Virus record (IMG/VR): IMGVR_UViG_3300032087_006189 | From: a virus | Direction: 5' to 3' (one strand) | Length of the DNA stretch: 64,000 bases | In this document: piece after piece, positions 1-64,000 of the stretch | Layout of the letters: the number at the start of each line of letters is the position of its first letter | Position numbering within the stretch: the first letter of the stretch is position 1 | Notes under the pieces: model-generated | What the model was told of the DNA's origin: nothing | The model's input: the letters and a program-made list of their open reading frames with translations, nothing else | Database searches by the model: none | Program-made: the position numbers and the translations under genes

Positions 1-2048
1 TCCCCTTCGGGATCAATCGCGACTCTCGAGTTGCGAATAATTCGCGTAGGGCGGACCAAGATGTTGAAGTACTCGGGAACTCGGATCGATGTGGTGGGAT
101 CGAGGGGGAGGTTCCGGTGATCGTTCTTGAACTCGGAGCTGTGAAGGAGAGAGTAGATATCCAGTGCGTGCGAGGAAAGAGTGGCCTCTCCAGACTCGGA
201 CAAAGTGACTGTCGGGATCGCCAAACGGGATGAGATCTCAAGCAGGTCTTCGTCATCGATAGTACCGGTATGGAATCCGGTGTCTGTCCTTCCAAGCGGA
301 ATCTCTTCGGTCCCAAAGTCGAAGGCAATCTCGTTTCTTTGCGCCCCAAGCACCTGTGCGGAGAACTTCGCTGCGATCTCCAGGTCTGTCCGCATCACCT
401 CAAACTCGAGCAGGTCTCCGGCAGAGACCCCGTATGCCTCGAAGTCTTCGATCTCGTGACTCCGGAGAGTAGGGCAAACCCTCCACTTGATGCCCTCTCT
501 CCCAGAAGGAGCGGTCTTTCCCTGTAGGGTAACGGCCCACAGGTCTCCTCGACCGCCCTCGTCCTCTGGGGAGAGCCCAGTCAGCTCCTCAACTGCCGCA
601 ATCTTGTGCCCGACTCCGTCAAGCACCATCATTCGGTCGCGAATGCCGAGATGGAGATTGATAGAGTATGAAATTTCCTCTGGATAGACTGTGCCCTCAA
701 TGGCGTTCGCGACTACAACCCCAGTGAACGAGTCATTGATAGAGGCGATCTCGTACGATCTGTCTGTGCGCTCTCCGCTGGTGATACGAATTCTCGCGCC
801 CTCTACTGAATCTACGACATGCCGAGATTCCAGCAAGACTTCAAAATTGCTGGTGACTGTCCCTGTGCCGACAAGCGCGCCGGTATTGAACTCACTGAAG
901 TCAGCATCTGCTTTTGGAATGTAGACAGTATCGGTAAACGCAGTCTGCGGAACCTGAAAACTTGCGCGCACTCCCTTGAGCACCTCATACACCATATTTG
1001 AACCTGCAATGGTGACAGAAGATTCAAGCTCAATTCGCGTCGAAGACAGCACCTGCTTCACTACATGAAGTCCAGAGTTTCTTCCGCGGAGAATACGAAC
1101 CCTGTCTCCGGGCTCTACTCCCAAAGCTACGAAATCCTTAGAAAGGTCGTAGACTTCATCCAGCGCGGATGCCGAGGCAACAAGGTTTGTGCCAGAAGTC
1201 TTCAGCTCTGGTCCAATCAGAGGCTTCCCTTCTGACAGGATGTAGCCTGTGCGCGCCGCATTGAGTCGGTTGATCAGGTACGACCCGGCGCTGGTGCCGC
1301 TGTACAGGGTCATCGTAGAACCAATAGCGCGGATAGTAGTGGGACCAGAGATGATTACTTCTCTCTTGGAAATCACTACGGCCGATCCGACGAACGACAC
1401 CGATCCCGTAAATCCGGAATCCCCACTCTGCATCCCGCCGTAGATCACATCAACCGTGCTGGGGTCGAGTGTCATTTCCGGGCTGTACTTCATCCACCGA
1501 GTCTGGAAAAGCGGCTGCACAGAAGAGATGGACTTGGCTCTATCCACCTGAAATGCGCGCAAAAAGTCTGAGGCAACAGACTGGCTGATCCCCGACCACA
1601 CAATCGGAAAGACCTCTCGATCGTTGACCAGGGACCAGAAGTCGGACAGCACATTGAACATGAAAGTGCCGTCGACATGATTTCTGCGAACCGCAGGAAC
1701 TACCGCAGGAGAGAAAAAGGCGGCGCACTCCACAGTATCGCTACGAACGCCGTCTGCTACAACATACAGGGCAACCACATAGGTCCCCGTGACATCCCCC
1801 TCAAGCTCGACCGCCTTGTCTGAGGTCTCTGATACAACCAGCGCCGCAGTGCTTCCATCTGGCTTTACTGTCAGCTCCCAGTAGAGAGTCAGTCCCTCAT
1901 AAGAGCCATCCACTGTAGATCCCGCGCCGCTAAACAGGATGCGGGTACCGATGACGCCAGTGGACTCTTCTGGCGTGACTCGAGCAACCGGCTTTGCCCT
2001 GAATGCTTCGACTTCAAAGCGAGTAGTCTCGGTTGCGCTACTGCTCAT
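1..2048 (-). CDS. Baseplate/tail structural protein, partial (runs off the window start), with an N-terminal PKD/Ig-like segment
   Basis: Not in the ORF track. The ATG at 2048 overlaps the stop of the upstream gene (ATGA). Manual translation of the N-terminal part gives MSSSATETTRFEVEAFRAKPVARV...VLSDFWSLVNDREVFPIVWSG...FQTRW. It sits in the baseplate operon. Confidence 0.7.
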   Translation of the reverse strand, partial: MSSSATETTRFEVEAFRAKPVARVTPEESTGVIGTRILFSGAGSTVDGSYEGLTLYWELTVKPDGSTAALVVSETSDKAVELEGDVTGTYVVALYVVADGVRSDTVECAAFFSPAVVPAVRRNHVDGTFMFNVLSDFWSLVNDREVFPIVWSGISQSVASDFLRAFQVDRAKSISSVQPLFQTRWMKYSPEMTLDPSTVDVIYGGMQSGDSGFTGSVSFVGSAVVISKREVIISGPTTIRAIGSTMTLYSGTSAGSYLINRLNAARTGYILSEGKPLIGPELKTSGTNLVASASALDEVYDLSKDFVALGVEPGDRVRILRGRNSGLHVVKQVLSSTRIELESSVTIAGSNMVYEVLKGVRASFQVPQTAFTDTVYIPKADADFSEFNTGALVGTGTVTSNFEVLLESRHVVDSVEGARIRITSGERTDRSYEIASINDSFTGVVVANAIEGTVYPEEISYSINLHLGIRDRMMVLDGVGHKIAAVEELTGLSPEDEGGRGDLWAVTLQGKTAPSGREGIKWRVCPTLRSHEIEDFEAYGVSAGDLLEFEVMRTDLEIAAKFSAQVLGAQRNEIAFDFGTEEIPLGRTDTGFHTGTIDDEDLLEISSRLAIPTVTLSESGEATLSSHALDIYSLLHSSEFKNDHRNLPLDPTTSIRVPEYFNILVRPTRIIRNSRVAIDPEG

Positions 2049-4327
2049 GGGTCTGTGTCCACAAAGTCGATGAAGGTATTGGCCTTAGTGCCGTAGATCT
2101 TCGACTCAAGTGTCTCACGGCTGGCCCCGAGGGTCACAGCGTAGTCATAGCCGGAACCCAGACAGACCGCCGCCATGCGGAGATCGACATCCATTCTATT
2201 GTACTTCGTCCCGAAAGACAGCGTAGGAATGGAGCCGATGGCTACTGTCAGTCCAGACAGGAGGTCGTCTACGTCCGCCTTTGAGGCGACGCTGACATCT
2301 TCCCAGGGGATGTCGATGCTGGGCTCAGACTCAAAATCGATGAAGAGGCGAAGTCCTTTGCCGGGCTGGTACGAGAGCAGGTAGTAGTGCTCGGTGGTTG
2401 GATCGATTGAAGTAGAGATCAACTGACCAGTTTCGGATGTGGGATTCAGGACCTCTTTGTAGTCCTGCGCGTCTTGACTGACGAAGGCGAAGGTCTCTGA
2501 ACCGTCTTCACTTGTTACGAACTGAAGCTGAATGTATCCAGTTGCAGTCGAACTGATTCCCAGCAGTGCCGGTGACGGAATGCGGACTGCGTTTACCTGA
2601 TCAAACTGGTCTGTGATGTCTCCAATCTTTGCGCGGAAAAGAACTGAGATCCCGCTGATGCCCTCAGAGTACTTTTGGGAGGCATAGGACAGGGAGTAAA
2701 ACCCGTACTGGTCTGTGCCTGTTGGGCGCAGCTGCAAGACTTTGGAAACCACTGTGGCCGGCGCAGTACCGTTGTACACCCACGAGCTAAAGTCTCCTTC
2801 ATGCGCAATCGCTGCTTCGGGCATAAAGAAGAAGTTTTCTACGGTAAAGTACCCCTCATAGGAGTAGGTAGACCCGTCTTGGTCCAAGAAACCAAGATCG
2901 AGCCGAGGAGACCCCGTATCCGTCAGCGCAGTCAGGGCAGTAGACCGAAATGAGAAGTCTGTCTCCGCAAGCAAAGACTCTGCGGCCGTGCAGAACAGCT
3001 CCGATGACTTGAGATAGGTCAAGATTTTTGGAGCCGTAGCACCCCAATCAAACTCCACGGTCTCATAGTTGCTTGGGAGCTCCAGATTTCCAGTTCCAGT
3101 TCCCCCTGCATCATCGTAAAAGCCGAACTGCTTTGTTCCGTCGTCAAGAAATCTAAGCCGGTACTGGTGGCTGCCATTTCCGACACTAAATCCGACTCCT
3201 GTATTCCAGGAGGCCGCATGGACAGATTGCTGTGGTCGGCCCCATAGAAACATCAACCAAGAGTCATTGGCACAGCGAGGCTCCTCTGAGCGCACCACGG
3301 AGTTCTGGCTGCCAGCACTCTGAAAGATCAAAGACTCAGAGGTATCCAAGTAGGTAAATAAGTTTCTGCGCATCCGGCTTACATCTGCGCGCGTAGCTGC
3401 GTGGAGTAGCCCAGTTGCCTCCGCAGTCCCCGCTTGTCCGAAGACAACTCCGCCTCCGGAAACGAGAGCTTCGCCATGGCCCTCGAGGATCATTTTGTAG
3501 ATCTCAAGCTCGCCCGCACGATTTTGGTCAATGCCAATGAATGCCGAGACCACGTCTCCGGCTCCAGGCTCAATGAATCCGAGCCGCGTAGATGCAAGGA
3601 ACTTGCTCAAAGACGAGATGTTGACTTCGTAGGCTCTTTCTTCGTCACCGGTAGACTCGTCAGTCAGCAGAACATACGCCTTGCCTGTGTGTCCTGACGC
3701 GTCGAATACGATTCGGATGGAGTGCGTAGGCTGGTCCCAGTCGTGGTCAAATCTGACTGTTGTGCGGGTGCCAGAGGAGTCCTCTGCTGGGCCCCCAATC
3801 TCCAGGTACTTGTTGGCACCGTCATCGCAGCAAAAGATGAAGATGCCAGTATTGCTGGCCCAATGCGCCATTCCCAGCATTACACCGTTGTACTCGCTGT
3901 TGGTCTGGTACTCGGTCGCGGGCCCTGTGCCTGGAAGTACAGGGACAGAGAATCGGAACTCTGCCCCACAAGTGCGGGATGGGGTAGATGCCGCCCTACA
4001 AAACATCGTATTTGAGGACTTGGTTCCTGGAGCGGTCAGGACCAGAACATCATCCCCTACAGTCATAGAGGACGTGTCCAGAACCAGAGTAGCCCGGTCG
4101 GCTGTGGCTGTATCAGGAACCCCATCTCGAAAGATGTCGAACAGAAACGGAGCTTGTAGGGGGAGCTCTTGCGCTTCGTAGACGACACTCGAAAATGTAG
4201 CCAGAGCAACTACCGAGCTTCGATCCACTCGATTGTCTGAGTCCCTGACTCCGAAGTAAATCGGCTGAGTCGGGGAAAACTCCTCACCCTCCGAAGGAGT
4301 GAGGTTGACCTCGACGGGATCAGCCAT
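2045..4327 (-). CDS. Virion structural protein (760 aa, beta-rich, tail/baseplate-associated)
   Basis: Long ORF coupled to both neighbours; acidic and Ser/Thr/Gly-rich; baseplate operon context. Confidence 0.65.
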   Translation of the reverse strand: MADPVEVNLTPSEGEEFSPTQPIYFGVRDSDNRVDRSSVVALATFSSVVYEAQELPLQAPFLFDIFRDGVPDTATADRATLVLDTSSMTVGDDVLVLTAPGTKSSNTMFCRAASTPSRTCGAEFRFSVPVLPGTGPATEYQTNSEYNGVMLGMAHWASNTGIFIFCCDDGANKYLEIGGPAEDSSGTRTTVRFDHDWDQPTHSIRIVFDASGHTGKAYVLLTDESTGDEERAYEVNISSLSKFLASTRLGFIEPGAGDVVSAFIGIDQNRAGELEIYKMILEGHGEALVSGGGVVFGQAGTAEATGLLHAATRADVSRMRRNLFTYLDTSESLIFQSAGSQNSVVRSEEPRCANDSWLMFLWGRPQQSVHAASWNTGVGFSVGNGSHQYRLRFLDDGTKQFGFYDDAGGTGTGNLELPSNYETVEFDWGATAPKILTYLKSSELFCTAAESLLAETDFSFRSTALTALTDTGSPRLDLGFLDQDGSTYSYEGYFTVENFFFMPEAAIAHEGDFSSWVYNGTAPATVVSKVLQLRPTGTDQYGFYSLSYASQKYSEGISGISVLFRAKIGDITDQFDQVNAVRIPSPALLGISSTATGYIQLQFVTSEDGSETFAFVSQDAQDYKEVLNPTSETGQLISTSIDPTTEHYYLLSYQPGKGLRLFIDFESEPSIDIPWEDVSVASKADVDDLLSGLTVAIGSIPTLSFGTKYNRMDVDLRMAAVCLGSGYDYAVTLGASRETLESKIYGTKANTFIDFVDTDP

Positions 4328-7300
4328 TGTTCACTTCCGAGGAAACAAGGATTCTCTCTTGCCCGATTCCTGCGGTGTCCGTTGTGACCGGAGTACCGGG
4401 GATGTAGAAGGTCGTACGGTGACTGCCGTTGAAGTCGTTCTCTACATTCCCGATTCTATCAGTAGAACGAGTCAGTACGCGCCTACGATCGAGGTCATGG
4501 GTCACGATCTGCAGGATGATCGGATGCCGGTAAGAGCCGACGTTGTTGGAGTGCAGGAACTTCTCCAGCTCAGACACATCCAGCACATCTTCAGGCTCCA
4601 GCCCATTGATGTAGTTCGCAATCTCCAGCGCCATCTTCGCCCTGTTGCCCCCTGTTGCGGAGATGTCCAGGTACACGAAGGAGGGCAGGAAGTGACGAGC
4701 CAGGGGATCGGCACACAGGATTCTATTGAGGTTCGAGCTCAGTAGTGCCTGTACCCGTCCCACATCCGACGAGAACTCGTGAGTGACCAAGAATCCAGCA
4801 CCATTGAGCGGGATCCGGTTTTCGAGGGTGTCGTCGAGGTCATCCGGCAGGAAAGACGGAGAGAAGTAGATCTTGCACTGCTCAGCCGCACTGTAGGAAT
4901 AGAGCGGGTCTACGACCTGCATGCGGTAGCCATCCGACTCGTATGTCCCGAATACGGGAGTCAGGATGGTGTCCTTTGGCAGGTTGTAAACCGGTCGGCC
5001 TCCGAGAGACTGGGCCCGCAGGTCCATGTAGTACAGACCGTTCTCGGTTCCCTGCGCTTTCATCTCGGTAGAGGACATGTGGACCACATGGGGACGCACC
5101 ACCTCGTAGGGCTGCTTGTACCCGCGAATCGGCCCATAGGTCTCAAGGTTGCGCTGCTGCTCATAAGGAGTCTTGAGCATCCCGCCGTCGTATGCGCAGA
5201 GCAAGTATGAAGAGGACCGCTCAGTTGAGGCATGGACATAGACCACTCTCCACTGAGACGGAACACCGCTGTAAATGCGGATTGGCCGCACTCCAACCAG
5301 CTCCGATCCTCCGTCGATTGAGGACTCCTCAACCTCGTCGATAGGGGCCTTGACCACACTCCAGTGGATGCCCGTCTCTGTGACCGGGAACGCATCTCGA
5401 TCAAGGGTAACGGTGGCGCCATCCGAGCTGACAGAGAGGATCTGGTAGCTGCCATCTACACCCGGATAGTCGGACAGGTACATGGTGAGATACCGGCCAA
5501 CATCGTCCTGAATGAAAGGAGCGTTCAGGTCCGTAAAGGTATCCGTTTCCTCGATCGATCCTTCATTCCCCGAGCGGTAGATGTGCCGCGTGGTGATCGG
5601 CATCGGAGAGTCAATCGAGATGTAGGTGTCTCCTACTTCGGTGATTCTGTATCCAGAAGCCCCGTCTCCTTCTTCGATGAATACATAGTCACCCGGACGA
5701 ACGGTGTCGGTGTCCAAATCCGAAGAAGGAGACAGGAACGAGAACTCGGATGACCCGTAGTTAAGCGAAGGGATACGAAGGACGGACGACCCCACCTGCA
5801 TGGTGACGGCAACCACTCGATCCTGCTTTGCTGGAACAGACTCAGAGCCCGTGGTCGCGGTCTCAAGCAATCTCCGCTGCTCGTACACATGAAGGAAGTC
5901 CGATCCCGCGCGCACTCCTCCTGTCAAGAACGAGGGGAGCAGTGGGTCAGAGGGCAGTACCTTGAATGCGGTAGCCTCCGCGTAGTGTGCCCCCAAAGCA
6001 GAATCTCTTGGAAGCTCATTGGGAAGGGTGCGACCCTCTCTCGTTGCCCCCGGAAACACCTGTTGCGGAAGCTCTGTGGCAGTTGCCGTAAACAGCAGCT
6101 CCTCTGCCCCGGAGGGAACAGACAGCAAGGTCGGAGCGTGCGGATGGTGCATCCGCTCCTGCAGCTCCCCAGGAGACGAAGTTCCGTAATCTACCGATTC
6201 GATTTCAAAAAATCTCTGCAAAGTCGGGGCAACCGCCGAAAGGGATGCCACGCCAACTAGGGGAGCAGCCAAAGTAGCTGAGTCAAGAGGGGACAGATAT
6301 CTGACAGCTACGGTTGCGCTTCCTCCAACCGTGATTGCAGTTCCCGGAGGAATAGTCTCTGGTACGAAGAACTGGACGACATCGTTCCCGCCAGATCCCA
6401 CACGAACAAACTCAAGCGCGTTGAGTTCGCGGCAAATGACGTGGTGGTCGAGGATTCCGTGTGATGGCGTGACATACGATGCTGCGGAATAGAGGCTAGT
6501 AGCCTCTTCCTTGGTGCCGGGAACCCCTCCCCAAGAGATTGTTGTAGTCCCCGATGTAGACGATCCGGACAGTTCCAAGTCTGCGTAGTTTACGCTGTCA
6601 AAAGTAGCGGCAGTACTCGAAGCGTTGAGGGTCGCGGTGCTTCCCGTAGTCACCCAGTTTCCGTTTGAGCTTCCAGTGCTCCTAGCAAACTCAATACTCT
6701 GCAGGAAGCCGCTATCGCCTGGAGTAAGCGTCATTGACAGATCAATGCCTGTTGCGGAGTCTACTGCCTCAAAGCTCAAGCTGAAGTCGAATGTACCAAA
6801 AACAGTAGATCCGATTTCCGAAAACTCAAAACTTGGGTAGCTCGTAAGCCCTCCGACAAAACGGTCGATCACACACTTTTTGATGAATTCAGTGATCTCT
6901 GTGCCGCTTAGGCCTCCCAGTCCAGCGTAGATGGAGGTCGGAGTTGCCTCGCTCAGATCTGCCAGCAGAAGTGCTGGGGAAGACGCCCATTGAGTGGGAT
7001 CGTCGATCTGTGGATCCACATGAGTAGTCCCTGTTGGAGGAGCGCCTCCCTCTGCCGTAGCCCCCGCTATATCGATTTCCGTAAAGGTGGATGCGGCACT
7101 TACTGAAGATGGGGCCGATACCGCAGTTCCATTAATCGTCACGGCATCCGCAGTATTAAGCGTAGCATCCACGAGAAGAGTGACCACGCCGTCTGCCGTA
7201 GAATAAATGACGCCGCGAATTGTCGCGTTTGTGGACCCTTGGGTAACGGTATCCCCGATTGAGGGATTGCCGATGGTTCCGACACTTCCCGCAAATGTGG

Positions 7301-10300
7301 CTGACCCCAAAAGAACTGTGACTGTAGCCCTAAACTCCGTCTGTGTGCGGTCGAGGCTGTCTACGGCGTACGCGGCGCTTCCGAGATTGAGATACGCTTC
7401 GTAAAATGGAATCCCGTCGTCGGTAAATCCAAGGTGGCGGAAGCCATCTTCTGCGTCCCCCGCGACAGCCGAGAGGTAAGTTCCCTCTCCCTGCACCACA
7501 GAAGTTAGAGTTACGGTCACCGAGGGAATCGGAAGTCCGCCGAAGGCGCTGATTCTGGAGGTTTGCACTCCGGTGACCGTGACCAATACTCGCCCTTCAG
7601 AGGTGTCGAGCGCATCCTGTAACAGGGTTTGCAGCTCCTCAATATCGGTCGTCTCCGAGATCTCCGCAGAGACGGTAGCCGTCAGGGTTTCTCTGGATAG
7701 GCCCTTTTCGATAATACATGTAAGAGTTTTTCCAGCTGCGGAAGTAAGTGGGAGCGTCACTACTGCTCCAGTGATGGACGCAGCCTCAGTTACTTCTTCA
7801 TTCCACGAGTAACCCAAGCACGCGCTGGGTCCGTAGGCCGTGACTGAGGTGGGCTCCGTGAAGTACAGGCGGGCAATCTGCTCCGCCGTAGGCGAACCCA
7901 CAACGTAGTCGTCAAAGAATCCTGCTGTGATCTTCTTGAGCACCGATTCGGGAGACACCACCAGCTCAGACGGGACGGTGTAGCCCGCTGAATCCAGCGT
8001 CTTAAACAGCCAAGTAAAGGATTCCTGTACGATTTCCCAGGGGTTTACAGTATCCCCTGCAGTAGGGCCTGTGCTGACGCTTGCAGACACATTGAATGTG
8101 GGACCACTCAATGACAGGCCACCAGAAGATGTACTGGCAGGGAAGAAGTCGGACAGCCCCTGGTATGGGTTGACCGGAAACTCGTTTTTGATCTTTACGA
8201 TGGCAAATGTGTAGGCCACGCGGTCATCGAGGTAGTCCGGAGTCCCCGACGAGCTGTCTGCGGTGACAATGCTGCCGCCATGGTACAGCTTGTAGGTGTA
8301 GACCTTGTCGATGACATAGGAGCCCGCGTTTGCGCCATGCGACACAGTCAGGATGTCTCCAGACTTTGCGCGAGACAGCGCAGCCGGTGTGTTCCGCAGT
8401 TCGCCGTTGTTGTAGTCCTCCATCGCACGAACGAAGGTCGTCTCGTCACTAAAGGCGCCCTTCCAGTCGAACTCTGGAGCAGCAATGAAGGTGTTGTTGC
8501 AGTTGTCGAACAACGCCTTCGGAATCAGAATTTCGTACTGCGCGATGATGGAATGCGAAGCATCAATCGGATCGAGCGTAAATGGAGCGAACAGGTCGAA
8601 AAATGACCGGAAGTCGTCACCCAGCCCGAAGTCCTCAGTAAGGGAGGTCAGCCAAGACCTGATCTCTCCCAAGAAATCTGTCACCTCTGTAGGCAGATTG
8701 ATGCTGAGATGGTTTTGCAGGGCATGGCCTGAAGTCCCGGAGGCATCTTGAGCCAGCGTAATGACGGCGACATAGTCGTCATCTGAAGGCAGGCACTCGT
8801 CAGTAATGCAGGTTCCCGGACGACCTGAATACTGCGTGATGGTCTTCATGTCCGCCTGAAGAATCGTTCCATCAGGGGACCGCAGACCGGAACCGTTGCT
8901 GACGGCACCAGTTGCGCTGTCTACATCGTAAGCGACCAGTCGTACATGGGATGTCGGTGCCCAGTTCTGTCCGGCATCGGGCATCACAAAGCCGTTGAGG
9001 CCGCGGTAGGATTCCCGTGCCCCAGAGAAGCTCTCTACCGCCCGTGCCCCGACAGGGAGAGCCGGAGGCACGGCGTAGCCAGTAGACTGTCCCTGCGCGT
9101 CTTGGACGACCATCCCTTGCGGGGAAACTCGAACCAGCGGCCGGGAAAGGCCGGAGCCTGCCGCAAACAGCCTGAAACTGGCATTGGCATCTGTAGACGG
9201 CATGACTGTATCGAGGATTGGTGCTCTTCCTCGGAGAGCTGCGTCAAACCCGGTGATCTCGTAGACTCCCACATTTGGGCCGTCCAATACCTCGATAGTC
9301 GCCCCCTCTGTCGCCCCGTAGCTGATGAGGTCCACAGAAGTCCGGACAGTGGCAGAGCCGATGACCATGTCCAGATCATTCGCGGCTTGCCCAGCAAAGG
9401 GGTACAGCGGCGCTCTCGGCTCGAAAGCATCAACCACTACCTCATCCACTACTCGGAATCGGTAATCGCTGCCAAGAACCGTCATCGCAGAATCAAGGAC
9501 AAGCTCCGGTCCCTGCACATCCATGATCTTGTAGGTGCCCGAATCAGGGCTGTCGATGATCGTCAGGGTCATGCCCCGAGTCACTCCGTAGTCTGCCCAC
9601 AGGGTCTGCTCTACCGAGGTGATGGTGCCGATTGCTCCGGAGGACTCACCAATGATTTCCGTGTACTGCGTCCACTCGTTGTCTCGGGTGTTCCCGACGA
9701 GATCGATGTACTGATCGGTGTTATTGACATCGACCGCGATGGCGCCAGTATCCATCTCCTTCGTCGCCGTGGAGCTGTTGTAGAGACGGATTACCTCTCC
9801 CTCGATGAACACAGGGACTGAAGATCGGGAGAAGGTCAGGCGAAGACGGGCATTGACCTTGTTTTCGAGTGCCCCGTACTCCTTCAGAGTCGCAGGAATC
9901 TCATCCTTGCTGATGGTACAGAGCGTCGTACCCTCGAGTACGCTCACTTCACTTGATGCGGAAGAGAGCACAGAGCTGGTCGAAGAGCTCTGCGATGGGC
10001 GCACGAATACATCGTAGTGGCCGCCGATGTGGACTTGGTCGTCGCGGACCACAATCTCATCAGCATCATCTGGGTTGGTAATACCGCCTGGAATTCCGGA
10101 GATGCGAATCTCAGCCCGATCATACGCGGAGGCAAACACGGCAGGCAGCAGCCCAGGAATCATGGCTCCTGGAGGAGCATCCACTTCTGGTGCTTGGTTG
10201 AGCCGAAGCAAGTAGATCGTAGGAATGCCCTCAAGGTCTCCAGAGCTTTCGTAGAGTACTTCCTCAACTGTAAACCGCTGGTTCTCGGCGATTGCCTGAG

Positions 10301-11318
10301 TCCCGTACAGAAACTGCCAGAAGTTCAGGTCGATTGAACCGCCGTCGCGAATCCGACGATTACCGTCTCTGCCCTTGTTTTCAAACATCGAGAGCAGGAA
10401 CATGTACCTGCCGAGGATGAAGCTCATCCCAGAGCAGATGACATCGGACCCACCTGCGCCGGTAATCTTGTCCCGCTGCATCTCGGGATCTCCGAAGCCC
10501 ACGACCTCGATGTTTCGGATGCCGGGGAACTCAGAGAACAGACGCGCACGGATACCGCGCCGAGTGTTGAGACTGCGCTCAGTCAGCGCGGTCTGAGTCC
10601 GAGCGAGCAGCTCCGGACCGGTCTCTTCATCCGAACCATTGCTGAACCCGACCAGATTTGTCACTCGGATGGCAGAGCCGATACCCGATACCGTGCTGAT
10701 CTGTTCTGGCTCGATGTTGAAGGCGTCGCCTACATCTTCTGCGATCACGCCAATATCGACATAGTAGAGCTGGCCGGAACGCTGGGCAGCCACGATTTCG
10801 GGACGGAAGAACTGGGGCGTGATTGGGAAGAAGCCCAGTCCGCCCGCGTCAAAACGGACATCGGCAAGAATGGAGACGAATGTAGGATTCGCGAAGAAGA
10901 TGCGGACGGTGCCCGTGGCACGAGAACCCGTCTTGCGAGTCACAAAGAAGTTGGCCGCAAGGTCTTCGGCATCTACCGTTCGCATCTGCTCCGCGTTGCG
11001 AACAGACTGCCCCGTGCGGATGATCTGAATCTCGCGCTTGAACGCTTCTAGCATCAGCTGCAGAGGGCGTACTACAATATCGACGATGGCATCGCCGTTC
11101 TGAGCGGAGATCGAAGGGAACTCTTGGCGAAGGCGGGTAATCAGGAAGTCTTCGATGTCTGTATCGAACGGGTCAATAGACAGCGCCTCAAAGACAGGGG
11201 CAACAACCTGCCCATAGATCGACCCGTTCTCAGACAGGTCGAGCGTGGGGTCGTATGCCTCGAGACGCTCAACGAGGAGGTCCCGGATCTGGGAGGCCTG
11301 AGTTCCGGTGTTTGCCAT
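4320..11318 (-). CDS. Giant baseplate wedge protein (baseplate J-like N- and C-termini), 2332 aa
   Basis: The N-terminus has J-like motifs (RKTGSRATGTVRIFF; AEDVGDAFNIEPEQI; NGSDEETGPELLART; IRNIEVVGFGDPEMQRD). The C-terminus reads IANYINGLEPEDVLDVSELEKFL. Confidence 0.8.
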   Translation of the reverse strand: MANTGTQASQIRDLLVERLEAYDPTLDLSENGSIYGQVVAPVFEALSIDPFDTDIEDFLITRLRQEFPSISAQNGDAIVDIVVRPLQLMLEAFKREIQIIRTGQSVRNAEQMRTVDAEDLAANFFVTRKTGSRATGTVRIFFANPTFVSILADVRFDAGGLGFFPITPQFFRPEIVAAQRSGQLYYVDIGVIAEDVGDAFNIEPEQISTVSGIGSAIRVTNLVGFSNGSDEETGPELLARTQTALTERSLNTRRGIRARLFSEFPGIRNIEVVGFGDPEMQRDKITGAGGSDVICSGMSFILGRYMFLLSMFENKGRDGNRRIRDGGSIDLNFWQFLYGTQAIAENQRFTVEEVLYESSGDLEGIPTIYLLRLNQAPEVDAPPGAMIPGLLPAVFASAYDRAEIRISGIPGGITNPDDADEIVVRDDQVHIGGHYDVFVRPSQSSSTSSVLSSASSEVSVLEGTTLCTISKDEIPATLKEYGALENKVNARLRLTFSRSSVPVFIEGEVIRLYNSSTATKEMDTGAIAVDVNNTDQYIDLVGNTRDNEWTQYTEIIGESSGAIGTITSVEQTLWADYGVTRGMTLTIIDSPDSGTYKIMDVQGPELVLDSAMTVLGSDYRFRVVDEVVVDAFEPRAPLYPFAGQAANDLDMVIGSATVRTSVDLISYGATEGATIEVLDGPNVGVYEITGFDAALRGRAPILDTVMPSTDANASFRLFAAGSGLSRPLVRVSPQGMVVQDAQGQSTGYAVPPALPVGARAVESFSGARESYRGLNGFVMPDAGQNWAPTSHVRLVAYDVDSATGAVSNGSGLRSPDGTILQADMKTITQYSGRPGTCITDECLPSDDDYVAVITLAQDASGTSGHALQNHLSINLPTEVTDFLGEIRSWLTSLTEDFGLGDDFRSFFDLFAPFTLDPIDASHSIIAQYEILIPKALFDNCNNTFIAAPEFDWKGAFSDETTFVRAMEDYNNGELRNTPAALSRAKSGDILTVSHGANAGSYVIDKVYTYKLYHGGSIVTADSSSGTPDYLDDRVAYTFAIVKIKNEFPVNPYQGLSDFFPASTSSGGLSLSGPTFNVSASVSTGPTAGDTVNPWEIVQESFTWLFKTLDSAGYTVPSELVVSPESVLKKITAGFFDDYVVGSPTAEQIARLYFTEPTSVTAYGPSACLGYSWNEEVTEAASITGAVVTLPLTSAAGKTLTCIIEKGLSRETLTATVSAEISETTDIEELQTLLQDALDTSEGRVLVTVTGVQTSRISAFGGLPIPSVTVTLTSVVQGEGTYLSAVAGDAEDGFRHLGFTDDGIPFYEAYLNLGSAAYAVDSLDRTQTEFRATVTVLLGSATFAGSVGTIGNPSIGDTVTQGSTNATIRGVIYSTADGVVTLLVDATLNTADAVTINGTAVSAPSSVSAASTFTEIDIAGATAEGGAPPTGTTHVDPQIDDPTQWASSPALLLADLSEATPTSIYAGLGGLSGTEITEFIKKCVIDRFVGGLTSYPSFEFSEIGSTVFGTFDFSLSFEAVDSATGIDLSMTLTPGDSGFLQSIEFARSTGSSNGNWVTTGSTATLNASSTAATFDSVNYADLELSGSSTSGTTTISWGGVPGTKEEATSLYSAASYVTPSHGILDHHVICRELNALEFVRVGSGGNDVVQFFVPETIPPGTAITVGGSATVAVRYLSPLDSATLAAPLVGVASLSAVAPTLQRFFEIESVDYGTSSPGELQERMHHPHAPTLLSVPSGAEELLFTATATELPQQVFPGATREGRTLPNELPRDSALGAHYAEATAFKVLPSDPLLPSFLTGGVRAGSDFLHVYEQRRLLETATTGSESVPAKQDRVVAVTMQVGSSVLRIPSLNYGSSEFSFLSPSSDLDTDTVRPGDYVFIEEGDGASGYRITEVGDTYISIDSPMPITTRHIYRSGNEGSIEETDTFTDLNAPFIQDDVGRYLTMYLSDYPGVDGSYQILSVSSDGATVTLDRDAFPVTETGIHWSVVKAPIDEVEESSIDGGSELVGVRPIRIYSGVPSQWRVVYVHASTERSSSYLLCAYDGGMLKTPYEQQRNLETYGPIRGYKQPYEVVRPHVVHMSSTEMKAQGTENGLYYMDLRAQSLGGRPVYNLPKDTILTPVFGTYESDGYRMQVVDPLYSYSAAEQCKIYFSPSFLPDDLDDTLENRIPLNGAGFLVTHEFSSDVGRVQALLSSNLNRILCADPLARHFLPSFVYLDISATGGNRAKMALEIANYINGLEPEDVLDVSELEKFLHSNNVGSYRHPIILQIVTHDLDRRRVLTRSTDRIGNVENDFNGSHRTTFYIPGTPVTTDTAGIGQERILVSSEVNNG

Positions 11319-11326
11319 GGATTCCT

Positions 11327-11965
11327 CTAAAGCACGACGCCCGCGACGACGCTTGAACCGCTCTCTGCGATGAGGCGTAGCCTAACATCCAGGGCGGTAT
11401 CTCTGGCGCTGTATTCCGCGGTAAGAACTTGCACAGAAGAGAGCTTCTCTTCTGGCGAAAGGTCGATGCGATCGGATTGATCCTCGAGTATTTGCGACAC
11501 TGCCGTTTGTACCTTCGTAGCCACAAGTGCCCCAACTGCCGTAGCCGCTACAGGAATCGGGCCCAGAAGACTAAGAAGACCGCCACCCCGGTTGGGCGCA
11601 AAGATGTCTCGAGAGGGAGAGGTCAGCAAGATCTTCAAGAAGCGCTGAACCAAGTAGGTTGATGCGTTGAGCATCGTAGAGGGGACTGCCGACTCGAAGG
11701 AAATGACCGTGCTGCGGGCGCCATCTACCTCCGTCTTCAGAACGCTGACACTGCGGATAGGGGTAGCAAACTGGGTACTGGGGACATCTGCAAGGATTCT
11801 CGTGCTGCTGAGAACCACGAATGTCGGGGACTTGTCACCATTGATGAGCACGGAAGCCGTGTTCTGGAAATCTTCCCCCTTGATGTCGAGGGACGAGCCG
11901 CCAGAAAAGAAGTCGATCGCGGAGACCTTTGCAGTGCTCTGAAAAGCAACGAGAGGGAAATCCAT
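11327..11965 (-). CDS. Baseplate wedge subunit: IPT/TIG-like N-terminus plus gp25/GPW-like C-terminus
   Basis: LDIKGEDFQNTASVLING...SSTRILADVP is IPT-like. LVQRFLKILLTSP...PNRGGGL...EKLSSVQVL...LDVRLRL is gp25-like. It lies directly upstream of the J-like gene. Confidence 0.65.
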   Translation of the reverse strand: MDFPLVAFQSTAKVSAIDFFSGGSSLDIKGEDFQNTASVLINGDKSPTFVVLSSTRILADVPSTQFATPIRSVSVLKTEVDGARSTVISFESAVPSTMLNASTYLVQRFLKILLTSPSRDIFAPNRGGGLLSLLGPIPVAATAVGALVATKVQTAVSQILEDQSDRIDLSPEEKLSSVQVLTAEYSARDTALDVRLRLIAESGSSVVAGVVL

Positions 11966-11968
11966 GGA

Positions 11969-12352
11969 CTACTCCCAAGTAGACAAAAGCTGCTGCAAAG
12001 AGGAGATTGCTCCGCCAGGGGAAATTGGCGTGCCCATCAGCGCCGCGCGAAGGCCCCGGATCCTTTGAAGTTTGCCCGAAGTCGCGCGAGTAGGCAATGT
12101 GCCAGTGGAGTAAGTCGTGGTAGCCGTCCCTGCACTGGGGAGCCCAGGAATCTCTACGATCTCCTTCGCCTCTGAGTCGATACGTAGCACCTCATCTTCG
12201 ATGCTGGTCACGATTGTCGTGCCTTGAACGAAGTTCGCGTACTCCTCCGACGCCACTTCAGTCAGCGCGGATGTGATCAGGTTAAGCACCTGTGCGGCAG
12301 TCTCTCGGGTCTGGGCCCTACGCTGCAGGGCGGAACGGTACGATCCCTTCAC
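11969..12352 (-). CDS. Hypothetical protein, structural operon
   Basis: 127-aa ORF coupled to its neighbours. Confidence 0.55.
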   Translation of the reverse strand: MKGSYRSALQRRAQTRETAAQVLNLITSALTEVASEEYANFVQGTTIVTSIEDEVLRIDSEAKEIVEIPGLPSAGTATTTYSTGTLPTRATSGKLQRIRGLRAALMGTPISPGGAISSLQQLLSTWE

Positions 12353-13692
12353 AGCGCACTCCGGAGGTTGGTGACAAACCGGCCGAGTGCCTCGTCAATG
12401 CCGGCGATCGAAGAAGATGCTCCACGAGGGTCTTCCTCAAAGAGGGCAGTAATATCCCCGCGCAAGATCTTCTCGTCTGCGGCGAAGAAGCCTTCGTCCC
12501 GGAACAGATCCCGAAGCCGATCAATCGTGGCGGTAGCGGCGGGCGGCTCCTCTACATTTAGCGCCCGCAAAGCAGCCAGCGCGTCCGTAGAGTCATCCAC
12601 ATCGGTTCCCAGTACTGACAAGGAGTGCTGTGCGTCAACGGTCAGAGGGGCAATCAGTACGGCTTGGCCCGCAATCCGCGCCGCAGCCTTACTCGCGTCT
12701 GGACGGCTGTGCAAAGACAGAGGCCTGGTCACTTGCTGCGCGCTGATGTCGAATACGAACTGCACGGCATCCGAGAAGGCCCTGAAGGTCGCATACCCCG
12801 GGTCCGCGATGAACACTGACTCCACAGAGGTCACCTCATCTGCCACCGTCACCGAGCTCTCTGCTACGGCAGACACCGCCGTCTGTACACCGCCTATGTT
12901 GATCACATCACCGACCTGGATACCGAGCAGGGCGGGGCTGGTGTCGAAGGTCAGAGTGGTCCCAGAAGCCACAACACCGAAGGGGAACGGGATCGAGAGG
13001 TCTTTATGGAGCTGGTAGCGAATCGAGGGAGAACGCGACATGGACTCGAGCGAGCCGATAGACAGGGCAATCTCCACTGCCCGATCCATTGAAGGCGTCT
13101 GCTGCGCGGCTTGAAACAGCTTCTCGTACACGGGGCCAGTTGCCACAGATTCAAGCAGGGACAGGGACTGGCCCTCAAAGGCTGCGACCGACAGGATTGA
13201 GCGCACATCAGACAGGCGCAGCTCGACTTCACGCTGAATGGCTGACAGGCGATCAAGGGTGACCGGCTCAGTAGACCTTCTTCTGCGGACAGACTGCTGT
13301 GTGATGCCCCGGAGCGCCGAAGCGGCCTCCGACTTCAGCGCGGACAGCGGCACCTGTGTGCCGTTGATCCGCTTCTGAACCAGCGTGCGGAGACCTTCCG
13401 CATTGTCTTCGAGGTCTGCTTCCGGGCCTTCGATGAAGTCTGAGATCAGGGAGACCAGCTTGCACAGCAGTCCGTGGATGTTGGACATCTCCTGCAGAAC
13501 TGTGCCTCGATGCCGGGCCTTCATGTAGTTGAGGATGCCGGGCTCGCTCATCAGCAACTGGGCAGCGGCAGCTCGAGTCTGGTCCCAAGTCTGCCGACGC
13601 TCCTCATACCCTACGCGCGGAGCGTCCTCCCGCCTCTTGATCGAGAGGCGAGACGCTACAAGGTCGTCGCTAAGGGTAATCTTGGAAGACAT
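12349..13692 (-). CDS. Hypothetical virion protein (447 aa)
   Basis: Long ORF with stop/start overlaps on both sides. Confidence 0.65.
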   Translation of the reverse strand: MSSKITLSDDLVASRLSIKRREDAPRVGYEERRQTWDQTRAAAAQLLMSEPGILNYMKARHRGTVLQEMSNIHGLLCKLVSLISDFIEGPEADLEDNAEGLRTLVQKRINGTQVPLSALKSEAASALRGITQQSVRRRRSTEPVTLDRLSAIQREVELRLSDVRSILSVAAFEGQSLSLLESVATGPVYEKLFQAAQQTPSMDRAVEIALSIGSLESMSRSPSIRYQLHKDLSIPFPFGVVASGTTLTFDTSPALLGIQVGDVINIGGVQTAVSAVAESSVTVADEVTSVESVFIADPGYATFRAFSDAVQFVFDISAQQVTRPLSLHSRPDASKAAARIAGQAVLIAPLTVDAQHSLSVLGTDVDDSTDALAALRALNVEEPPAATATIDRLRDLFRDEGFFAADEKILRGDITALFEEDPRGASSSIAGIDEALGRFVTNLRSAL

Positions 13693-14588
13693 CAGGTCAC
13701 AGTCACCGTGATGGTATCGAATGTGACAGATACCTCAGGAGTGCGCGTAGCAGCAGTAAATGGTGAGCTGAAGGAAATCGTGCAAGAGCCGGCAGAGACT
13801 CCCTCAATGGTCAGGATTCCCTCGCTCAGGGACACAGTAGCCACATCCGTGTCGCTGCTTTCCACAGACACGAGGCCTGCAGCGTACTGCGTGGACGTTT
13901 CCGTGGTGTACGGCGTGGTTCTACCGCTGGAAAGAACTGCAGACACCGAGACGGTCGTAGACGCATCCGCAGCCACAGACACGGTACTGCTGCCCAGATC
14001 TACTCGAGCAACGTAGGGCCAGATCAAGTCTGTAAAACCCGCCGAGCTCGTATCAGGGACATGAACGGGAAACACCGTGTTGCCATAGGACTCGACTACC
14101 GCGTCGTAGATACAGTTGCGGAGCAAGTCGAACTCGAAGTACCCATCAGAGTCAGAGACCGCAATGACCTTTTCGTTGCCGGTAGCCATACCTCCGCTGA
14201 TACGGATCTTGTCGAGGAGCATGAACTCAGCCGTGACTTCAGGCAGATATTGTCCAGCAGCCCCGATCACATAGCCACTGATACGACAGAGGTTTGTCTG
14301 GGTAGCTGGGGGGCGAGTATCAAGATTATCTCCCGACACCTCGAACTCAGAATCCTCCGTGACCTCAACGCTGAGTTTCTTCGCAAAACTAAAGCCCTGC
14401 TTGAAGAATCTGACCCAGTAAGTCGCCAGAGGAAGCTCAAAAGTCACTTCCCCAGAAGAGTCGGTATCTCCGCTGTCAATGAAGGTCGCGCCATCAGATG
14501 AGAACACGAAAACCGTGACTGCGGTGACGGGCGTAGCCTTCGTGGCATCGCTCGCGTCATAGGTGTAGAGCGTGACTGATGCCATCAC
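13692..14588 (-). CDS. Ig-like / carboxypeptidase-regulatory-like repeat structural protein
   Basis: TDSSGEVTFELPLATYWVRF and SDSDGYFEFDL are prealbumin-like. SSDTDVATVS...GVSAGSCTI is Big_2-like. Confidence 0.65.
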   Translation of the reverse strand: MMASVTLYTYDASDATKATPVTAVTVFVFSSDGATFIDSGDTDSSGEVTFELPLATYWVRFFKQGFSFAKKLSVEVTEDSEFEVSGDNLDTRPPATQTNLCRISGYVIGAAGQYLPEVTAEFMLLDKIRISGGMATGNEKVIAVSDSDGYFEFDLLRNCIYDAVVESYGNTVFPVHVPDTSSAGFTDLIWPYVARVDLGSSTVSVAADASTTVSVSAVLSSGRTTPYTTETSTQYAAGLVSVESSDTDVATVSLSEGILTIEGVSAGSCTISFSSPFTAATRTPEVSVTFDTITVTVT

Positions 14589-15250
14589 GACCTCCGAGGC
14601 AGTTCGGTGAGCTCAAGCTCTTGTACCTCAAGGAGATCGTCCCCTTGTGCGGCAAGCTCAAAGATGTCGATCGTGGACTGGTCGGGAATGGTGACATTTC
14701 GCACCAAGGAAGTCCCAGAGATTGCGAGAAGTCCCGTAATACCTCGGACAACAGTAAAGGACACTGCCCCGGTAGCGTCTGATACCGCAGTCACATCTCC
14801 TGCAACGAATCCCACACCGGTGAGTCGCGAATCTTCCGTGTTTGGCGTAAACCGAACATAGACGCCCTGCTTGTAGTCTCCAGCTGCGTCAATGAACGTG
14901 CCGGTAAGTGTGCAGGTATTGCTTGACCCTACATCGGGCGCATCGGGGACATCGACCTCTGATGCCTCCGTTAGCGCAAAGATGGTGTCCGTTGACGAGT
15001 AATCGGTTCCCGAGACCGTGAACTCCCACAGCAAAGAGTACTCTCCCGCTGTCGCAGGGGTCCAAGCTGCCTCGTAGACTCCGGTGCTGGAATTGGTCGG
15101 GCTTGTGATCGTTTCTACGACCGCGGCATCTTTACTGATCGTCAGAGTCGGGGCTGAATCCGCATTGATCAAGTACGCGCTTCCGCCTTCGGTCGTGAAC
15201 TGGATCGTAAGTATTGAGGTCGTTTCCTGACCTACTGCTTTGAACGCCAT
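14585..15250 (-). CDS. Ig-like structural protein
   Basis: STGVYEAAWTPATAGEYSLLWEF and SDATGAVSFTV; coupled ORF. Confidence 0.6.
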   Translation of the reverse strand: MAFKAVGQETTSILTIQFTTEGGSAYLINADSAPTLTISKDAAVVETITSPTNSSTGVYEAAWTPATAGEYSLLWEFTVSGTDYSSTDTIFALTEASEVDVPDAPDVGSSNTCTLTGTFIDAAGDYKQGVYVRFTPNTEDSRLTGVGFVAGDVTAVSDATGAVSFTVVRGITGLLAISGTSLVRNVTIPDQSTIDIFELAAQGDDLLEVQELELTELPRRS

Positions 15251-15663
15251 CAGGAGCTCCTGACCGAAAAGGCGAGGGTGCCGGCAGTCCCTTCAATGAT
15301 CTTTGGCACTGAGGTAGAGGTGCCGCCCTCGGATGGGTTTTCTGTGATTACAGAGGTGGATGCAGCTTCGGTAGCCGACGCGGTTGCGGCATAGAACCGA
15401 GAGACTGTCGTTCCCTGGATCACATTACTGGAGTCTCTTGCGACATACTGTACGAAGTACCACCCGGCCGAAGCCGGGGTGTACGTGCCGGTATACACCT
15501 TTCGATCATCGGTGCTGAACGCCGACTTTTCGGTCAAAGTCACATCAGAAGACGAGTCATCTTCCGCAAAAACAACCGATGCGGTAACTGCAAGGCCCGT
15601 TGAGTCCGAGAAGAACGACAGCACAAACTCTTCGCCAGTGTGGGCTGAAGTAGAAGAGATCAT
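15250..15663 (-). CDS. Ig-like structural protein
   Basis: Start moved to ATG 15663 because it overlaps the upstream stop (ATGA); contains VYTGTYTPASAGWYFVQY. Confidence 0.55.
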   Translation of the reverse strand: MISSTSAHTGEEFVLSFFSDSTGLAVTASVVFAEDDSSSDVTLTEKSAFSTDDRKVYTGTYTPASAGWYFVQYVARDSSNVIQGTTVSRFYAATASATEAASTSVITENPSEGGTSTSVPKIIEGTAGTLAFSVRSS

Positions 15664-16151
15664 GCAGAGACTCCTACGCCACCCAGACAAGATGCGGTAC
15701 CGCCGTACACTCCGTTGACAACTCGGAGAGGGGCGAACTTCTGCCCGTCAAAGGCGGCACAAAAGGTTCTTTGGATGGAGTTCGAGACAAATATACCATG
15801 CAGGTGAAAGACATACTCTCCAACGTCGATGATCTTCCCAGGGATGCCCAGCAAGATCTGCGACTGCTGCTGCGGAGTGTGCTCGCCCTCCCACTGTTTT
15901 TGCGGGATGGGGTCTCCTGGAAGAAAGACCATATACGCGAAGCAGTCTTCTTCTGGAAGAAAATGAGTTGATATTTCCTTTCCAGTGGGGTCGTTTGACA
16001 GCTGGCTGGGGACTGCACTGAAGGAGTCCTCACCTGTGCGAACAAAACGAATAAGGCTCGCAACCACTGCAGCGGAGCGAGCCTCTCTTCTTTTTACGCA
16101 GCCGTCAAGAATCTGGCTGCTCATTTTTAGGGCTTCCCAGTCCAGACGCAT
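15660..16151 (-). CDS. Hypothetical protein
   Basis: 163-aa ORF in the operon; the start may be later (MSSQ, 16124). Confidence 0.5.
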   Translation of the reverse strand: MRLDWEALKMSSQILDGCVKRREARSAAVVASLIRFVRTGEDSFSAVPSQLSNDPTGKEISTHFLPEEDCFAYMVFLPGDPIPQKQWEGEHTPQQQSQILLGIPGKIIDVGEYVFHLHGIFVSNSIQRTFCAAFDGQKFAPLRVVNGVYGGTASCLGGVGVSA

Positions 16152-16509
16152 CGTCTCCTACCTCTGCGGCCTTTGCCAAGGTGGCAGCTAGCTGTTCCGC
16201 AGCAGTCTTTACGTCGTTGAAGACAGATCCGCCACACTGCGCAATGATTGAGGGAATCATGTGCTTTGGGATATCCAGACCAACCGAGTAGTTAGCCAGC
16301 AGAATACCCAGTACGCTGATGATCTTCTCATACTGATGGCGAACCAGGGGAGGATACTCATTCCCGAGAAGGTCATAGAGCTGGCCAGTCTCGCTGTTGT
16401 AGATGGCTCGCTCTCCCGCAGGATCGGCTACTACGGCTGAAACTGCTGCCTTGAGGGAGGTACGAGCAGATTTTCCACCGCCTACAAACTTCCATACACG
16501 CTTTGCCAT
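16105..16509 (-). CDS. Hypothetical protein
   Basis: 134-aa ORF; first gene after the terminator at 16591-16624. Confidence 0.6.
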   Translation of the reverse strand: MAKRVWKFVGGGKSARTSLKAAVSAVVADPAGERAIYNSETGQLYDLLGNEYPPLVRHQYEKIISVLGILLANYSVGLDIPKHMIPSIIAQCGGSVFNDVKTAAEQLAATLAKAAEVGDDASGLGSPKNEQPDS

Positions 16510-16590
16510 TTTCTAGGTGCTCCGTTACAATTTGTGCAGAAGTAGGTGCCTTCCCCAGCACAGTAGCACCCAGCCTAGCCCTCGGCAAAC

Positions 16591-16624
16591 AAAAAGCCCC
16601 CTCCGGCATCCGCCGGAGGGGGCT
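16591..16624 (-). terminator. Intrinsic terminator after the fibre gene
   Basis: Perfect 13-bp stem agccccctccggc/gccggagggggct with a 4-nt loop, followed by a T-run on the minus strand. Confidence 0.85.
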
Positions 16625-16641
16625 ACTACTATGCAACTAGA

Positions 16642-18534
16642 TCAGAACGAGCCGAACTGACCAAGCGGAGCGACCGCGTTGCGCAGGGTGAGGTTGCGGG
16701 TAGCGTAGAAGAACGCACGCGTCGAGGAGGGGTCCGAGTCAGCGCACTGGAAGTCGAACTGAACGACACCGTTGTGGCCAGCAGGAACCTTGAGGAAGAT
16801 CTCAAAGACGCCAGTGGAGACCCGCTTCATCAGGTGCCAGCCGTCGAAGAGGCCGCTGCTGCCGGAAGCCGTAGCTGTGGCAAGGGCGGTGGAGCCGGAG
16901 TCCTCGTAGACGCGGTTGTTGCCGCTGGCGGTGATCTCCGACCCATTCTCGTACACCTTGACAGCGACATGACCGTTGCCGGAGGTGCCGCCAGTCTCAG
17001 TATCGGGCTCCTCAAGCTGGCCGGTGACACCGTCGCGCACCTGAACGGCAATGCGGACGTAGGTGTCCGTGCTGCCAGCGTAGATGAGCTCGGGAGCCGA
17101 GGGGATGAGGCGGGCATTCACGCCAGTCTGCAGGGCATCAACCTTGGCAGCCATTGCAGCGATCTTACCGAAGACGGTGGCATCGCTGGACACGTCAGCG
17201 TTGTCACCAAGCTCGCTGATCAGGGTACCAAGGTCAGAATCCAGGGCGGACAGACCGTGGGTGCCGTGGGTCAGGTTGTCGGCAAGGGCCTTGACTGCGG
17301 CAATGTCTGCAGACACGGACGCTCCGGCAGGAGCACCGAGGCGATCGTAGTTGTCAGTCACGGCAGTCTTGATGGCACCGAGGCCGTCGGTGCCGTTGTC
17401 CAGATCATTCTGAACTCCAGCAACTGCTGACTTGATGGCAGCGAGGCCGTTGGTACCATCTTCGAGGTAGCTGTTGGTCTCGTCGATTACGCCCTTAGCC
17501 GTGGACAGGTCGTCGCCAAGCTTCCGAACCTTTGCGTGCAGCGAGCCAGAGCTGTAGTTGGTGGCAGCCAGATCACTGGCAGCGCCCACGGCGGTGACAA
17601 TGGCATCTACCTCGGTATCAACCTTGGCGTACACATCGGCAACATCGGCACCCAGCTTACGGACCATTGCCATCAGCTTCTTGTCGGTGCCGTAGTCAGC
17701 GGCAGCGCTGTCGCCGAGCGCGCCAAGCATGCCCTCAATGTCATCCACGTTGCCGCTGATGGTATTGAGCTTGCCGTCCATGGTGGACAGGGTGCTATCA
17801 ATAGCGCCAGTATCGGTCACGATACGGTTGTGGATCTCGGCAAGAGCAGCAGAGACGGTAGCGGGGGAGGTGATTCCCGTGTAGCTAGCGGCGCTGATGT
17901 CACCAATTTCTGTCTGCATGTTGCCAAGAGCTGTATCGATGTCGTCCGTCTCAGCTGCGACCTGCTTGATGGCAGCGAAGAGGGATCCGCTCAGAGATGC
18001 AGCATCGGCGTTGGTGCCGATCTTGGTCTTGTTGCTGCCCGCATCGGTGGCAGCGGCCTGAGCCTCGTCAAAGACGATCTTGAGGGCAGCAGCAACGCTT
18101 GCCGGGCTACCTGCGATACCAGCTGCACTGACATCGCCGATCTCGGTCTGGACTTCCTGAATCTCTGCGTACAGGTTGGTGCTGTCGTTGAACAGGCCTC
18201 CGGCACCAGTTGCACCCATTGCGCTCAGGGCATCACCAATGTGGTCCTGGGGGGCGTAGGCCCAGGCCTGAACACGGACAACCTCTTGCCCTGCTGAAAC
18301 CGTGGCGTAGTACATCTTGCCGGCGGTCATGTTGCCGGCGGCAACCTTGAGGGCGTACAGGCCGCCAGCAAGCTCTACGGTGCTGGAGGTGACGGTGCTA
18401 TGGGCGCTGCCGGAGGTAGCGTCGTTTACCTCATAGACATTGGCCGTCAGAGTCAGGCCGGTAGAGGAGAACTGAAGCGGGAAGTAGGCATCTTTCCCGG
18501 AGGGAATAACGCGCTCGAACATCATGGAAGCCAT
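16642..18534 (-). CDS. Fibrous virion appendage (whisker/fibre-like segmented coiled coil), 630 aa
   Basis: Ala/Gly/Asp-rich, with internal repeats (EIGDVSAA/EIGDISAA; GTNGLAAIK/GTDGLGAIK; GSLFAAIK/GSLHAKVR) and globular-looking ends. Confidence 0.6.
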   Translation of the reverse strand: MASMMFERVIPSGKDAYFPLQFSSTGLTLTANVYEVNDATSGSAHSTVTSSTVELAGGLYALKVAAGNMTAGKMYYATVSAGQEVVRVQAWAYAPQDHIGDALSAMGATGAGGLFNDSTNLYAEIQEVQTEIGDVSAAGIAGSPASVAAALKIVFDEAQAAATDAGSNKTKIGTNADAASLSGSLFAAIKQVAAETDDIDTALGNMQTEIGDISAASYTGITSPATVSAALAEIHNRIVTDTGAIDSTLSTMDGKLNTISGNVDDIEGMLGALGDSAAADYGTDKKLMAMVRKLGADVADVYAKVDTEVDAIVTAVGAASDLAATNYSSGSLHAKVRKLGDDLSTAKGVIDETNSYLEDGTNGLAAIKSAVAGVQNDLDNGTDGLGAIKTAVTDNYDRLGAPAGASVSADIAAVKALADNLTHGTHGLSALDSDLGTLISELGDNADVSSDATVFGKIAAMAAKVDALQTGVNARLIPSAPELIYAGSTDTYVRIAVQVRDGVTGQLEEPDTETGGTSGNGHVAVKVYENGSEITASGNNRVYEDSGSTALATATASGSSGLFDGWHLMKRVSTGVFEIFLKVPAGHNGVVQFDFQCADSDPSSTRAFFYATRNLTLRNAVAPLGQFGSF

Positions 18535-18582
18535 GGTAGAAACCTCGGAGTGTCAGTGAGAGGCGCTGTATCTACGCGGCGC

Positions 18583-18795
18583 TTAGACTTTTCTGATTTG
18601 ATTTTTCAGAGTCTGGTATGTGTTGAAGAACCGGCACTCAGGCGTACTGGGCCAGGTTGACTCCATGCTGTCCAGATCGGAATCTGAGATCTCGAATACC
18701 CAGGATACTCTACGTCCTGATCGCTTTACGGATGCAATCCGGTATCCGTTTGCCACCAGGTATGCGGCAAAGCTCATGTCTTGTGTTTCGTACAT
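18583..18795 (-). CDS. DUF5659-like small protein
   Basis: YETQDMSFAAYLVANGYRI...RVSWVFE pattern. Confidence 0.6.
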   Translation of the reverse strand: MYETQDMSFAAYLVANGYRIASVKRSGRRVSWVFEISDSDLDSMESTWPSTPECRFFNTYQTLKNQIRKV

Positions 18796-19031
18796 TACGT
18801 CAAGGCCGCGGACAGCAGGGGCAGGAACTCGGCAGCAAAGGCCTCGGAGTGCAGTCTTCCCAATTCTATCGTACGGCGTTGGAGTTGTCGAGTGCCGGTC
18901 CTGCCCTCAAGCACTACCAGTAGCAGCTCTTTTTCTCGCAAAAGACGGGCTTCTTCTTTGCGCAAGAGGGCATCGACCTGCGCTCCCAAAGACGCGACCA
19001 TAGAGGCATACGGGCCTGCTGCTTCAGCCAT
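18795..19031 (-). CDS. Hypothetical protein
   Basis: 78-aa ORF coupled on both sides. Confidence 0.5.
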   Translation of the reverse strand: MAEAAGPYASMVASLGAQVDALLRKEEARLLREKELLLVVLEGRTGTRQLQRRTIELGRLHSEAFAAEFLPLLSAALT

Positions 19032-19861
19032 CAGAACGCATCCATGTAGTCTTTGTACTTTTTGGCAATCCGGTTTTTGACCTGAGAAACCTTCGACGGG
19101 CTCCAGCCAAGATTCTTTGCGATCTGACCCATGTTCTCGGTCTTTGGCTTCCCATTCTTGCCAAACAGATATTCGAAGACTGCCTGCTCCTCCAGGGTCA
19201 GGTCATAGGGCAGCATTTCGACGATTTCTCGGTGAACTGAGGAAGTCTCCTCAAATGGATTCACATCGAATCCGCCCTCACCGAGTGTAGGAATCGCAAA
19301 GATGTCGGGGCGCACCTCTTTTGCGAGCCGCTCGACCTTCTTGACGCTGATCTTCATTCGATCTGCGATCTCAATGGAGGTCGGATCTCTATTGAGCTCT
19401 TCGCGCAGGATGTCTTTGGTGCGCTGATACTCGCCGATCTTGTTCGCCTGAGACTCCACGATTCTTGTGAAGTTCTGGTGCTTCTTCACATACCGGTTCA
19501 GGCCACGGAGGTTGTTCGTGACATGAGTGGAAATCACCGCGCCCTTGGCGGGGTCGTACTTGCGCAGAGCCTTCACAGTCAGTGACCGCGCCTCTGCCTC
19601 GACCGTGGGGCGGTACATGCGCGGAGGCGTATGTCGGTTGACCTGAGACGTGATGACCGGATTGAGCGCAGTCAAGAGGGGCTGCAGCTTCTCAGGGTCC
19701 TCATTGGAAGTCTTCCACTGGCGCCACAGATCGATCTCCTTGGCCGCCTTGCCCGTGTACGGGCGAAACTTGCCAGTCTTGTAGTCCTTGGTCCCCCAGG
19801 TTTTCGGAAACTGGTAGGGGTCCTTGGCTGCAATTTTGAGGAGTCGATCCTTGACGGCCAT
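19031..19861 (-). CDS. RNA polymerase sigma factor, sigma70 family, FliA/WhiG/SigF-like
   Basis: Region 2 is KALRKYDPAKGAVISTHV, region 3 is LREELNRDPTSIEIADRMKISVKKVERL, and the region 4 HTH is LTLEEQAVFEYLFG...MGQIAKNLGWSPSKVSQV. Confidence 0.85.
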   Translation of the reverse strand: MAVKDRLLKIAAKDPYQFPKTWGTKDYKTGKFRPYTGKAAKEIDLWRQWKTSNEDPEKLQPLLTALNPVITSQVNRHTPPRMYRPTVEAEARSLTVKALRKYDPAKGAVISTHVTNNLRGLNRYVKKHQNFTRIVESQANKIGEYQRTKDILREELNRDPTSIEIADRMKISVKKVERLAKEVRPDIFAIPTLGEGGFDVNPFEETSSVHREIVEMLPYDLTLEEQAVFEYLFGKNGKPKTENMGQIAKNLGWSPSKVSQVKNRIAKKYKDYMDAF

Positions 19862-19863
19862 GG

Positions 19864-20109
19864 CTACTTCTTCTGCGCGCGGTCCACGAGCTTGCCAGCC
19901 TCTCGAGCAGACATGCCCAGTCGGACATTGCGGCCGTAGTGCTCTTTGTTCGTGTAGAGGCTGCTGAGCTGCTTGTATGCACGCTCACCAAGAACATCCC
20001 GACTCTTGAACAGTTCATCGAGGAGCTGATTCGTGTGTCGAACATTGAGTTTTTCGGCACCCTCAGAGAGCTGGCCATCTACACTGCGCTGAAAGAGCTC
20101 GGACATCAC
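19864..20109 (-). CDS. Hypothetical protein
   Basis: 81-aa coupled ORF. Confidence 0.55.
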   Translation of the reverse strand: MMSELFQRSVDGQLSEGAEKLNVRHTNQLLDELFKSRDVLGERAYKQLSSLYTNKEHYGRNVRLGMSAREAGKLVDRAQKK

Positions 20110-20345
20110 ATTCCCTCGTTTTTGCGGAATCTGCTCATAAACCCGGTCTGCTTGAGCAGCTGCTTTTGCTGGTACTCACGCTGACGGCGTGCCACCTTAC
20201 CCTCCCGGGCATCTTGCAGCAGGTCTTTACCGAGAGCACCAGCAGCAAGTCCGCCAGCCCCGATAAGCACTCCTTGCCCACGAGTAAGGGCAGCAATCTT
20301 GTGCATTTCGTCAAAGCAGGCAGCAAGCATCGCCGAGTGGATCAT
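20106..20345 (-). CDS. Small protein with a FDEMHKIAA leader and a glycine-rich hydrophobic segment
   Basis: MIHSAMLAACFDEMHKIAA followed by GVLIGAGGLAAGALG. Confidence 0.6.
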   Translation of the reverse strand: MIHSAMLAACFDEMHKIAALTRGQGVLIGAGGLAAGALGKDLLQDAREGKVARRQREYQQKQLLKQTGFMSRFRKNEGM

Positions 20346-20346
20346 A

Positions 20347-23300
20347 TCAACCTCGTTTTCCGATTCCGGAGGCTCCGGACAGAGCGACGGAACCCTGGAT
20401 TCGCCTCTTGTATAACTCTACACGATCGGCTCGTTCAAGTCTCGGATCCATCCTATCACCTTCTCCGCCATTCAGGTTGAATGTGGGAGTTCCAGATGAA
20501 GTGAGGCTACTGGACAGATCTATGTCTTTTAGATCAAGGTACTCGAGCTTTCCACCATACTCCGCAGACGAAGAGAAACATACGGCATTCGAGTGGTATC
20601 CACCGTAGTATTTTGGAGCGTCCCCGACAGGGGCCGGAGCAGCAGAGAATGACCTAGTCGTAGTGTCGTAGAAATAGGATTTCGAAGCCAAAACCTCGAG
20701 CTGATTTGCGATCGGCCTTCGAGTGAAGTCGTAGATGTAAGACAGCGTATCCTCAGTGATGCCGCCAGTTACTTGCGCTGCAGATTTCTTGGCGTATCGC
20801 AAAGCCACGACATCTACTGCCTCTTCGACGCTTCGCACGGAATATCTCGTATTGGTCACGAGGTCTGTGATCGCCGCCGTCCCAAAAAACGGACCATAAA
20901 TCTTCCCGGTAATGTTGTTTGCGCTGTAATCATCGGAGATCCAGATCGGCCGAATTGCCTCCTCTACCGGAAGCAGGGCCGATCTTCTTGATCTCTCTGA
21001 AATTACACCAACAAACCGATCTCCCGGAAGAACAGCTGGGATGACCAGGTCGTTGCCCACCATGTAGCCTACAAGGTCCATATAGTCGGCGAACTCAAAC
21101 TCCATGCCCGGCTCGGGAAAGTACTTCTTGATCTGAATCTCAACATCGCCTACATCACCAAGAAGCGTAAAGAAGGCAGGACTCCTAAAGTCTTTTACGA
21201 TGATCAAGACTTCTGAATTTCCGTTTTCCCACGTACCCGATGTGACGGTGCCACCCTGATATTCGACCTCTGGCAGGGTCAGCTCTTTCCGCGCTTCTTG
21301 GTCAACTGCTCGATCACCCAAGTCTCCTGTAAGTACCGATGCAGAGAGCGAGGGCTGAGGATCGGATGTAACTGTGAGCCCGTAAATCAGATCTGAGAAT
21401 GACTGAAAGCCCAAGGTAGCCGCCACGGCGTACCAAAAAAAGGCTTGATCTCCCGTCGCAGTACTGGCGATGTTTGAAGTAATTCCTCCGCCAATAGACA
21501 GGTCAGCATTTCCAGAGGCTTCTACTCTGGTAATAACTGCATCTTGAATTGTCAGGGTGCCGTCACTGCCAATCAGCTCAGAAAATATATCATCCGACTG
21601 GTCTCCAGTACGGTGTGAGCGCACCTGAGACAGACGCACCTGAGTCTGTGCTCCGCCCTGACTGATTGAGTGAGTGACAGACTGAACCATGCCTAGCTTG
21701 AATGATCTCGGAGAAGATGTAGGAGACGAAAGCGCATCCTCCATCGCAATCTCTGAAGATGTCATTGTCGAGTCGATGACCAGAGCGGGGAACCCGGGAA
21801 TGATGTGGGGGCTGATGCTCAGGCTTAGGGATGCGGATCTAGCTGCGTATCGACTCGTAAGAAGACGAAAATGCGCAACCTTTGAGGCATAGGTACCGAA
21901 AGTTTCTCTATCTTCGACTGTAGATGCGTCGGTAACAGGATTCTTGAGGCCGAAGTAGATGGCGTCAGTCATGCGCTCGAACTTCGGGACGATGCCACTG
22001 AATTTCTCGTGGTCGAAGATCAGATTGGATGTGGCCCGCTCCCCCAGTGCGGAAGCAAGGCTGGCCCCAGTCAGCTCCGGCGCAAAGAAGTACCGGTTCA
22101 GGATCGCGCTATCTGATGTCGCAAACTCGAATCCCACATCGAGTTGAAGACGGGAAGCTTCCCGGATCAATTCTCGGCTTGTAGAAAACGACTGGATCAT
22201 GTCAGGGAAGATGACATTGCTCTTTGGCGGCGGACAAAACCACACGTCTGGACGAACGATGTGCGTGTAGAGGGCTTCCCGACTCCCAGATACGCCTGTG
22301 CCTATGATCTCTGAGGCCTTGGTGGTTGTGACGTTGTTCTTTCCGACACCAAAGTCTTTAATTTGGACATGCACCGGGTCCCACCCTAGCCCCATGACTT
22401 CGACAAGCAGCGGGCACGTCGTGCCCCCAAAGAGCTTTTCTTTCCCCGCCCCGAGGTATGCGAGGTTGTGGGCTGCAGCCAACGTCTCTGCTTGTTGGTA
22501 GAAAAGGACATAGTCCTTGGCAATTTGAATGTCCAAGTCGAAGCGAGTCAGGCCGCCCGGGTACTTGTCGCCAGTCAGATGAAAGCGGACTTGGGTTTCA
22601 AAAGCTGCGAGATTGAGGGTAGAAGGATCTACGCGCGTAGTTGTCGCCAACGTGAAAAGGGCTCGGCGCAGGTTTTTGTACCAAGTACCGGTGGTGGTCG
22701 CGTCCTTAATGGGCGTGCCTGGCTTATGAAACTCATAGGGTAGGCCTACGCCCCACTTGGAGGGGTTTCCCTTTGACTCTGTGTCGTCCTTGTAGGAAAA
22801 CACGAAGTCCATCGCAAGCCCCCACTCATGGGCGATTGCCTTGTCATCGGTGCCGGGCTCTCTAAACGCGCTCGACAGATGGACAGTCGCCGGAGAGCTC
22901 AGACCCGTTGCTGCAAATGAGTTGAGGGCCGTGAGGAACGGAATGAGCTGCTCATGGAACTCCGCTTGAATGAAGAACTCTACTTTATCGCTGATCAAGA
23001 ACTCATCGTATTGAGCCCGTTGTTCCTCTGTAAGCTCCCCAATGAGCTGCTTTAGTGACGAAAACTTCGGGATGTCCCGATTCGGCTTACCGGGGCTGTC
23101 TGTGCTGTTGCCGGGGAGGTATCGGGCGCAGGGATTCGGCACCATCTCGTAGAACACATATTCAAACACGATCGAGGTGAGTTGGCGGAAGCTCATGACC
23201 TGGCCTCTGTCAGCCAGCCTCTTTGTCAGCCACTCTGAAAACTGCTTGACCTGAAACACCTGTGAAGCGGTCTCTCCAGAGTCCCCAACAACCGATTCCA

Positions 23301-23931
23301 AAAAGCGGACTCGGCGCTCCTGAACAGACACAAACTGATTCAACCCGTATGAGAGCCCTTGAACCCCGCACAGAATCTCAAGTACCGCAAGCAGTCCTCC
23401 CAGAAGGGTCTGCTTACCTGAGTGCTGTGGCATAGATGGGCTTTTGGTAAGAGCTCTGCGGATTACCTCTTCTGGGTTGTTGGTGATGTTGTCAAACAGC
23501 AGGTTCTGCGCGCCTAAGAAAATAGATGTATCTCGGACAATGGTGTTGCTTTCAGTGTCCTGGCCCCCGATTCGTGCCTGGTAGAGGTAGTTCGTATCGA
23601 GGACATTTGAGAAGTCGAGGCATGTCAAAGTGGCGCTTCTGGAGCCCATTCCTGCCTTGTTGCTCGATACCCCGAACAGCTCTCCGCAAAACAGCAGCTT
23701 GTAGTGGGTGTCCAGTGGGGCCTCTCTCCCACTTCTCCGGAATGCCATGTGGTCCAAGTAGAACAAGTGGACCACTGTGCGCGGGAGAAGTAGGTCCAGA
23801 GAGTCATCCGGCACGATCTCAATGGTTGCTGATGCAGGAGATCCGATCGTCGCCGTCACCGATGCTCCGATCACGGGTACTTGGATCCCCTCAAGAAACA
23901 GCCTGAGATCAAGATAGAAGCCCTGGTTCAC
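20347..23931 (-). CDS. Baseplate hub-like protein with an inserted M15-type zinc peptidase domain (1194 aa)
   Basis: Hub-like N-terminus (LRLFLEGIQVPVIGASV...LLFCGEL...LTCLD) and later GMVQSVTHSISQGG. The insert reads SSAFR...AHEWGLAMDF...WDPVHVQ. Confidence 0.65.
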   Translation of the reverse strand: MNQGFYLDLRLFLEGIQVPVIGASVTATIGSPASATIEIVPDDSLDLLLPRTVVHLFYLDHMAFRRSGREAPLDTHYKLLFCGELFGVSSNKAGMGSRSATLTCLDFSNVLDTNYLYQARIGGQDTESNTIVRDTSIFLGAQNLLFDNITNNPEEVIRRALTKSPSMPQHSGKQTLLGGLLAVLEILCGVQGLSYGLNQFVSVQERRVRFLESVVGDSGETASQVFQVKQFSEWLTKRLADRGQVMSFRQLTSIVFEYVFYEMVPNPCARYLPGNSTDSPGKPNRDIPKFSSLKQLIGELTEEQRAQYDEFLISDKVEFFIQAEFHEQLIPFLTALNSFAATGLSSPATVHLSSAFREPGTDDKAIAHEWGLAMDFVFSYKDDTESKGNPSKWGVGLPYEFHKPGTPIKDATTTGTWYKNLRRALFTLATTTRVDPSTLNLAAFETQVRFHLTGDKYPGGLTRFDLDIQIAKDYVLFYQQAETLAAAHNLAYLGAGKEKLFGGTTCPLLVEVMGLGWDPVHVQIKDFGVGKNNVTTTKASEIIGTGVSGSREALYTHIVRPDVWFCPPPKSNVIFPDMIQSFSTSRELIREASRLQLDVGFEFATSDSAILNRYFFAPELTGASLASALGERATSNLIFDHEKFSGIVPKFERMTDAIYFGLKNPVTDASTVEDRETFGTYASKVAHFRLLTSRYAARSASLSLSISPHIIPGFPALVIDSTMTSSEIAMEDALSSPTSSPRSFKLGMVQSVTHSISQGGAQTQVRLSQVRSHRTGDQSDDIFSELIGSDGTLTIQDAVITRVEASGNADLSIGGGITSNIASTATGDQAFFWYAVAATLGFQSFSDLIYGLTVTSDPQPSLSASVLTGDLGDRAVDQEARKELTLPEVEYQGGTVTSGTWENGNSEVLIIVKDFRSPAFFTLLGDVGDVEIQIKKYFPEPGMEFEFADYMDLVGYMVGNDLVIPAVLPGDRFVGVISERSRRSALLPVEEAIRPIWISDDYSANNITGKIYGPFFGTAAITDLVTNTRYSVRSVEEAVDVVALRYAKKSAAQVTGGITEDTLSYIYDFTRRPIANQLEVLASKSYFYDTTTRSFSAAPAPVGDAPKYYGGYHSNAVCFSSSAEYGGKLEYLDLKDIDLSSSLTSSGTPTFNLNGGEGDRMDPRLERADRVELYKRRIQGSVALSGASGIGKRG

Positions 23932-25592
23932 AAGATCACCGACATGATTGTTTCAGCAGTACTTGGCTGAATGACTCCAGTTTCTCCGCGGATAACTGCA
24001 CCACGCGCATCTTGCACCAGCCGTCGCTGCTCTGCTGTGCGCTGAGCCTCTGCGATACTTGACTGCATCGCGGCGGTCTGGGCCTTGCTGAGGTTGCCGG
24101 TATTCGGGTTTGTGATGCTCTCTTGAAGCTCTCGACGGTTGTTGACAATGCTGTTTCCGATAGCGAGCGTTGCGATTGCATACGCCCCGCGGCCAACAAG
24201 CCGGAGTGCATCAGAGATAATGGCCTGAGTACGCAAAGTTTGCTGGTACGCAACTGCCTGCGTCTCGAGGGCACTCCGGGAAGTACCAGGGACCGACCCA
24301 GGAAACGGTGCAACCTTGATTCCGAAGGCAGCAAACGCTGCTACTGCTTGTGTGGAGTACAACAGCCGCTCGGGCACATCTCTGTAGAATCTTGCCGTTG
24401 CCTCTGCCTCAGCTGCGTCCGTTACAAATGTGCCATCAACCGGGTAGTTGACATACTCGTCGAAGTTCTGGAAATAATACCGAGAAGTCTCTCTCTGAAA
24501 CTTGAGCAGCGCGTCCGTAAGCAGCTCCCCATCGGTGTTGGTGCGCAATACGACCGTTTTCACCGCGCTCGGAGTATCTGAGAATGCGAGGGTTGGGGCG
24601 CCGAAGAAGTTCGTAAGCGTCTTGTTTCCAAGAGCATCTACATCAGATCCTTCTGCAAATAGCGAGTTTCTCGGAGGCCCACCGGATCCCACAAAGCTCA
24701 ATGGAACGACCATGTTGCGGCCGTACAGGAAGTTTCGGGCCTTCCTGATCACATTGTCGAGAGCTGCGTCAATTGAGTTCAGGGCTCCCATGAGCTTGCC
24801 GAGGGTACCGGGCTCTGACCCCAGAGGAGACAACTTGATGTTTGTCCTCCGTACCGCGGCGGTCGTGCTCTCGTCCAAACGCAGCTGATCGTCTGGGCTG
24901 GCAAGCGCACCTACTCCGAGAAGATCTCCAGAAGCATTCGGATCTCGACGCGGAGCCTCCGGATTGAGCTCTCCCCGAGAAACGCTTTCGACAAACATCG
25001 AGAAGTTGAGCTGGATGACATACGGATCTTGGCTTGAAGCGATGGTTGTGCAGTTGGTGATGTACCCGGAAACAATAGTCTCGTCCCTACCGCTGCCATA
25101 GCGCAGCTGGGCTTTTGTATTTGAGCTGGTAAGCGATGTTCCTCGAAGACGACCTTCGTAGTTCATCCACCACTCTTTGTGCCACTCGAAGTCCGCCGTG
25201 TTGGGGAGGATGGCGGTGCAGTTGATCAACCTCGGCTGCTCTCCGAAGAAGAAGCCGTAGGTCGCCCCGAATGTAGTGATGAACTGCGACTTCTCGTTTC
25301 GCGTCTCCGTGATGTTCTGCAGCAAAAAGTTGTGCGTGTAGTAGGTCGTCTGGGCAGGAGGGGCACTCGTATTGTAAAGAGCCCGCCCTTCTGGCTTGGA
25401 AGAGCCTCCAGCGCCTACGATCGTAATAGAAGCATGAGTGTCTGTCGGGACAACGATGCCTCGCATCGGGCGGCGGATGAACTGCTCCTCGTTCATAGAT
25501 CCAATACTCGTGGATACCGAGTCGGACTGCCCGTTTCCTCTCAAGACCAGATCGGCAGTGAGCAGTGTTTGGAAGACAGCGGGATCGGACAT
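23928..25592 (-). CDS. Tail-tube initiator / baseplate-proximal protein
   Basis: NFLLQNITETRNEKSQFITTFGATYGFFFGEQPRLINC...LNFSMFV is a tube-fold-like segment. It lies between the tape measure and hub genes. Confidence 0.55.
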   Translation of the reverse strand: MSDPAVFQTLLTADLVLRGNGQSDSVSTSIGSMNEEQFIRRPMRGIVVPTDTHASITIVGAGGSSKPEGRALYNTSAPPAQTTYYTHNFLLQNITETRNEKSQFITTFGATYGFFFGEQPRLINCTAILPNTADFEWHKEWWMNYEGRLRGTSLTSSNTKAQLRYGSGRDETIVSGYITNCTTIASSQDPYVIQLNFSMFVESVSRGELNPEAPRRDPNASGDLLGVGALASPDDQLRLDESTTAAVRRTNIKLSPLGSEPGTLGKLMGALNSIDAALDNVIRKARNFLYGRNMVVPLSFVGSGGPPRNSLFAEGSDVDALGNKTLTNFFGAPTLAFSDTPSAVKTVVLRTNTDGELLTDALLKFQRETSRYYFQNFDEYVNYPVDGTFVTDAAEAEATARFYRDVPERLLYSTQAVAAFAAFGIKVAPFPGSVPGTSRSALETQAVAYQQTLRTQAIISDALRLVGRGAYAIATLAIGNSIVNNRRELQESITNPNTGNLSKAQTAAMQSSIAEAQRTAEQRRLVQDARGAVIRGETGVIQPSTAETIMSVIL

Positions 25593-25834
25593 CAGCGCAC
25601 CACCGGAACTCGAGTACGAATCAGGCTACTGACCAGATCGTAATCCATGAGGGACTCGTACTCTCGCCCAAGTACGATCTCGCCAATCATCCGATCTACA
25701 GCCTGCTGCGCAATATCGTCGATGACTGGGTACTCCGTGATCCGCACTTCGCGGGTAAGCCCGTCCTCGTCAACGTACTGGAAGATCTCTTCCTTACGCT
25801 CATCAGAGATGCGTTCTACGATTTGCGAGCTCAT
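25592..25834 (-). CDS. Hypothetical protein
   Basis: 80-aa ORF coupled on both sides. Confidence 0.55.
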   Translation of the reverse strand: MSSQIVERISDERKEEIFQYVDEDGLTREVRITEYPVIDDIAQQAVDRMIGEIVLGREYESLMDYDLVSSLIRTRVPVVR

Positions 25835-28800
25835 CAGCCATCCTCTTTCTTTTCTGGGTCAGGAATAAACCCGGCCACATACGAGATGCCCGTCTTGTTG
25901 AGCGTCTCTGCAGTGAGCTGCACCTGCTCAGAGGTTTTTCGGACATTTTGATCTGTTTGATTTAGCAAATTGGCCATTATCTGCTGCTCGGTCTGTCCTC
26001 CGTCAAGCAAAGAGCGCTTGTCCGTGTCGAGCCCGAGGTCGGCTGCCTTGAGCGCACCAATTGCTGAGCCAAGCTTTTTAGCATCAACCTTAATGCTGCT
26101 GCCGGCAATGCTGCCGCCCTGCTCCTTGACAAGCTTTCGGACTTGGTCCTGGCTTAGGCCCATATCCGTCAACTCGGACATCGTCAGCCCGTCGCGGGCC
26201 GCTCGACTAACCGCGGTAGCAGCCTCTACCCCAAATCCCAGCATCTGGGACTCAACATCATCCGCGCCGGTTGCCACAAACCCTTCTTGTGCGAGCTTTT
26301 GAATGCTGCGCTGCAGGGCAGAGAAGTTGGTCTCTGCCTTCCCGGAGTCAAACTGCCGCTCAAGCCCACTCTCCCTAAGGGCGGCCATACCCAGGCTCGA
26401 CAACTGCTCATCCACTCGCCGCTGGGCTTCCTTGTTGACTAGATTTGAGGCAGCAGTTCCAATCTTCTTAAGGAGGCCTGCATCTACTCCTGATGTTCGT
26501 CGTTCGGACGCATTCCTGCCCGTCTTGTGCTGCATGAGAACTTCGAGATCTCTTACATCCTGAGCAGAGATTTTGAGCCCGAATCTCTTGTTCAGTTTCT
26601 TTGCAGCGGCGTCTGGGTCGTTTCCTGCGATGATGTGATCAATCTCTTTTTGGCTTTTTTCATACTTCTGCAAGAGAGCGGAGCTTTCTCCTCCCTGCTC
26701 AATTCGATCGAATGCTTCCTCGAGGTTGCTATCAACCGCAAATCGTGCCGCAGAAAATAGGGCACCGCTTACCCCACCGAATGCGACATTTTGACCTACT
26801 GACCCTATTTTCTCTATAGAGCCAAAAGCAGCGAAAGGAGAGCTAAAGTCCATCGTGAAGTCAGTCGCGCCTCTCGTACCAAACAGTCTGGAGAGATCTT
26901 GTTGGTCGGAACGGGTAGAATCTACCGAAAGCCCGGCATCTTTCTTGTTTTTGAAGTATTCGGCAAGAAGCTGTTCGGTCCGCTCACGATCTTCCGGGGC
27001 AGCTGATTTCAGGGCAATAGCGGCTGCCCGCTCTTCGTCGATACCGATATTTGTTGCGCTGGCTGCGCCGAGGGGGCTCACAATAGAAAGTGCAGATTTT
27101 GCAGCGACATGCTTGAGCCTGCTGCTCGGATCTGCTTGAAACATTATCTGCCTCAGGGCCCCAGAAATATCTGCGTCTGCAGCAGACTTACCAGAGCCTG
27201 CCGCAAAAACTGCGTTTGCTGCCGATGTACCGCGCACGCGAGACACCATGTCATCGGAGACAGATGGAAGAGCCTGCCCAATCATCCCTCGCCGAGCAGC
27301 TTCCCCAATACCCATGGTCCTGCCAGAGCCGGCGCGACCCATCATGGCAGACATGACAGCCTCATCAAGCGCCTCTTGAGTGGTCCCGATTGTCACGCGA
27401 GTACTTCCTTTCCCCAGCATAAACCTCTCGACATCTTGGCTGCTCTCTATGACCCCTCGGTAGTACGAAGAAGCGGCGTCTGTGAGGGGATTGAAGGCAT
27501 CGGAGATGGTTCCCCCAATACGCTGCGCGGCTCCTGACAGGGTCGCGTTTTCCCGAAGTTCTGCTGCCCTCTGGCTTGCCAAGATCTCTTGTTTTAGCGC
27601 CGACAATCTTTGTCCACGGCCGCTCTTTAGTTCTTGCAGCTTACGAACTGCACGACGATCCATGTTGAACTGGGTCTCAGCAACCAGCTGGAAGAGGTCT
27701 TGATCTTCTCCGGCACCCTCTCCAAACATCTCTTCGGTGATCGATCGAACCATACCAAACAGAGCTTCCTGTCCCTGATCTGACTCGAGCATAGACTCCA
27801 TGATGTCTTGGCGACGGGCCGTAAAGGATGCCTGGCCAATTCGGGAGCCACGCTTCCCTCCCCCGATGTCCATCAGCTCGTTTCTAGACAGGTTGCCTTG
27901 CGCCATACGGCGCAGGATTCCTGCATCGATCTCTCCTGTGAACCTCCCAGACTTATCCGTTGCTCCTGCAGCGAGGAGCATTCCAGTTCCCAGTGCTCCT
28001 GACAATCCTCCCATCGTGCCAGCAAGAGTCTGTTGGGCCATCATCTGCGCAGCCTCAAGCGGGGTTGATGCCCCCGTCATGTCCATCATCTCTTCTGCGC
28101 TCATCTGACCAGTGCGGATGGCGTTCATAAACTCGGCGGTCTTTGCGGTGATCATCCCTGCACCGGCACGACCGGACATCTGAGCTCCGCGGGTCATCCC
28201 TGCGCCAGTTCTCTGCATCTGCGCAAACTGCTGAGAGCTCATGCCAAAGCCGCGCATTAGAGTCATGTTGGCGGTGTTGCCCATGACGTCCTGTGCGGAG
28301 TAAAAACCGGACCCCTTCATATCTTTGAAGATCTGCCCGGCTTCCTCCATTGAGGTGCCCAGAGAGCGAGCCATCTGGTGCATGGTCTTACCGAGCTCGG
28401 TCACCTTCTTTGCCAGCTTCTCGGCGTCCTGCACTCCCTGGTGCATCCCCATTTCGGTGAATCGCTCTGTCGCGCGAAGCGCGTCGGACATCGAAACAAA
28501 CGGGTTGTTCGCGTCGATAGCTCGCACACCACGCTGCAGCGTCATCAGATCGTTTTGGCTGAATCCTCGGCCAGTTGTTGGGTCTCCCGAAGCGTTGACA
28601 AACTGCATGTTGCCAAACATGTTTCCGACGGCATTCGCGTTTTGCACTCCCGTATTTGCAATACTCAGTCCAGCGCCTGCGGCCATAAGCCCAAGACCGA
28701 TCGGCCCGCCGGCTAGGGCCATTGGGCTGGCCATGCCGAGAGAAGCTCCTGTACCTAAGGCGGTTGCTCCGGTAAGGACTCCCAAAGAGGTGGCTCCGCC

Positions 28801-29055
28801 GGCCCCAGCCGCACCACCACCAATTGCGGCAATACTAGGAAAAAACCCGGCGGCAATGCCCGCTCCAGAAGCAAGCATTCCCGCTGCACCCGACATTCCC
28901 GTCGCAAGGCCAAGACCGCCCGTTATCAACCGATTGCCAGCGTACGCCCCACCAGTAGCCTGGGCGTGGCCAGTCGGAGCGTAGCTGAAGGTGGGTGGGT
29001 AGTGCGATGAGCCCATATTGGGCTGCATCGGCATCATTCCGGGCTGCGGATACAT
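25834..29055 (-). CDS. Tape-measure-like protein (~1073 aa)
   Basis: Ala/Gly/Met-rich helical protein with Gly-rich hydrophobic stretches, upstream of the tube-initiator and hub genes. The ATG at 29055 has an AGGTGA SD. Confidence 0.7.
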   Translation of the reverse strand: MYPQPGMMPMQPNMGSSHYPPTFSYAPTGHAQATGGAYAGNRLITGGLGLATGMSGAAGMLASGAGIAAGFFPSIAAIGGGAAGAGGATSLGVLTGATALGTGASLGMASPMALAGGPIGLGLMAAGAGLSIANTGVQNANAVGNMFGNMQFVNASGDPTTGRGFSQNDLMTLQRGVRAIDANNPFVSMSDALRATERFTEMGMHQGVQDAEKLAKKVTELGKTMHQMARSLGTSMEEAGQIFKDMKGSGFYSAQDVMGNTANMTLMRGFGMSSQQFAQMQRTGAGMTRGAQMSGRAGAGMITAKTAEFMNAIRTGQMSAEEMMDMTGASTPLEAAQMMAQQTLAGTMGGLSGALGTGMLLAAGATDKSGRFTGEIDAGILRRMAQGNLSRNELMDIGGGKRGSRIGQASFTARRQDIMESMLESDQGQEALFGMVRSITEEMFGEGAGEDQDLFQLVAETQFNMDRRAVRKLQELKSGRGQRLSALKQEILASQRAAELRENATLSGAAQRIGGTISDAFNPLTDAASSYYRGVIESSQDVERFMLGKGSTRVTIGTTQEALDEAVMSAMMGRAGSGRTMGIGEAARRGMIGQALPSVSDDMVSRVRGTSAANAVFAAGSGKSAADADISGALRQIMFQADPSSRLKHVAAKSALSIVSPLGAASATNIGIDEERAAAIALKSAAPEDRERTEQLLAEYFKNKKDAGLSVDSTRSDQQDLSRLFGTRGATDFTMDFSSPFAAFGSIEKIGSVGQNVAFGGVSGALFSAARFAVDSNLEEAFDRIEQGGESSALLQKYEKSQKEIDHIIAGNDPDAAAKKLNKRFGLKISAQDVRDLEVLMQHKTGRNASERRTSGVDAGLLKKIGTAASNLVNKEAQRRVDEQLSSLGMAALRESGLERQFDSGKAETNFSALQRSIQKLAQEGFVATGADDVESQMLGFGVEAATAVSRAARDGLTMSELTDMGLSQDQVRKLVKEQGGSIAGSSIKVDAKKLGSAIGALKAADLGLDTDKRSLLDGGQTEQQIMANLLNQTDQNVRKTSEQVQLTAETLNKTGISYVAGFIPDPEKKEDG

Positions 29056-29081
29056 CAAATATCACCTGTTTGGCGGCATAA
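29056..29081 (+). promoter_or_regulatory. Conserved phage promoter (YAAA-N14-SGTCATAA class)
   Basis: caaa-N14-cggcataa upstream of SD AGGAGG and ATG 29108. Confidence 0.6.
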
Positions 29082-29107
29082 TACCACTAACGGCACAAGG
29101 AGGTATC

Positions 29108-29497
29108 ATGCTGTTTTTGTTCACTGTGGGCACCGTTGTGGTTGCAGGATTGTCGGAGGCTAAAAAGGCCTGGGACGATGAGGCCAAGGAGCTTGAAGAG
29201 ACTGCCGATCTTCGTGATCGGATCTTTCACCGAGGTGGCTGGGACGAGGTCGAGAATCCTGATTGTACATTTCTCGGACTTCAGCCACTGACCCTCTACA
29301 AGCTTCGCCATGGGTTCATGACTTTGTACGAGGTCCAGAAGCACGGAAAGCCCGAAGGCGCAGAAGAGATCACGCTGCTACTGACTGCGGATGAGATTCT
29401 GATTCTGCAGCAGCACGGCTTCGACAGCGAAGCTGGTCTCTTCGTTTTGGGCTCTGCGTACAAGATGGACGCAGAGAGGAGGGAGCACGCCGCTTGA
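29108..29497 (+). CDS. Hypothetical protein with an N-terminal hydrophobic segment
   Basis: AGGAGG SD before ATG 29108; followed by a hairpin at 29481-29509. Confidence 0.6.
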   Translation: MLFLFTVGTVVVAGLSEAKKAWDDEAKELEETADLRDRIFHRGGWDEVENPDCTFLGLQPLTLYKLRHGFMTLYEVQKHGKPEGAEEITLLLTADEILILQQHGFDSEAGLFVLGSAYKMDAERREHAA

Positions 29498-29509
29498 CGG
29501 CGTGCTCCC
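29481..29509. terminator. Hairpin between convergent genes
   Basis: 12-bp stem gggagcacgccg/cggcgtgctccc. Confidence 0.6.
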
Positions 29510-29520
29510 TTCGGGGAACC

Positions 29521-29718
29521 TCACGTTAGCCTGCACGGACCCATTGGATCGGGCTTGAGGTTCTCAGAGAACTTCCCAGTTTCTTTAGCCACAATAAATG
29601 ACTTGATGATCGCGCGCTCGAACTTCGCCAGCGGCTCCGCACCCTGGCCGCGGAACCACTTCTCGAAGGCATCAATCTGGGCATCCGCGCGAGCCAAAAT
29701 TTCCTTTCTTTCGGTCAT
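29521..29718 (-). CDS. Small hypothetical protein
   Basis: MTERKEILARADAQIDAFEKWF...; GGAG SD; fills the intergenic gap. Confidence 0.45.
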   Translation of the reverse strand: MTERKEILARADAQIDAFEKWFRGQGAEPLAKFERAIIKSFIVAKETGKFSENLKPDPMGPCRLT

Positions 29719-29720
29719 AA
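29695..29720 (+). promoter_or_regulatory. Conserved phage promoter for the ligase gene
   Basis: caaa-N14-ggtcataa. Confidence 0.6.
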
Positions 29721-29737
29721 CAACTCCGGAGGACAAC

Positions 29738-31036
29738 ATGGAATACCTGACACTCTATAGCACTGCCCGTACTGGAGCAGTGCGCGTTTGGGAAATCGCT
29801 GTCGATGAGGACCGGGTAATCACCCGCTTCGGGCAGCTCGATGGAAAGATGCAGGAAGTCGTGGACTACGGCACTGCGAAGAATGTCGGGCGGAGCAATG
29901 AGATCTCCGCCGAAGAAGATGCAGAAAACATGGCGCGTCGCATGGCGCGTCAGAAGATGTTGAAGGGCTACCGAAAGACCCTGGTTCAAGAATCTGACGG
30001 CTTCAATCCGTTCACGGAGGAGGGGCTGCCCAGTGAGCTGTCCTTCTACAAGCCACAGAACTCCATGAGCAAGAAGATGGAGAAGCTGGTTGAAGCGGAA
30101 GAGGCGTGGGCGCTCCGTAAGTACGATGGCGAAATGATGGTCATCGTGAAAGATCTGGACGGAATCGTAGACATCTACAGCCGGCGCATGCTCAGACATC
30201 ACCACAATGAGGAGGACACCGCTTGGCGAGTTCGATTCAACCACCTTGTGTGTGAGATCGAAAACAATGAGCGCATCCCTTCGGGGACTGTTCTTCTCGG
30301 CGAGATGGTTGCCTCTCCTCAGGAAGACAGCCGCTGGTATGTCGCGAAGGTCTTGAAGAGCCTGACTGACCGGGCAATAGATCTGCAGGAGGAGCACGGG
30401 CGTCTGCACTTCATCTGCTGGGATGTGGCCTGGTCAGGCGGAGAGCAGTTGATCGGCAAAGAATCTGTCGGTGTCCGATTGGATTACTGCAGGCTGTACG
30501 CAGGAACCTATCTCCGAGCCCCAGAGATGTTCTTCACCGGACATCCCTTCGACAGCGTCGACGCTCTCCGAGATCTTGCAGCTCGCAAGGGATGGGAAGG
30601 CTTCGTTGTGATCGATCCAGAGGCTACCTACGGAGACAAGGCGTTCAATCTGCGCGGCAAGCCTGACCGTCCCGCGGGTGCCTGTAAGTTGAAGCCGTGC
30701 TTCGAGGACGACTTCATCGCCTACTTCGATCCTGAAGATGGGCACGGCAAGTACGGCCGCGGCAAGTACACGGGAAAGCTCGGTGCGGTCAGCCTGTACC
30801 AGCACACCTCACTCGGCGGGCTCCAGTACATCTGCGAATGCGGCAACGGGTTCACGAAGGAGTTCATCGAGAACAACTCTGACCCCTCGGACTGGCCGAA
30901 GGTGATCGAAGTCAAGTACGAAAGCCGGACGTACAAGGATGCCGATGGGCACGGTACGAACGCACTTCAGTTTCCGCGATTTGTCCGCGTTCGCGAGGAC
31001 AAGGACCCGGACGAGTGCATCAACCCGGAGCTGTGA
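29738..31036 (+). CDS. lig: ATP-dependent DNA ligase with an N-terminal WGR-like domain
   Basis: Motif I RKYDG, III LLGEM, IIIa FICWDV, IV EGFVV, V KLK, VI LQFPRF. GGAGG SD before ATG 29738. Confidence 0.9.
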   Translation: MEYLTLYSTARTGAVRVWEIAVDEDRVITRFGQLDGKMQEVVDYGTAKNVGRSNEISAEEDAENMARRMARQKMLKGYRKTLVQESDGFNPFTEEGLPSELSFYKPQNSMSKKMEKLVEAEEAWALRKYDGEMMVIVKDLDGIVDIYSRRMLRHHHNEEDTAWRVRFNHLVCEIENNERIPSGTVLLGEMVASPQEDSRWYVAKVLKSLTDRAIDLQEEHGRLHFICWDVAWSGGEQLIGKESVGVRLDYCRLYAGTYLRAPEMFFTGHPFDSVDALRDLAARKGWEGFVVIDPEATYGDKAFNLRGKPDRPAGACKLKPCFEDDFIAYFDPEDGHGKYGRGKYTGKLGAVSLYQHTSLGGLQYICECGNGFTKEFIENNSDPSDWPKVIEVKYESRTYKDADGHGTNALQFPRFVRVREDKDPDECINPEL

Positions 31037-31038
31037 GT

Positions 31039-31067
31039 AAGGGGGCCTTTCGGGGCCCCCTTCTTTT
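31039..31067 (+). terminator. Intrinsic terminator, probably bidirectional
   Basis: aagggggcc...ggcccccttctttt between convergent genes. Confidence 0.75.
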
Positions 31068-31443
31068 AGCCCCCAAAGATGAAAGCTTCCTTCGGGTGCC
31101 CCGCTTCTTCCTTCGCGGCCTCTGCGGCCTTGAACTCGATCTCCCGGAGTTCGGCCTGCTGTGCGCGCTCTTCTTCGGCCTGGGCACGGATGGTATCGAT
31201 CTCCTGTGACCGGGCGTCGATTGCCTCATCTGTGAGGACATCGCCGTCCACCAGCAGGGAGCGGATGGACGCAAGCGTGGTGTCGTGTGACTCCACCGCC
31301 TGTCCTATCACGGCGTCGTTGTCGAACAGACGACGGACTTCCATGATGAGAAGATCAATCCCTTCAGACTGAATCTTCTCCATCGTAGCGATTCTTTGCT
31401 CGAGCTCTTCTACTCTGGCTTCGAGTCTTTCAGTACGGGTCAT
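31066..31443 (-). CDS. Acidic coiled-coil hypothetical protein
   Basis: 125-aa ORF. Confidence 0.65.
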   Translation of the reverse strand: MTRTERLEARVEELEQRIATMEKIQSEGIDLLIMEVRRLFDNDAVIGQAVESHDTTLASIRSLLVDGDVLTDEAIDARSQEIDTIRAQAEEERAQQAELREIEFKAAEAAKEEAGHPKEAFIFGG

Positions 31444-31709
31444 CAGTCAATTTCCTCGCTAAGAATGGTACGGACTTCCTTCTCCATCTCGGCAACGCCG
31501 TCCTCCAGTTCCTCTACAATCTCCTCGATGAGATCGGTCGAAACTGGTGCGCCTTCGCACGAGATCTGGGCCAAAGGCTCAGGAACCCCATCACGAGGCA
31601 AGAACCGCGTGCGGAGAATCTGAGCAAGGGTAGACTGCACTGCAGCCCGCCCCTTCAGCTCCTTCACCTCTGTAATCACGGACCCCACAGTCTTCGATGC
31701 TGCTGGCAT
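31443..31709 (-). CDS. Hypothetical protein
   Basis: ORF-track frame 31443-31787; start uncertain (MPAASK at 31709 fits an upstream -10-like site). Confidence 0.55.
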   Translation of the reverse strand: MPAASKTVGSVITEVKELKGRAAVQSTLAQILRTRFLPRDGVPEPLAQISCEGAPVSTDLIEEIVEELEDGVAEMEKEVRTILSEEID

Positions 31710-31849
31710 GAAAAAACTCCTTTTTTCTGCCATAACACTATCGTGAAGAAACTGAGAAGTCTCCGGAGAAATCGAGGAAGTACTCACCGCACCCAGGGCG
31801 TACTGGACTGTCCGGGAAAGCTGGGTGTGCTTCTTTTGTTAAGTAATGC

Positions 31850-32401
31850 CTACCGACGTTTCCGCATGGCTGACAGGGACAGTCTAATGCTGTCCTTAAT
31901 GTCTTCGGGTGAAAAGCCGGCACCGAGACCGGCAATCCCGAGAGTCCTTCCTTTCCTACCCTTGAGATTAGGTCTATTCTTCACCGCCCCCTTGATCCCG
32001 CTAATAGTTAGTTTACTGCCAAAACCAGGTGTACTCTTCGGCGCTGCTGCGCCCTTCACCCACTTCTGGTTGTCCTTGTCCTTGGTCTTCTTCGGGCTCC
32101 ACTTGGCCTTGTCGGCCCAGTAGGCTGCGGACATCTTGCCTCGTGCGATGTTCTTTCGGTGACGGGACTTGAAGGCTTCGCGCTGACCGGCAGTCTGGTT
32201 CGTCTTGACGCCCTGCTGCCCGAAGCGGATGGTCTTCACCCGATCCCCCTCTTTAGCCACCACAATGTGCGACTTCGTGGGGTGTCCGGGGGTGCGCTTC
32301 ACCTGGTTGTATCCAGAGACCCCTGCTCGAGCGAGGCGAGGATCTTTGGACTGGGCGGCTTCTTTTTCCATCAAGAACTGCCGAAGAGCTTTGTAGTTCA
32401 T
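31850..32401 (-). CDS. K-x-A-A-linked modular basic protein (RFG...FKSRH...AYW phage domain)
   Basis: Leader MNYKALRQFLMEKEAA; domain TIRFGQQG...AFKSRH...SAAYWADKAKW; second linker KGAAA. Confidence 0.7.
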   Translation of the reverse strand: MNYKALRQFLMEKEAAQSKDPRLARAGVSGYNQVKRTPGHPTKSHIVVAKEGDRVKTIRFGQQGVKTNQTAGQREAFKSRHRKNIARGKMSAAYWADKAKWSPKKTKDKDNQKWVKGAAAPKSTPGFGSKLTISGIKGAVKNRPNLKGRKGRTLGIAGLGAGFSPEDIKDSIRLSLSAMRKRR

Positions 32402-33963
32402 TTCTTCGCCTTCAAGCTGGTGCCCTTGGCAAGCCCGTGGGAGCTGTACTGCTGGCCCTTGCGCGTTGCCTCTGACTTCTTTCGAGACGCGGCAGCAAGG
32501 CTCTTGCGTCCAGATTCGGTTTTCTTGAGTCTATCAGCCTTTCTTTCTGGGAGGTAGACCCCTTTACCCCCCGGACCTGGCTTGTCTCCACCCGACCAGT
32601 TCCACTTTTGCTTGGTCCACTTCTTCAGCGAGTTGTTCTTCGAAGTGGGCTTGGCGCCGGAGTAGCCGCCGCCCTTCTTCTTGTAGATCTGAGTCGCCAG
32701 CTGCATTGCGCGAGCAGAGTGCTTGCCGCCCATCTTGTTCTTGGCTTCGCGCTTCGCGGCTTCCCACTTGACTGGGTCGGTCTTGGTGGCGGTCGCAGCA
32801 GCCTCTTTGCCAATTCCATAATGGGAAGGAGGATGTACGGACCACTGTCGATAGTCGGGCATAGAGCGACCGCTTTCCAGTTTGACTGTAGGCAGGGCCT
32901 TCATGGTCTTCAGGGTCTCTCTTCGATACTTTCTTTTTTGCTGACTTGTCAGGCCCTTATTGTGGGAAAGGAACTCTTGGTTCTTCTTTCTGCCGGTGTC
33001 GAAGATGTCGTTGAACGCCGCAGACTCTTTGATCAAGTCTCCATCGGGGTGCTTGCGAACCTTGCCGGAGGCGATCAACGACTTGATTGCGGACTGCAAA
33101 TCGTCTTCCTTGACTCGCTTTTTGAGTGCGCCCATCCCTGCTGCGCCACCCTCAACACTGAGCGCCTTCAGGACTTGCGACTCGGTGGAGGCTGCCTGCT
33201 TTCGCATGCGGAGCTTCTTCTTGATGATGCCGGCTTGGATCTTGTCTGGAAGCTGAGACTGCTTGCCCTTGAGCGCAGGGTGCTTGTCCATGGACTTTGA
33301 GAAGGTTGCCGCAGATTCTTTGTCCATGAGCTCGTCCACGGGGCGGAAGAGGTAATCTTCTGCCATATCTCGTGAAAGCTGTTTCATTAGGGCGGGGTTT
33401 GCGAGTCTTCGCTTCTGGGCTGCCAAAGCCCTTTGATGCATCTGCTCGCCCCGCTCTCCACGCAGATCTTTATTCACCTTGTGCCCAGTAATGGCCCCCA
33501 GAAGTGCTCCAGCAGATCCAGTGACTGCCGGTGCATACCGCATCTTAGGGATGTACGACAGGGGGTACCCGAGACCGACCCCAAGAAGCCCTCCTCCAAG
33601 GATTCCAAGAGGCACCATACTGGGTGCGTGCTTTGGGTGCGTAGGATCTTTCAGTAGTCCCGCATGGATCTCTCTGGCAAGCTCATTTGGGTCATCCGTG
33701 ATGTGATCCTCTGCGATCCTGCCAGCTGCGTGGATGTCGTCGTCCTCATACTGAGACCAGTCTGCCGCCATCTTCTCTTCGTACTCACCGGGGTACGCAG
33801 TTCCCAGCGCACTGCCGAGCCCGCTGTAGGCGTTGTAGATCTTGTACTCGGCCCACGACGGAATCTGGAGCCCAGAGTCGATCTTGTCCTTGAGGTGCAG
33901 AGCTTGAGCAGCCATGCGCTCAAGAACCTTGCTCAGCATATGAGAGTCGTCGTACTCGCTCAT
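32398..33963 (-). CDS. K-x-A-A-linked polyprotein (~521 aa, about six modules including a Gly-zipper, a wHTH-like module and a C-terminal DUF5872-like module)
   Basis: The real start is ATG 33963 (ATGA overlap). Linkers are EKMAA, DKESAA, RKQAAS, IKESAA and GKEAAA. The last module reads HSARAMQLATQIYKKKGGGY...SLKKWTKQKW...YLP. Confidence 0.75.
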   Translation of the reverse strand: MSEYDDSHMLSKVLERMAAQALHLKDKIDSGLQIPSWAEYKIYNAYSGLGSALGTAYPGEYEEKMAADWSQYEDDDIHAAGRIAEDHITDDPNELAREIHAGLLKDPTHPKHAPSMVPLGILGGGLLGVGLGYPLSYIPKMRYAPAVTGSAGALLGAITGHKVNKDLRGERGEQMHQRALAAQKRRLANPALMKQLSRDMAEDYLFRPVDELMDKESAATFSKSMDKHPALKGKQSQLPDKIQAGIIKKKLRMRKQAASTESQVLKALSVEGGAAGMGALKKRVKEDDLQSAIKSLIASGKVRKHPDGDLIKESAAFNDIFDTGRKKNQEFLSHNKGLTSQQKRKYRRETLKTMKALPTVKLESGRSMPDYRQWSVHPPSHYGIGKEAAATATKTDPVKWEAAKREAKNKMGGKHSARAMQLATQIYKKKGGGYSGAKPTSKNNSLKKWTKQKWNWSGGDKPGPGGKGVYLPERKADRLKKTESGRKSLAAASRKKSEATRKGQQYSSHGLAKGTSLKAKK

Positions 33964-34469
33964 TTCTTTTCCCAGTCGAGGGACACGGAGTCCTTGGTAA
34001 TGGGGCCACCGGATGCCCAAGTATAGCAAGTACGGGCAGAATGGCACTTGAAGTGATGCATGTGGCAATAGCCGAGGTATCCGTCCTCTTGGACCATGCC
34101 GGGCATGCAGTCCTGCATTCGCGGAGAGATGTCGAAAGCCACGCAGTTCGAGCACTTCGACTTCTTGGCCACGGCAGGAGTCGTCTTCCAATGCGCGGCC
34201 AAGCGCCTCCAGTACCCTTGATCGGATAGATTCAGGGGTCCGTATTGGATGTGGTCAGCTTGGATCGACTTGTTGCGGTTCTTCGTATTGACCTTGAGAT
34301 CGCGGGTCGCAAGCGGGCACGCTGCAGCCTCTTTCGATCCACCGAGGTGGTAGCCACAGTTCGAGCACTTCTCCGCACCAGCATGGTTCATGTGCCCGCA
34401 CTTGGGACACTTGATCTTGCCGGCCGAGAGCTTGATCAGCTCAAGTGTGAATCCTGGGAGAAGTCTCAT
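33960..34469 (-). CDS. K-x-A-linked Cys-rich protein: zinc ribbon plus a Cys/His metal-binding domain
   Basis: Leader FTLELIKLSA; CPKC..CSNC; linker SKEAAA; then CSNCVAF...GYCHMHHFKC...TCYTW. Confidence 0.7.
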   Translation of the reverse strand: MRLLPGFTLELIKLSAGKIKCPKCGHMNHAGAEKCSNCGYHLGGSKEAAACPLATRDLKVNTKNRNKSIQADHIQYGPLNLSDQGYWRRLAAHWKTTPAVAKKSKCSNCVAFDISPRMQDCMPGMVQEDGYLGYCHMHHFKCHSARTCYTWASGGPITKDSVSLDWEKK

Positions 34470-37153
34470 TTTTTGTCCGTAAACTTCGTGCGATTGGTCA
34501 GGCGACTGACTGCGCGCAGATTAGCAGATCCATTGCCGCCGCCCTTGGAAATCGGCGTCTTGTGATCAGCTTCTCGAGGGTCGCCCTTCTTCAGGCCCAG
34601 TTTTCTGCGTGCCTGATTTCGCATGCTGCGGTTGGCTACTTGCTCTGGCTTTGCGTGGTACTGAGCGTACTCTCGGGCATAGTCTCTTTTGCGCTGACCG
34701 TATGGGGCTGCCGCGTATTTTGCGATTCCCTTTTCTATGAGCTCTCCTGACTCACTAAATCGCGCCGGCCGAACGATCTCCTTCATTTTTGCGCCGACGC
34801 CTGCTCCGTCCTCAAAGGGATCAAAGAGCTTTCTCAGGTCATTGGGCTCTAAGGTCTTTGCATCGATACCTCCCACTACGTTGCGGAAGTCGTGAGCACT
34901 CGGTATCGCGTGAATCTCTCCATTTACTCGGCGCATACCAACTGGACGATCTCCAAAGGCCCTTTGAATCTCTCTGTGATCGAGCTGTTGCCACGGATTA
35001 CTGGGATCGGCGTAGAACTTTTTATTCTGCACAAATCCAGCGTAGTTTGGGTTAGCTGCGTACCGCGCATTCCACTGCTTGAGGGCCTCATCTGTAGAGG
35101 GATCGTACGCTGACGGCGGCGGAGCCGCCGCACGAGAAGCTGCCGGAGGCGGTGCTGACGGCGGCGGAGCCGCCGCACGAGAAGCTGCCGGAGGCGGTGC
35201 TGACGGCGGCGGAGCCGCCGCACGCGCAGTAGAGCGTGCAGCCTTGGGAGCGGAGCCTGCAGCCGAAGTAGCAGCGTCAGCTGCTCCGGTTGCAGCACGG
35301 CGAGTTGCTTTGGGGGCTGCGGATGGGGTCAGCTTCTTGAGGAGCTTTGGTGCTTGGCTGATTCCCGCACCAAGAGTTCCTCCCAGCAAGGCTCCCTTTA
35401 GTCCTCCGTAGTCTGCACCGGAATCGTACCCCGCAGCTCCGCCGAGGATTGCTCCGATGCCCGCGCCAGCTGCGAGTGATGCGACCTTGACCCGCTCGCC
35501 GGGAGGCTTCATGTTCGGGCCCAGCACGGTCTTCACGACATGCTTTGATCCGATGTCGCCAATAACGACGTAGCCTTTTCCGCTTTTGAGGGGGACATGG
35601 TAGGTCTGCCCCTTGCGAAGATTCATCATCGGAATGCGCGCTCGAATCTTGGCGACTTCATAGGTCGCGCCTGGAGCTCGCTCTGCGATGCGGTCCTCTA
35701 CATGACCGGCTTCCTTTTCGATATCACTGGCCTGTTGGAATACTGCTCTCATTTGATTTGCCAGCTCCGTCTTTTCATCGGCTCGATCTTGAATCCACTG
35801 CTCAGTGGACTTGCCAGGATCCATGCCGAGAAATCCCTTGGGAAGAGAAGAATAGTACCGCTGCACATGAACCTTACGCTCTGCAGGCGGAAGATGGGCG
35901 TGACTCTGGTAGCGAACCCCGCGTCCGATCACCTGGTCGATCTTTGAGTTGTTCCAGTGGGGCTCAAGAACCTGAACCATCTTGGTGCCCTTGAGGTCCA
36001 GCCCCTCAGTTCCCGAACTCGAGACAAGCAGGACAGGGACCTTGCCCGAGTTGTACTCGTCTACCATCTGCGCCTTTTGCTTTGCGTTCAACTTCCCGGT
36101 CAGGGTGTTGAACTTGATCTTCTTCTTTTTTAGCGCGCGCTCGTAGGGCTTGAGCCCCGCCTCGATGTAGTTCGAGTAGACAACTCCGCGGAATCGGCGA
36201 TCTTTCTTCTTTGCCTCGTGCAGTCTGCGGGCTGCTTCCTGAATCTTGGGAGTGTGGAGCTCCTCCTCCTCTTCCGTCATAGTGTCGACATACGGCTTCG
36301 GAGAAAGCGACGCTTGCCTGCCCGCAGTCGTAAACGCATTGAGCATTCGCGACTCTTGCTTTGAGGGCGGCAACCCTGCGCGGATCTTGCGTCGCACATG
36401 CCACGGAGCGGCGCCCATCACCGCATTGTAGACTTCCTTCTGCTTTCCCGACATTGGGACATTGATGCGCTCGTCAATCTGCTCTGGGAAGTCCTCTGGG
36501 TTTGCCTCAGAATGGACATCGATCCTTCCCACGAGGGCATCGCGCAGCGCAGTGGCGTTCTGAAGGTCTTTGCGGATTCCGGGTTGAACACCTACCAACC
36601 GGTTCAACAAGCCAGGAGAAACCTTTGTCTCCCGGATAAACTTGCGCCGAAAAGACATGGTGTCGGCAGGAAGTACGGTCTCCCCTGCAGCGATGTTTGC
36701 AAGAGGCGCAATATCAAAGGGCTGGTTGTACAGCGCGGTTCCAGTCAAGAGTAGCCGCTTACCGGCCTGTTCGGACTCAGGCCTCAGCGTTCTTGTTGTC
36801 AAAGACGGGTTCCGAAGCCTGTGTGCTTCGTCGAGAACTAGAAAAGAGCCGGGCTCGATCGCTGCTCGCTCTTCCTTGGTTTTGCGGCGAACTGCTTTCT
36901 CGTAGGAGCTGATTCTGGCTTCGACCTCTCCCTTGACGTGCTTTTTGATCTCCTTTTCATAGTTCTTCGTTAGCGATGCCGGAGTGATGATCTCCATCGG
37001 AGCACCACTTCTGACACCCGCAGCAATAGAGGTCAGCGTCTTTCCAGCCCCTACGCGGTGAGCAACAATGACGCCGTCGCTGTTCTCCAGCTTGCGGAGG
37101 ACCCGCTCTTGATGCGGCTTGAGCTTGGCGGTGACTTTGGGAGATTTAGACAT
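34466..37153 (-). CDS. SNF2-like SF2 helicase fused through K-x-A linkers to small domains and a C-terminal HNH endonuclease
   Basis: Helicase motifs LKPHQ, GAGKT, LDEAH, LLTGT, GTEGLDL, EPHWN and QVIGRGVR. HNH is EADHKTPISKGGGNGSANLRAVSRLTNR. The start is probably MSKSPK at 37153. Confidence 0.85.
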   Translation of the reverse strand: MSKSPKVTAKLKPHQERVLRKLENSDGVIVAHRVGAGKTLTSIAAGVRSGAPMEIITPASLTKNYEKEIKKHVKGEVEARISSYEKAVRRKTKEERAAIEPGSFLVLDEAHRLRNPSLTTRTLRPESEQAGKRLLLTGTALYNQPFDIAPLANIAAGETVLPADTMSFRRKFIRETKVSPGLLNRLVGVQPGIRKDLQNATALRDALVGRIDVHSEANPEDFPEQIDERINVPMSGKQKEVYNAVMGAAPWHVRRKIRAGLPPSKQESRMLNAFTTAGRQASLSPKPYVDTMTEEEEELHTPKIQEAARRLHEAKKKDRRFRGVVYSNYIEAGLKPYERALKKKKIKFNTLTGKLNAKQKAQMVDEYNSGKVPVLLVSSSGTEGLDLKGTKMVQVLEPHWNNSKIDQVIGRGVRYQSHAHLPPAERKVHVQRYYSSLPKGFLGMDPGKSTEQWIQDRADEKTELANQMRAVFQQASDIEKEAGHVEDRIAERAPGATYEVAKIRARIPMMNLRKGQTYHVPLKSGKGYVVIGDIGSKHVVKTVLGPNMKPPGERVKVASLAAGAGIGAILGGAAGYDSGADYGGLKGALLGGTLGAGISQAPKLLKKLTPSAAPKATRRAATGAADAATSAAGSAPKAARSTARAAAPPPSAPPPAASRAAAPPPSAPPPAASRAAAPPPSAYDPSTDEALKQWNARYAANPNYAGFVQNKKFYADPSNPWQQLDHREIQRAFGDRPVGMRRVNGEIHAIPSAHDFRNVVGGIDAKTLEPNDLRKLFDPFEDGAGVGAKMKEIVRPARFSESGELIEKGIAKYAAAPYGQRKRDYAREYAQYHAKPEQVANRSMRNQARRKLGLKKGDPREADHKTPISKGGGNGSANLRAVSRLTNRTKFTDKK
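35109..35224. repeat. 45-bp tandem repeat (~2.6 copies) encoding an RAAAPPPSAPPPAAS linker
   Basis: gctgacggcggcggagccgccgcacgagaagctgccggaggcggt repeats exactly at 35109 and 35154 and partially at 35199. Confidence 0.9.
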
Positions 37154-39068
37154 CCAAGCCCCACAAAACCATCGCCTCTTTTTTGGCATCTTCGTAGGTA
37201 CGGGACTTGGCTGACGTCTCGCTTACGTCAGCCAGATCCGTCTTCCCTTTGAGCCTGCCGATAGTGGGGCGCTGTCCGAGAGCCTTGCCCAGGTGCTTCA
37301 CATGCGCGTTTCTATCCGACACAAGGAAGTCAGCGGGGGCCGTCATTGACCATCTGCCGCCCCGAGTGTGAGTAGCGTGACCTTGCAGGGCATACGCGGC
37401 CCCAATCAGGTTGCTGCAGGTCCACTTGTCCGTCTTTTTGATCTCCTTGCCATGGTCCAGCTTCTTGTCGAAGTACTTCGGCATGAAGATCGAGAAGCCC
37501 TTTTTGGCCAAGAACTTGTGAGACTCGTAAGGGGCTCCCACCTGCGTCTTGGCAAATGTTGCAGCCGCGCGACGAGCCTTGGTGCTGACTTTTGGACGAA
37601 CGACCACTGCCCCGTCCAAATCCCGTAGAGATCTCTTGAGAGATCGCCTTACGACGCCCCCCTGCAAAGCCTCGACTACCTGGCCCTTTCCGACGTAGAT
37701 GGCAGAGTGGGTGTAGGATCCTTGCGCAGCGGGAGAAGCCTTGCGGAAGAACTGTTCCTTCATCCGCTTGTGAAGAGGGGCACCTGAGTCCTTCGAATAC
37801 TGCTCGGGAGCCATAGCAGTGAGGATCACGTCTCCTACCTGCATGCCCTTTGAACTTGCTTCTCTGGCGGCCATCGCCTCTTTTTTGATGTCCTCGTAAG
37901 TACGGATTGATCGGAAGTTTGGAGACTTCTCCTCAATCTCTTTCCGGTACTTCAGATCATCGAAGTGAGTAGTCAGTCCCATCTTGAGATCTGGAAGCAT
38001 GGGCGTGCCTCGCTCTCGCGATCGCTTGCCCACCCGAAACATGCGAGTCGCCATTGGGGTGTCCAGGTACAGGACATCATCCGCCTGTGCCAACAGCTTA
38101 GGATACCTCAGTGCCCCTCTTGGGTATCCCTCCACAAGGACCCGCTTACCCTTTGCGCGCATCTTCAGTGCGAGAGCTTCTCTGCGGTTGCGAATCTTCT
38201 CGCGCTCGGCTTTGGGCGGCTTGACATACTGTCCGTTGACGACCCCTCCCGTGTCTGTCCCGATCAGGACATCAAACTCTCCGCTGTCGACCAGCTTCTT
38301 GGCCATCGTGCTTTTGCCCGCGCCGGCTCCACCAGTGATGAAAGTCAGTCGCGGAGCTTTGTCGGATGCCTCTTTTTTGAGCTCTCTTTGCGCCAGAATC
38401 TCAATGCCGGGGTATTTAGCGGCTACAGCTTTACGGACCTGTGATTTCTCCCCCGGAGTACCGTGCTGGGCTACTCGAGCTAGGGCATTGCGAGCATGAG
38501 ATCGGTCATGGATCGGATAACGCCTACCGGGCAGAGCGAAGTTGCCTTCGGAGATCTGATTACGTCCTCTGGTTGTTAGCTCTGCCGCTTCTTTCTTGAG
38601 CTCTCCGTAGGAGGCAGTCTTGTTCATCTGCTTGAACTGTCGAATGTGTTTGCAGTCCACGACTTCTCCCGGTTTCGCGACCGAACGCTTGTAGCGCCAG
38701 TCGTTGCAGGTGCATCCCAGCCGGTCTTTGCCGCGCAGCTTGACGATGCTGTAACTCTTGGACCCGCTCTGGACGGTGCCGACCTTCTTTCCGGTCTGCA
38801 GGCGATTCATGTTGTCCGCGTGCATGACCAGCTTGGCATCAGAGCGAGAGTCACTTCCCAGCTGCTTCACAAAGGACTTGCGCGAAGCATTGTTGAGGAA
38901 CTGGTCCCAGTCCTTCTTCTTTGCGGTGTGAAAGCTCTCGACCCGCGCACCGGCACGCTTCTTTTCTCTCGACTGAAAGAAGTTCTGAAGTCGGCCTCTG
39001 ATTCCAGAAACAAAAGAGGATGGCGAAAACTCGCCATCCTTTTCAAACTCTGGATAGAAGTGGTACAT
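37146..39068 (-). CDS. Four-module polyprotein: SWIM zinc finger, DUF6582-like domain, P-loop kinase, and permuted NlpC/P60 (YiiX/C92) amidase
   Basis: CTCNDW...CKH; NFALPGRRYPIHDRSHARNALARV; ITGGAGAGKST...VEGYPR; GDVIL...THSAIYVG...VGAPY...CSNLI. Modules are separated by KKEA[A/S/M]. Confidence 0.8.
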   Translation of the reverse strand: MYHFYPEFEKDGEFSPSSFVSGIRGRLQNFFQSREKKRAGARVESFHTAKKKDWDQFLNNASRKSFVKQLGSDSRSDAKLVMHADNMNRLQTGKKVGTVQSGSKSYSIVKLRGKDRLGCTCNDWRYKRSVAKPGEVVDCKHIRQFKQMNKTASYGELKKEAAELTTRGRNQISEGNFALPGRRYPIHDRSHARNALARVAQHGTPGEKSQVRKAVAAKYPGIEILAQRELKKEASDKAPRLTFITGGAGAGKSTMAKKLVDSGEFDVLIGTDTGGVVNGQYVKPPKAEREKIRNRREALALKMRAKGKRVLVEGYPRGALRYPKLLAQADDVLYLDTPMATRMFRVGKRSRERGTPMLPDLKMGLTTHFDDLKYRKEIEEKSPNFRSIRTYEDIKKEAMAAREASSKGMQVGDVILTAMAPEQYSKDSGAPLHKRMKEQFFRKASPAAQGSYTHSAIYVGKGQVVEALQGGVVRRSLKRSLRDLDGAVVVRPKVSTKARRAAATFAKTQVGAPYESHKFLAKKGFSIFMPKYFDKKLDHGKEIKKTDKWTCSNLIGAAYALQGHATHTRGGRWSMTAPADFLVSDRNAHVKHLGKALGQRPTIGRLKGKTDLADVSETSAKSRTYEDAKKEAMVLWGLDV

Positions 39069-39069
39069 C

Positions 39070-39714
39070 TCAGGCCGTGATGAAAGCCCGGAACCTCGAC
39101 TCGAGAGTGGAACCAGAGAGCGTATCCTTTAGGATGTTCTCCAGCGGGTAGATGGTGAGACCCTTCTTCTCTCGCGCTGTCCGGTAGTTGTAGTTCCGGC
39201 TCATCATAACAGTACGGGGATCTGTCGGGCTATACTTCGCGTAGATGTCCGCGTTGCTCCCGATTTTGCGCCACCACCAGGCCAGCTTCTCGGCGGCTTG
39301 GTTGATGGTCATGCTGTACATGATCGAGTCTCCGATCTGATCTAGCCGGTGCGCAACATGGCAATGCGGACAGACCACCATGCCGGTCTCTTGGGCGAGG
39401 TCGCCAGAGATCAAGTTGTTGCACCCCTTCTTTGTCTTGACCTTTGCTGCGGCCATCTCAAACGGCCGCACGGATGGGGCAGTCTCATTTCTGCGGCAGA
39501 TGAACATCATCTCATCACCGCCGCCATGAAGCCGCTTGCCAGATTCCCAGAAGGAGACGGAGAACACCACAGGCTTGTGCATTGATCGGTCAGACCGGAA
39601 CCAGATCTGGATCTTGTACTTCGCCTTCTTGGCACGCTCTTCGTCGGCCTTCTGGTTTTCGACTTCGATCTTTCTAGCGATCTCTGCAGTAAGACGCTCT
39701 TGATTCAACTTCAC
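39070..39714 (-). CDS. Hypothetical zinc-binding protein
   Basis: 214 aa; FIC...GC...CPHC. Confidence 0.65.
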   Translation of the reverse strand: MKLNQERLTAEIARKIEVENQKADEERAKKAKYKIQIWFRSDRSMHKPVVFSVSFWESGKRLHGGGDEMMFICRRNETAPSVRPFEMAAAKVKTKKGCNNLISGDLAQETGMVVCPHCHVAHRLDQIGDSIMYSMTINQAAEKLAWWWRKIGSNADIYAKYSPTDPRTVMMSRNYNYRTAREKKGLTIYPLENILKDTLSGSTLESRFRAFITA

Positions 39715-40241
39715 GGCATCGCTCCGCTGGCTACGGTCACATAGGCGCCCTTTCTACGGTCGCCGAACTTCTTGGTCACTCCCTCTCCAGGGTCATCTCG
39801 ATTGCCCCGAGAAAAGGGGAGTTGAACTCTTTTGATCACTCGAACACCCTCAGAGGTCTGAACCTTATGCGCTCCGAGGATTCGGCTATTTTGGGTCTTT
39901 TCCGTCTTGGGATCTTCGACCTTCTCCAGTTTGACTGGAATCTCCGTCTGCACAGTTGAGTGCAAGATCGGCCCAAGGTCAGCCGCTGCGGACTCGATGT
40001 CTCCCCAGATCAAGAAGACCCACATGAACGAAGGGTTGCCCTCGACCAGCAGGTATTCCTTGCGGATCGAGATGACATACTCTTCCTCGTCCTCTGCAAA
40101 CTGCAGGAGGTCAACAAGGATTGATCCCCACGCCTTTTGATCCAGAACTCTGAGCTGGATCTTATGAGTGATTCCTTCTTCGTCGGTCTGTTCGTCAATC
40201 AGCTCGATATATTTCGAGCGTTTAATGTAGGACTTGAACAT
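39711..40241 (-). CDS. Hypothetical protein
   Basis: 176-aa coupled ORF. Confidence 0.65.
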   Translation of the reverse strand: MFKSYIKRSKYIELIDEQTDEEGITHKIQLRVLDQKAWGSILVDLLQFAEDEEEYVISIRKEYLLVEGNPSFMWVFLIWGDIESAAADLGPILHSTVQTEIPVKLEKVEDPKTEKTQNSRILGAHKVQTSEGVRVIKRVQLPFSRGNRDDPGEGVTKKFGDRRKGAYVTVASGAMP

Positions 40242-40244
40242 GGA

Positions 40245-40598
40245 TTACCATCCGGTAAGGGCCTCGGTCACGAGGGAATACAGCTGAGGGAGTACTGATT
40301 CTCCGTCTTCATGGGATGCAGACTTTTCATGCGGCAGCTCTTGCCACACGAGATGCTTGCAGGGACGGCCGCCAGCAAGGCTATCCAAAGAAACTCCTTC
40401 TGGCTCACCCGCCTCTCGGGGGTATGCGCAGCAGATGTTTTCTTGGCAGACCTCTGGCTGACAGGTGCCTGTCCTCTCAGATCCCAGAAAGGAGTAGGTA
40501 CAGCCAGAAGGGACGAAGTCGGTCACCTTCGGGTAGTCTTGGCAAAACTGGGGGCGAGTCGCGTAGATTCCACATCTTCCAACACAGGCCATGATCAA
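40245..40598 (-). CDS. Cys-cluster protein (YkgJ-like motif)
   Basis: CGIYATRPQFCQDYP. Confidence 0.55.
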   Translation of the reverse strand: MIMACVGRCGIYATRPQFCQDYPKVTDFVPSGCTYSFLGSERTGTCQPEVCQENICCAYPREAGEPEGVSLDSLAGGRPCKHLVWQELPHEKSASHEDGESVLPQLYSLVTEALTGW

Positions 40599-41116
40599 GT
40601 CCTCCGTACTTCGCAGGCAATAGCCTTCTCGAAATCACGGACCATCGTACCCGTAGTACTTCCACAGAAGAAGACGAAGTTCTCTGGTGCGTCGGGATCT
40701 TCGTAGACGGGAATTCCGAAGACGGCAGCCACATCGACCTGCGGAACCCATGCCGAGAGAATCTCGGTGTTTGGTACCACAACGCCTACGGGATCTGCCC
40801 CTTCTCGAAGTCGGGCCAAGATCCTGCACACCTGCAGCAGCGGGTCATCGTTGATCTCGTCAAAGATCTCAAGCTCACAGTGCTGACGCACAACCTGGTA
40901 CGGAGTGACCAGACCACTCTCGAGACCCAGCTCTTCCGTATCGACAAGTCTGGGAACTTCTACCTGAAGGTCTTCGCCCTTCTGATACAAGATTCGAGTC
41001 GGCTTGTCCTTGCGCGAAAACAACGCCTCAATGGAGCTAAGCAACGCAGACAGCGTCTTGCGCTCCAAAGGGACGGTCTCCGCCACAACGACCTTACGAC
41101 GAGGCTTGAGTTCCAC
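40595..41116 (-). CDS. Hypothetical protein
   Basis: 173-aa coupled ORF. Confidence 0.6.
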   Translation of the reverse strand: MELKPRRKVVVAETVPLERKTLSALLSSIEALFSRKDKPTRILYQKGEDLQVEVPRLVDTEELGLESGLVTPYQVVRQHCELEIFDEINDDPLLQVCRILARLREGADPVGVVVPNTEILSAWVPQVDVAAVFGIPVYEDPDAPENFVFFCGSTTGTMVRDFEKAIACEVRRT

Positions 41117-41254
41117 TGCTCTTCTCCCGTCGCTTCAGCCACTCAATGAAGTCCCGGATCATCTGACTGATGGAGAGTCCGTTCTTGTCTGCGTATTCGT
41201 GCAGGAAGTGATGATCGTCTTCGGTCAGCCGAACCTGCAGCCGTTTGTCCTTGC

Positions 41255-41602
41255 TCATGGCTCTACCCGATACTCGCCGTTGATTCCGATGGTGCAGGGC
41301 TTCTCGACCACCGCCAGAATATCATCGACATTTAGCAAGAAAAACTCACAGTCTCTCTTGCTGCCGAGGTAGTGTCCGACTTGGTTCGCGAAGCGCAGAA
41401 AGCCGCGGTAAATGACCTTGTCACCGGGCTTTGTGTCCAACGGCATCCCGCACTTTGGGACGATAGCAACAATCTCAGCGACCCCCTCTGACTGAACATT
41501 CGTGTCGATTTGCGACGCGATGAACAAGCCAGAAGCAGTCTGAGCGGAGTGAGGCGCAGCCATACACAGCGCCCATCCTGGCATGGGGATCAACTTCATC
41601 AC
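41255..41602 (-). CDS. groES: GroES-like co-chaperonin
   Basis: KLIP...TASGLFI...AEIVAI...KPGDKVIY...LLNVDDILAVVE. Confidence 0.8.
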   Translation of the reverse strand: MMKLIPMPGWALCMAAPHSAQTASGLFIASQIDTNVQSEGVAEIVAIVPKCGMPLDTKPGDKVIYRGFLRFANQVGHYLGSKRDCEFFLLNVDDILAVVEKPCTIGINGEYRVEP

Positions 41603-41964
41603 TACGCCTGTGCGAACTGGGGAAGGTCGGTGTCAGCGTCGCTAGGGACATGACTGGCACCTGCTTCTGCGGCAACGGCCTCAGTCTTCTTGGTGCCGTC
41701 CGAGTAGAACTGGCGATCAAGGGGGAGTTCCTTGATCTGCTCCACAAGCCAGTCGGGGGCCTTCTTTCGACGTGCGTTGTCGAAGAGACCGTCCATGGTA
41801 TCGGACCAGTACATGTCCGGTCCACAAACCCAGACGATGATGGCTCTGACCTGTCCGTTCTTGTCGGCAACCTGAACCTGCATCATCTGTGCATCAGCGG
41901 TTGCGATCACCTGACGGCGAGCTGTCGGGTGATACTGCGTCTTCTTGATTCCCTTCGGTGGCAT
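41602..41964 (-). CDS. Hypothetical protein
   Basis: 120-aa coupled ORF. Confidence 0.6.
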   Translation of the reverse strand: MPPKGIKKTQYHPTARRQVIATADAQMMQVQVADKNGQVRAIIVWVCGPDMYWSDTMDGLFDNARRKKAPDWLVEQIKELPLDRQFYSDGTKKTEAVAAEAGASHVPSDADTDLPQFAQA

Positions 41965-42214
41965 CGGTATTTCTCACAGGTACGAGGGTTGAGATTCCAG
42001 GGACGATGGTGACGGGCAGCTTGCACCCGCACTTGTAGATAGGTGCCTCAGACTCAAAGTCCGAGACAATCGAAATGCGTTCCGCACAGACAGGGCATGC
42101 GTCCCCAGTGATGCCGCTGATGTGAGGAAGGTCTTCGATCATCATGCCCTTGTCCATCAGGGCGCGAATGATCAAATCGAGCTTGAACTCGAGTCGGACA
42201 AGGGAGTCTTTCAC
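41894..42214 (-). CDS. Hypothetical zinc-ribbon protein
   Basis: CPVC...CGC; coupled to the upstream gene. Confidence 0.5.
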   Translation of the reverse strand: MKDSLVRLEFKLDLIIRALMDKGMMIEDLPHISGITGDACPVCAERISIVSDFESEAPIYKCGCKLPVTIVPGISTLVPVRNTDATEGNQEDAVSPDSSPSGDRNR

Positions 42215-42525
42215 AGGTCACCGTCGTCAAACTCATTGGCGAACGAGAACTGACTGAACTCCGGAGCTTGCGACGCCATGCCGTGATTGCCTTCGACAAT
42301 CAAGGGGGAGTCGAGATCGTCTCCATACGCAGGCTCATCCTCTTCCTCAGGCTCGTATGCCTGCTCTTGCGGCTCGGGAGCCCCGAACTGCTGGATCAAG
42401 ATGCCTGCCTGCTCTTCGGTCACAGGAAATCGAAACTCGCCAATTGGCCCCTGTGCGAGGACAAAAAGTCCTCGGTCTGAGCCGTCGAAGGGGTGTACGT
42501 CCATGAGCCCCTTGAGAATGATCAT
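42211..42525 (-). CDS. Acidic hypothetical protein
   Basis: 104-aa coupled ORF. Confidence 0.6.
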   Translation of the reverse strand: MIILKGLMDVHPFDGSDRGLFVLAQGPIGEFRFPVTEEQAGILIQQFGAPEPQEQAYEPEEEDEPAYGDDLDSPLIVEGNHGMASQAPEFSQFSFANEFDDGDL

Positions 42526-42899
42526 TGCTTTCTCCGAACTGTTTTGAGTCGGCCTTTCGATCCACCAGGGGCTCCAGAACCCATGGTTCCCTCTGCAGGG
42601 CGGAACTTGACCATTTGCATTTTCTTGAGATCGTCCAGTCGATCGTGCATCGACTTCTTCTCTTTCTCGACTGCAGCCTTGTTGACGATGTTCTGGTAGT
42701 CCTTGAACGCTTCAGTAGCCGAGTCTCCGCCGAGTGCTGCCTGAGCAACTGCTCGAGTTTCCGCGACCTTCATCGATGTCCGACTTTTCCAGATCAAAAG
42801 GTGGGCTGCTTCCGCAAGTGTCCCGAATCGAGGCAGGGGGCCTTTGTCGTAGAGGACATTTGCCCGTGCCCACCCCATCGGGGTGTTCAGCCATTTCCC
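42522..42899 (-). CDS. Tail assembly chaperone frameshift extension (lambda gpT-like)
   Basis: The -1 frame is open from the slippery G GGA AAT at 42899-42893 and reads GKWLNTPMGWARANV.... Confidence 0.65.
   Translation of the reverse strand, partial: GKWLNTPMGWARANVLYDKGPLPRFGTLAEAAHLLIWKSRTSMKVAETRAVAQAALGGDSATEAFKDYQNIVNKAAVEKEKKSMHDRLDDLKKMQMVKFRPAEGTMGSGAPGGSKGRLKTVRRKQ
42871..42899 (-). promoter_or_regulatory. Programmed -1 ribosomal frameshift signal
   Basis: In-frame heptamer GGGAAAT, a 7-nt spacer, then hairpin CACCCC-GAT-GGGGTG. Confidence 0.7.
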
Positions 42900-43663
42900 A
42901 GGACTTCGAGAGTCAGCCCCTTCGTCACGCGCTCAAGGAACCAGACAAGGTTCTGCGTGATCAGCTGAAAGACTGGGGAAGAGAGCTTTCGGACATGGGC
43001 CTTGCGCTTTTCGAGTGCTGCCTCGTTGATCTCCCCGTTCACCATCGTAGCCGGCCACTTGTGGCCGTTGACCGCAACGATGTGGAAAGCGAGTGCCCAC
43101 TCGTTTGAGTGCCGAAGGAAGACGCGCGCCGTGGCATCTCGATTCTTTGAGAGCTGGGCATCGACATAGGCCTCTTCCATGTCGGTCACAGACCGGAAGG
43201 TGACCTCGAGCTTGCCGGGAATGATAGGAACGAGCTGAGTGACCTCTCCGTTGATGAGGTACTCACCGATGTCAATGGCCTGTGTGATGCGCTTTGACAC
43301 CGCGCGCCTAATCTGCTCCTGCTCATCCAGCTCCTCTTCTACCTCGGCCTTTGCCTCAGCCTTTGGAGCAGGCATTGCGTCCAGCACATCTTCTGATGGC
43401 GGAGGCGCAGCGCTTGCAGTTGCCTCAGCCACAGCCTGTAGTCCGGCGGCAGTAGAACTTGAGATCTGAGTCTGCTCAGGCTGACGGCTTTCCCACGAGC
43501 GCTGGGTGTTCTCGAAGTGAGGAGTGTTCTCCAGATCTCCGGGACGGTCTGGGACGCGCTTGGCCTTGGCCCGAGCGATGATGTCCTGGTACTTCTGTGA
43601 CTTTCCGCTTGGGGCGTCGTGGAAAGATACCGAGGGTCCGGGGTTTGTCTGCTTGCGAGGCAT
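42887..43663 (-). CDS. Tail assembly chaperone (lambda gpG-like)
   Basis: Contains KLEVTFRSVTDMEE... and ends with a slippery heptamer immediately before the stop. Confidence 0.65.
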   Translation of the reverse strand: MPRKQTNPGPSVSFHDAPSGKSQKYQDIIARAKAKRVPDRPGDLENTPHFENTQRSWESRQPEQTQISSSTAAGLQAVAEATASAAPPPSEDVLDAMPAPKAEAKAEVEEELDEQEQIRRAVSKRITQAIDIGEYLINGEVTQLVPIIPGKLEVTFRSVTDMEEAYVDAQLSKNRDATARVFLRHSNEWALAFHIVAVNGHKWPATMVNGEINEAALEKRKAHVRKLSSPVFQLITQNLVWFLERVTKGLTLEVLGNG

Positions 43664-44103
43664 CAGGAGTCCTTCTTTTTGAGAGCTGCGTAGCTTCGTG
43701 CCTTCCTACGGCTCGTAGGGGCATGTTTTTCTGTCGAAATCGGAGGAGTGGCCAAGCCCTTGTAGTAGGCGCCGCCTGCTCCCTGTGAATGACCTACGCC
43801 AGCACCCTTCTGCATCCACACAGAGGAGCGTGACCCTCCGTAGGTTTTCATTCCGCACCCAGTACAGCGTTTGACAGCGGGGCCGGACAATGGGCGACGA
43901 ATCGTAAAGTCTGTGCCGCCACATTTTGCGCAGCACTGCTTTGCCGGGGCTGGAGGCTTGAATCCTCCGATCACCTCGATGATGTCGTCAGCCGCCGTCT
44001 TCATCAGCTTCGGCTTCACGACGGTATCTTGGACTTCCTTGTGGAAATCCTCTACCTTCTTCTCCTGCCGGAGAAACTCTTCGAGTGGGTCGTCTGCGTC
44101 CAT
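43663..44103 (-). CDS. Zinc-ribbon protein
   Basis: CAKCGG...CTGCG; contains MKTAA. Confidence 0.6.
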   Translation of the reverse strand: MDADDPLEEFLRQEKKVEDFHKEVQDTVVKPKLMKTAADDIIEVIGGFKPPAPAKQCCAKCGGTDFTIRRPLSGPAVKRCTGCGMKTYGGSRSSVWMQKGAGVGHSQGAGGAYYKGLATPPISTEKHAPTSRRKARSYAALKKKDS

Positions 44104-44134
44104 GCCTCGGGTGTACTCACATCTGTCAGTACAG

Positions 44135-44812
44135 TCAAGTCATTTTCGCCACTACAGTCACATCCAGCTTGACAGGCGCCGCGTAAGATCCTGTTGGTCC
44201 GTACTCTCGACTTTCTGTCGCTTGGATTCTGATGACTACCTCTGGATAATTATCTGGGTTGTTTACAGTGAACTCCAGCATACCGGGAGCTGCCCCTAAT
44301 GAAATTGCACTGATGGTGGCAGTTCCCGCGACCACGTCAATGGCCACACCAGTCAATGTCCCGGAGATCTGCTCATTTCCTGGATACCGGACATAAGTAG
44401 TAAAGCGCCTCTGGCTACTTGAAAGGTCTACGGCCTGCTGCCACCAGCGAGTGTTCTGCGAAGACGAATACCCCGGACCAGCAGAGAAGAAGCTACCCGG
44501 AACAAAGGTGCCGTCCGGCTGCTCCACCATCGTGATCAACTGCAGTTTCCGTCTTCGATGGCCCATCTGGAATGAGTCCTTCAGAGAAGTCGGAGGTGAA
44601 GAGTAGTCATCCTTCCAGACCTTCCAAGCTCTGAGCGAGTTGGTCAAAGACGCCAGAAGTGGAAGCGCTCCATCTGCTGCTGGCTCAGGCTTCCCGAGGC
44701 GCGCAGATCGCAGCACAGCCCTCTTTGATACTGGAACTTCTGGCACAGAAGAAAATGCAGAAGCCACGGTTTGTTCAATCAATTCACCGGGTTCTGTGAG
44801 GTGACTGCTCAT
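44135..44812 (-). CDS. Hypothetical, possibly structural, protein
   Basis: 225-aa ORF. Confidence 0.6.
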   Translation of the reverse strand: MSSHLTEPGELIEQTVASAFSSVPEVPVSKRAVLRSARLGKPEPAADGALPLLASLTNSLRAWKVWKDDYSSPPTSLKDSFQMGHRRRKLQLITMVEQPDGTFVPGSFFSAGPGYSSSQNTRWWQQAVDLSSSQRRFTTYVRYPGNEQISGTLTGVAIDVVAGTATISAISLGAAPGMLEFTVNNPDNYPEVVIRIQATESREYGPTGSYAAPVKLDVTVVAKMT

Positions 44813-45066
44813 TTTTTCTGGCTCCTGATCAAGGTCTTAACGAGGCTAATTAGCCCCATAGGATCGCCATCGTGAGATGCCGACTGCACCGGGCGCACGC
44901 TTTCTCCTGCCTTCAGAATGTGGGTGAGTGGCACCCTCTTCCATTCTCCGGACGAAAGAACCTCGGCTCCCCTTGTCGACAAAGTGCCGATTGACTGCGT
45001 TCTACGAGCATAAGCAGCGACCGTTTCACCGGGAATAGGACTTTTTTTCTTCTGCGATACTTGCAT
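44809..45066 (-). CDS. Hypothetical protein
   Basis: 85 aa, coupled to the downstream gene. Confidence 0.5.
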   Translation of the reverse strand: MQVSQKKKSPIPGETVAAYARRTQSIGTLSTRGAEVLSSGEWKRVPLTHILKAGESVRPVQSASHDGDPMGLISLVKTLIRSQKK

Positions 45067-45133
45067 GTAGTCCGTCCTTACTTATACTCATTTTGAGCCG
45101 CCAAGAAGCGGTCAGATACAACAGGAGAGTACC

Positions 45134-45460
45134 ATGCCTCGTGGACGCGTGGGAGCGCTTAGCCGCTCTACCTATTTCCCCGGAACTGGGGACCAGCTGG
45201 AAGATCCCCGTGACGCAGTTGTCTGGGAGTGTGTTCGCAGTAACACCTTCAAGGAAGGCGACACGGTTGTGAAGTACGGCCTACTTCGCGGAAAGAGCGC
45301 CGACTGCGAAACGGAGCTGTGGGAGCCGATCACTTCTCTGAAGAAGGACTGGCTCTACGGAATTCAGACCATCCGTCGCCGTCTCTCTGGAGAAGACGAT
45401 CCAGACTTTCGCGAATACGGATGGTCAGACGAGACCGGGACTTGGCGGCAGATCCGCTAG
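45134..45460 (+). CDS. Hypothetical protein
   Basis: AGGAG SD; 108 aa. Confidence 0.6.
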   Translation: MPRGRVGALSRSTYFPGTGDQLEDPRDAVVWECVRSNTFKEGDTVVKYGLLRGKSADCETELWEPITSLKKDWLYGIQTIRRRLSGEDDPDFREYGWSDETGTWRQIR

Positions 45461-45690
45461 ATCATCCGGAAAAGTCTTCCAAGCCACAGGTACGCTCGGC
45501 CAATCAGAGAAATCGTAACGATGTCCTCTGGGTTCTTGTCAGACCGAGTTCTGAGCCTGGATAGATCTGACTCCGTAAGCAGCAAGGTTTCATACCTGCC
45601 GAATTCGTTATAGATGCAGATCGCATTGTAAGTAGTTGCAGCCGAGGGCTTCGACTCTTTGTTGAAAGCAATCATGATGCGGCCAAACAT
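45457..45690 (-). CDS. Hypothetical protein
   Basis: AGGAGG SD; 77 aa. Confidence 0.6.
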   Translation of the reverse strand: MFGRIMIAFNKESKPSAATTYNAICIYNEFGRYETLLLTESDLSRLRTRSDKNPEDIVTISLIGRAYLWLGRLFRMI

Positions 45691-45720
45691 GGGACCTCCT
45701 TTTGGTCACTATAACGCAAG

Positions 45721-46002
45721 GTGTCGAAATGTGGGACCTGTCAACACTTCGGAAGATCAATGCTGGCTGGGAAGACCATCTCAGAAAAAAGTCTGAGAAA
45801 ACTCGGCATAAGGAAGACGCAGAAAGTCTTAACGAGCGAACCGGACTACGCAGAGATCAGTCTGAAGTGGTACCGCAAGTTCGAGGAGACCGGAAGCAAT
45901 GACGCCTTGATGATGTCAAGGCACTACACAACCGTGGCCCGAGAATTGGGCCAAATCGAGGATGATCCCGAGACCACCCTCGAATTTCTGTTGGAGAACT
46001 GA
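45721..46002 (+). CDS. Hypothetical protein (start uncertain)
   Basis: Ends 1 nt before the next start codon. Confidence 0.45.
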   Translation: MSKCGTCQHFGRSMLAGKTISEKSLRKLGIRKTQKVLTSEPDYAEISLKWYRKFEETGSNDALMMSRHYTTVARELGQIEDDPETTLEFLLEN

Positions 46003-46003
46003 G

Positions 46004-46192
46004 ATGGCATTCACAGATACCCTGTCTGAAGTAGAAGATGCGATCAACGAGATGATGAAGGACGCAGAGACTGCGGCCTCCGAAGAGCGCGGCTGGAAGT
46101 CCGCACACAAGCGTCTGCGCAAGGCCAGCAGTGCCCTGTCCAAGCTGCTTCCCCAGCTGCGCAAGGACAGCATCGAGGCAGAGCGCTCGTAA
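46004..46192 (+). CDS. Histone H1-like (Hc1-type) small DNA-binding protein
   Basis: GWKSAHKRLRKASSALSKLLPQLRKDS resembles the Hc1 'GNKAAGTRARK' motif. Confidence 0.55.
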   Translation: MAFTDTLSEVEDAINEMMKDAETAASEERGWKSAHKRLRKASSALSKLLPQLRKDSIEAERS

Positions 46193-46193
46193 G

Positions 46194-46625
46194 ATGAACG
46201 CTCCGGTACAGCGGTACAGGCCGTGGTGTCCAAAGTGCGGGTCAAAGGCTCTGTCGATTGAACACGATCCTCGAGCCCGCGTAACCATCGTCTCCTGCTA
46301 CATCTGTGGGTGGACGGCATATGGAGACGAGGCCATTCAGGCCCTCGTTACAGAGCAGATGGGCACAGTTGCAAAGCAGAACGAGAAGGTTCGAGAGATG
46401 CTCAAGAAGCAGCCTCCCGTGACCAAAGAGGTGCCAGCCGTTGTTGATGCGCCCCTCGAAGAAGCTGTACCGGGGCACCCCACTTGTTCTTGGGAAGGCT
46501 GCACAAGACCCGTGCGGCTTTCCCGGGGCAAGCTCACCAAGTATTGCTCCCGTAAGTGCTGCGTGAAAAATGCACACGCTCGCGACAAGGCACGAAGGGC
46601 AGCAAAGGCAAAGACCGATGGCTGA
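46194..46625 (+). CDS. Double zinc-finger protein
   Basis: CPKC..CYIC and CSWEGC..YCSRKC. Confidence 0.65.
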   Translation: MNAPVQRYRPWCPKCGSKALSIEHDPRARVTIVSCYICGWTAYGDEAIQALVTEQMGTVAKQNEKVREMLKKQPPVTKEVPAVVDAPLEEAVPGHPTCSWEGCTRPVRLSRGKLTKYCSRKCCVKNAHARDKARRAAKAKTDG

Positions 46626-46830
46626 TCAGATTGAAGTTCGACTTTTTGCGAAGGTCGACAAAAATGGCGACGAGTACTTTATTGGTAGCTCGGACGCACC
46701 TGCGCAGATCAACCTTCAAGACGCGACTTTTGTGTTCTTCCTCCCTCCCGAGGGAGAAACGATTGGCGCTCTGAAGATTCGACCCAGAACCCCTCGAAGG
46801 TTCGGTCAAGATGGTGACGGGCCGTCTTAG
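46618..46830 (+). CDS. Hypothetical protein
   Basis: 70 aa; its stop codon falls inside the 5' end of tRNA-Thr. Confidence 0.55.
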   Translation: MADQIEVRLFAKVDKNGDEYFIGSSDAPAQINLQDATFVFFLPPEGETIGALKIRPRTPRRFGQDGDGPS

Positions 46831-46896
46831 CTCAGTTGGTAGAGCATCGGTTTTGTAAACCGACGGTCGACGGTTCAAGTCCGTCAGGCGGCTCCA
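46821..46896 (+). tRNA. trnT: tRNA-Thr(UGU)
   Basis: Cloverleaf; anticodon loop tt-tgt-aa; GGTTCAA T-loop; CCA encoded. Confidence 0.92.
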
Positions 46897-46981
46897 GGAA
46901 GCGTGGCCGAGTGGTTTAAGGCACCGGTCTTGAAAACCGGCGAAGGGAAACCTTCCGTGAGTTCGAATCTCACCGCTTCCG
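46897..46981 (+). tRNA. trnS: tRNA-Ser(UGA)
   Basis: Long variable arm; anticodon loop ct-tga-aa; GTTCGAATC. Confidence 0.92.
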
Positions 46982-46988
46982 CCCTCCA

Positions 46989-47063
46989 TGGGGCGTGGTG
47001 TAATTGGCAACACATCGGTTTTTGGCACCGACGTTCGGGGTTCGAGTCCCTGCGCCCCAGCCA
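46989..47063 (+). tRNA. trnQ: tRNA-Gln(UUG)
   Basis: U1-A72 acceptor stem tggggcg/cgcccca; anticodon ttg; CCA encoded. Confidence 0.9.
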
Positions 47064-47141
47064 AGAGATACGCCTTGCTCTTGGCCTACTGCTCCATGCT
47101 ACCCCCCTTCAAACCTATGGGGCAGTAGGCCAAGGCTTTGC

Positions 47142-47215
47142 AGGCCCGTAGCTCAGTCGGTCAGAGCACCCGGCTCATAACCGGAGGGTCGTCGGTTCGA
47201 GCCCGACCGGGCCTA
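47142..47215 (+). tRNA. tRNA with a CAU anticodon (Ile2-like or elongator Met)
   Basis: Anticodon arm cggctcataaccg resembles Ile2; lacks initiator features. Confidence 0.85.
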
Positions 47216-47231
47216 CTCTTTTGGAGAGAGA

Positions 47232-47378
47232 ATGTACCAAGTAACTGTAGGAAATAAGGTCTTCTTTTCAGAAGACTACGATTGGAGCCTGCCGAAGACG
47301 CTGGCAGCAGCACGAGAATGGGCGGCAAAGAACGCGCCCCAGCAAGAGGTCAAGGTTGGCTTGATCTCCTTCTTGTAG
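47232..47378 (+). CDS. Small hypothetical protein (48 aa) inside the tRNA cluster
   Basis: GGAG SD; MYQVTVGNKVFFSEDYDWSLPKTLAAAREWAAKNAP.... Confidence 0.5.
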   Translation: MYQVTVGNKVFFSEDYDWSLPKTLAAAREWAAKNAPQQEVKVGLISFL

Positions 47379-47384
47379 TGACCT

Positions 47385-47461
47385 GCCTCGATAGCTCAGT
47401 TGGATAGAGCACCGGCCTTCTAAGCCGATGGTCCCAGGTTCGAATCCTGGTCGAGGCGCCA
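47385..47461 (+). tRNA. trnR: tRNA-Arg(UCU)
   Basis: Cloverleaf; anticodon loop ct-tct-aa; CCA encoded. Confidence 0.92.
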
Positions 47462-47492
47462 CTACTGAATACTTCACCAATAGAGAGATACG

Positions 47493-48086
47493 ATGCATAG
47501 TGTCCATGAACTTATGAATGAACTTCGTCGAGCACAGGCTGCGGCAGCGGAATACGCAAACAAGGTTGCAGACCTCAACACTGTGATCGCGAACATTACC
47601 GAAGAGCTCGAAAAGTACCCCACACTGTCTGATCGCGTGGCAGTGGAAATCAGCGACGACATGGTCACCTTCTTGACCTCCGAAGAAATGTTCTCCCTCA
47701 CTCGAGACGAGATTCAGATCTTGGTCGAGCTGCTCGGCGGTGCAGAGGAGTCGGAACAGGCGGATGAGGCCGAAGTTCCAGATCCTCCGAGTGACTCCTC
47801 TCGCGCCCCTTCCTTCAGCAACAAGGAAGACACTCACGCGTTTGTCGACCATCTGGAAGCAGTGGCGATCGAGAAGATGAGTGGCTCAGTGGGCTGGTAC
47901 TACCGAGTTCTCGATGCCGACACTCGGAGAAAGACCTTCTCAACACAGAAAACCTGGCAGCTTCGCCAGTTTCTGCGACGGAAGGCCCAGCTGAAGAACG
48001 CACAGAAGCTCGTTGTGCAGATTGTGCAGACTCATCCAAACAGGCCGCTTATGGCACGCACAGGCGTGTTCGGCGTGAACGCGTAA
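47493..48086 (+). CDS. Hypothetical protein
   Basis: 197 aa with an N-terminal coiled coil. Confidence 0.6.
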   Translation: MHSVHELMNELRRAQAAAAEYANKVADLNTVIANITEELEKYPTLSDRVAVEISDDMVTFLTSEEMFSLTRDEIQILVELLGGAEESEQADEAEVPDPPSDSSRAPSFSNKEDTHAFVDHLEAVAIEKMSGSVGWYYRVLDADTRRKTFSTQKTWQLRQFLRRKAQLKNAQKLVVQIVQTHPNRPLMARTGVFGVNA

Positions 48087-48092
48087 AGAAAG

Positions 48093-48122
48093 GCAGGGAC
48101 CCGGCGTTTGCCGGGTCCCTGC
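48093..48122. terminator. Perfect 13-bp hairpin, terminator-like
   Basis: gcagggacccggc-gttt-gccgggtccctgc. Confidence 0.6.
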
Positions 48123-48157
48123 ACAACCACACAACACATTAGCCCAGAGAGGTAGCA

Positions 48158-48388
48158 ATGAGCACGGAACCCGAAGGACCTACCCTTACAATAACAGGAA
48201 AGGACGCGGCAGTCATCTTCCGCGAAGATGGACAGCTTGAGGTCTACCTGCCCAAAGTATCGGAGGGATCGCAAGTCCCTCCCGGATCTCTGATGGTTCT
48301 CTGCGTACAGGAGCTAGTGAAAGATGACCAGCTCATCAAAGCCCTGACCGAGAAGCTCGTAGAGCAGAGCATCGTAAAGATGGGCTAG
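48158..48388 (+). CDS. Hypothetical protein
   Basis: GAGG SD; 76 aa. Confidence 0.55.
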   Translation: MSTEPEGPTLTITGKDAAVIFREDGQLEVYLPKVSEGSQVPPGSLMVLCVQELVKDDQLIKALTEKLVEQSIVKMG

Positions 48389-48633
48389 GCTTCGCCTATT
48401 TCCTGTGAAAAGAACAGTCCGCTATGAAAAGCTCGGGGATCGTTGAGTTCCTCGAGCTTTTCCATTGTGAAGTTCATCAGCACCATGATGACCTCGAGGA
48501 GATCGGGGTCGTTGATCACGACCACAGCAGACTCCCCATCCTTTGACGCGTAAAAAGTGGCGCCGTCATCTTCGTGGTGCTGGCTCAGCAGCTGAACTGC
48601 CTCTGTTGTGGCTTTGGTGGGCTTTGCCATCAA
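48385..48633 (-). CDS. Hypothetical protein
   Basis: 82 aa; coupled. Confidence 0.5.
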   Translation of the reverse strand: MMAKPTKATTEAVQLLSQHHEDDGATFYASKDGESAVVVINDPDLLEVIMVLMNFTMEKLEELNDPRAFHSGLFFSQEIGEA

Positions 48634-48917
48634 TTGGTCGCCTTTGCGAGAGAAATTGCCATGTCCAGTTTTGCGAGGACATCTGGCTCTACTGGTAGGT
48701 GCGCGAGGGCTGTCCGAGCAGAGAGGGCCTTAGCCACCAGCTTGTGCTTTTTTGCGGGGTCTTGTTCCTGTTGAGCCATGAGGCTGAAAGAGACATATCT
48801 CTTCGACCACCGACGCGCCGCTTTTGCCTCGTAGACCTCTGGATCACGCTCGACAAGCGGAGCCAGGATTTGCGCGGCAGCAGTAACAATGGTCTTGATT
48901 GCCCCAATCATAGTCAT
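48630..48917 (-). CDS. Hypothetical protein
   Basis: 95 aa; extended -10 TGATAGGAT upstream. Confidence 0.5.
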   Translation of the reverse strand: MTMIGAIKTIVTAAAQILAPLVERDPEVYEAKAARRWSKRYVSFSLMAQQEQDPAKKHKLVAKALSARTALAHLPVEPDVLAKLDMAISLAKATN

Positions 48918-48948
48918 CCCGGTAATACCTCGATCCTATCACGCGGCT

Positions 48949-48974
48949 CAATCAAGGGCACTTTTCCGTCATAA
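48949..48974 (+). promoter_or_regulatory. Conserved phage promoter
   Basis: caat-N14-cgtcataa. Confidence 0.65.
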
Positions 48975-48998
48975 TATTTGTAGAGAAAGGAGTCTCTG

Positions 48999-49196
48999 AT
49001 GCTGAAGAACTTTGTTGTGGTTTTCCTGATTTCCTTCATCTCCACCCTCGGCGCCATCGGCGCCGTGGTGCAGATCAACGAGCGAATGGCGGCCGATGCC
49101 GCCGTCGACTGCCGCCGTATGGCGGCACAGGCCGCCCAGTGGGAGGACCAGCAGGTCCCCCGCTGGTGCGAGAAGGTTCCGGGGTTCCGCGAGTAG
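48999..49196 (+). CDS. Small membrane protein
   Basis: AAGGAG SD; N-terminal transmembrane segment; Cys pair. Confidence 0.6.
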   Translation: MLKNFVVVFLISFISTLGAIGAVVQINERMAADAAVDCRRMAAQAAQWEDQQVPRWCEKVPGFRE

Positions 49197-49217
49197 CGGG
49201 CCCCGGAGCCTTCGGGC

Positions 49218-49421
49218 TCACTCCTCTTTAGCCATTGCTTTTAGATCTTCGATCGGAAGCTCGAGAGTACTGAATCTGTTTTCGCATTTCAGACACAGCC
49301 TCCTGCGGTAAACTAGATCTGGCCAGTCCTCCTTGAGACGCTGCACCCATGCGGTGCTAAAAGATCCATTCTTCCTGGTTTCCAAAACCTTGGTCCTGGC
49401 CAGACACTTTGGACATTCCAC
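49218..49421 (-). CDS. NrdR-like N-terminal zinc-ribbon protein
   Basis: GTG start with GAGGT SD; ECPKC...TKVLETR...RRRLCLKCENRFSTLE. Confidence 0.7.
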   Translation of the reverse strand: MECPKCLARTKVLETRKNGSFSTAWVQRLKEDWPDLVYRRRLCLKCENRFSTLELPIEDLKAMAKEE

Positions 49422-49440
49422 GCACACCTCGGAGGCACAT

Positions 49441-49968
49441 ATGCACCGCTTTGCTCTCGATCCGTACCACACCGAGATTGAGTTCAAGATCAAGCATCTC
49501 ATGATCTCGACTGTCCGCGGTCGGTTCAACACATTCAATGGCTCTATGGAGAGCACCTCCCTAACCAACTTCGCAGGATCAAAGATCGAGTTTTCTTGCG
49601 AAGTTGCGAGTATCGACACCGGAGTCAAAGATCGAGACGACCACCTGCGGTCTGCCGACTTCTTCGATGTGGAGAAGCATCCCAACATGACCTTCCGATC
49701 GACCGCGATTGTTCAAGTCGGAGATGGCTACGATGTGTCCGGGTTGCTTACAATCTGCGGAGTGTCACGGCCCGTCTGCCTTGAAGCAGAGTTCAATGGC
49801 TGCGATCAAGATGCCGAAGGCAACATGAAGTACGGCTTCGACATGGACGGAGAGATCGACCGAAAGGACTTCGGCCTTTCCTTCCAGGCTTTTGGCGGCG
49901 CAGGCCAGATGATGGTCGGCGAGAAGGTCAAGATCCAAATCTCAGCCCAGATGATGCTGATCAAATGA
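49441..49968 (+). CDS. yceI: YceI-family lipid/polyisoprenoid-binding protein
   Basis: LDPYHTEIEFKIKHLMISTVRGRF...SIDTG..DRDDHLRSADFFDVEKHP..IDRKDFGL. Confidence 0.9.
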   Translation: MHRFALDPYHTEIEFKIKHLMISTVRGRFNTFNGSMESTSLTNFAGSKIEFSCEVASIDTGVKDRDDHLRSADFFDVEKHPNMTFRSTAIVQVGDGYDVSGLLTICGVSRPVCLEAEFNGCDQDAEGNMKYGFDMDGEIDRKDFGLSFQAFGGAGQMMVGEKVKIQISAQMMLIK

Positions 49969-51230
49969 TTCCTCAGTGCTTTTCCCTTCGGTCTCTACTT
50001 TACGAGCCCAGAATGTTTTTGCAGGGACTTCCTCGGACCCTGCAGATTCAGGCATGGACTGCGGGGACCGTGCTGCTTCTCCACATGGCGATGCTGTTTT
50101 GGAAAGCACTGACAGACCCATCTCTAGTTGCCTCGTTCTTGATGGAGGCGATGTTCGTCATCGTCTTGATCCGACTCCTTCGTTTTCGCGCGCTCAAGAT
50201 TCGCGACAAACTGGAGGCGATTGACAAGACAAATCTCATCGTGAGGTTTCGCACAGATCGCACAATTATCTCCGCCAACCCGCTGTTTTGCGATATCTCC
50301 GGCTACGAAGAGTCTGAGCTGAAAGGGTTGGCGCATACATCTCTCGTACCTGAAATCGCAGCAAGCTCCGAAGAATACGAGAGGTTCTGGCAGCACCTCC
50401 TTCTGGGTAGATCACACACGGGTGTATACGAGCGGATCAAAAAAGACGGATCCTCGTTCTGGCTCCAAGCCACCTACACTCCGATCCACGATGCTTCAGG
50501 CACGATCTACGAAATCCTGAAGATCGCAACAGACTTCACGCAGCAAGCAGACGATGCGATGAGGCTGCGGCACAAGAATACCTATCTCGAGCACGCAGCC
50601 AAGATCCTGCGGCACGACATGCACAGCGGCATCAACACATACATGCCGCGCGGGCTTAGGTCTCTCAATCGAAAGCTGACCCCGGAAATCATAAAGGAGC
50701 TGAGAATCGCTGCTCCTCTCCGGCTTCTCGAGGATGGCCTGGCTCATACGCGAAAGGTCTATGAGGGCGTGAAGGAGTTTACGAATCTCGTAAAACCCGG
50801 CGAGACGCTAAACACTGAAGAACTCGATATAGGCGAGGTTCTCAAAGAGTACCTCGAAACAACTGAGTATAAGCGGCAGGTGGCCTTTGATCGCCTGCCC
50901 AAAGCTAGAATCAATCGAGCCCTGTTCTGTACAGCGATAGACAATCTGATTAGAAACGGGCTCAAATACAACGACTCCGACTTCAAGATGGTCGCCCTTA
51001 CTATGATTGATGATTCGCATCTGGCGATCATTGATAATGGTCGAGGGATGAGCCAGGAAGACTTCGAGACATACTCGAAGCCGTATGTACGAAAGTCAGG
51101 GCAAGCCGAAGCCGGAACCGGCCTCGGGCTCAACATCTGCATCGCCATTCTTCACGAGCACGGCTTCCCCGTCACCTGCGAGCGCAGCCCAGAGGGCGTG
51201 GGTACCATCATCAAGGTCAAGATCAAATGA
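49965..51230 (+). CDS. Membrane-bound PAS-domain sensor histidine kinase
   Basis: Two transmembrane segments; PAS/PAC (ANPLFCDISGY...KKDGSSFWLQATYTPI); H-box ILRHD; N-box NLIRNGLKY; DNGRG; GTGLGLNIC. Confidence 0.9.
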   Translation: MIPQCFSLRSLLYEPRMFLQGLPRTLQIQAWTAGTVLLLHMAMLFWKALTDPSLVASFLMEAMFVIVLIRLLRFRALKIRDKLEAIDKTNLIVRFRTDRTIISANPLFCDISGYEESELKGLAHTSLVPEIAASSEEYERFWQHLLLGRSHTGVYERIKKDGSSFWLQATYTPIHDASGTIYEILKIATDFTQQADDAMRLRHKNTYLEHAAKILRHDMHSGINTYMPRGLRSLNRKLTPEIIKELRIAAPLRLLEDGLAHTRKVYEGVKEFTNLVKPGETLNTEELDIGEVLKEYLETTEYKRQVAFDRLPKARINRALFCTAIDNLIRNGLKYNDSDFKMVALTMIDDSHLAIIDNGRGMSQEDFETYSKPYVRKSGQAEAGTGLGLNICIAILHEHGFPVTCERSPEGVGTIIKVKIK

Positions 51231-51658
51231 TTCGCAGCATCCTTCTCGTAGACGACGAAGATCTGTTCCACATGGTGTTTGAGGACGCGTGCAGCTATCT
51301 CGATATCGCACTCGACCTACAAGCTCTCAGCTCCGCCGATGAAGCAGACAAGCTATTTGCTGGATGGCATGTCAACCCCACTGGCAAGCCAGAGTGCGTG
51401 TTCGTCGACCTCAACATCATCGGCTCCTCATTCGATGGAATCGAGTTGATTCGGCGGATCAATCAAGAGCACGGCAATGGCTGCGTCATTGGGATCATCT
51501 CCTCATCTTCGGACCAGCAGGAGATCAATCAAGCCAAGGCTTGTGGCGCGCAGTTCTGGCTGGTGAAGTCGGATGAGATCGAGCCCCGCCTTGAAGCGTT
51601 TCGTAAGGACTACGACGGCTTCAAGTCACGATCAGTGGATTTCAAGGTCTATCAGTGA
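51227..51658 (+). CDS. Stand-alone response regulator (receiver domain only)
   Basis: ILLVDDE...VFVDLN...DGIEL...ISSS...WLVK. Confidence 0.9.
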   Translation: MIRSILLVDDEDLFHMVFEDACSYLDIALDLQALSSADEADKLFAGWHVNPTGKPECVFVDLNIIGSSFDGIELIRRINQEHGNGCVIGIISSSSDQQEINQAKACGAQFWLVKSDEIEPRLEAFRKDYDGFKSRSVDFKVYQ

Positions 51659-52302
51659 TCAAGTTTGACGATCATTCCTGGGCCGCGCTGATTGCTATTG
51701 CTAGCAGCAGAAACGCGTATCTGTCCGGGAATGTCGTCAAGCTGATTGATGACGAAGAAAACCCGCTGTACCGCGAGTATCTCGACACAGCGATCAATCG
51801 AGACAAGGACAAGCAGAAGCAGCGTCTTGATGTGACCAAGAAGGCCCAGAAAGAAAAGAAGAAACTAGAAGAGGCGCAACAACGAAACGACCTGTTGATG
51901 AAGCGTCTTGAAGACTCCCTTGCGAGCACAAACCTCGCCAAAGAAGAGGCAGAGCAAGCGAAGCAGGTTTCAGACAAGCTTCGTGCAGAGGCAGAACGTG
52001 CGAGGGCTGCGGCAGAAAGGGCAAAGGATGAGGTTGAGCGAGACCTTGATGTCCTACAGCGCCGCACGCAGTCTCAGCTCATGCACAACATCGTCAACTC
52101 TGCGATCCAAGTGGTCATCGGAGTGGGCGGAATCACCAGCGCGCTTTACCTTTATGTATTGGTATTTGGGGGACCAGAAACTCAGGTGTCGATGCTTGGG
52201 AACACCTGGTCGAACATGTTCGGAATCCTCCTCACAAACAGCTTTTCGATTATTGGCACCGTTATGGGCGTGAAGTACGCAACCGAGAAACAGGGCGAAT
52301 AA
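51655..52302 (+). CDS. Coiled-coil protein with two C-terminal transmembrane helices
   Basis: Coupled to the response regulator; long heptad region followed by two hydrophobic segments. Confidence 0.7.
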   Translation: MIKFDDHSWAALIAIASSRNAYLSGNVVKLIDDEENPLYREYLDTAINRDKDKQKQRLDVTKKAQKEKKKLEEAQQRNDLLMKRLEDSLASTNLAKEEAEQAKQVSDKLRAEAERARAAAERAKDEVERDLDVLQRRTQSQLMHNIVNSAIQVVIGVGGITSALYLYVLVFGGPETQVSMLGNTWSNMFGILLTNSFSIIGTVMGVKYATEKQGE

Positions 52303-52318
52303 GCGTCATAATATACAT

Positions 52319-52756
52319 ATGGAAAACAATACCATGCAGGTGAAAGACCTGCGGGGGATGCTTTCCGCCCCGATGACGGTCGGGTATCTCGCTTCTGAGG
52401 TACACGAGCTCATCGAAGCTGTGCTGGAGTGCAGCGTCGACCACATCCGTGAGGAGTGGAATGACGTGGCCTTCAGTGTCCTTTGCCTGGTGGCGCAGGC
52501 ATATCCCGCGGCAGATGAGTGGCGAGTTCTTGATGGACTCGGTCGCTCGTCGTGCGAGAAGTTTCTCTCCCGGATCAATGTCTGGGTTGAGATCTGCTCG
52601 CATCACGGGGTCGACTTCGATCGCGAGTCTCTCGCGGGAGGGTCCAACTACCGCAAGCGCACGAAAGTGGCGCGGGTGTTGGGCTTCCACGAAGTTGAGG
52701 ACATCGACTGGGAGTGGATTTCCACCCTGGTCGGCGGCTTCGAAGTCGAGGCGTGA
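52319..52756 (+). CDS. MazG-like nucleotide pyrophosphohydrolase
   Basis: SEVHEL...REEWNDV (ExxE...ExxD); the promoter element cgtcataa at 52304-52311 lies directly upstream. Confidence 0.5.
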   Translation: MENNTMQVKDLRGMLSAPMTVGYLASEVHELIEAVLECSVDHIREEWNDVAFSVLCLVAQAYPAADEWRVLDGLGRSSCEKFLSRINVWVEICSHHGVDFDRESLAGGSNYRKRTKVARVLGFHEVEDIDWEWISTLVGGFEVEA

Positions 52757-52835
52757 GCGTTCACCCAGTAAAGTGCCGCCGTTTTCGGTTGCGGTAGGGG
52801 TAGCAGGTAAAAGCTGCGCTTCCCCTTTTAGTTTG

Positions 52836-52862
52836 TAAAATTCTACATAAAAGAGGGCATAA
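52836..52862 (+). promoter_or_regulatory. Conserved phage promoter
   Basis: taaa-N15-gggcataa. Confidence 0.6.
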
Positions 52863-52887
52863 GTAAGTTGCTCAAGAGGAGGTATCC

Positions 52888-53430
52888 ATGAGCTCTTTCG
52901 CAGTCAATGCGTTTGCCCGCCGCCAGACTCCCGAGTCTGGCTTCTCCCACTTCGGTGGGACGGAATGCGAGCTTCTCGCCATCGTCGAAGAGAACTTCGG
53001 CAACGCCAATCCCGGCTACCGGGATGGTGTTGTGCTGGTCCCGGTCCCGCCGGAGGGGTTCTTCTCCGGGGTCACCACCCTCACCGCCGGCCAGAAGATG
53101 GTCGGCACCTTCGAGTCCCGTAGGGACGGCGAAGCGCCCCGCAAGCAGCTTCGTGCTGCTGAGGGCGCAAAGCTTCCCGCAGCTGCCGTTGACATCGTTC
53201 TGTACCGGAACGACGTCCTCGGCTCCGACGCCACCACGGAGGCCACCTGGGAGGTGATCTCCATCAACGCTCGGCCAACGGCCGAGCCGGAGCCAATCCA
53301 TCCGGAAACGCTGCTCCACAACCACTTCGGAAGCTCTGGGGGCACTGAGACCGGCATGACCGATGCGGAGCTGTGCCACCAGCTCCGCGAGTCTTTCCTG
53401 TACTGGAAGGACAAGGCCATGCTGGCCTGA
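52888..53430 (+). CDS. DUF3228-like protein
   Basis: FARRQ...PGYRDGV...FESRRDGEAP...DIVLY...WEVISI...PIHPETLLHN..GGT. Confidence 0.7.
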   Translation: MSSFAVNAFARRQTPESGFSHFGGTECELLAIVEENFGNANPGYRDGVVLVPVPPEGFFSGVTTLTAGQKMVGTFESRRDGEAPRKQLRAAEGAKLPAAAVDIVLYRNDVLGSDATTEATWEVISINARPTAEPEPIHPETLLHNHFGSSGGTETGMTDAELCHQLRESFLYWKDKAMLA

Positions 53431-53489
53431 TTCTCAAGAGGGGCCGATTCGTCGGTCCCTCTCCCATGTTTTCACCAAAGGAGGCCATC

Positions 53490-53777
53490 ATGGCTGAAAC
53501 TGTCGTCGTCACTCGCCATGCTGCGTATGTGCAGCACCTCATCAACATCGGGCTCATCGAATCCGGCTGCGAAGTCGTCGGACACGCCACAGCCGAGACT
53601 GTGGCAGGGAAACATGTGATCACCAGCGGCTTGCCGCTGCACCTTGCCGCGCTTGCGGCGAAGCTCACGACTGTGGGCCTCTTTCTGCCGCCCGAGCTCC
53701 GCGGCAAGGAACTCACCCTTGAGGAGGTGGCCGCGCACGCGCAGCCGCCCGCGTCCTACGTCGTCACTGCGGCGTAG
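53490..53777 (+). CDS. csx16: Csx16 (VVA1548)-like protein, candidate ring nuclease / anti-CRISPR
   Basis: VVTRH...H...LPLHLAA...LPPELRGKELTLEE; AAGGAGG SD. Confidence 0.7.
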   Translation: MAETVVVTRHAAYVQHLINIGLIESGCEVVGHATAETVAGKHVITSGLPLHLAALAAKLTTVGLFLPPELRGKELTLEEVAAHAQPPASYVVTAA

Positions 53778-53779
53778 TG

Positions 53780-53815
53780 GCCCGCCCTCCGGGGCGGGCA
53801 GGGCCTTCGGGCCCT
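53780..53815 (+). terminator. Tandem GC-rich hairpins
   Basis: gcccgccc/gggcgggc and agggcc-ttcg-ggccct. Confidence 0.6.
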
Positions 53816-53864
53816 TCGTTAGCCCGTACTCCGTGTTACGTGGCAGGGCTTTTGGAGTCCTATC

Positions 53865-54047
53865 ATGTTCCTCATCCTACTCTTCGCCTTCGATCAACCC
53901 AAGCCACCTGAGTGCGTCATTGACCAGTGCGAGGCAGAAATCTGCCTTGTTGATACCCCAGAGGGCATGGTCTCTGTTCCCAAGAAACGCCACTACAAAG
54001 AGGGCACCCCAGTGGAGTGCCCTCTGTACCTGATTGAGCCTACCTGA
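53865..54047 (+). CDS. Small Cys-containing protein
   Basis: GGAG SD; 60 aa. Confidence 0.45.
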   Translation: MFLILLFAFDQPKPPECVIDQCEAEICLVDTPEGMVSVPKKRHYKEGTPVECPLYLIEPT

Positions 54048-54866
54048 CTACCACTCGTCGAGGAGTGTGTAGCTGAAGGTGGCGCGGCCAGTCTTCTCGA
54101 CCTGCATGTGTGCGAGTTCCATCATGCGGGCGAAGCCGACCTGAGTGGCATGGACCTGACAGCCTGCAGACCACTTGTTGACCTGAGTAGACTCACCGCC
54201 GACTCGCTGAGTCGCGGCGTGCAAGTTGATGCCGTACAGACCGCGGACGATGGTAGCGGGGTCCATGTCAAGGTTGTTGTCCCGGTTGGAGTCTCGGTAG
54301 ACGCGAACCTCACCGTTCCGCTGACACAGGGCGGTGTACTTTCCACCGTGCTTGTCGATCTTCCACACATCAAGGTACTGGCCCTCTACAAGAATGGCTG
54401 TCCCGGACGACTTGCTGGGGTTTTCCAGCCAGTAGGTTCCGGGGTCGGTGGTTCCGGGCCAGTACTCTACATTGCAGGTACCGCCTTCATCAAACCACGC
54501 ACAGCCGAGGGTGTCGTCAAATGCGTTTGCTTCACGGCTGGGGCTGCGGATGCCAAAGAGCCAGAGTCGGTAAGGTGTGTCCCACACCTGATGCCCCAGC
54601 TCTTGCGCCTTCTTCATCACGGGAGGAAGACCCTCTGATTGGATGGTGATGCTGGGCTTTGAGGAGGCCATCAGCTCTGCCCAAGTACCCCGACCGATGA
54701 TGCCGTCGGCATCCAGCCCCTTTGCCCGCTGAAAGGCAACAGCTGCAGCCGCAGTTCCTTTCCCGAAGATCCCGTCTACATCGCAGGTGAAGCCGTGCTC
54801 ATTCAGCTTCTGCTGTGCGAGCTTGACTGCGTCACCACGAGATCCAACTTTTACCAACTGCATCAT
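54048..54866 (-). CDS. Endolysin: peptidoglycan-binding domain plus a His/Cys catalytic domain (L,D-transpeptidase-like)
   Basis: GSRGDAVKLAQQKL...VDGIFG..T..A..AFQ..GLDADGIIGRGTW, then GINLH...WSAGCQV. Confidence 0.8.
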   Translation of the reverse strand: MMQLVKVGSRGDAVKLAQQKLNEHGFTCDVDGIFGKGTAAAAVAFQRAKGLDADGIIGRGTWAELMASSKPSITIQSEGLPPVMKKAQELGHQVWDTPYRLWLFGIRSPSREANAFDDTLGCAWFDEGGTCNVEYWPGTTDPGTYWLENPSKSSGTAILVEGQYLDVWKIDKHGGKYTALCQRNGEVRVYRDSNRDNNLDMDPATIVRGLYGINLHAATQRVGGESTQVNKWSAGCQVHATQVGFARMMELAHMQVEKTGRATFSYTLLDEW

Positions 54867-54871
54867 GCCTC

Positions 54872-54897
54872 CAAAAAGTGGGCGTTTGGGGTCATAA
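54872..54897 (+). promoter_or_regulatory. Conserved phage promoter
   Basis: caaa-N14-ggtcataa. Confidence 0.65.
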
Positions 54898-54927
54898 GCA
54901 GTGTAACCATAGACAGGAGGTATATCT

Positions 54928-55371
54928 ATGGAAGAAACTCACGACTACAAGCTGGATCGCTCCAAGTGGCCTGCGGGACCGTGGGACGAAGAGCCTGCTG
55001 ACAAGGTCAACTGGATCGACCCGGAAACGGGACTCGATTGTATGATGCTCCGAAATGGCCTCGGCGCGTGGTGCGGGTACGTCGGGCTCCCGCCTGGACA
55101 TCGTCACCACGGCACCGAGTACGGCGAGCTGTACTCGTTCTACAATGATGTGCACGGAGGACTGACCTACAGCGACTCTTGCTCTGGACACATTTGCCAT
55201 GTCCCAGAAGAAGGTCGTCCAGACAATGTCTGGTGGGTGGGATTCGACTGCAGCCATCTGGGCGACCGGGCCCCAAATGACTACGGATGGCGCAATGGGA
55301 CGTACTGCACCCAGGAGTACGTGAAGAAGGAAGTCGAGATGCTCGCCAAGCTGGTCTCGGCTTTCCGGTGA
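54928..55371 (+). CDS. Conserved-looking phage protein (WCGYV...VHGGLTY...GFDCSH)
   Basis: AGGAGG SD; the motif pattern is common in phage early genes. Confidence 0.7.
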   Translation: MEETHDYKLDRSKWPAGPWDEEPADKVNWIDPETGLDCMMLRNGLGAWCGYVGLPPGHRHHGTEYGELYSFYNDVHGGLTYSDSCSGHICHVPEEGRPDNVWWVGFDCSHLGDRAPNDYGWRNGTYCTQEYVKKEVEMLAKLVSAFR

Positions 55372-55571
55372 ACAACTACGAGGCCGCGATGATCGCCGAG
55401 GGGGTCATGGAACCCCCCGGCGACACGCCAGAAAAGAGAGAGGCCGCGTACATCGCTGCGTGGCAAAAGCTCATCGACACAGGCCTTGCATGGGAACTGC
55501 AGGGCTGGTTCGGTCGTCGCGCTAAGCAGATGATTGAGGAGGGACTATGCAAGTCCGCACCTCGCACGTAG
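55368..55571 (+). CDS. Small phage protein (AWQKLIDTGLAWELQGWFGR motif)
   Basis: GTGA overlap with the upstream stop. Confidence 0.65.
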   Translation: MNNYEAAMIAEGVMEPPGDTPEKREAAYIAAWQKLIDTGLAWELQGWFGRRAKQMIEEGLCKSAPRT

Positions 55572-55831
55572 TCGCCGTCCTATCACTCACCGCTCTCCCG
55601 GTGCTGTTTCTTATGAGCCGGGTGGAGGACTCTCTCCGAGAGATGCAGGCGAGTGTGGACACGAAGGTCACGCTGGCGCAGGGCAAGGCTTCATACCTGC
55701 CCGGCGCCGCGTGCGTCATTGCAGCTTCGCCAGAACAGACCCCGGCGGACATCGTCAACTTCGCGCGGGCATGCGCGAAGTCACACGAGCTTTGGCTCGA
55801 GGAGAATGCAGATGGACGAGAAGATCGTTGA
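55547..55831 (+). CDS. Small membrane/secreted protein
   Basis: GAGGAGG SD; N-terminal hydrophobic segment. Confidence 0.55.
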   Translation: MQVRTSHVVAVLSLTALPVLFLMSRVEDSLREMQASVDTKVTLAQGKASYLPGAACVIAASPEQTPADIVNFARACAKSHELWLEENADGREDR

Positions 55832-55952
55832 CCGCTGCTGGTCCTGCGGCGGAAACATGGTGGAACGAGAATCTCCGACCATCATCGTGGTCGCCTGTGA
55901 CCGCAAGGGCTGTCCTGCGGTCTACACGAAGAAGAAGAAGCGTAAATCGTAA
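55812..55952 (+). CDS. Small zinc-ribbon protein
   Basis: CWSC...CDRKGC with a basic tail. Confidence 0.5.
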   Translation: MDEKIVDRCWSCGGNMVERESPTIIVVACDRKGCPAVYTKKKKRKS

Positions 55953-55976
55953 AATACACGCGTTTTGCGTCATAAT
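55950..55976 (+). promoter_or_regulatory. Conserved phage promoter driving the ncRNA
   Basis: taaa-N14-cgtcataat, with no SD/ATG downstream. Confidence 0.7.
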
Positions 55977-55982
55977 AGATGT

Positions 55983-56763
55983 AGAGAGAAGGTGTAAGCC
56001 TTCGTGACGCGGAGCCATCAGTTTGGCGCAAGCTCCGTGTGCCGCGCCCCGCTCCCAGCCTCCAGGTGTACCCGGGCTGGGGATCAAGCGGAAAGCTGCT
56101 ACGGCAGTGAGATTGTGTACACCCGGCTGACCCGGCCGTAAGGTAGTGGATCGGATCTACCAGGGCATCTTTTCGGCTGCTCAGCAGCTGCCCCTTCGGG
56201 GGAACGGCCTGTGCTTCGGGCAGCTGCCCCCTTCGGGGGGAACGGGCAACCTCTTGAGCAAGAGGCAAAACTGCTCCCGTCGCGCAAGCTCCGGTCACCC
56301 TTGAGGTGTGAATACGCAAGCGAGGAACAAAGACCGCCCTCGTAAAAACCAGTCTTCGTCCCCTATCCAGTGCGGGGATCGGCCTTCGGGCAAGAACGGG
56401 AGATCGGGCCTAACAAGCCCCCTTCTGGATCCATCTGGGATGAGCGCACAGAGCACCCGAAATAAAGCATGGAGGCGGTAGCGCTCGCTGCAATTCTGCA
56501 GCACCCGGGGCCCTTCGGGGCCCTGGGCCCTCATCTATAAATCCCTCAAACGCTGCGACCAAATGAGGGTGAAAAGGTCGCTCGCTCGTGGTGCAATAAA
56601 CTCTGCTCCCGCCACGAGCTTTCAGCCAATTGGCGAAATGGGGAGCCATACAAAGCCGTCGATCCCGTACGCATTCACGGGGGAGGCTTTTACCACCCGG
56701 GCAGGAATGCGTGCCCATTTACAACCTGAAGGGGGGAGAGCTACCACTCTCCCCCCTTCTTTT
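55983..56763 (+). ncRNA. Large structured non-coding RNA (~780 nt), pseudoknot-rich, family unknown
   Basis: Own promoter and terminator, no credible ORF, dense stems with UUCG/UACG/GNRA loops and several pseudoknots (see findings). Confidence 0.75.
56728..56763 (+). terminator. Intrinsic terminator closing the ncRNA
   Basis: 13-bp stem gaaggggggagag/ctctccccccttc followed by TTTT. Confidence 0.85.
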
Positions 56764-56788
56764 AAATAATGCTTCTTTTAGGCTATAA
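56763..56788 (+). promoter_or_regulatory. Conserved phage promoter (variant)
   Basis: taaa-N14-ggctataa. Confidence 0.55.
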
Positions 56789-56819
56789 GATACTGCAACC
56801 CAACAATAGGAGTACTGAT

Positions 56820-57098
56820 ATGGCCCCAGAAATTGAGTGGTGCGGCGAGATTGATGTTCCTGATGACATCCTGGCAATCGCCAACAAGTACAAAAGCTCG
56901 GTCCTGTTTATGGGGGCGCTGTCCTATCACGGACACCCAAAGTACGCAGAAGAGCTGTGGGAACAGGCTTCGGAAAGCGCGCGTGACCGCATGCTTCGCG
57001 CGGGAGTCCTGAGGGAGTTCCTCAAGACTGGAGACGAGATGGAGAGGACGTACTCAAATGCGTTCTTCATGACGCAGGGCATTGACCTACGGCTCTAA
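56820..57098 (+). CDS. Hypothetical protein
   Basis: AGGAG SD before ATG 56820. Confidence 0.6.
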   Translation: MAPEIEWCGEIDVPDDILAIANKYKSSVLFMGALSYHGHPKYAEELWEQASESARDRMLRAGVLREFLKTGDEMERTYSNAFFMTQGIDLRL

Positions 57099-57122
57099 AA
57101 AACAGCCAATAAACCGCCATAA
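57096..57122 (+). promoter_or_regulatory. Conserved phage promoter
   Basis: taaa-N15-cgccataa. Confidence 0.6.
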
Positions 57123-57159
57123 TATAAATACCCAAGAGAGACATAGTAAGGAGGTCATC

Positions 57160-57633
57160 ATGGGTTTCAGCAAGAGTGACAAGCGCGCCGCCGAGACCTT
57201 CGGCGGAATCTTCACCAACGCGATGACCGCCATGGGCGAAGTCATCGCGAAGGTCCGCGACATCGACATGAACGGACTGGAAAGCTCCGACAAGAAGGAG
57301 GTGCTGCTCGGAGAGCAGCGCGCTCAGGTAGAAATCATGAAGGACACCAACGAGACCGCGATGGGAATCTTTGAGAAGGTTCTGCCGCTGGCTCTCCAGA
57401 TGGGCAACGAGGTGGCGGAGCAGAACCGGCAGCGCTCCAAGGCCCGCATGATGGAAGCAGAGGCCCGCCTCATCGAGGCACGGGCACGCGCGGCCGAGGT
57501 CGAGGTGAAGCGGCTGAATGCCCAGAGCGAGCGCCTCAAGGCGACCCGGCTCCGCGGGTGGGGCGGAGATGTCGCTCCGGACGAGGAGGAGCTTGCAGAG
57601 TACTACACGAGCAAGAAGACCGTGGAGTGCTGA
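57160..57633 (+). CDS. Coiled-coil hypothetical protein
   Basis: AAGGAGGT SD before ATG 57160. Confidence 0.65.
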   Translation: MGFSKSDKRAAETFGGIFTNAMTAMGEVIAKVRDIDMNGLESSDKKEVLLGEQRAQVEIMKDTNETAMGIFEKVLPLALQMGNEVAEQNRQRSKARMMEAEARLIEARARAAEVEVKRLNAQSERLKATRLRGWGGDVAPDEEELAEYYTSKKTVEC

Positions 57634-57642
57634 GTGAAAGGT

Positions 57643-57664
57643 GCGGGCCCCTTCGGGGGCCCGC
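57643..57664. terminator. C(UUCG)G hairpin between convergent genes
   Basis: gcgggcccc-ttcg-ggggcccgc. Confidence 0.7.
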
Positions 57665-57678
57665 CCTCCGTGGGCGAA

Positions 57679-58890
57679 CTATTTAGCTGCCTGTTGGTCC
57701 TTGTAGCGCTTGTACGCAAGTCCTGCTCCGATTCCGCCAAGCCCAAGGGCTCCACCAATCAGCAGCTTCTTACTGATCGGCGACAAGGTTCTTGACGAGG
57801 CTGCCGGAATGGATGCCGGAATGGTTCGAGGGGCCGAGGAAGAGTACTCGATTGTCCCAAGGTTGTCCGCGATCCGCGCCGCATCTGCGGCCACGCTTCG
57901 TCGCGCACGACTACGGGCACTCTCCCCCAGTATCGGCCTCAGTCCGCCTTGAGCGCGCTGCTTCCGCAGCTTATCGACAAAAGTTTCCTGCCGAACCTTT
58001 CCGCCTCGGACTTTCTTCTTTTGTCGGGAGCCGGGCTTTCCATCGCCGAAGGATTCGCGAACGCGCCGCTTGTCTGAATCCATCAGTTTAAAGATGTCGT
58101 CGGACTCCGATGCATTTGGGTAATATCCGCCGGTACCGTACATCTTTCCTTCGGCGGCCAAACGATTAAAGCGTTCTTGATCGTCAACAATGAAGTCTAC
58201 AACCTTCATGTTGCCGCTCGGAGTAATCATCATATTGCCGGGGTGGGCTACTCCGTACCTATGGAGGTAGACATCTCGAAGGTTGTAACCTCCGATGCCG
58301 TTATTCACCAGTTCTCTATTTGCACGTTCCTGGGCCTCCCGCGCAAAATTATCTGCTAGGAAGCTATCATTTCGAGTCCACTTCGGATTGTACGTTTGAG
58401 CGTTGTCGAGATCTTGTCCTTGGACATACTCCTTGAGCATGTAGCCATAGCCGCCGCGGTTTTTTCGGGCCTCCCCCTTGGTGTAGATCTTGCCAAAAGC
58501 GGAGTCCCCCTCCAAGGCCTCTCCTACGCGAACCTTCCGATCTTCTTGACCAGGGACGTAGAGCTTGCCTTGGCGATCATAGGTCTTTCGGATTGCGACT
58601 TGATCTGGCGCATCCTTTGCTCCAATGACCAAGTCTGCGATGCCTTCGGCGCCGCCCGCTATCCTCCCGCGACCCTTGCGTCGGCCCTTTCCTACTTCTC
58701 CGGGATTGACCAGAAAGGTCCCCTCTTCGGAGTTCTTCAAGACACCCGCGGCTTGGAGCTGCTGGGCAAGCTCATTGGCTTCGTCGACCTTTCCCTCTCG
58801 CAAGAGCTTGCGCAGCTCCTTGATCTGGCGAGGAGCTGCAAGTTTGCGCATTTCGGAGGCATAAGCTGTTTTGAGGAGGCCGTATTTCAT
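57679..58890 (-). CDS. Protein-kinase-like enzyme with a SEMRKLAA leader and a C-terminal transmembrane anchor
   Basis: Gly loop IAGGAEG, VAIRK, KEYVQG, D...HPGN, VVDF; C-terminus LLIGGALGLGGIGAGLAYKRYK. Start is probably MKYGLLK. Confidence 0.7.
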   Translation of the reverse strand: MKYGLLKTAYASEMRKLAAPRQIKELRKLLREGKVDEANELAQQLQAAGVLKNSEEGTFLVNPGEVGKGRRKGRGRIAGGAEGIADLVIGAKDAPDQVAIRKTYDRQGKLYVPGQEDRKVRVGEALEGDSAFGKIYTKGEARKNRGGYGYMLKEYVQGQDLDNAQTYNPKWTRNDSFLADNFAREAQERANRELVNNGIGGYNLRDVYLHRYGVAHPGNMMITPSGNMKVVDFIVDDQERFNRLAAEGKMYGTGGYYPNASESDDIFKLMDSDKRRVRESFGDGKPGSRQKKKVRGGKVRQETFVDKLRKQRAQGGLRPILGESARSRARRSVAADAARIADNLGTIEYSSSAPRTIPASIPAASSRTLSPISKKLLIGGALGLGGIGAGLAYKRYKDQQAAK

Positions 58891-59148
58891 AGGTCTTCCA
58901 GGAGGAGTGAATGGACGATTGGTACCCATTGGTCGTGATTGTATACCTTCACGACATCCCCAGCAATCCAAAGGACATCCGCAGAGAGCGGACCATGGGG
59001 ATCTTCTACATTCAGGAAATCGACGACTTTACAGAAGTTGCTGAAATCCTATCACCAGACATGGTTGAGCGCTTTGGCGGCAATCCAAATATCAAGAAGG
59101 TGACTGTATCTCGAAACAGGATGGTTCCCTTCTGGAGGGGCGACGCTC

Positions 59149-59174
59149 TAAAAGTAACGCAAAATCCGTCATAA
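59149..59174 (+). promoter_or_regulatory. Conserved phage promoter
   Basis: taaa-N14-cgtcataa followed by tatagatagcc. Confidence 0.7.
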
Positions 59175-59210
59175 TATAGATAGCCAAGGACAATACTAAG
59201 GAGGTGCCTC

Positions 59211-59600
59211 ATGGCTATCGAACAATACGAGCTTCAAGTCCGCCGTGCCCGTCGCGCGTTCCTCGCTGCTCGCGATGATCACGACCGCTGGAATCTGCCC
59301 AGCACTGAGCGCAAGCTCAAGAAGACCCGACAGGAGCTGGACTGGGCGGTGGAAGATCTCCGCCGGGCAGAGCGCCGAGCAGAGCGCCGGGAGGTGCGGG
59401 CGTACTTCTACGACCCCGCCGACAAGGAGCGGCTCATCCGCGAAGGCGAACGGGCCATGGACGAGCGTCGCCGAGAGATCTTCCGCAAGGAGGCTGCCCG
59501 GCAGAAGGGGGTCGCGGATGCCAACCTGGCCGCGGGCGCTGCCGTCGCTGGTGGCCTCGCACTGGCCGCCCTCGTCGGGTTCCTGGCGGGCGACGACTGA
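59211..59600 (+). CDS. Hypothetical protein with a C-terminal transmembrane segment
   Basis: GGAGGT SD; 129 aa. Confidence 0.65.
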   Translation: MAIEQYELQVRRARRAFLAARDDHDRWNLPSTERKLKKTRQELDWAVEDLRRAERRAERREVRAYFYDPADKERLIREGERAMDERRREIFRKEAARQKGVADANLAAGAAVAGGLALAALVGFLAGDD

Positions 59601-59603
59601 GAT

Positions 59604-59644
59604 GGGGGCCCTTCGGGGCCCCCGGCCCTTCGGGGCCAGTTTTT
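59604..59644 (+). terminator. Tandem C(UUCG)G hairpins with a T-run
   Basis: gggggccc-ttcg-gggccccc and ggccc-ttcg-gggcc followed by agttttt. Confidence 0.75.
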
Positions 59645-59668
59645 AAGTGTTGGTTTTTTGCGTCATAA
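59643..59668 (+). promoter_or_regulatory. Conserved phage promoter
   Basis: ttaa-N14-cgtcataa followed by tatagatagcc. Confidence 0.7.
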
Positions 59669-59693
59669 TATAGATAGCCACAAGGAGGTACTC

Positions 59694-59999
59694 ATGGCTA
59701 TTCCTGAATGGGTTGAAGAGATTCCTGTCGAGCATCAGCCAGCCGCGCTCGCGCTGCTGGCCGGACCTGAAGAGGTCCGAGTTCTGCTCGAGAGGGCAGC
59801 AGCAGAGCGGGAGATGGGAAAGATCAACACGGAGCCTCCAGAATGGGTTCTGCGGGCAGTTCGAGACCTGCGCCCGCTGTCCCGGAAGTTCATTGTCCGC
59901 TGCTTTGCGGAGGTCGGACTCGACTTTCCCGAAAATGACTGGACCCGGAGCCTCGGCTTCGGAGACGGCTGCAACTGGACTCCTATCATCACCAACTGA
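59694..59999 (+). CDS. Hypothetical protein
   Basis: AAGGAGGT SD. Confidence 0.65.
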   Translation: MAIPEWVEEIPVEHQPAALALLAGPEEVRVLLERAAAEREMGKINTEPPEWVLRAVRDLRPLSRKFIVRCFAEVGLDFPENDWTRSLGFGDGCNWTPIITN

Positions 60000-60008
60000 G
60001 GAAGTACG

Positions 60009-60239
60009 ATGGGCATGTTTTCGATTCGAGAGGCTCGTGAAATCAACGAGCTGAAGAAGACCCCGGAAGAGATCCCTGCGGAGGGCAGTCTCCAGTTTCT
60101 TCCATACGGCGATACCTACGCCGAATGGGAGGAGCCCAAGCCGTCCATGAGCAAGGAGGAGCTCGAGCAGGTTTATCAGAACCTGCTTGAAGCTGCGGGG
60201 ATCGCAGAAACTGCGGTTTCCGCGACAAATCGCTGGTAA
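60009..60239 (+). CDS. Hypothetical protein
   Basis: GAGG SD; followed by a hairpin at 60243-60266. Confidence 0.6.
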   Translation: MGMFSIREAREINELKKTPEEIPAEGSLQFLPYGDTYAEWEEPKPSMSKEELEQVYQNLLEAAGIAETAVSATNRW

Positions 60240-60242
60240 GGA

Positions 60243-60266
60243 TGCGGGCCCCGAAAGGGGCCCGCA
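60243..60266 (+). terminator. GNRA-capped hairpin terminator
   Basis: tgcgggcccc-gaaa-ggggcccgca. Confidence 0.6.
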
Positions 60267-60359
60267 CTCCGCAGGCGACTGCCTTAGCTCTACATAGTAG
60301 ATGGAAAAAGGGGCATTAATCGGGCATAACTGCATTGCCACATAAATATAGGAGGCAGT

Positions 60360-60905
60360 ATGCAGAGAGCACCGTATGGGTACGACCCAACGCAGAAGGT
60401 GCGGGAGTTTCGAGGTCGGGTTCGAGAGGGAAATCTCCTTCTCGCGCAGCACATTGTAGTTCCCATCAAAGAGGGGGGACTGGCCTACGGCAGCGTATCT
60501 ACGCAGTTCCTATCTCTTTACCCGGGAGTTGAGATTCCAGACCTGGAGTTCCGGCAGGCACGCACAATCGTCCTTGATCGAGAGCACGGCAGGACGGTGA
60601 CCTTCGTGTGCTTTTGGAACGACAACGTAAAGTACGACGCAAACCACATCTCAATCTGTGCGAATCGAGCAATCGTCTCGTTTAGCACCGCCTGTATGAT
60701 GGATCCTGAGCGGTTCAACATCAGGTGGCTTGATGAAGACCGGACCCTGTCTCTTCCCCTGTTCAAGGGATGCGAGGGGAGCCCACACAATGTGGCCTGC
60801 CTCGAGGTTGAGATCTGCGATACGCAGGAAAGACTGGATCGCGGCGTCATCTGTCCGTGCGAAGTCGAGATTGTAGTGCGGAACAAGGAAAGGGTTCCCT
60901 CTTAG
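60360..60905 (+). CDS. Hypothetical protein
   Basis: AGGAGG SD; promoter gaaa-N14-gggcataa at 60304-60329. Confidence 0.6.
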   Translation: MQRAPYGYDPTQKVREFRGRVREGNLLLAQHIVVPIKEGGLAYGSVSTQFLSLYPGVEIPDLEFRQARTIVLDREHGRTVTFVCFWNDNVKYDANHISICANRAIVSFSTACMMDPERFNIRWLDEDRTLSLPLFKGCEGSPHNVACLEVEICDTQERLDRGVICPCEVEIVVRNKERVPS

Positions 60906-61762
60906 AGGTAGTCCACCCCTTCAAGGTTCCGCACAAACCGCTCCTCCACTTCCTGTGGGCCCACTGGTTGCGCTCCCGCAAGAAACCTTTGGGCCCACGC
61001 CTTGGCCTTTCTGGCCTTCTCGGTGCCGCCCAAGGTCTCGTCGAGCATCTCCGGGAACTCGTCTGCAGGGATGTCCTCAATAGACTCCGCGGCGTCCAGA
61101 AGCCCGATTTGGCGCATGCGTGCTTCCAGCATCGCCGCGCGCCGTGCTTCCTGTCGGGCAGGGCTTTGTGCCCATTCGATTCCGTGCTCGTCCACCTGTC
61201 GCAGCAGGGTGGGCAGATTCGGTCTGCGCGATGGATTCAAGATTGCAATGTCGCCCTCTCCCAGTTGGTAATCCCCTCGAACACGGGCCAACATGGGTGC
61301 TCTTTTACCTGTCGCTTGGTGAACTCCGCCCAAGATGAGCTTCTGCTGGTCATCCTTGCTCAGCCTTTCGAGATTTGCGAAGATTCCTTCTGAGTCTCGA
61401 CTTGCAAAGAATCGATCTCCTGCGTCCTCGTACCCGAACCCTCTCCCGAAATAGACGTCTTTGAGTCCTGGGGGCGTGTACTGGGCGCGCTCTCCAACAC
61501 TTCCCGGGATCGCACCGTCTCGCAGGATCTTTTCCATTGCGGGGAGGCCGCCGTAGGTCGTGTCGTGAGTCAAGAAGCCGCGGTCTGTTACATATTTACT
61601 GAGAAAAGAGTCGGTTTCCGGTATTGCATCTCGGTACCCCTTGAGCAATCGACGGAACTGCGGGACCGCATCTGATTCACTGACCAGAGTCCGAAGTTTT
61701 TTGGGAATCGCTGCGAGCTTCTCAAGCTCATCTACAAAAAACTGGAATGTCGCGGTGTCCAT
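60902..61762 (-). CDS. ADP-ribosyltransferase-like protein with a VDELEKLAA leader
   Basis: Leader MDTATFQFFVDELEKLAA; LTHDT...ILRDGAI...VYFGRG matches the HxT...ILxxG...VYF ART-fold pattern. Confidence 0.5.
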   Translation of the reverse strand: MDTATFQFFVDELEKLAAIPKKLRTLVSESDAVPQFRRLLKGYRDAIPETDSFLSKYVTDRGFLTHDTTYGGLPAMEKILRDGAIPGSVGERAQYTPPGLKDVYFGRGFGYEDAGDRFFASRDSEGIFANLERLSKDDQQKLILGGVHQATGKRAPMLARVRGDYQLGEGDIAILNPSRRPNLPTLLRQVDEHGIEWAQSPARQEARRAAMLEARMRQIGLLDAAESIEDIPADEFPEMLDETLGGTEKARKAKAWAQRFLAGAQPVGPQEVEERFVRNLEGVDYL

Positions 61763-61817
61763 GCCGGCCCTCTTTGGCGCCATACTAACATGTGGGAAGA
61801 GATTCGTACTCATTTGT

Positions 61818-61843
61818 TAATTTAGGGAGTATTTCTGTCATAA
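61818..61843 (+). promoter_or_regulatory. Conserved phage promoter
   Basis: taat-N14-tgtcataa followed by tatagatagcc. Confidence 0.7.
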
Positions 61844-61877
61844 TATAGATAGCCAAGAACAACAGTTGAGGTGTTTC

Positions 61878-62207
61878 ATGGCCCATGGAGAAGCTGGAAT
61901 GTACTGGGATATGATTTGCTGTGCCTACAGCTACCAGGACACCGCCCCGGCAGCCGGGATGGAGATCGGTCGCCTCCTCTGGGAGGGGAGCGGGGCGGTG
62001 CTGTTCGTCCCAGCGACCAGCACCAGCCGGGGGCGGCTGTTCTGCTCTGGCGCCTGCCAGAGCAGCCACCTGTTCGTCTCCCACAGCCTGTCGGCGGAGA
62101 TCGTCGAGGGGCTGATCGCTGCCGCGAGGCAGCAGTGTGGAGAGGACGACTGGCAGTCGTATGTGGGGGACTTTTTCGGTGTGGCGCTGGAGCAGCGCTG
62201 CGCCTAA
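61878..62207 (+). CDS. Hypothetical protein
   Basis: GAGGTG SD. Confidence 0.55.
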   Translation: MAHGEAGMYWDMICCAYSYQDTAPAAGMEIGRLLWEGSGAVLFVPATSTSRGRLFCSGACQSSHLFVSHSLSAEIVEGLIAAARQQCGEDDWQSYVGDFFGVALEQRCA

Positions 62208-62220
62208 CCAAGGAGGTCAT

Positions 62221-62334
62221 ATGACCTGCCCAATTTGTCACGAGTTCATACTCGTCCCATTCAACAAATGCCGGTGCGACCCCGAGCGCCAGAAGCTCGC
62301 CTGGCAGAGAAAGCGGGAGAAAGAGAAGAAGTAG
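62221..62334 (+). CDS. Small Cys-containing protein (37 aa)
   Basis: AAGGAGGT SD; MTCPICHE...CRCD. Confidence 0.55.
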   Translation: MTCPICHEFILVPFNKCRCDPERQKLAWQRKREKEKK

Positions 62335-62337
62335 GGG

Positions 62338-62393
62338 AAAGCAAGTCCAGGGGGACCGCTGCTTTTTAACTTATACATTTTTGGGTCATAATA
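62338..62393 (+). repeat. Terminator-plus-promoter module, copy 1
   Basis: aaagcaagtcca..gggacc.ctgctttttaact.atacatttttgggtcataata. Confidence 0.8.
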
Positions 62394-62439
62394 ATAGTAG
62401 TGAGGAAGGATCAACACCCCCTTTCTCCCTGGAGTGAAT

Positions 62440-62826
62440 ATGTCCACTATCCGCGGAAACATCTTCATCGTCCCAAACCGAGCCTGTCAGCTTGAGGACT
62501 GGTTCGCCCAGTCCACTCGCGACAGCTTTCGCAAGAGTCTGAGCAACCTCGGGCTGAAGCCTGAAGGCAAGCTGGTTCAGGTCTGGTACACGTCGCAGGA
62601 CTGCGAAAACTGGACCAGCCACAGGTGGCCTGAAAACCCCGAGTTCTTCGGGGCGCACGGACTCCCAGAGAGGCTCCCGGAGTCCCTGCTCGAGGGAGTC
62701 AAGGAGGGCGACGAGATCTCCCTCCACTTCGGCGAGAAGACTCTCAGGCTGACGGCTACTCAGAAGAGCTACCGCTACGCGCGGTTCGGGACGTTCGAGG
62801 AGACCTTCGAGCTCGTCACCTCGTGA
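62440..62826 (+). CDS. Hypothetical protein
   Basis: GGAG SD; flanked by the duplicated module. Confidence 0.6.
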   Translation: MSTIRGNIFIVPNRACQLEDWFAQSTRDSFRKSLSNLGLKPEGKLVQVWYTSQDCENWTSHRWPENPEFFGAHGLPERLPESLLEGVKEGDEISLHFGEKTLRLTATQKSYRYARFGTFEETFELVTS

Positions 62827-62831
62827 GAGAA

Positions 62832-62889
62832 AAAGCAAGTCCACTGGGGACCTCTGCTTTTTAACTCATACATTTTTTGGGTCATAATA
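62832..62889 (+). repeat. Terminator-plus-promoter module, copy 2
   Basis: Near-identical to 62338-62393. Confidence 0.8.
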
Positions 62890-62921
62890 TAGATAGTCAA
62901 GAGCAAAACAAGGGAGGTCTC

Positions 62922-63314
62922 ATGACTATCGGAACTTACTCTGCCAGCTACACCATCAACTCTCAACTGGTCCTTCGGGACTGGTTCCACCGGAAGGAGC
63001 GCGAGCTCTTTCTGGCGGAAGGGAGGTTGGACCGCCTCACCCACAAGGCGCGGTGGGCGCCGATCGACACTCCTATGGAGGAGTGGATCGTCCTGTTCCA
63101 AGAGAGGGACGAGGCCCTGGGAAGGGTCTACCAGCTACACAACGAGCTGGACTCTCTGTACGATATCCTCACCGACAGCGGATACCGCTGTCGAATGTAC
63201 GTCGGGTGGGGGAAACACCGGCCAAAGTCGGAGGAGGAACACCGCGAGGGGCTCCTGAAGTGGATCAAGAAGAGATCTACTCCGGGGTGGGATCCATTCG
63301 GGGATGAGTACTGA
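62922..63314 (+). CDS. Hypothetical protein
   Basis: GGAGGT SD. Confidence 0.6.
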   Translation: MTIGTYSASYTINSQLVLRDWFHRKERELFLAEGRLDRLTHKARWAPIDTPMEEWIVLFQERDEALGRVYQLHNELDSLYDILTDSGYRCRMYVGWGKHRPKSEEEHREGLLKWIKKRSTPGWDPFGDEY

Positions 63315-63336
63315 GAGGGGCCTTCGGGCCCCTCTC
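63313..63336 (+). terminator. C(UUCG)G hairpin
   Basis: gagaggggcc-ttcg-ggcccctctc. Confidence 0.65.
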
Positions 63337-63357
63337 TGGGTGGGGCATTTCTTTAGC

Positions 63358-63383
63358 TAAAATATCCCAGTTTTCCGTCATAA
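63358..63383 (+). promoter_or_regulatory. Conserved phage promoter
   Basis: taaa-N14-cgtcataa. Confidence 0.7.
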
Positions 63384-63414
63384 GACCTTTGCAACCATAC
63401 AAAGGAGGTTTGCA

Positions 63415-63747
63415 TTGACGTTTCAGCAGTATCTGAAGATCCACCTTCCAGGCGCGATGAAGATGGAGAAGGGAAAGAAGCGACTCCGCAAGAAGAAGGC
63501 GAAGAAGGACTTGATTGAGCGGTGGGAACTGCTCGAGGAGGTTCGGATTCTCGAGGAGCGGAAGCGCGCCGCAATCGAGATTCTGGAGGCCGAGGGGATT
63601 CCCTACAAGCACTTGCTGAAGCCGAAGGATGACTACTTCAGCAGCTTTCTCATGGAGGCTGCGATGGAGTCTGCCATGGGTGCAATCACGGACGCATTCT
63701 GCTCCATTCCGCGACGACGCTACCCAACGCAGGTGCCAAAGTCGTAG
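63415..63747 (+). CDS. Basic hypothetical protein
   Basis: AGGAGG SD; TTG start. Confidence 0.6.
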   Translation: MTFQQYLKIHLPGAMKMEKGKKRLRKKKAKKDLIERWELLEEVRILEERKRAAIEILEAEGIPYKHLLKPKDDYFSSFLMEAAMESAMGAITDAFCSIPRRRYPTQVPKS

Positions 63748-63804
63748 GAAGCTCTCAACGAGCAGGGGGCCGTGTAGGGGCATCAGGCCCCTTTTTAGCC
63801 CATA

Positions 63805-64000
63805 TTTTCTTCATTAAGTAAAAATGGCCCCCAAAAATATCTGGCAGTGGGGTTTGCAGTAGGGAAACGCATCTCTTGTGTGTGGTGTGCGGTTTGGCGT
63901 GTGTCTCTTTCTCGTGATTTTTTCTATTAAGTAAAACAACCCGCCCACAATGTGTACCCGTGGGTGTTGTCTTTCTCCAGTTTTTTTCCATTAAGTAAAT
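63805..64000. repeat. AT-rich non-coding region with three ATTAAGTAAA direct repeats
   Basis: Copies at 63813, 63926 and 63990, each preceded by a pyrimidine/T-run. Confidence 0.7.

Follow-up and report, generated by a model that had tools for sequence, protein, structure and literature searches.

The virion RNA polymerases (RNAPs) of phage N4, of jumbo phages of the phiKZ/AR9 type and of crAss-like phages are encoded among late virion genes and carried in the particle, and the early genes of these phages have a promoter class of their own. None of these enzymes uses a factor of the sigma-70 family. According to a survey of jumbo phages, those encoding an RNAP lack sigma factors and those encoding a sigma factor lack RNAPs (PMC7824862; also PMC13282480). 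Apart from the virion protein list of Salmonella phage Arash, our literature search gave no account of a sigma-70-family factor being packaged. Two other described systems share features with the locus studied here. In T4, the capsid-targeting sequence (CTS) of IPI-III and Alt, which is cut by the prohead protease gp21, is a short N-terminal helix present on unrelated proteins, and its end motif is frequent in head-assembly proteins. In Bacillus, pro-sigmaE and pro-sigmaK are made with a pro-sequence at the N-terminus. Membrane proteases in the sporulating cell remove it, and this removal is tied to a step of morphogenesis.

The uncultured phage investigated here (genome of ∼155 kb) encodes both an RNAP and a sigma-70-family factor. 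As seen for N4, the phiKZ/AR9-type and the crAss-like phages, its polymerase is encoded among late virion genes; its packaging is putative, and the system is known from its genes and a promoter motif. A tblastn search against cultured phages gave only distant relatives, the best being Arash (OQ632216.1). The homologous sigma factors of Arash (Gp10) and of the Vibrio phages D69, D148 and D181 have 31–36% identity to ours over sigma2–sigma3 and are encoded at the corresponding position of a homologous tail module. These phages also have a beta/beta' RNAP adjoining the portal and a homologous SNF2 helicase, and the sigma factor, RNAP and helicase of Arash have been detected in virions. The Arash RNAP is split into one protein with beta and the N-terminal half of beta' and a second with the C-terminal half of beta', whereas that of our phage is a single 2117 aa chain. 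Arash also has a second sigma factor, Gp196, without a homologue in our phage. The promoter-like motifs of Arash, TTTACAC-N5-TTATACC and TTAAACTA, are unlike those described below; as there is no resemblance they are not transferable, and we dropped them as a guide.

A sigma-70-family factor in a tail/baseplate operon

The DNA analyzed, a stretch of 64,000 nucleotides referred to below as the window, contains on its minus strand an open reading frame for a 276 aa protein with the N-terminus MAVKDRLLKIAA (Table 1). A sigma factor had been predicted at this position, and the product was confirmed as a real member of the family. Pfam Sigma70_r3 (PF04539) matches region 3 (1.6e-10; 41.4 bits vs. 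a cut-off of 25.3), PHROG 351 'RNA polymerase sigma factor' matches at 1e-14, and solved SigA chains in the PDB can be aligned with the protein from residue ∼48 to the C-terminus. The Pfam search of the ORF protein gave no region 2 match, and PF04545 (region 4) matched weakly, with 17.8 bits and thus under the cut-off of 24.1; the PDB alignments and the structural model span sigma4. The sigma2 domain (regions 1.2–2.4) is seen both in the SigA alignment, from residue 48, and in the model, where its helices have pLDDT values of 80–93 and sigma chains are matched at E∼1e-7.

The AlphaFold model was made with 24 orthologues as input and has a mean pLDDT of 78.8. A low-confidence helix (residues 2–12) and a small hairpin are followed by sigma2, sigma3, a disordered 3.2 linker and sigma4. 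The top fold match is SigD of B. subtilis, and many SigA and RpoS chains come next. The protein resembles FliA/WhiG (sigma28) in being a three-domain sigma factor without region 1.1, and among the NCBIfam models FliA_WhiG (TIGR02479) ranked first. Its 41.9 bits are, however, far under the cut-off of 189.6 and about equal to the 40.2 bits of RpoD_Cterm. For this reason membership of the FliA/WhiG family was dropped, and we call the protein a three-domain, group-3-like sigma factor. The earlier label 'FliA/WhiG-like' agrees with the first-ranked model and the best fold and overstates what the score allows. We found 48 close homologues, and 521 representatives (sequence clusters) at E ≤ 1e-30 by profile search. 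The longer, fused forms have no recognizable extra Pfam domain, with the exception of one KilA-N.

The sigma gene is part of a closely packed series of minus-strand genes downstream of a hub gene, as the original prediction had it. The gene order is 1194 aa hub-like protein, 79 aa protein, 81 aa protein, sigma factor, 78 aa protein, 70 aa DUF5659-like protein and 630 aa fibre-like protein. The ATG of the sigma gene is placed 2 nt past the preceding stop and its own stop overlaps the next start, so that it is translationally coupled within a tail/baseplate operon. There is no promoter-sized gap before it among the baseplate genes, and a scan for sigma-70-type promoters near it gave no excess over shuffles. 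The Arash tail module is homologous and syntenic: Gp6 is similar to the 554 aa protein of our phage, Gp8 to the N-terminus of the hub and Gp13 to a Baseplate_J giant protein, while Gp10 is the sigma factor. Apart from weak matches in Arash, the hub, the 554 aa protein and a 1073 aa protein have no tblastn match in cultured phages, and they have no Pfam or PHROG match. No similarity was detected between the companion genes of our sigma factor and Arash Gp9 and Gp11.

Table 1. Coordinates of the features described in the text (positions in the window).
Feature	Position	Strand	Evidence
Strong intrinsic terminator, the first downstream of sigma, past the fibre gene	16595..16624	-	13-bp stem and T run
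70-aa DUF5659-like protein	18583..18795	-	Pfam 8.9e-5, just under cut-off; conserved in L003
78-aa gene, start overlapping the sigma stop (ATGA)	18795..19031	-	ORF list, conservation
Sigma-70-family factor, 276 aa	19031..19861	-	Pfam, PHROG, PDB alignments, NCBIfam, AlphaFold model, homologues
Sigma core: sigma2 residues 37-128, sigma3 136-182, disordered 3.2 linker 186-203, sigma4 208-275	19037..19753	-	PDB alignments, model, fold search
Residues 13-36: conserved KDPYQFP segment, then variable-length linker to sigma core	19754..19825	-	Alignment; variable or inserted linkers in P0026, P0027, P0042
N-terminal leader, residues 1-12, short helix with K-I-A-A at its end	19826..19861	-	Model helix 2-12, pLDDT ∼58; family conservation
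81-aa conserved companion gene	19864..20109	-	Conservation
79-aa protein: leader F-D-E-M-x-K-I-A-A, Gly-rich hydrophobic segment, basic tail	20106..20345	-	L006 orthologue retains leader
Hub-like protein, 1194 aa, upstream of sigma	20347..23931	-	N-terminus weakly like Arash Gp8 (virion cell-wall hydrolase), 29% identity, 2e-4
Promoter-like site (GGCATAA variant)	29055..29082	+	Motif context, weight matrix
Promoter-like site before ligase gene	29694..29721	+	GTCATAA count, context, weight matrix
Promoter-like site (GCCATAA variant)	31709..31736	+	Context, weight matrix
SNF2 helicase, Arash Gp217 homologue	34466..37189	-	38% identity, 3e-97
Promoter-like site	48948..48975	+	GTCATAA count, context, weight matrix
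Promoter-like site	52285..52312	+	GTCATAA count, context, weight matrix
Promoter-like site	54871..54898	+	GTCATAA count, context, weight matrix
Promoter-like site	55949..55976	+	GTCATAA count, context, weight matrix
Promoter-like site (GCCATAA variant)	57096..57123	+	Context, weight matrix
Promoter-like site	59148..59175	+	GTCATAA count, context, weight matrix
Promoter-like site	59642..59669	+	GTCATAA count, context, weight matrix
Promoter-like site	61817..61844	+	GTCATAA count, context, weight matrix
Promoter-like site	62365..62392	+	GTCATAA count, context, weight matrix
Promoter-like site	62861..62888	+	GTCATAA count, context, weight matrix
Promoter-like site	63357..63384	+	GTCATAA count, context, weight matrix

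The GTCATAA promoter motif

GTCATAA is found 11 times in the window (3.3 expected), each time on the plus strand. The same bias was observed with a weight matrix across the 97 kb assembled for this genome, where 18 sites were found on the plus strand and none on the minus strand (22 and 0 with a lax threshold). The consensus of the plus-strand sites is AAA-N15-GTCATAAT, also AAA-N15-GTCATAA(T), with a T-rich spacer, and most of the promoter-like sites are trailed by a strong ribosome-binding site and an ATG. The plus strand carries the DNA replication operon, a ligase and many small gene cassettes, and one of the sites heads the replication operon. Judged by sequence, these sites form a separate, strand-exclusive promoter class at the head of replication and accessory genes and are a candidate early class.

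The original prediction of a shared plus-strand promoter resembling that of sigma28 was partly right. The motif is real and confined to the plus strand, and it has the spacing and architecture of the sigma28 consensus TAAA-N15-GCCGATAA, i.e., a TAAA-like −35 and an ATAA-containing −10 element. The likeness does not extend beyond the ATAA core to the full −10 element, which is GTCATAAT in our phage and GCCGATAA for FliA/WhiG.

Related phages have comparable sites. In G001, with a sigma factor 72% identical to ours, 20 sites are found opposite the strand of the sigma and RNAP genes and three on it, and in G004 (46% identical) the numbers are ten and zero. The more distant G007 (sigma 32% identical, 61% GC) has the variant GCAAwAA, ∼15 nt, GGnATAAGAA, with 11 copies opposite the sigma strand vs. 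three on it. The same architecture with an altered sequence where the sigma factor has diverged the most fits, without proving, recognition of these promoters by the phage sigma factor.

Phage sigma factors classically drive late genes, and the sigma gene is here co-transcribed with late genes. It might accordingly encode a conventional late sigma factor for the minus-strand virion operons, including its own, with the GTCATAA promoters being read by a host holoenzyme that contains the host sigma28 or an unusual primary sigma factor. We find this very improbable, since no conserved motif was found upstream of the minus-strand operons. Inspection by eye, strand-biased k-mers and the upstream gaps in four genomes all failed to give a minus-strand (late) promoter class, and the words enriched on that strand were codon-level words or hairpin loops. 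Furthermore, the sole strongly conserved bipartite motif of the alternative-sigma type is on the other strand, and its sequence is altered in the relative whose sigma factor has diverged furthest.

The phage RNA polymerase and the virion proteins of Arash

The contig carrying the identical sigma gene was walked leftward from the window by four exact-protein look-ups, which resulted in the 97 kb assembly. The minus-strand tail operon extends past the left edge of the window, where it encodes giant proteins. It is followed by the plus-strand replication operon (DEAD helicase, UDG, DnaB, primase, family A DNA polymerase, RecA-like protein, and RusA) and, beyond this, by minus-strand head genes including a homolog of the Arash portal (32% identity, 1e-87). 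Directly downstream of the portal gene is the gene for the 2117 aa RNAP, which contains the domains Rpb2_6, Rpb2_7 and Rpb1_2/3/5 and therefore has beta and beta' in one chain. This gene is on the same contig as the sigma gene and begins 30.8 kb left of the window. In this genome as well as in G001 and Arash, the RNAP gene directly follows the portal on the virion strand, among the late virion genes.

Of ten records with a sigma factor of this family, nine gave a PF00562 match, those of Arash and Vibrio phage D69 among them, and the sole miss is a fragment with an estimated completeness of 35%. Seven of eight IMG/VR records with a sigma factor of this family have the fused RNAP gene (2074–2166 aa), while Arash and D69 have the split form. 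A second sigma factor was searched for in the relatives, where PF04542 gave nothing and PF04539 only the known sigma factor. Weak region-4 matches, considered as second sigma candidates, belonged to an early-strand HTH protein of the excisionase/MerR type. Because the sigma family travels with the phage polymerase, the phage enzyme and not the host core is the most likely partner of the sigma factor, which would thus most likely serve the phage's own fused RNAP.

Arash virions prepared by sucrose gradient plus pelleting have been examined by LC-MS (PMC10585845). The sigma factor Gp10 was identified with a coverage of 100% (24 unique peptides, 467 spectra). RNAP Gp206 had the highest count of all (128 unique peptides, 3516 spectra), and values were also given for RNAP Gp216 (40 and 1210), the SNF2 helicase Gp217 (38 and 1148), the portal (32 and 877) and the major capsid protein (30 and 1333; PMC10585845). 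The second sigma factor, Gp196, is missing from the virion protein table, and the paper lists the proteins without analyzing a virion holoenzyme (PMC10585845). Using the protein lengths in the Arash record, we calculated 2.0 spectra per residue for Gp10, 2.3 for Gp206, 2.0 for Gp216, 2.4 for Gp217, 1.5 for the portal and 4.3 for the major capsid protein. Spectral counts are a rough measure, and with this reservation the values are those that a stoichiometric holoenzyme would give.

These results bear on the enzyme with which the sigma factor works. The original prediction was that the sigma factor is packaged and injected, binds the host core RNAP and steers it to the early promoters. An ordinary three-domain architecture with sigma2 and sigma4, and a promoter geometry like that of bacterial sigma28, would both suit such a role. 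The part played by the host core was nevertheless not borne out, and we now regard it as improbable. A fused beta-beta' RNAP adjoins the portal in this genome, the sigma family and a phage beta-beta' RNAP occur together in nine of the ten records, and the Arash RNAP has the most spectra of any virion protein, with equal spectra per residue for the sigma factor and the RNAP subunits. In addition, the promoter is conserved in phages of 56–58% GC and its architecture is seen again at 61% GC, which fits with both recognition and polymerase being phage-encoded.

The Arash virion list is inclusive, since it contains 116 of 272 proteins, ribonucleotide reductases and a dNMP kinase among them, and the authors raise carry-over (PMC10585845). 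It is possible that abundant cytoplasmic proteins were carried over into the preparation. The Arash data, from a distant relative and an inclusive preparation, support packaging of the sigma factor.

A list this inclusive would also agree with a sigma factor that is not packaged. In that case the host RNAP would read the minus strand, or at least the RNAP and sigma genes, after infection, and the new holoenzyme would then turn on the GTCATAA genes of the plus strand as a middle class. The extension at the N-terminus of the sigma factor would serve in regulation or in polymerase binding, or it would be a pro-sequence without a packaging role. The minus strand has no GTCATAA promoters and must therefore be read by another enzyme at some stage, and with the host RNAP on the late genes from the start packaging would be unneeded. 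We think this rather unlikely, as the RNAP gene is located directly after the portal inside the head genes and the sigma gene inside the baseplate genes without a promoter-sized gap, and as the replication genes would be expressed later than the virion genes. The Arash data point the same way, with the RNAP giving the top virion spectra and with only the tail-operon sigma factor being found, Gp196 not.

The N-terminal leader and a putative virion holoenzyme

The sigma factor was predicted to carry an N-terminal K-x-A-A tag. K[IL]AA occurs six times in the 15,368 residues of the minus-strand proteins of the window, and four of these occurrences are within the first 16 residues, namely in the sigma factor, the adjoining 79 aa protein and two proteins encoded at 57.7–61.8 kb. 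The other leader proteins have the common pattern aromatic-x-x-E-[LM]-x-K-[IL]-A-A. The leader of the sigma factor is divergent, with R at the position of the conserved E and without the aromatic residue. Similar leaders are present on at least six unrelated proteins of this phage, and more were identified beside the portal as well as in G001 and the distant L016.

The close sigma orthologues have a conserved [LIV]-R-x-R-L-x-K-[ILV]-A-x-K-D-P, in which the fourth residue of the tag is A, M or S. The tag varies among the nearest relatives, with K-L-A-E, K-L-A-I or K-I-A-M instead of K-x-A-A, and distant orthologues have K-E-A-A, K-R-A-A or K-T-A-A beside unrelated flanks. The motif is kept after an inserted Gly-rich domain of 80 aa (P0027) and ahead of a 50 aa Pro-rich linker (P0042); between the inserted domain of P0027 and the 79 aa protein only a weak, low-complexity likeness was found. 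K.A[ASGM] is present within the first 35 residues in 38 of 76 diverse full-length sigma representatives, compared with a mean of 4.9 and a maximum of 14 when each representative's own N-terminus was shuffled (300 shuffles). Per residue, it is 8-fold more frequent at the N-termini of these representatives than in their sigma core. The commonest form in the family, W-[VIL]-L-[DE]-K-[LI]-[AS]-A-K-K, closely resembles the leaders on the other candidate cargo proteins. Across the sigma family, the leader is thus conserved and non-random. What had been predicted about the tag and its conservation applies to this looser motif, whereas the exact K-x-A-A is not invariant.

In G001, K.A[AS] is found 51 times on the virion strand vs. 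25.7 expected (∼2-fold), while the opposite strand has 10 copies vs. 9.8 expected. In this phage, two proteins of the head module have seven copies each (<1 expected), and the capsid-protein homolog has K-T-A-A at residue 23. As seen for the T4 CTS, a short N-terminal helix on unrelated proteins is here combined with an end motif that is frequent in head-assembly proteins. The motif is L/I-x-E in T4 and K-x-A-[AS] in our phage, where the leader of the sigma factor is a divergent version of the common leader and loading and cutting are putative. A T4-like targeting leader together with head-protease sites would produce such a pattern, and the leader is, from its sequence, probably a loading and/or pro-sequence tag. 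The sigma factors of Arash and D69 have no leader, and the same is true for about half of the sigma family. Since these two are without it, the leader is not essential for packaging family-wide. A leaderless half of the family, with Arash Gp10 in it, also agrees with the possibility described above that the sigma factor is not packaged.

Our best explanation, held with middling confidence, is that the sigma factor is a subunit of a phage-encoded, probably virion-delivered RNAP holoenzyme that reads the GTCATAA promoters. We infer that it pairs with the single-chain beta-beta' bacterial-type RNAP of the phage as its promoter-specificity subunit, that the pair recognizes these promoters, that packaging takes place in this clade and that the leader is cleaved. 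Both proteins would be produced late, together with the virion proteins, loaded into the particle and delivered along with the DNA. Once inside a new cell, the holoenzyme would read the AAA-N15-GTCATAAT promoters and so transcribe dozens of small cassettes besides the ligase and the replication operon. The leader at the N-terminus would act as a head-loading and/or pro-sequence tag, as on the other cargo proteins of the phage, and the head-maturation protease would probably cut it after K-x-A.

A more tentative version, about which we are doubtful, treats the protein as a pro-sigma factor. The leader might both load the sigma factor into the prohead and hold it inactive, and the head protease might cut at K-x-A only inside the capsid. 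Such processing is putative and would differ from that of pro-sigmaE and pro-sigmaK in that the proposed protease is the head protease of the phage. If this were true, active holoenzyme would exist solely in particles, and the early promoters would stay off during the late stage of infection and become active immediately in a new host. This would be a viral example of sigma activation coupled to morphogenesis, and also the first virion RNAP to use a sigma-70-family factor.

The presence of both a sigma factor and an RNAP in a genome of ∼155 kb is contrary to the either-or pattern of the jumbo-phage survey (PMC7824862). The clade is large, as judged from the 521 sigma sequence clusters at E ≤ 1e-30, and it unites a streamlined single-chain bacterial-type polymerase, a canonical three-domain sigma factor and a simple sigma28-like promoter. 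Cultured relatives exist (Arash and Vibrio phage D69), which makes the system directly testable. Should the virion carry this pair, the two would constitute a compact, self-contained and orthogonal transcription system, a new route for phages out of dependence on the host RNAP and a new kind of virion transcription machine.

Promoter-like motifs and plus-strand expression signals

The gap between the portal gene and the fused beta-beta' RNA polymerase gene, located on the same contig to the left of the window (L029), spans 815 nt. It contains small plus-strand ORFs and a divergent GTCATAA site (the promoter-like motif AAA-N15-GTCATAA(T), proposed as target of the phage sigma factor), which directly abuts the start of the polymerase gene. 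Two different promoter-like motifs are present in the cultured relative, Salmonella phage Arash: TTTACAC-N5-TTATACC precedes the portal/RNAP and beta'-C genes, and several structural genes are preceded by TTAAACTA.

Translation signals were strand-dependent across the whole window: a 5-mer Shine-Dalgarno core was found for 10 of the 13 promoter-proximal plus-strand genes vs 8/42 minus-strand genes. The plus strand of the window has 16 copies of the sequence CCTTCGGG, a C-UUCG-G tetraloop in the plus-strand reading, and the minus strand has two (1.9 expected). The copies are located within GC-rich hairpins resembling terminators of the plus-strand cassettes. The plus strand also carries a cluster of five tRNA genes.

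Features in the phage contig and its relatives (L032, stretch of the relative genome G001; L008, Arash 120-165 kb)
Feature	Position	Strand
79-aa leader protein, adjoins hub gene	window 20106-20345	-
SNF2 helicase	window 34466-37189	-
tRNA genes (Thr-tgt, Ser-tga, Gln-ttg, Met-cat, Arg-tct)	window 46821-47461	+
421-aa protein, then 143-aa protein	window 49965-51658	+
CCTTCGGG sites	window 29.5-63.3 kb, e.g. 59617-59634, 57657, 56200-56237	plus-strand excess
352-aa leader protein, adjoins portal gene	L029:5169-6227	-
Portal-polymerase gap	L029:2304-3117 = window -30847 to -30034	
HTH protein, ~226 aa	L032 about 6965-7648 = G001 46965-47648	+
Arash promoter-like motifs (examples)	L008 8051, 17624, 19400; 5499, 32554, 33784	

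Leader-bearing proteins

In both the 79-aa and the 352-aa protein, a Gly-rich hydrophobic segment comes after the leader (a short N-terminal segment of the K-x-A-A type). Among the sigma orthologues, P0027 has a comparable segment, which separates its leader from a K-T-A-A junction and bears a weak, low-complexity likeness to the 79-aa protein.

Kinase-type, receiver-like and HTH proteins, and a possible polymerase partner

The 421-aa protein has kinase-type PHROG matches, and the N-terminal start of the 143-aa protein resembles a response-regulator receiver; the promoter-bearing strand codes for the two proteins. Within the head module of G001, the early strand codes for an excisionase/MerR-type HTH protein with weak matches in all five relatives (5/5), a candidate regulator of late genes.

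The SNF2 helicase is a homologue of Gp217, which is abundant in Arash virions and whose gene adjoins the beta' gene. The helicase may be a partner of the polymerase; the notion of a RapA-like role derives from PMC7824862.

Follow-up and report, generated by a model that had tools for sequence, protein, structure and literature searches.

The maturational protease of herpesviruses, assemblin, cuts (V/L/I)-x-A|S at its R and M sites. In 2017 Iyer et al. reportedly described the polyvalent proteins that are found in phages and in conjugative elements. According to published summaries for phage T4, a capsid targeting sequence of about 10 residues, MKTYQEFIAE, is carried by the internal proteins IPI-III and Alt, and the prohead protease gp21 removes it (Mullaney & Black 1996, cited in PMC10052503; PMC9026906). 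The prohead proteases gp175 of phiKZ and gp245 of SPN3US cut after A-x-E, with propeptides of 20-254 residues, and the ejection proteins of these phages are cut multiple times (PMC10052503, PMC5694885).

The phage described here is large and uncultured, and has one cultured distant relative, Salmonella phage Arash. In purified Arash virions, orthologues of the SNF2 helicase, sigma factor and RNA polymerase encoded in the window (the whole analysed stretch of 64,000 nucleotides) are abundant, with 38 peptides for helicase gp217 (PMC10585845 Table 2), 24 for sigma gp10 and 128 + 40 for the RNA polymerase, and a homologue of the protease treated below is also present (PMC10585845). This proteome comprises 116 of 252 proteins, surely with contaminants, and its coverage figures are blind to N-termini (PMC10585845).

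Distribution of the N-terminal leader

One short N-terminal peptide was found to be common to several otherwise unrelated proteins, of which four with a strong copy are encoded in the window and a fifth beside the portal gene. The leader reads aromatic-x-x-E-[L/M]-x-K-[L/I]-[A/S]-[A/G] and is modestly amphipathic (hydrophobic moment 0.25-0.45); its final position is variable (A, G or S, in relative G002 also E or D). The genes concerned, beginning with the four strong cases, are the following:

20289..20345, minus strand, leader MIHSAMLAACFDEMHKIAA, followed by a Gly-zipper hydrophobic segment; gene 20106-20345, 79 aa
61709..61762, minus strand, leader MDTATFQFFVDELEKLAA; gene 60902-61762, 286 aa
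58834..58890, minus strand, leader MKYGLLKTAYASEMRKLAA; gene 57679-58890, 403 aa, protein-kinase-like, with a Gly-rich hydrophobic C-terminal segment
34422..34469, minus strand, leader MRLLPGFTLELIKLSA; gene 33960-34469, 169 aa, zinc ribbon
32354..32401, minus strand, short-form leader MNYKALRQFLMEKEAA (K-E-A-A) of the 183-aa gene 31850-32401
32398..33963, minus strand, protein of about 521 aa from the coupled operon, which has a Gly-zipper segment and, internally, six K-x-[AS]-A sites
34466..37189, minus strand, SNF2 helicase of 907 aa, with KEAG (492), KVAS (568) and KYAA (824) at module borders
37146..39068, minus strand, modular protein of 640 aa, with a degenerate start MYHFYPEFEKDG without the Ala pair
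19031..19861, minus strand, sigma factor of 276 aa, start MAVKDRLLKIAA, with the K-I-A-A part of the motif only

The first-pass annotation had listed seven similar leaders. All seven N-termini read as quoted and all seven genes lie on the minus strand, but only four leaders are strong (genes at 20345, 61762, 58890 and 34469), those at 32401, 39068 and 19861 being weaker. Its description of these genes as lying amid plus-strand ones holds only loosely; the region of 45-64 kb carries genes on both strands.

Six-frame translation of the whole window gave four matches to E-[LMIV]-x-K-[LIV]-[AS]-A, the core of the leader. All are on the minus strand, 4-9 residues behind the ATG that opens a long ORF; of all six-frame positions, only 6.7% lie equally near such a start. 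By composition 0.08 matches would be expected, and 200 shuffles gave a mean of 0.05 and a maximum of 1, statistics which are optimistic since the pattern was picked after inspection of the data. An HMM of the leader, as proposed in the first-pass annotation, was built and run on the genome and its relatives. The score list was bimodal: outside a scaffold-like protein, every match of at least 7.8 bits lay 1-8 residues from a Met, or was G001 28137, where the leader stands 3 residues into the ORF and no upstream Met was seen. The nearest leader-like sequences away from N-termini were those in the scaffold-like protein. The scan of Arash, L041 and L042 with the long-leader HMM gave no matches.

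Base identity among the leaders is only 41-59%, and they are not DNA duplicates, because their codons differ. The protein bodies behind them are mutually unrelated (zinc ribbon, kinase-like protein, small membrane protein), and in many of them a Gly-zipper hydrophobic segment follows directly after the site. The leaders are kept by the orthologues in two relatives, G001 and G002. For the gene at 20345 (18.9 bits, GAGG ribosome site), these are MISRAVFQGFFAELDKMAS in G001 and MIDPNISAFFFDELTKEAL in G002. For the 286-aa gene at 61762 (17.3 bits, AGAGGG ribosome site 5 nt upstream), no orthologue was found among five relatives, and only weak ADP-ribosyltransferase-like structural leads were obtained for its product. 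The 403-aa protein encoded at 58890 (14.3 bits) had protein kinases as 10 of 10 Atlas structural neighbours (TM 0.38-0.46), and its G001 orthologue carries ...WRAFAVETTKLAAPRQ. The zinc-ribbon gene at 34469 (14.5 bits; MRLLTGFMLELVKLSA in the G001 orthologue) has a second site, KEAA, at residue 46 and overlaps the upstream gene by ATGA.

The start codons at 34469, 32401, 39068 and 19861 are supported by a four-base ATGA overlap or direct abutment with the upstream gene, and those at 20345 and 61762 by GAGG-type ribosome sites. Use of the upstream starts at 61813 or 58971 would place the motif 17 or 27 residues further in.

Among the weaker cases, the 183-aa gene at 32401 starts in an ATGA overlap and matches phrog_7595 and phrog_220 ('minor head protein and DNA pilot'); its short-form leader was unmatched by the long-leader HMM. 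The orthologues of the 640-aa protein start with MPLPFYVDFSKEAG in G001 and MDHFYPEFEKEAD in G002, reading FYVDFSKEAG and FYPEFEKEAD. At the place of K-I-A-A, the sigma orthologues have KLAE in G001 and KIAA in G002, and the N-terminal extension with this element is missing from the Arash orthologue.

The fifth copy lies outside the window, in the portal-neighbour gene, which begins MNTLVFRAFSEEMTKLSA. In the family of this gene F9, E12 and K15 are invariant down to 37% identity, and the linker after the leader varies in length and sequence. The leader is conserved at the protein level, and selection acts on the peptide itself. The same portal-neighbour leader forms an internal junction (..LQATKTAG..) in a G001 fusion protein, and the leader of a stand-alone 94-aa gene of G001 is internal in the J-domain fusion of this phage (FHFFFDEMNKLAA, 17.7 bits). 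N-terminal and internal copies are equivalent by sequence, and these two fusions show that the leader needs no free N-terminus. A site for a protease or for docking accounts for this more readily than an address label confined to the N-terminus.

The putative head protease and the short motif

The protease candidate has 560 aa in G001 and is located upstream of a scaffold-like repeat protein, with the capsid gene a few genes on; the orthologue of this phage itself (648 aa, in L048) is also situated upstream of scaffold-like and capsid genes. Its sequence gave no Pfam or PDB sequence matches, and matched the PHROG 'head maturation protease' at E 1e-3 only. The modelled N-domain of the G001 protein (pLDDT 88) has T4 gp21 as its best match (5jbl; Z 8.6, rmsd 2.9, 133 of 165 residues), with VZV protease at Z 7.1, HCMV protease at Z 5.8 and unrelated entries at 5.4 or less. 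In a Foldseek search with this domain, the first 24 rows were all gp21 or herpes proteases. By this model, the head module of the phage encodes a protein with the gp21/assemblin fold (MEROPS S77/S21-like), its predicted prohead protease. H133, H138 and S194, near-invariant in 25-55 homologues with a His-to-Ser spacing of 56-61, are candidate catalytic residues. In 25 homologues K-x-A-S is kept exactly where low-confidence linkers meet folded domains, as expected of putative self-processing sites.

No shared (L/I)-x-E pattern was found at the leader ends; leaders and linkers end in K-x-A-[S/A/G], and the leader is an extended form of this shorter motif. For G001, 43 sites of K-x-A-[ASG] were counted in head-module proteins against 16.6 expected (2.6-fold, P 5e-8), with no enrichment in tail proteins (5 vs 8) or in the rest (21 vs 20). 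Two proteins in the head module of this phage have 11 sites each, and in poorly conserved head proteins the motif reaches 11-12 copies, the number differing between relatives. The capsid protein carries K-T-A-A at residues 23-26, which is the end of its N-terminal arm, and the Arash capsid protein has K-E-A-G at the homologous place. Some proteins start M-[D/N]-K-[I/L/T]-A-A-Y; a cut there would remove about 5 residues, which is odd for a propeptide. K-x-A-[S/A/G] is probably the motif cut by the head protease. The proposal in the first-pass annotation that the leaders are cleavable thereby gains indirect support, from an enrichment of the leader-end motif restricted to head-module proteins and from its position beside the protease domains and at the end of the capsid arm.

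The short K-x-A motif also stands at the module borders of the operon 31850-39068. Five genes with translational coupling, encoding 169-907 aa each, make up this operon and divide its modules among them. The domains encoded there include an SNF2 helicase, a Zeta-like P-loop kinase, a papain-like amidase and a DNA-pilot-like module (phrog_220, phrog_62, phrog_11801). In the 640-aa protein, K-x-A sites at residues 150, 159, 232, 396 and 630 coincide with the borders of modules that are DUF6582-like, P-loop kinase/Zeta-like and C92 amidase. The first Met of the protein of about 521 aa is ORF residue 77, and this gene has an ATGA overlap with the zinc-ribbon gene.

Possible roles of the leader

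Since the leader end matches the motif that the head protease probably cuts, the leader-bearing proteins are probably cargo which, as in phage T4, is loaded into the head and trimmed. The reading that is favoured here, with slightly better than even confidence, is that the leaders are N-terminal propeptides ending in a head-protease site and carried by such cargo. The T4 capsid targeting/gp21 system and the SPN3US/phiKZ propeptides are a known precedent for it (PMC10052503). A head-loading role of the leader is plausible. The leader would form one amphipathic helix whose last four residues, K-x-A-[S/A/G], would be the cutting motif of the phage's own head-maturation serine protease. Leader-bearing proteins would enter the assembling prohead together with the scaffold-like core, and so would the modular proteins of the operon, with the short motif at each module border. 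The protease would trim these cargo proteins or split them into separate modules, and the processed cargo would exit the head with the DNA at infection. The motif is confined to head and putative cargo proteins; cutting at K-x-A, recruitment by the helix upstream of the site and injection of the products are steps that we infer.

The first-pass suggestion that the leader marks the injected proteome finds partial support from outside. Arash virions hold the helicase, sigma and RNA polymerase orthologues (PMC10585845), but these virion proteins are without the long leader. Because the Arash helicase and sigma factor lack it, packaging in Arash is independent of the long leader. The fused RNA polymerase of the present phage has no leader.

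Among the alternatives, the one that survives best, though unlikely, is that the leader is a protease site only. The head protease would cut leaders and linkers without any recruitment, and the proteins would enter the head via other contacts; the propeptide could hold back the activity of enzymatic or membrane-active (Gly-zipper) modules up to maturation, or be a relic of a polyprotein junction. The interchange of leaders with internal junctions, the packaging by Arash of an orthologous helicase and sigma factor that have no long leader, and the Gly-zipper segments right behind the site in many leader proteins all agree with this. However, in the stretch 3-7 residues before the Lys, F, E and the hydrophobic positions are invariant or nearly so and are missing from most internal K-[T/E/V]-A-S sites, a constraint that exceeds the need of a short site, and the presence of the closest non-N-terminal leader-like sequences in the scaffold-like protein hints at a common docking role.

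It is rather improbable that the leader is an uncleaved interaction or membrane helix which docks to the portal, scaffold, a chaperone or the membrane, with K-x-A-A serving in helix packing and not being scissile. Modest amphipathicity would suit such a helix, as would the J-domain protein of the head module, a J-domain being fused directly upstream of one leader, and the M-D-K-I-A-A-Y starts, which are too short for a useful propeptide. Against it stand the location of the short motif in low-confidence linkers at domain borders of the protease and the modular proteins, its up to 11-12 repeats in poorly conserved head proteins, varying in number between relatives, and its place where the capsid N-arm ends; cleavage sites in T4, phiKZ and SPN3US follow this pattern (PMC10052503). 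Chance likeness, or an N-terminal domain shared via gene duplication without common function, is hardly credible even for a short motif defined post hoc with three weak examples among the seven listed, as the four matches seen against about 0.08 expected are all N-terminal, the motif recurs outside the window and in relatives, and the leaders differ in codon usage and precede unrelated protein bodies.

The favoured reading of cleavable leaders on head-loaded cargo can be widened, tentatively and with less than even confidence, to a clade of phages of ~150-200 kb, taking in hundreds of metagenomic relatives and the distant phage Arash. A protease of the T4/herpes fold would there follow a Lys-x-Ala|Ser rule, replacing the 'cut after Glu' of every studied large phage, and the helix F-x-x-E-L-x-K-L-A-A would be a portable tag, usable N-terminally or between modules, that loads a changeable arsenal into the capsid and lets cleavage release each part of it. 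This arsenal would consist of a kinase, a possible ADP-ribosyltransferase, the SNF2 helicase, the Zeta-like kinase, the amidase and membrane-active Gly-zipper proteins; the sigma factor of the virion RNA polymerase may belong to it too. If this is true, virion cargo could be predicted from sequence alone across hundreds of metagenomic genomes, the shuffling of cargo modules would be explained, junctions and leaders being one element, and the leader would be a candidate tag for laboratory loading of proteins into phage heads.

Comparison with known systems

The cargo operon has a domain set similar to that of polyvalent proteins, but its modules are divided among five coupled genes and separated by the repeated K-x-A motif. 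A polyvalent protein joins many conflict-related domains in one giant polypeptide, in most cases together with a MuF domain or another that anchors it to the head. An assignment to the polyvalent-protein class was rejected, the domains being split over genes of 169-907 aa and the MuF domain having no match within the window.

Like phiKZ and SPN3US, the phage has several copies of a putative protease motif in many head and putative ejection proteins, a predicted self-processing protease and a putative virion RNA polymerase. It belongs to another lineage, with a fused beta-beta' polymerase and a sigma factor; its predicted cleavage rule is without Glu at P1, and its conserved short leader differs from the mostly long, unrelated propeptides of those phages.

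As in the T4 system, unrelated proteins begin with a short helix that ends in a (here putative) head-protease motif, and the protease has the same fold (Z 8.6 to gp21). Enzymes are among the putative cargo of both; the 286-aa protein has weak ADP-ribosyltransferase-like leads, and T4 Alt is such an enzyme. The motif is K-x-A-[S/A/G] here and (L/I)-x-E in T4, the leader here also serves as an internal junction, and many putative cargo proteins are multi-module or have Gly-zipper segments. If true, this would be a second, sequence-distinct case of the T4 principle of an address peptide plus a protease site, and would extend it to a large, almost unstudied phage clade with Arash as its one cultured relative.

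The phage protease shares with herpesvirus assemblin the fold (Z 7.1 for VZV, 5.8 for HCMV), two small residues, Ala and then Ser or Ala, where the phage cut is predicted, and sites that flank the protease domain in a protein of protease-linker-C-domain type. Assemblin differs in having an aliphatic residue, where the phage motif has Lys, three positions before the Ser, and in being the enzyme of an animal virus. If the proposed rule is true, it would be nearer to that of assemblin (Ala then Ser) than to that of T4, and would bear on the evolution of specificity within one protease fold common to phages and herpesviruses.

Phage context and the N-terminal leader

The phage represented in the window is a large, very divergent myovirus known from metagenomes only. 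With 6 kb of the window as query, blastn gave no match among GenBank phages, and an exact 40-mer from the window gave none in IMG/VR. The identical strain is present on several Logan and JGI contigs, which overlap with the window at 100% identity; overlapping contigs were joined into a 104-kb stretch (Wext, window positions -40033 to 64000), and the head module was obtained separately as contig L048. Relatives in IMG/VR showed 80-87% portal identity. Two of them were taken whole, namely G001 (164.6 kb), whose synteny with the window spans positions 97-45379 with a nucleotide identity of 65-77%, and G002 (131 kb).

Gene order in the window
45-39 kb, minus strand: small genes
39068-31850, minus strand: translationally coupled operon of modular proteins
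29-0 kb and beyond, minus strand: tape-measure-like, hub, 79-aa gene, sigma factor and tail/fibre genes

Beyond the window follow, in order, a replication module, proteins of 364, 264 and 352 aa, the portal and an RNA polymerase of 2117 aa in which beta and beta' are fused. At 46821-47461 on the plus strand, between the late block and a mixed-strand region, five tRNA genes are clustered (Thr-TGT, Ser-TGA, Gln-TTG, Met-CAT, Arg-TCT). An ATP-dependent DNA ligase gene (29555-31036, plus strand; phrog_114, E 2e-21) is situated within the late structural block on the opposite strand.

The first-pass annotation had attributed a shared N-terminal leader (aromatic-x-x-E-hydrophobic-x-K-x-A-A) to seven minus-strand genes, named here by their start positions, and had interpreted it as a putative cleavable capsid-targeting tag. 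All seven N-termini read as quoted. The list holds for the four strong cases (20345, 34469, 58890 and 61762); of the other three, 32401 retains K-E-A-A only, 19861 K-I-A-A only, and 39068 has lost the Ala pair in the window phage (KEAG in G001, KEAD in G002). The start codons are supported by an ATGA overlap with the preceding gene or by immediate adjacency to it (34469, 32401, 39068, 19861), or by good ribosome sites (20345, 61762).

In a six-frame translation of the window, the core pattern E-[LMIV]-x-K-[LIV]-[AS]-A matched exactly these four strong genes, each time on the minus strand and 4-9 residues past the ATG of a long ORF, a proximity shared by only 6.7% of six-frame positions. From composition 0.08 matches were expected, and none of 200 shuffles gave four. 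This pattern was picked post hoc, and replication was therefore sought outside the window and in relatives. The gene upstream of the portal (portal-neighbour gene), outside the window, begins with MNTLVFRAFSEEMTKLSA. In orthologues of the relatives the leader is kept with substitutions: CFDEMHKIAA becomes FFAELDKMAS and FFFDELTKEAL (G001 and G002), FTLELIKLSA becomes FMLELVKLSA, and YASEMRKLAA becomes FAVETTKLAA. Additional N-terminal leaders are found on other genes of G001 and G002 (MRETVWSFFLDEMIKLSS, MDYDQMYFFRDELEKIAV). When a profile built from 15 leaders was scanned against all six-frame ORFs of six genomes/contigs, the scores were sharply two-humped: matches of at least 7.8 bits were N-terminal in a real gene or lay within a scaffold-like protein, and below 7.8 bits only noise in random frames was seen. 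The random scatter of matches that had been named beforehand as speaking against the leader was thus not observed.

Even among members of the portal-neighbour family as little as 37% identical, F9, E12 and K15 do not vary, with the following 25 residues differing in length and sequence. The five leaders of the window phage have only 41-59% of bases in common and encode the conserved residues by different codons. Taken together, this indicates selection at the peptide level, and the differing codons rule out recent DNA duplication or a DNA/RNA element as the source of the likeness. A secretion signal or lipobox is likewise ruled out, as there is neither a hydrophobic core nor a Cys, and so is a leader of the Prp/L27 type (FFA|S) as in Firmicute phages, which has another motif and another protease.

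The short motif and module junctions

A shorter motif, K-x-A-[S/A/G], is pervasive, and the leader is its extended form. The bare form K-x-[AS]-[ASG] showed no N-terminal excess when the first 35 residues were compared with the rest of the protein, because internal sites are themselves enriched; the N-terminal claim thus concerns the long motif only. In the 640-aa protein, sites at 150/159, 232, 396 and 630 bracket DUF6582-like, P-loop/Zeta-like and C92 amidase modules (Pfam, PHROGs), and in the SNF2 protein sites 492 and 824 come after the helicase and before a phrog_4590 module. Seven sites occur in each of two G001 proteins, of 446 aa (P 3e-8) and 501 aa (P 7e-8). Over the entire head module of G001 there are 43 sites versus 16.6 expected (P 5e-8), compared with 5 versus 8 in tail proteins and 21 versus 20 in all remaining proteins. 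In the head module of the window phage, 11 sites each are present in the scaffold-like repeat protein (468 aa) and in a protein of 482 aa. Head proteins are likewise saturated in more distant relatives, namely L041 and L042, whose protease is 43-48% identical, and Salmonella phage Arash, which is in culture and whose protease is 30% identical. The number of sites varies among relatives, within otherwise poorly conserved proteins. In the capsid protein, recognized by a weak PHROG match and by its annotation in Arash, K-T-A-A occupies residues 23-26, and the N-terminal arm of the Arash protein has K-E-A-G at the homologous position. The capsid protein has 1059 homologues; among the 120 listed, this N-terminus is too conserved to reveal whether the motif as such is under selection.

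Members of one small-protein family begin with M-[D/N]-K-[I/L/T]-A-A-Y-x-x-[LV]-L-x-x-H-P-L-W-x-K-[TS]-A, that is, with K-x-A-A at the extreme N-terminus and often a second site about 15 residues on; several members then have a Gly-zipper segment.

Small-protein family in the two relatives
G001 21120-21785, 28160-28714 and 58763-59182: members of the M-[D/N]-K family
G002 108219-108677, 113734-114177 and 118331-118660: members of the M-[D/N]-K family

In Arash (OQ632216), the endolysin gp39 (30659-31168) begins with MFKLSAAG and an unannotated ORF (172528-172995, minus strand) with MMEKVASVF; these starts may be further short N-terminal forms or may be due to chance.

The leader also occurs at internal positions. 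The 264-aa and 352-aa genes of the window phage correspond to a single protein in G001, where the leader position is the internal junction ...FTASLQATKTAG... A stand-alone 94-aa gene of G001 begins with a leader; in the window phage its counterpart, with that leader (FHFFFDEMNKLAA, 17.7 bits) and the body, follows a Gly-zipper plus J-domain module within one fused protein. Since N-terminal and internal copies are interchangeable, whatever reads the motif needs no free N-terminus. This equivalence fits a protease site or a docking site, and would explain the shuffling of modules.

The fusion protein has 293 aa (L048:7155-8036, plus strand, outside the window) and consists of Gly-zipper segments and a DnaJ J-domain (PF00226, precomputed), then the internal leader motif and the body homologous to the 94-aa gene; to meet a J-domain among phage head genes is unusual. 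Close relatives differ strongly in the operon of modular, putative cargo proteins (window 31837-39068, G001 126458-132985): it comprises about 6.7 kb in the window phage versus 2.8 kb in G001, 3.7 kb of G001 are absent from the window phage, and modules are gained or lost at K-x-A junctions. In G002 the N-terminal module of the 640-aa protein and the SNF2 helicase form one 958-aa protein.

As to the proposed cargo itself, the strong leader proteins of 79, 286 and 403 aa had no match in Pfam or PHROGs, and the fourth, of 169 aa, showed zinc-ribbon matches just under the Pfam cut-offs plus a weak PHROG match. The 403-aa protein may be protein-kinase-like, ten of ten structural neighbours in the Atlas being kinases with TM up to 0.46, which is to be taken as a lead only. 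ADP-ribosyltransferase types (Arr, DarT, PARP; TM 0.33-0.38, poor model) are weak leads for the 286-aa protein, whose gene has no orthologue among five relatives. In many leader proteins a Gly-zipper hydrophobic segment follows soon past the site; such segments would suit membrane-inserting ejection proteins.

Predicted head protease and virion content

The protease candidate, 560 aa in G001, is encoded downstream of the terminase and upstream of the scaffold-like repeat protein, with the capsid protein (648 aa in the window phage) a few genes further. At least 140 homologues were found; its match to the PHROG 'head maturation protease' is weak (E 1e-3), and searches of Pfam and of PDB sequences gave none. 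A first full-length model (pLDDT 67) gave weak matches only (Z up to 4.3). When the N-domain was folded alone with 55 homologues (pLDDT 88), the best match among 48,161 chains was T4 gp21 (Z 8.6, rmsd 2.9 A, 133 of 165 residues), followed by the VZV (Z 7.1) and HCMV (Z 5.8) proteases, with unrelated folds at 5.4 or less. The first 24 Foldseek rows were gp21 or herpesvirus proteases throughout, at marginal E-values (0.03-0.3). The catalytic pair may be among the near-invariant residues H133, H138 and S194. In the alignment, K-x-A-S is kept at three places where the flanking linkers vary: immediately before the start of the fold (GLxKTAS|GEHLP), immediately after its end and immediately before the C-terminal domain. 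All three are low-confidence linkers of the full-length model and look like the self-processing sites of gp21 and herpes assemblin.

Arash, though distant, is a true relative: it has orthologues, 25-38% identical, of the window phage's portal, sigma, SNF2 helicase and RNA polymerase (the last split in Arash), and both phages have the order tape-measure-like, hub, small gene, sigma. In LC-MS of purified Arash particles the RNA polymerase beta subunit was most abundant (128 peptides; beta' 40), and the SNF2 helicase gp217 (38 peptides, 1148 spectra), sigma gp10 (24 peptides), the protease homologue gp222 and all K-x-A-rich head proteins were detected (PMC10585845). That proteome includes 116 of 252 proteins, obvious cytoplasmic enzymes among them, and its coverage figures do not resolve N-termini (PMC10585845). 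With serious caveats, it supports the idea that helicase and sigma of this lineage would travel in the virion. Helicase and sigma of Arash are without the long leader, and the leader-profile scan of Arash gave no match; the virion proteins gp206, gp100 and gp224 instead begin directly with M-x-K-x-[AS]-S.

The 2117-aa gene (L010:12870-19223, plus strand, about window -30900 to -37250; G001 59192-65551) lies directly after the portal and joins beta-like and beta'-like domains of multisubunit RNA polymerase (Pfam Rpb2_6, Rpb1_2, Rpb1_3, Rpb1_5). In Arash this polymerase is split into gp206 and gp216, which both rank near the top of the virion proteins by abundance. These data and the sigma gene of the tail operon (19031-19861) suggest a virion-borne sigma-dependent polymerase.

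Proposed processing and comparison with known systems

Late in infection, the leader-bearing and modular proteins would co-assemble with a scaffold-like core. The closest leader-like sequences outside N-termini, according to the leader profile, are located within the scaffold-like protein, so that the leader may mimic a scaffold contact. The gene of this protein (G001 43116; G002 126756; L048:5749-7155) encodes tandem repeats LFEK[AT]AAAEG[IV][DN]LD...YEHYVENVLP, and an internal Met stands right before the leader-like GRHMARAY[AVM]DE[IM][DE]K[IE]A[AG]; translation might start internally at this Met and yield a nested product that carries the leader. The gp21/assemblin-fold protease would then cut K-x-A|[S/A/G], and, judging from the distribution of the motif, this may remove leaders, split modules, chop the scaffold and trim the capsid protein. 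The products would remain in the head and exit with the DNA, in partial agreement with the Arash data. Taken alone, K-x-A-[S/A/G] is probably the cleavage site of the head protease. The mechanism as a whole, from co-assembly with the scaffold to cutting and exit with the DNA, is somewhat favoured, and a recruiting role of the leader helix is a tentative proposal with slightly less than an even chance. The original claim was confirmed in part as an observation and supported in part as an interpretation.

In this reading the leader and protease of the window phage work like the capsid targeting sequence and gp21 of T4, and are likewise similar to the propeptide processing of phiKZ/SPN3US (PMC10052503). 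The defining rule of these systems, (L/I)-x-E in T4 and A-x-E in phiKZ/SPN3US, is not followed by K-x-A-[S/A/G], and for this reason the system is not a strict member of the T4/phiKZ type. Herpes assemblin cleaves at (V/L/I)-x-A|S, which the small-residue pair at the predicted cut resembles. The window adds an extended conserved leader and its equivalence with internal junctions, a link to a polyvalent-protein-like operon, and a connection to a relative in culture whose virion proteome has been published.

Follow-up and report, generated by a model that had tools for sequence, protein, structure and literature searches.

In phage T4, the internal head proteins IPI-III and Alt carry capsid targeting sequences, are cut by the gp21 protease, packed into the head and injected. 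The locus described here, five coupled genes in a 64,000-nt stretch of DNA from a large uncultured phage (the window), resembles that system in that a candidate protease motif closes a short N-terminal leader on predicted non-structural enzymes, the protease is predicted to have the same fold, and the motif is common to scaffold and capsid proteins. However, gp21 cuts after Glu in L/I-x-E, whereas the modules here end in hydrophobic-x-Lys-x-Ala, with Met or a small residue next. Since the recurrent signature is this one and not L/I-x-E, the locus would work like the T4 system but without the T4 code. Moreover, one N-terminal leader is removed in T4, whereas up to five internal joints, putatively cleaved, separate unrelated modules here.

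The ejection proteins of phiKZ and SPN3US, with the prohead proteases gp175 and gp245, offer a second likeness: large phages with a virion RNA polymerase, in which many head-internal proteins are processed at a short motif with multiple cuts per protein, as we propose here. In SPN3US, all identified cuts yield N-terminal propeptides, protease self-cleavage excepted (PMC10052503); unlike the cuts proposed here, they release no separate enzymes, and the motif ends in Glu. Herpesvirus assemblin cuts after Ala and before Ser/Thr, at its R and M sites (PMC4498786). The assemblin-scaffold precursor shares a predicted fold with the head proteases of our virus's relatives, which are 560-660 aa long and likewise consist of a protease domain, a release site and a scaffold-like tail. 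However, Lys stands two places before Ala here and V, L or I there, the substrates would here include cargo enzymes, and ours is a bacterial virus.

Polyvalent proteins, described by Iyer, Burroughs, Anand, de Souza and Aravind in 2017, combine between two and fifteen unrelated effector domains in a single chain (PMC5512222). Our operon shares with them extensive mosaicism, an SNF2 domain, NUDIX and methylase domains in relatives, and predicted packaging and delivery with the DNA. Judged by their predicted domains, its products belong to this class, with several unrelated effector-type domains in a mosaic architecture whose modules are shuffled across more than 100 homologues. MuF, ART and methylase domains and the methylase-helicase dyad were not found in the window, and both the ParB-like module of G001, a collinear relative, and the zincin motif of L001, a further syntenic relative, are recognized by signature only. 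A difference is that self-processing via zincin-like domains has been proposed for polyvalent proteins (PMC5512222), with no universal joint motif tied to a head protease described. Finally, Salmonella phage Arash encodes an orthologue of the SNF2 core, Gp217, and its head block shares the K-x-A signature; yet Gp217 is a bare 472-aa helicase inside that head block, with neither add-on modules nor motif.

The new part is the cassette-built operon of putative cargo. With modest confidence, we read its five proteins as virion cargo assembled from cassettes and cut by the head protease, that is, as lineage-specific polyvalent proteins. Sequence comparison suggests that they are probably packed into the capsid and then cut into separate enzymes.

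Five coupled genes encode chains of unrelated modules

The operon occupies positions 31850-39068 on the minus strand, and each of its genes encodes a chain of unrelated modules. The genes encode proteins of 640 aa (37146-39068), 907 aa (34466-37189), 169 aa (33960-34469), 521 aa (32398-33963) and 183 aa (31850-32401); all five are present as the overlapping, coupled genes that an earlier note on this DNA had described. Adjoining genes overlap by 4 nt. The 640/907 junction reads A-T-G-T-C-T-A-A, with an ATG overlapping the stop, and the 521-aa start was placed at the ATG overlapping the 169-aa stop, L001 beginning at the same residues. The next block on the minus strand consists of very large genes that are presumed to be structural; only two small genes and a ligase on the opposite strand lie between it and the operon.

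At least ten small upstream genes run gap-free into the operon, and a search for a promoter of the operon's own found none. This contiguity counts against cleavable cargo and favors an alternative that we consider improbable, in which the products are cytoplasmic early or middle enzymes of replication, transcription or defense evasion that never enter the capsid, and in which any likeness to head proteins reflects Lys/Ala composition and shared linker ancestry. The co-directional upstream genes mostly lack the motif, however, which does not fit such an account.

In the 640-aa protein, Pfam, PHROGs, AlphaFold domain limits and module-wise homologues delimit a leader (residues 1-36), a SWIM-like finger (41-149), a DUF6582 module (163-231), a P-loop kinase (236-395; Pfam AAA_17/33), a permuted papain-like C92 peptidase (400-629) and a short tail. 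The predicted peptidase (PF05708, YaeF/YiiX) scores 27.8 bits, barely above the gathering score of 27, and its homologues carry PF05708. DUF6582 reaches 17.3 bits in Pfam, under the cut-off of 27.3; PHROGs, however, gives phrog_16160 at 4.7e-18, and PF20223 is assigned to many of the module's homologues. The module list of the earlier note finds backing in Pfam and PHROGs for C92, the kinase, SNF2/Helicase_C and the Zn ribbon, and in PHROGs for DUF6582, whereas the SWIM call here and the HNH call in the 907-aa protein have Cys/His signatures only as their basis.

All joints of the 640-aa protein are encoded on the minus strand, and in its AlphaFold model each falls in an inter-domain helix or a low-confidence linker, placing the motif between predicted domains. 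Module swaps in homologues define K-T-A-S (residues 150-153, 38610..38621) as the end of the SWIM-like module: across about 40 homologues at least ten unrelated modules directly follow the K-T-A-[A/S/G] joint, and in P0010 the kinase directly follows K-T-A-S. K-E-A-A (159-162, 38583..38594) lies directly before DUF6582 in a stretch with pLDDT below 50 (156-162); in homologue P0020, SWIM and DUF6582 are linked via the K-E-A-A joint alone, and in many homologues K-x-A flanks DUF6582 on both sides. The DUF6582/kinase border carries K-E-A-S (232-235, 38364..38375), with alignment ends clustered at 222-246, and the kinase/C92 border carries K-E-A-M (396-399, 37872..37883), where alignments start or end at the motif itself. 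A second K-E-A-M, read directly from the sequence (630-633, 37170..37181), follows the peptidase 7 residues before the stop.

The C92 module raises an alternative to which we give very little credence, namely that cleavage at the joints is due to a different enzyme, acting in the cytoplasm or once injected, as has been proposed for the metallopeptidase domains of polyvalent proteins. This could be the C92 module itself, a zincin module as in L001, where the gene after the helicase carries an H-E-L-G-H motif, or a host enzyme; autoproteolysis has been proposed for polyvalent proteins (Iyer et al., PMC5512222). However, the motif persists at the joints of G001 and L001, which lack a C92 module. 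It is also abundant in head proteins and at the borders of the head protease itself, which points to that protease rather than to C92, a zincin or a host enzyme.

The 907-aa protein comprises, by Pfam and homology, an SNF2 core (about 13-491), a small domain (496-567), an insert with Gly-zipper, Pro-rich and unknown parts (572-823) and an HNH-like end (828-907). It is an SNF2 family helicase, in which both the N-lobe (SNF2-rel_dom, 1.1e-15, 57.9 bits, cut-off 24.9) and the Helicase_C lobe (4.1e-14, 53.2 bits, cut-off 23.5) score above the Pfam cut-offs. Its joints are again on the minus strand. Homologue comparison places K-E-A-G (492-495, 35705..35716) after the core, and the small domain downstream directly follows K-T-A-G after SWIM in P0014 and P0017. 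The 252-residue insert is missing from L001 and G001: homology to both ends at 573-574, beside K-V-A-S at the left edge (568-571, 35477..35488), and restarts at 819-822, beside K-Y-A-A at the right edge before the HNH-like end (824-827, 34709..34720).

The three smaller proteins are built in the same way. The 169-aa protein has a short leader with K-L-S-A (13-16), a Zn ribbon (17-45; Pfam Zn_ribbon_3 at 18-41), K-E-A-A (46-49) and a Cys-rich domain; it shares 97% identity with the last 165 residues of a 300-aa L001 protein, where the leader is internal. Translation, Pfam and comparison with L001 divide the 521-aa protein into six modules, separated by K-M-A-A (64), K-E-S-A (215), K-Q-A-A (255), K-E-S-A (312) and K-E-A-A (386), of which the last is DUF5872-like (Pfam 17.8 bits, below the 27.5 cut-off; phrog_14910 at 2.3e-05). 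Relative to a 356-aa L001 protein, modules 68-214 and 259-385 are extra, with breakpoints at motifs. The 183-aa protein consists of a 12-residue leader, K-E-A-A (13-16), a phrog_7595 module (17-115; 3e-30), K-G-A-A (116-119) and a basic C-terminal module, and matches phrog_220 ('minor head protein and DNA pilot') only partially. In sioviruses the phrog_7595 module is a stand-alone gene adjoining the lysis genes, which would suit cytoplasmic enzymes.

The motif coincides with module borders

Every motif listed in the earlier note is present in the sequence, and its claim that the same motif recurs at nearly every module boundary stands. At least 15 of 21 loose matches in the five proteins lie on a module border, and none of the ten internal BLAST breakpoints against the L001 and G001 operons is more than 8 residues away from a motif. 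Of 219 internal alignment ends in homologues of the 640-aa protein, 62 come within 8 residues of K.A[ASGM] (18.3 expected), whereas the control motifs R.A, E.A, K.L, K.G and A.K stay at background near these ends. The evidence from position is therefore strong, and its specificity for K-x-A argues against cytoplasmic enzymes with a merely Lys/Ala-rich composition.

By count alone, enrichment of K.A[ASG] in the five proteins is weak (13 observed, 8.0 expected from shuffles). So modest an excess favors the cytoplasmic alternative, although the shuffle controls already correct for composition. The narrower K-E-[AS]-A occurs 6 times against 0.29 expected, and is absent from the remaining 16,790 residues of the window. 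Three loose matches fall within folded modules: K-D-S-G at 426 (640-aa), K-H-S-A at 414 (521-aa) and K-M-S-A at 89 (183-aa), the last conserved in sioviruses. These are probably chance matches, and the earlier note counted none of them. Besides the low K.A[ASG] excess, we count against cleavage that cargo joints accept a wider choice of residue after Ala (Met, Lys/Arg) than head proteins do.

Alternatively, K-x-A may mark linkers and recombination joints only, as short helix-forming spacers, with conserved coding DNA through which cassettes recombine, in uncut multi-domain polyvalent proteins, packaged or not; we regard this as possible, if unlikely. K-E-A-A-A resembles the classic E-A-A-A-K rigid linker, and the joints are predicted to form short helices. 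The C92 module is bracketed by a 35-nt direct repeat (86% identical) at the K-E-A-M joints 37872-37883 and 37170-37181, and DUF6582 by a 19-nt direct repeat (89%) at K-E-A-A 159-162 and the K-E-A-S joint; the linkers are thus also recombination footprints. Identity to L001 is mosaic, with 97% blocks adjoining a 62% helicase. However, helix propensity leaves unexplained the fixed K and A, the free middle residue and the helix-breaking Ser/Gly that comes next. In addition, three synonymous differences separate the two R-T-Y-E-D-x-K-K-E-A-M copies; what is conserved is thus the peptide and not the DNA, indicating selection at the peptide level.

Head proteins and the head protease of relatives carry the same signature

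The head block and head protease of this virus lie outside the window, and the comparison across gene classes was made in G001. As the earlier note had predicted, K.A[ASG] is rich in the head block (37 observed, 14.9 expected) but not in the early region (5 and 5.7) or in the tail and large-protein block (10 and 12.4); the matching operon has 6 against 2.4. The extended signature, hydrophobic-x-K-x-A-small, is concentrated in the head-assembly blocks of both G001 and Arash and in the matching G001 operon; those early and tail genes that were checked show background levels. Most cargo sites (10 of 15) and head sites (21 of 33) have a hydrophobic residue two places before K, compared with 4 of 22 background sites. 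The motif abounds in the Arash head genes gp220-226, and the capsid protein of this phage has K-E-A-G at residue 27.

Modeled structure assigns the relatives' head protease, read in G001, the T4 gp21/herpes assemblin fold (pLDDT 80.5; Z 9.1 and rmsd 2.9 over 133 residues to T4 gp21, 5jbl_B; Z 6-7.7 to herpes proteases), and a Pfam S77 search in G001 gave no match. In the protease family alignment, K-T-A-S is near-invariant around residue 37, and the protease domain has K294-x-A296 at its end. The same short motif therefore recurs in cargo, in non-modular head proteins of G001 and Arash, at the Arash capsid-protein N-terminus and at the borders of the relatives' proteases, a distribution that linkers alone do not account for. 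The earlier claim that K-x-A is the maturation-protease site gains partial, indirect support from this comparative pattern, that is, from the G001 counts, the shared hydrophobic position, the predicted fold and the protease's own border sites.

Cassette architecture is not in itself evidence of a protease. A 35-kb podovirus-like contig has its DUF6582 cassette flanked by Gly-rich M-[AD]-x-G-G joints; this contig has no matching head code and no match to Peptidase_S78, the sole protease family searched. That another phage group joins the same cassette in this way favors linkers without cleavage.

An orthologue in virions and a proposed sequence of events

Residues 22-480 of the SNF2 core are 38% identical to Arash Gp217 (E 2e-101), its orthologue. 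Virion mass spectrometry of Arash detected Gp217, a DNA helicase, with 38 unique peptides and 1148 spectra (PMC10585845), in a 'virion' list that comprises 116 of 252 proteins and clearly includes contaminants. An orthologue that is encoded within the head block and is among the most abundant proteins of the virion preparation is difficult to reconcile with purely cytoplasmic enzymes. Gp217 has no motif and 100% peptide coverage; its presence in virions indicates that packaging does not depend on the tag.

Our preferred reading, cleavable virion cargo, entails a course of events in which we infer packaging, the cut, the exact point at which it falls, ejection and what each module does. The five proteins would be incorporated into the procapsid, possibly directed there by short leaders at the N-terminus that read N-Y-x-x-L-R-x-F-L-x-E-K-x-A; alternatively, they may enter together with the SNF2 helicase and the virion transcription machinery. 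The head-maturation protease, of predicted gp21/assemblin fold, would cut after Ala, as herpesvirus assemblin does at x-Ala|Ser. The freed modules (helicase core, SWIM-like finger, kinase, papain-like peptidase, HNH-like nuclease, Zn ribbon and small unknown domains) would remain in the head and be ejected with the DNA into the next host, which could be called an RNA-virus-like polyprotein strategy, as the earlier note put it. The linker-coding DNA may double as a recombination joint for cassette swaps between phages.

Fused and split gene states interchange at the joints. In L001 and G001 the SWIM module is fused to the helicase, whereas separate genes encode them in the window. In both relatives the helicase module starts just past the K-x-A/S joint that precedes it, within a few residues of where the separately translated helicase of the window begins. 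The 521-aa and 183-aa proteins likewise correspond to a single protein in L001, where the leader and phrog_7595 module of the latter are fused in frame to the DUF5872 protein, which ends at K-G-S.

The operon and its modules

Start/stop overlaps of 4 nt link the five minus-strand genes of the operon (31850-39068), which code for proteins of 640, 907, 169, 521 and 183 residues. At the junction of the 640- and 907-residue genes (37146-37189), the ATG overlaps the stop codon as A-T-G-T-C-T-A-A, an arrangement typical of translational coupling. This ATG is the second in-frame ATG of the helicase gene and has an A6 run just upstream; the helicase probably starts by coupling, at its own residue 13. 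We rejected a frameshift or sequencing error at the A6 run that would fuse the two genes: the homologous proteins P0007 (97% identical) and P0006 share the stop position, and fusion would abolish the joint, as we call the K-x-A motif at a module border. Small co-directional genes, most of them without the motif, precede the operon, and no promoter of its own was found for it. The first 20 codons of the 640-residue gene contain, on the minus strand, a GC-rich hairpin of 10 bp with a T-run behind it (39017-39040), which is either a possible attenuator or a product of chance.

Pfam and PHROGs searches confirm the permuted papain-like C92 peptidase, the P-loop kinase, the SNF2 helicase core, the zinc ribbon and the phrog_7595 module. 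The DUF6582 module is below the Pfam cut-off, yet matches phrog_16160 at 4.7e-18. Matches to the DUF5872-like end are weak, and the SWIM and HNH calls have Cys/His signatures as their sole support. We found no close relative of the window by DNA among cultured phages, and in the 640-residue protein only the DUF6582 segment was matched in these phages, namely in Streptomyces phages. The insert module of the helicase contains a tandem repeat in a 15-nt register (35109-35243) that codes for 2-3 copies of a Pro/Ala-rich unit. In Celeribacter phage P12053L, the phrog_7595 module is a stand-alone 89-residue gene without a leader (gp37, L018:5025-5294); in sioviruses this gene lies just after endolysin- and spanin-like genes. 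The internal K-M-S-A of the module is conserved in sioviruses and is thus not a joint.

A Lys-x-Ala motif at module borders

The earlier note claimed that nearly every module border in the operon carries the same motif. By plain counting, the motif exceeds chance only partly: K.A[ASG] occurs 13 times in the five proteins, a modest rise over the 8.0 expected from shuffles, and K-E-[AS]-A occurs 6 times (0.29 expected from shuffles) and is absent from the remaining 16,790 residues of the window. It is the position of the motif that makes a strong case, and at the borders the claim stands. Homologues align to the 640-residue protein module by module, with ends that cluster at residues 153-163, 222-246, 396-399 and 609-639. 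On the homologue side, 62 of 219 internal alignment ends fall at most 8 residues from K.A[ASGM], against 18.3 expected, and the control patterns R.A, E.A, K.L, K.G and A.K are at background. The note had also called for a comparison with AlphaFold domain boundaries; in the model of the 640-residue protein, each joint does fall in a helix between domains or in a linker of low confidence. Since K-x-A followed by other residues is enriched as well, K-x-A is the core of the motif, with a permissive next position.

In-frame Shine-Dalgarno remnants or internal starts were considered as a source of the motif and rejected. G-A-G-G is present in just 5 of 16 border motifs, the middle residue can be T, V, Y, M, Q, L or G, and the motifs lie too close to the Met codons.

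Exchange of cassettes at the joints

Two syntenic relatives were read for comparison: L001, a Logan contig, and G001, a 131-kb IMG/VR record collinear with the window. All 10 internal homology breakpoints against these relatives fall at motifs. These motifs are K-M-A-A, K-E-S-A, K-Q-A-A and K-E-A-A in the 521-residue protein, K-G-A-A in the 183-residue protein, and K-V-A-S and K-Y-A-A, which flank a 252-residue insert in the helicase. Fused and split states also swap at joints. In L001, the 521- and 183-residue proteins are a single protein, in which the N-terminal leader of the 183-residue protein serves as internal linker. Both relatives carry the SWIM module and the helicase as one fusion, and their helicase module starts directly after a K-x-A/S joint, a few residues from the separately translated helicase start of the window. 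Searched for with a strict pattern, the N-terminal leader turned up only in the operon and its counterparts and not in the head blocks.

Across about 40 proteins, at least 10 unrelated sequences start directly behind the K-T-A-[A/S/G] that ends the SWIM-like module. Among them are the small domain found behind the SNF2 core in the window and a sequence that resembles a module of the 521-residue protein. Identity to L001 is mosaic: the 169- and 183-residue proteins and the first 67 residues of the 521-residue protein (31850-34469) are 97% identical, and the helicase and SWIM module are 62-63% identical. This mosaic suggests that part of the operon was exchanged recently. In L001, the gene that follows the helicase (12904-13905) codes for an H-E-L-G-H motif of zincin type and for an N-terminal leader shared with the 183-residue protein of the window.

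Direct DNA repeats that code for the linker bracket two modules, one pair 35 nt long with 86% identity and the other 19 nt long with 89%. The linkers are thus recombination footprints too, whatever else they may be. The two longer copies show synonymous differences, a sign that selection acts on the peptide. Cassette architecture need not imply cleavage: in another phage group, the 35-kb podovirus-like contigs of G002 (L024/L025, 4796-6487), the DUF6582 cassette is flanked by a second kind of joint, the Gly-rich M-[AD]-x-G-G. These contigs show neither a code across the head proteins nor a match to Peptidase_S78, so that the architecture alone is no proof of proteolysis. There the cassette is found in Gln/Asn/Gly-rich proteins and adjoins a 1025-residue gene.

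The head code and a candidate head protease

We tested the Lys-x-Ala head code on G001 and on the cultured Salmonella phage Arash. The regional distribution that the earlier note expected is seen in G001, where K.A[ASG] is high in the head block (37 observed, 14.9 expected) and in the matching operon (6 and 2.4) and near expectation in the early region (5 and 5.7) and in the tail and large-protein block (10 and 12.4). Ten ORFs hold 37 of the 58 motif sites. A hydrophobic residue stands two positions before the Lys in 10 of the 15 cargo sites, in 21 of the 33 head sites and in just 4 of the 22 background sites. Two small head-block proteins of G001 begin M-x(1-3)-K-x-A-A, a possible mini-leader.

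The G001 head block also codes for a 645-residue protein with a weak match to a head maturation protease PHROG; its family is large and conserved. Three sites stand out in the family alignment: a K-T-A-S at about residue 37, which is nearly invariant, a K-x-A at which the conserved domain ends, and one more beyond it. When residues 1-310 were modelled (pLDDT 80.5), the closest structure was T4 gp21 (Z 9.1, rmsd 2.9, 133 residues), followed by herpesvirus proteases (Z 6-7.7). The herpes assemblin, too, precedes a scaffold domain in its chain, and it cuts after Ala at the release site and the maturation site (PMC4498786). A Pfam S77 search of G001 gave no match, searching PDB sequences with the protease brought up nothing beyond noise, and a Peptidase_S78 search of the small contigs G002 and G003 gave no match. 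Several family members (P0199, P0208, P0215, P0217, P0222, P0226, P0231, P0232, P0240) are about 880-1030 residues long and contain intein/homing-endonuclease domains (PF14528, PF13403, PF14890).

In Arash, the homologue of the G001 protease is 34% identical. The head genes gp220-226 are full of the motif, with K-E-A-G at residue 27 of the capsid protein; among the other genes checked (tail, portal, RNA polymerase and early), it stays at background. The SNF2 core of the window is 38% identical to Arash Gp217 (E 2e-101). In the published virion proteome, Gp217 has 38 unique peptides and 1148 spectra, a level near that of the capsid protein and the polymerase subunit Gp216; the list holds 116 of 252 proteins (PMC10585845) and must therefore include contaminants. 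Gp217 has no motif and full peptide coverage, so this helicase is probably packaged without being cut.

A model for processed cargo

We lean towards a model in which the five proteins are cassette-built cargo. They would be loaded into the procapsid, cut by an assemblin-like head protease after the Ala of hydrophobic-x-K-x-A, and ejected together with the DNA. As for the helicase core, its probable role is to assist the virion transcription machinery. Counting against this model are the motif-poor genes that lead into the operon, the failure to find a promoter of its own, the linker-coding DNA repeats and the Gly-rich joints of the other phage group. A fuller version, which we hold as possible but short of probable, is a true polyprotein system: Lys-x-Ala would be the universal joint, the protease would release independent injected proteins from procapsid-loaded precursors, and the DNA of the joint would be the site at which phages swap cassettes by recombination. 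Capsid assembly and both the release and the evolution of the cargo would then depend on a single four-residue code.

In its putative way of working, the system resembles the capsid-targeted internal proteins of T4 and the ejection proteins of phiKZ/SPN3US, although the T4 and phiKZ/SPN3US proteases cut after Glu. The identified cuts in SPN3US all yield N-terminal propeptides, apart from self-cleavage of the protease (PMC10052503). In composition, the five proteins resemble the 'polyvalent proteins' of Iyer et al., for which self-processing by zincin domains was proposed and no joint code was described (PMC5512222). What is new here is the role of the Lys-x-Ala code: it is the universal joint in an operon of shuffled, putative cargo genes.

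Should the joints prove to be cleavage sites, the motif would predict from sequence alone what these widespread, mostly uncultured 130-200-kb phages pack in their heads and inject. To our knowledge, head proteases in the studied systems trim N-terminal propeptides only, and this would be the first tailed phage whose head protease frees several unrelated enzymes from a single precursor. Cleavable joints would also explain fast change of the cargo repertoire, with 97%-identical blocks adjoining a 62%-identical helicase, and would offer a natural modular design for putting foreign proteins into capsids. Arash is a cultured relative in which the idea is directly testable. Its most abundant virion protein, the RNA polymerase subunit gp206 (L019:30093-34670), has a K-x-A-small match from residue 3, a possible mini-leader.
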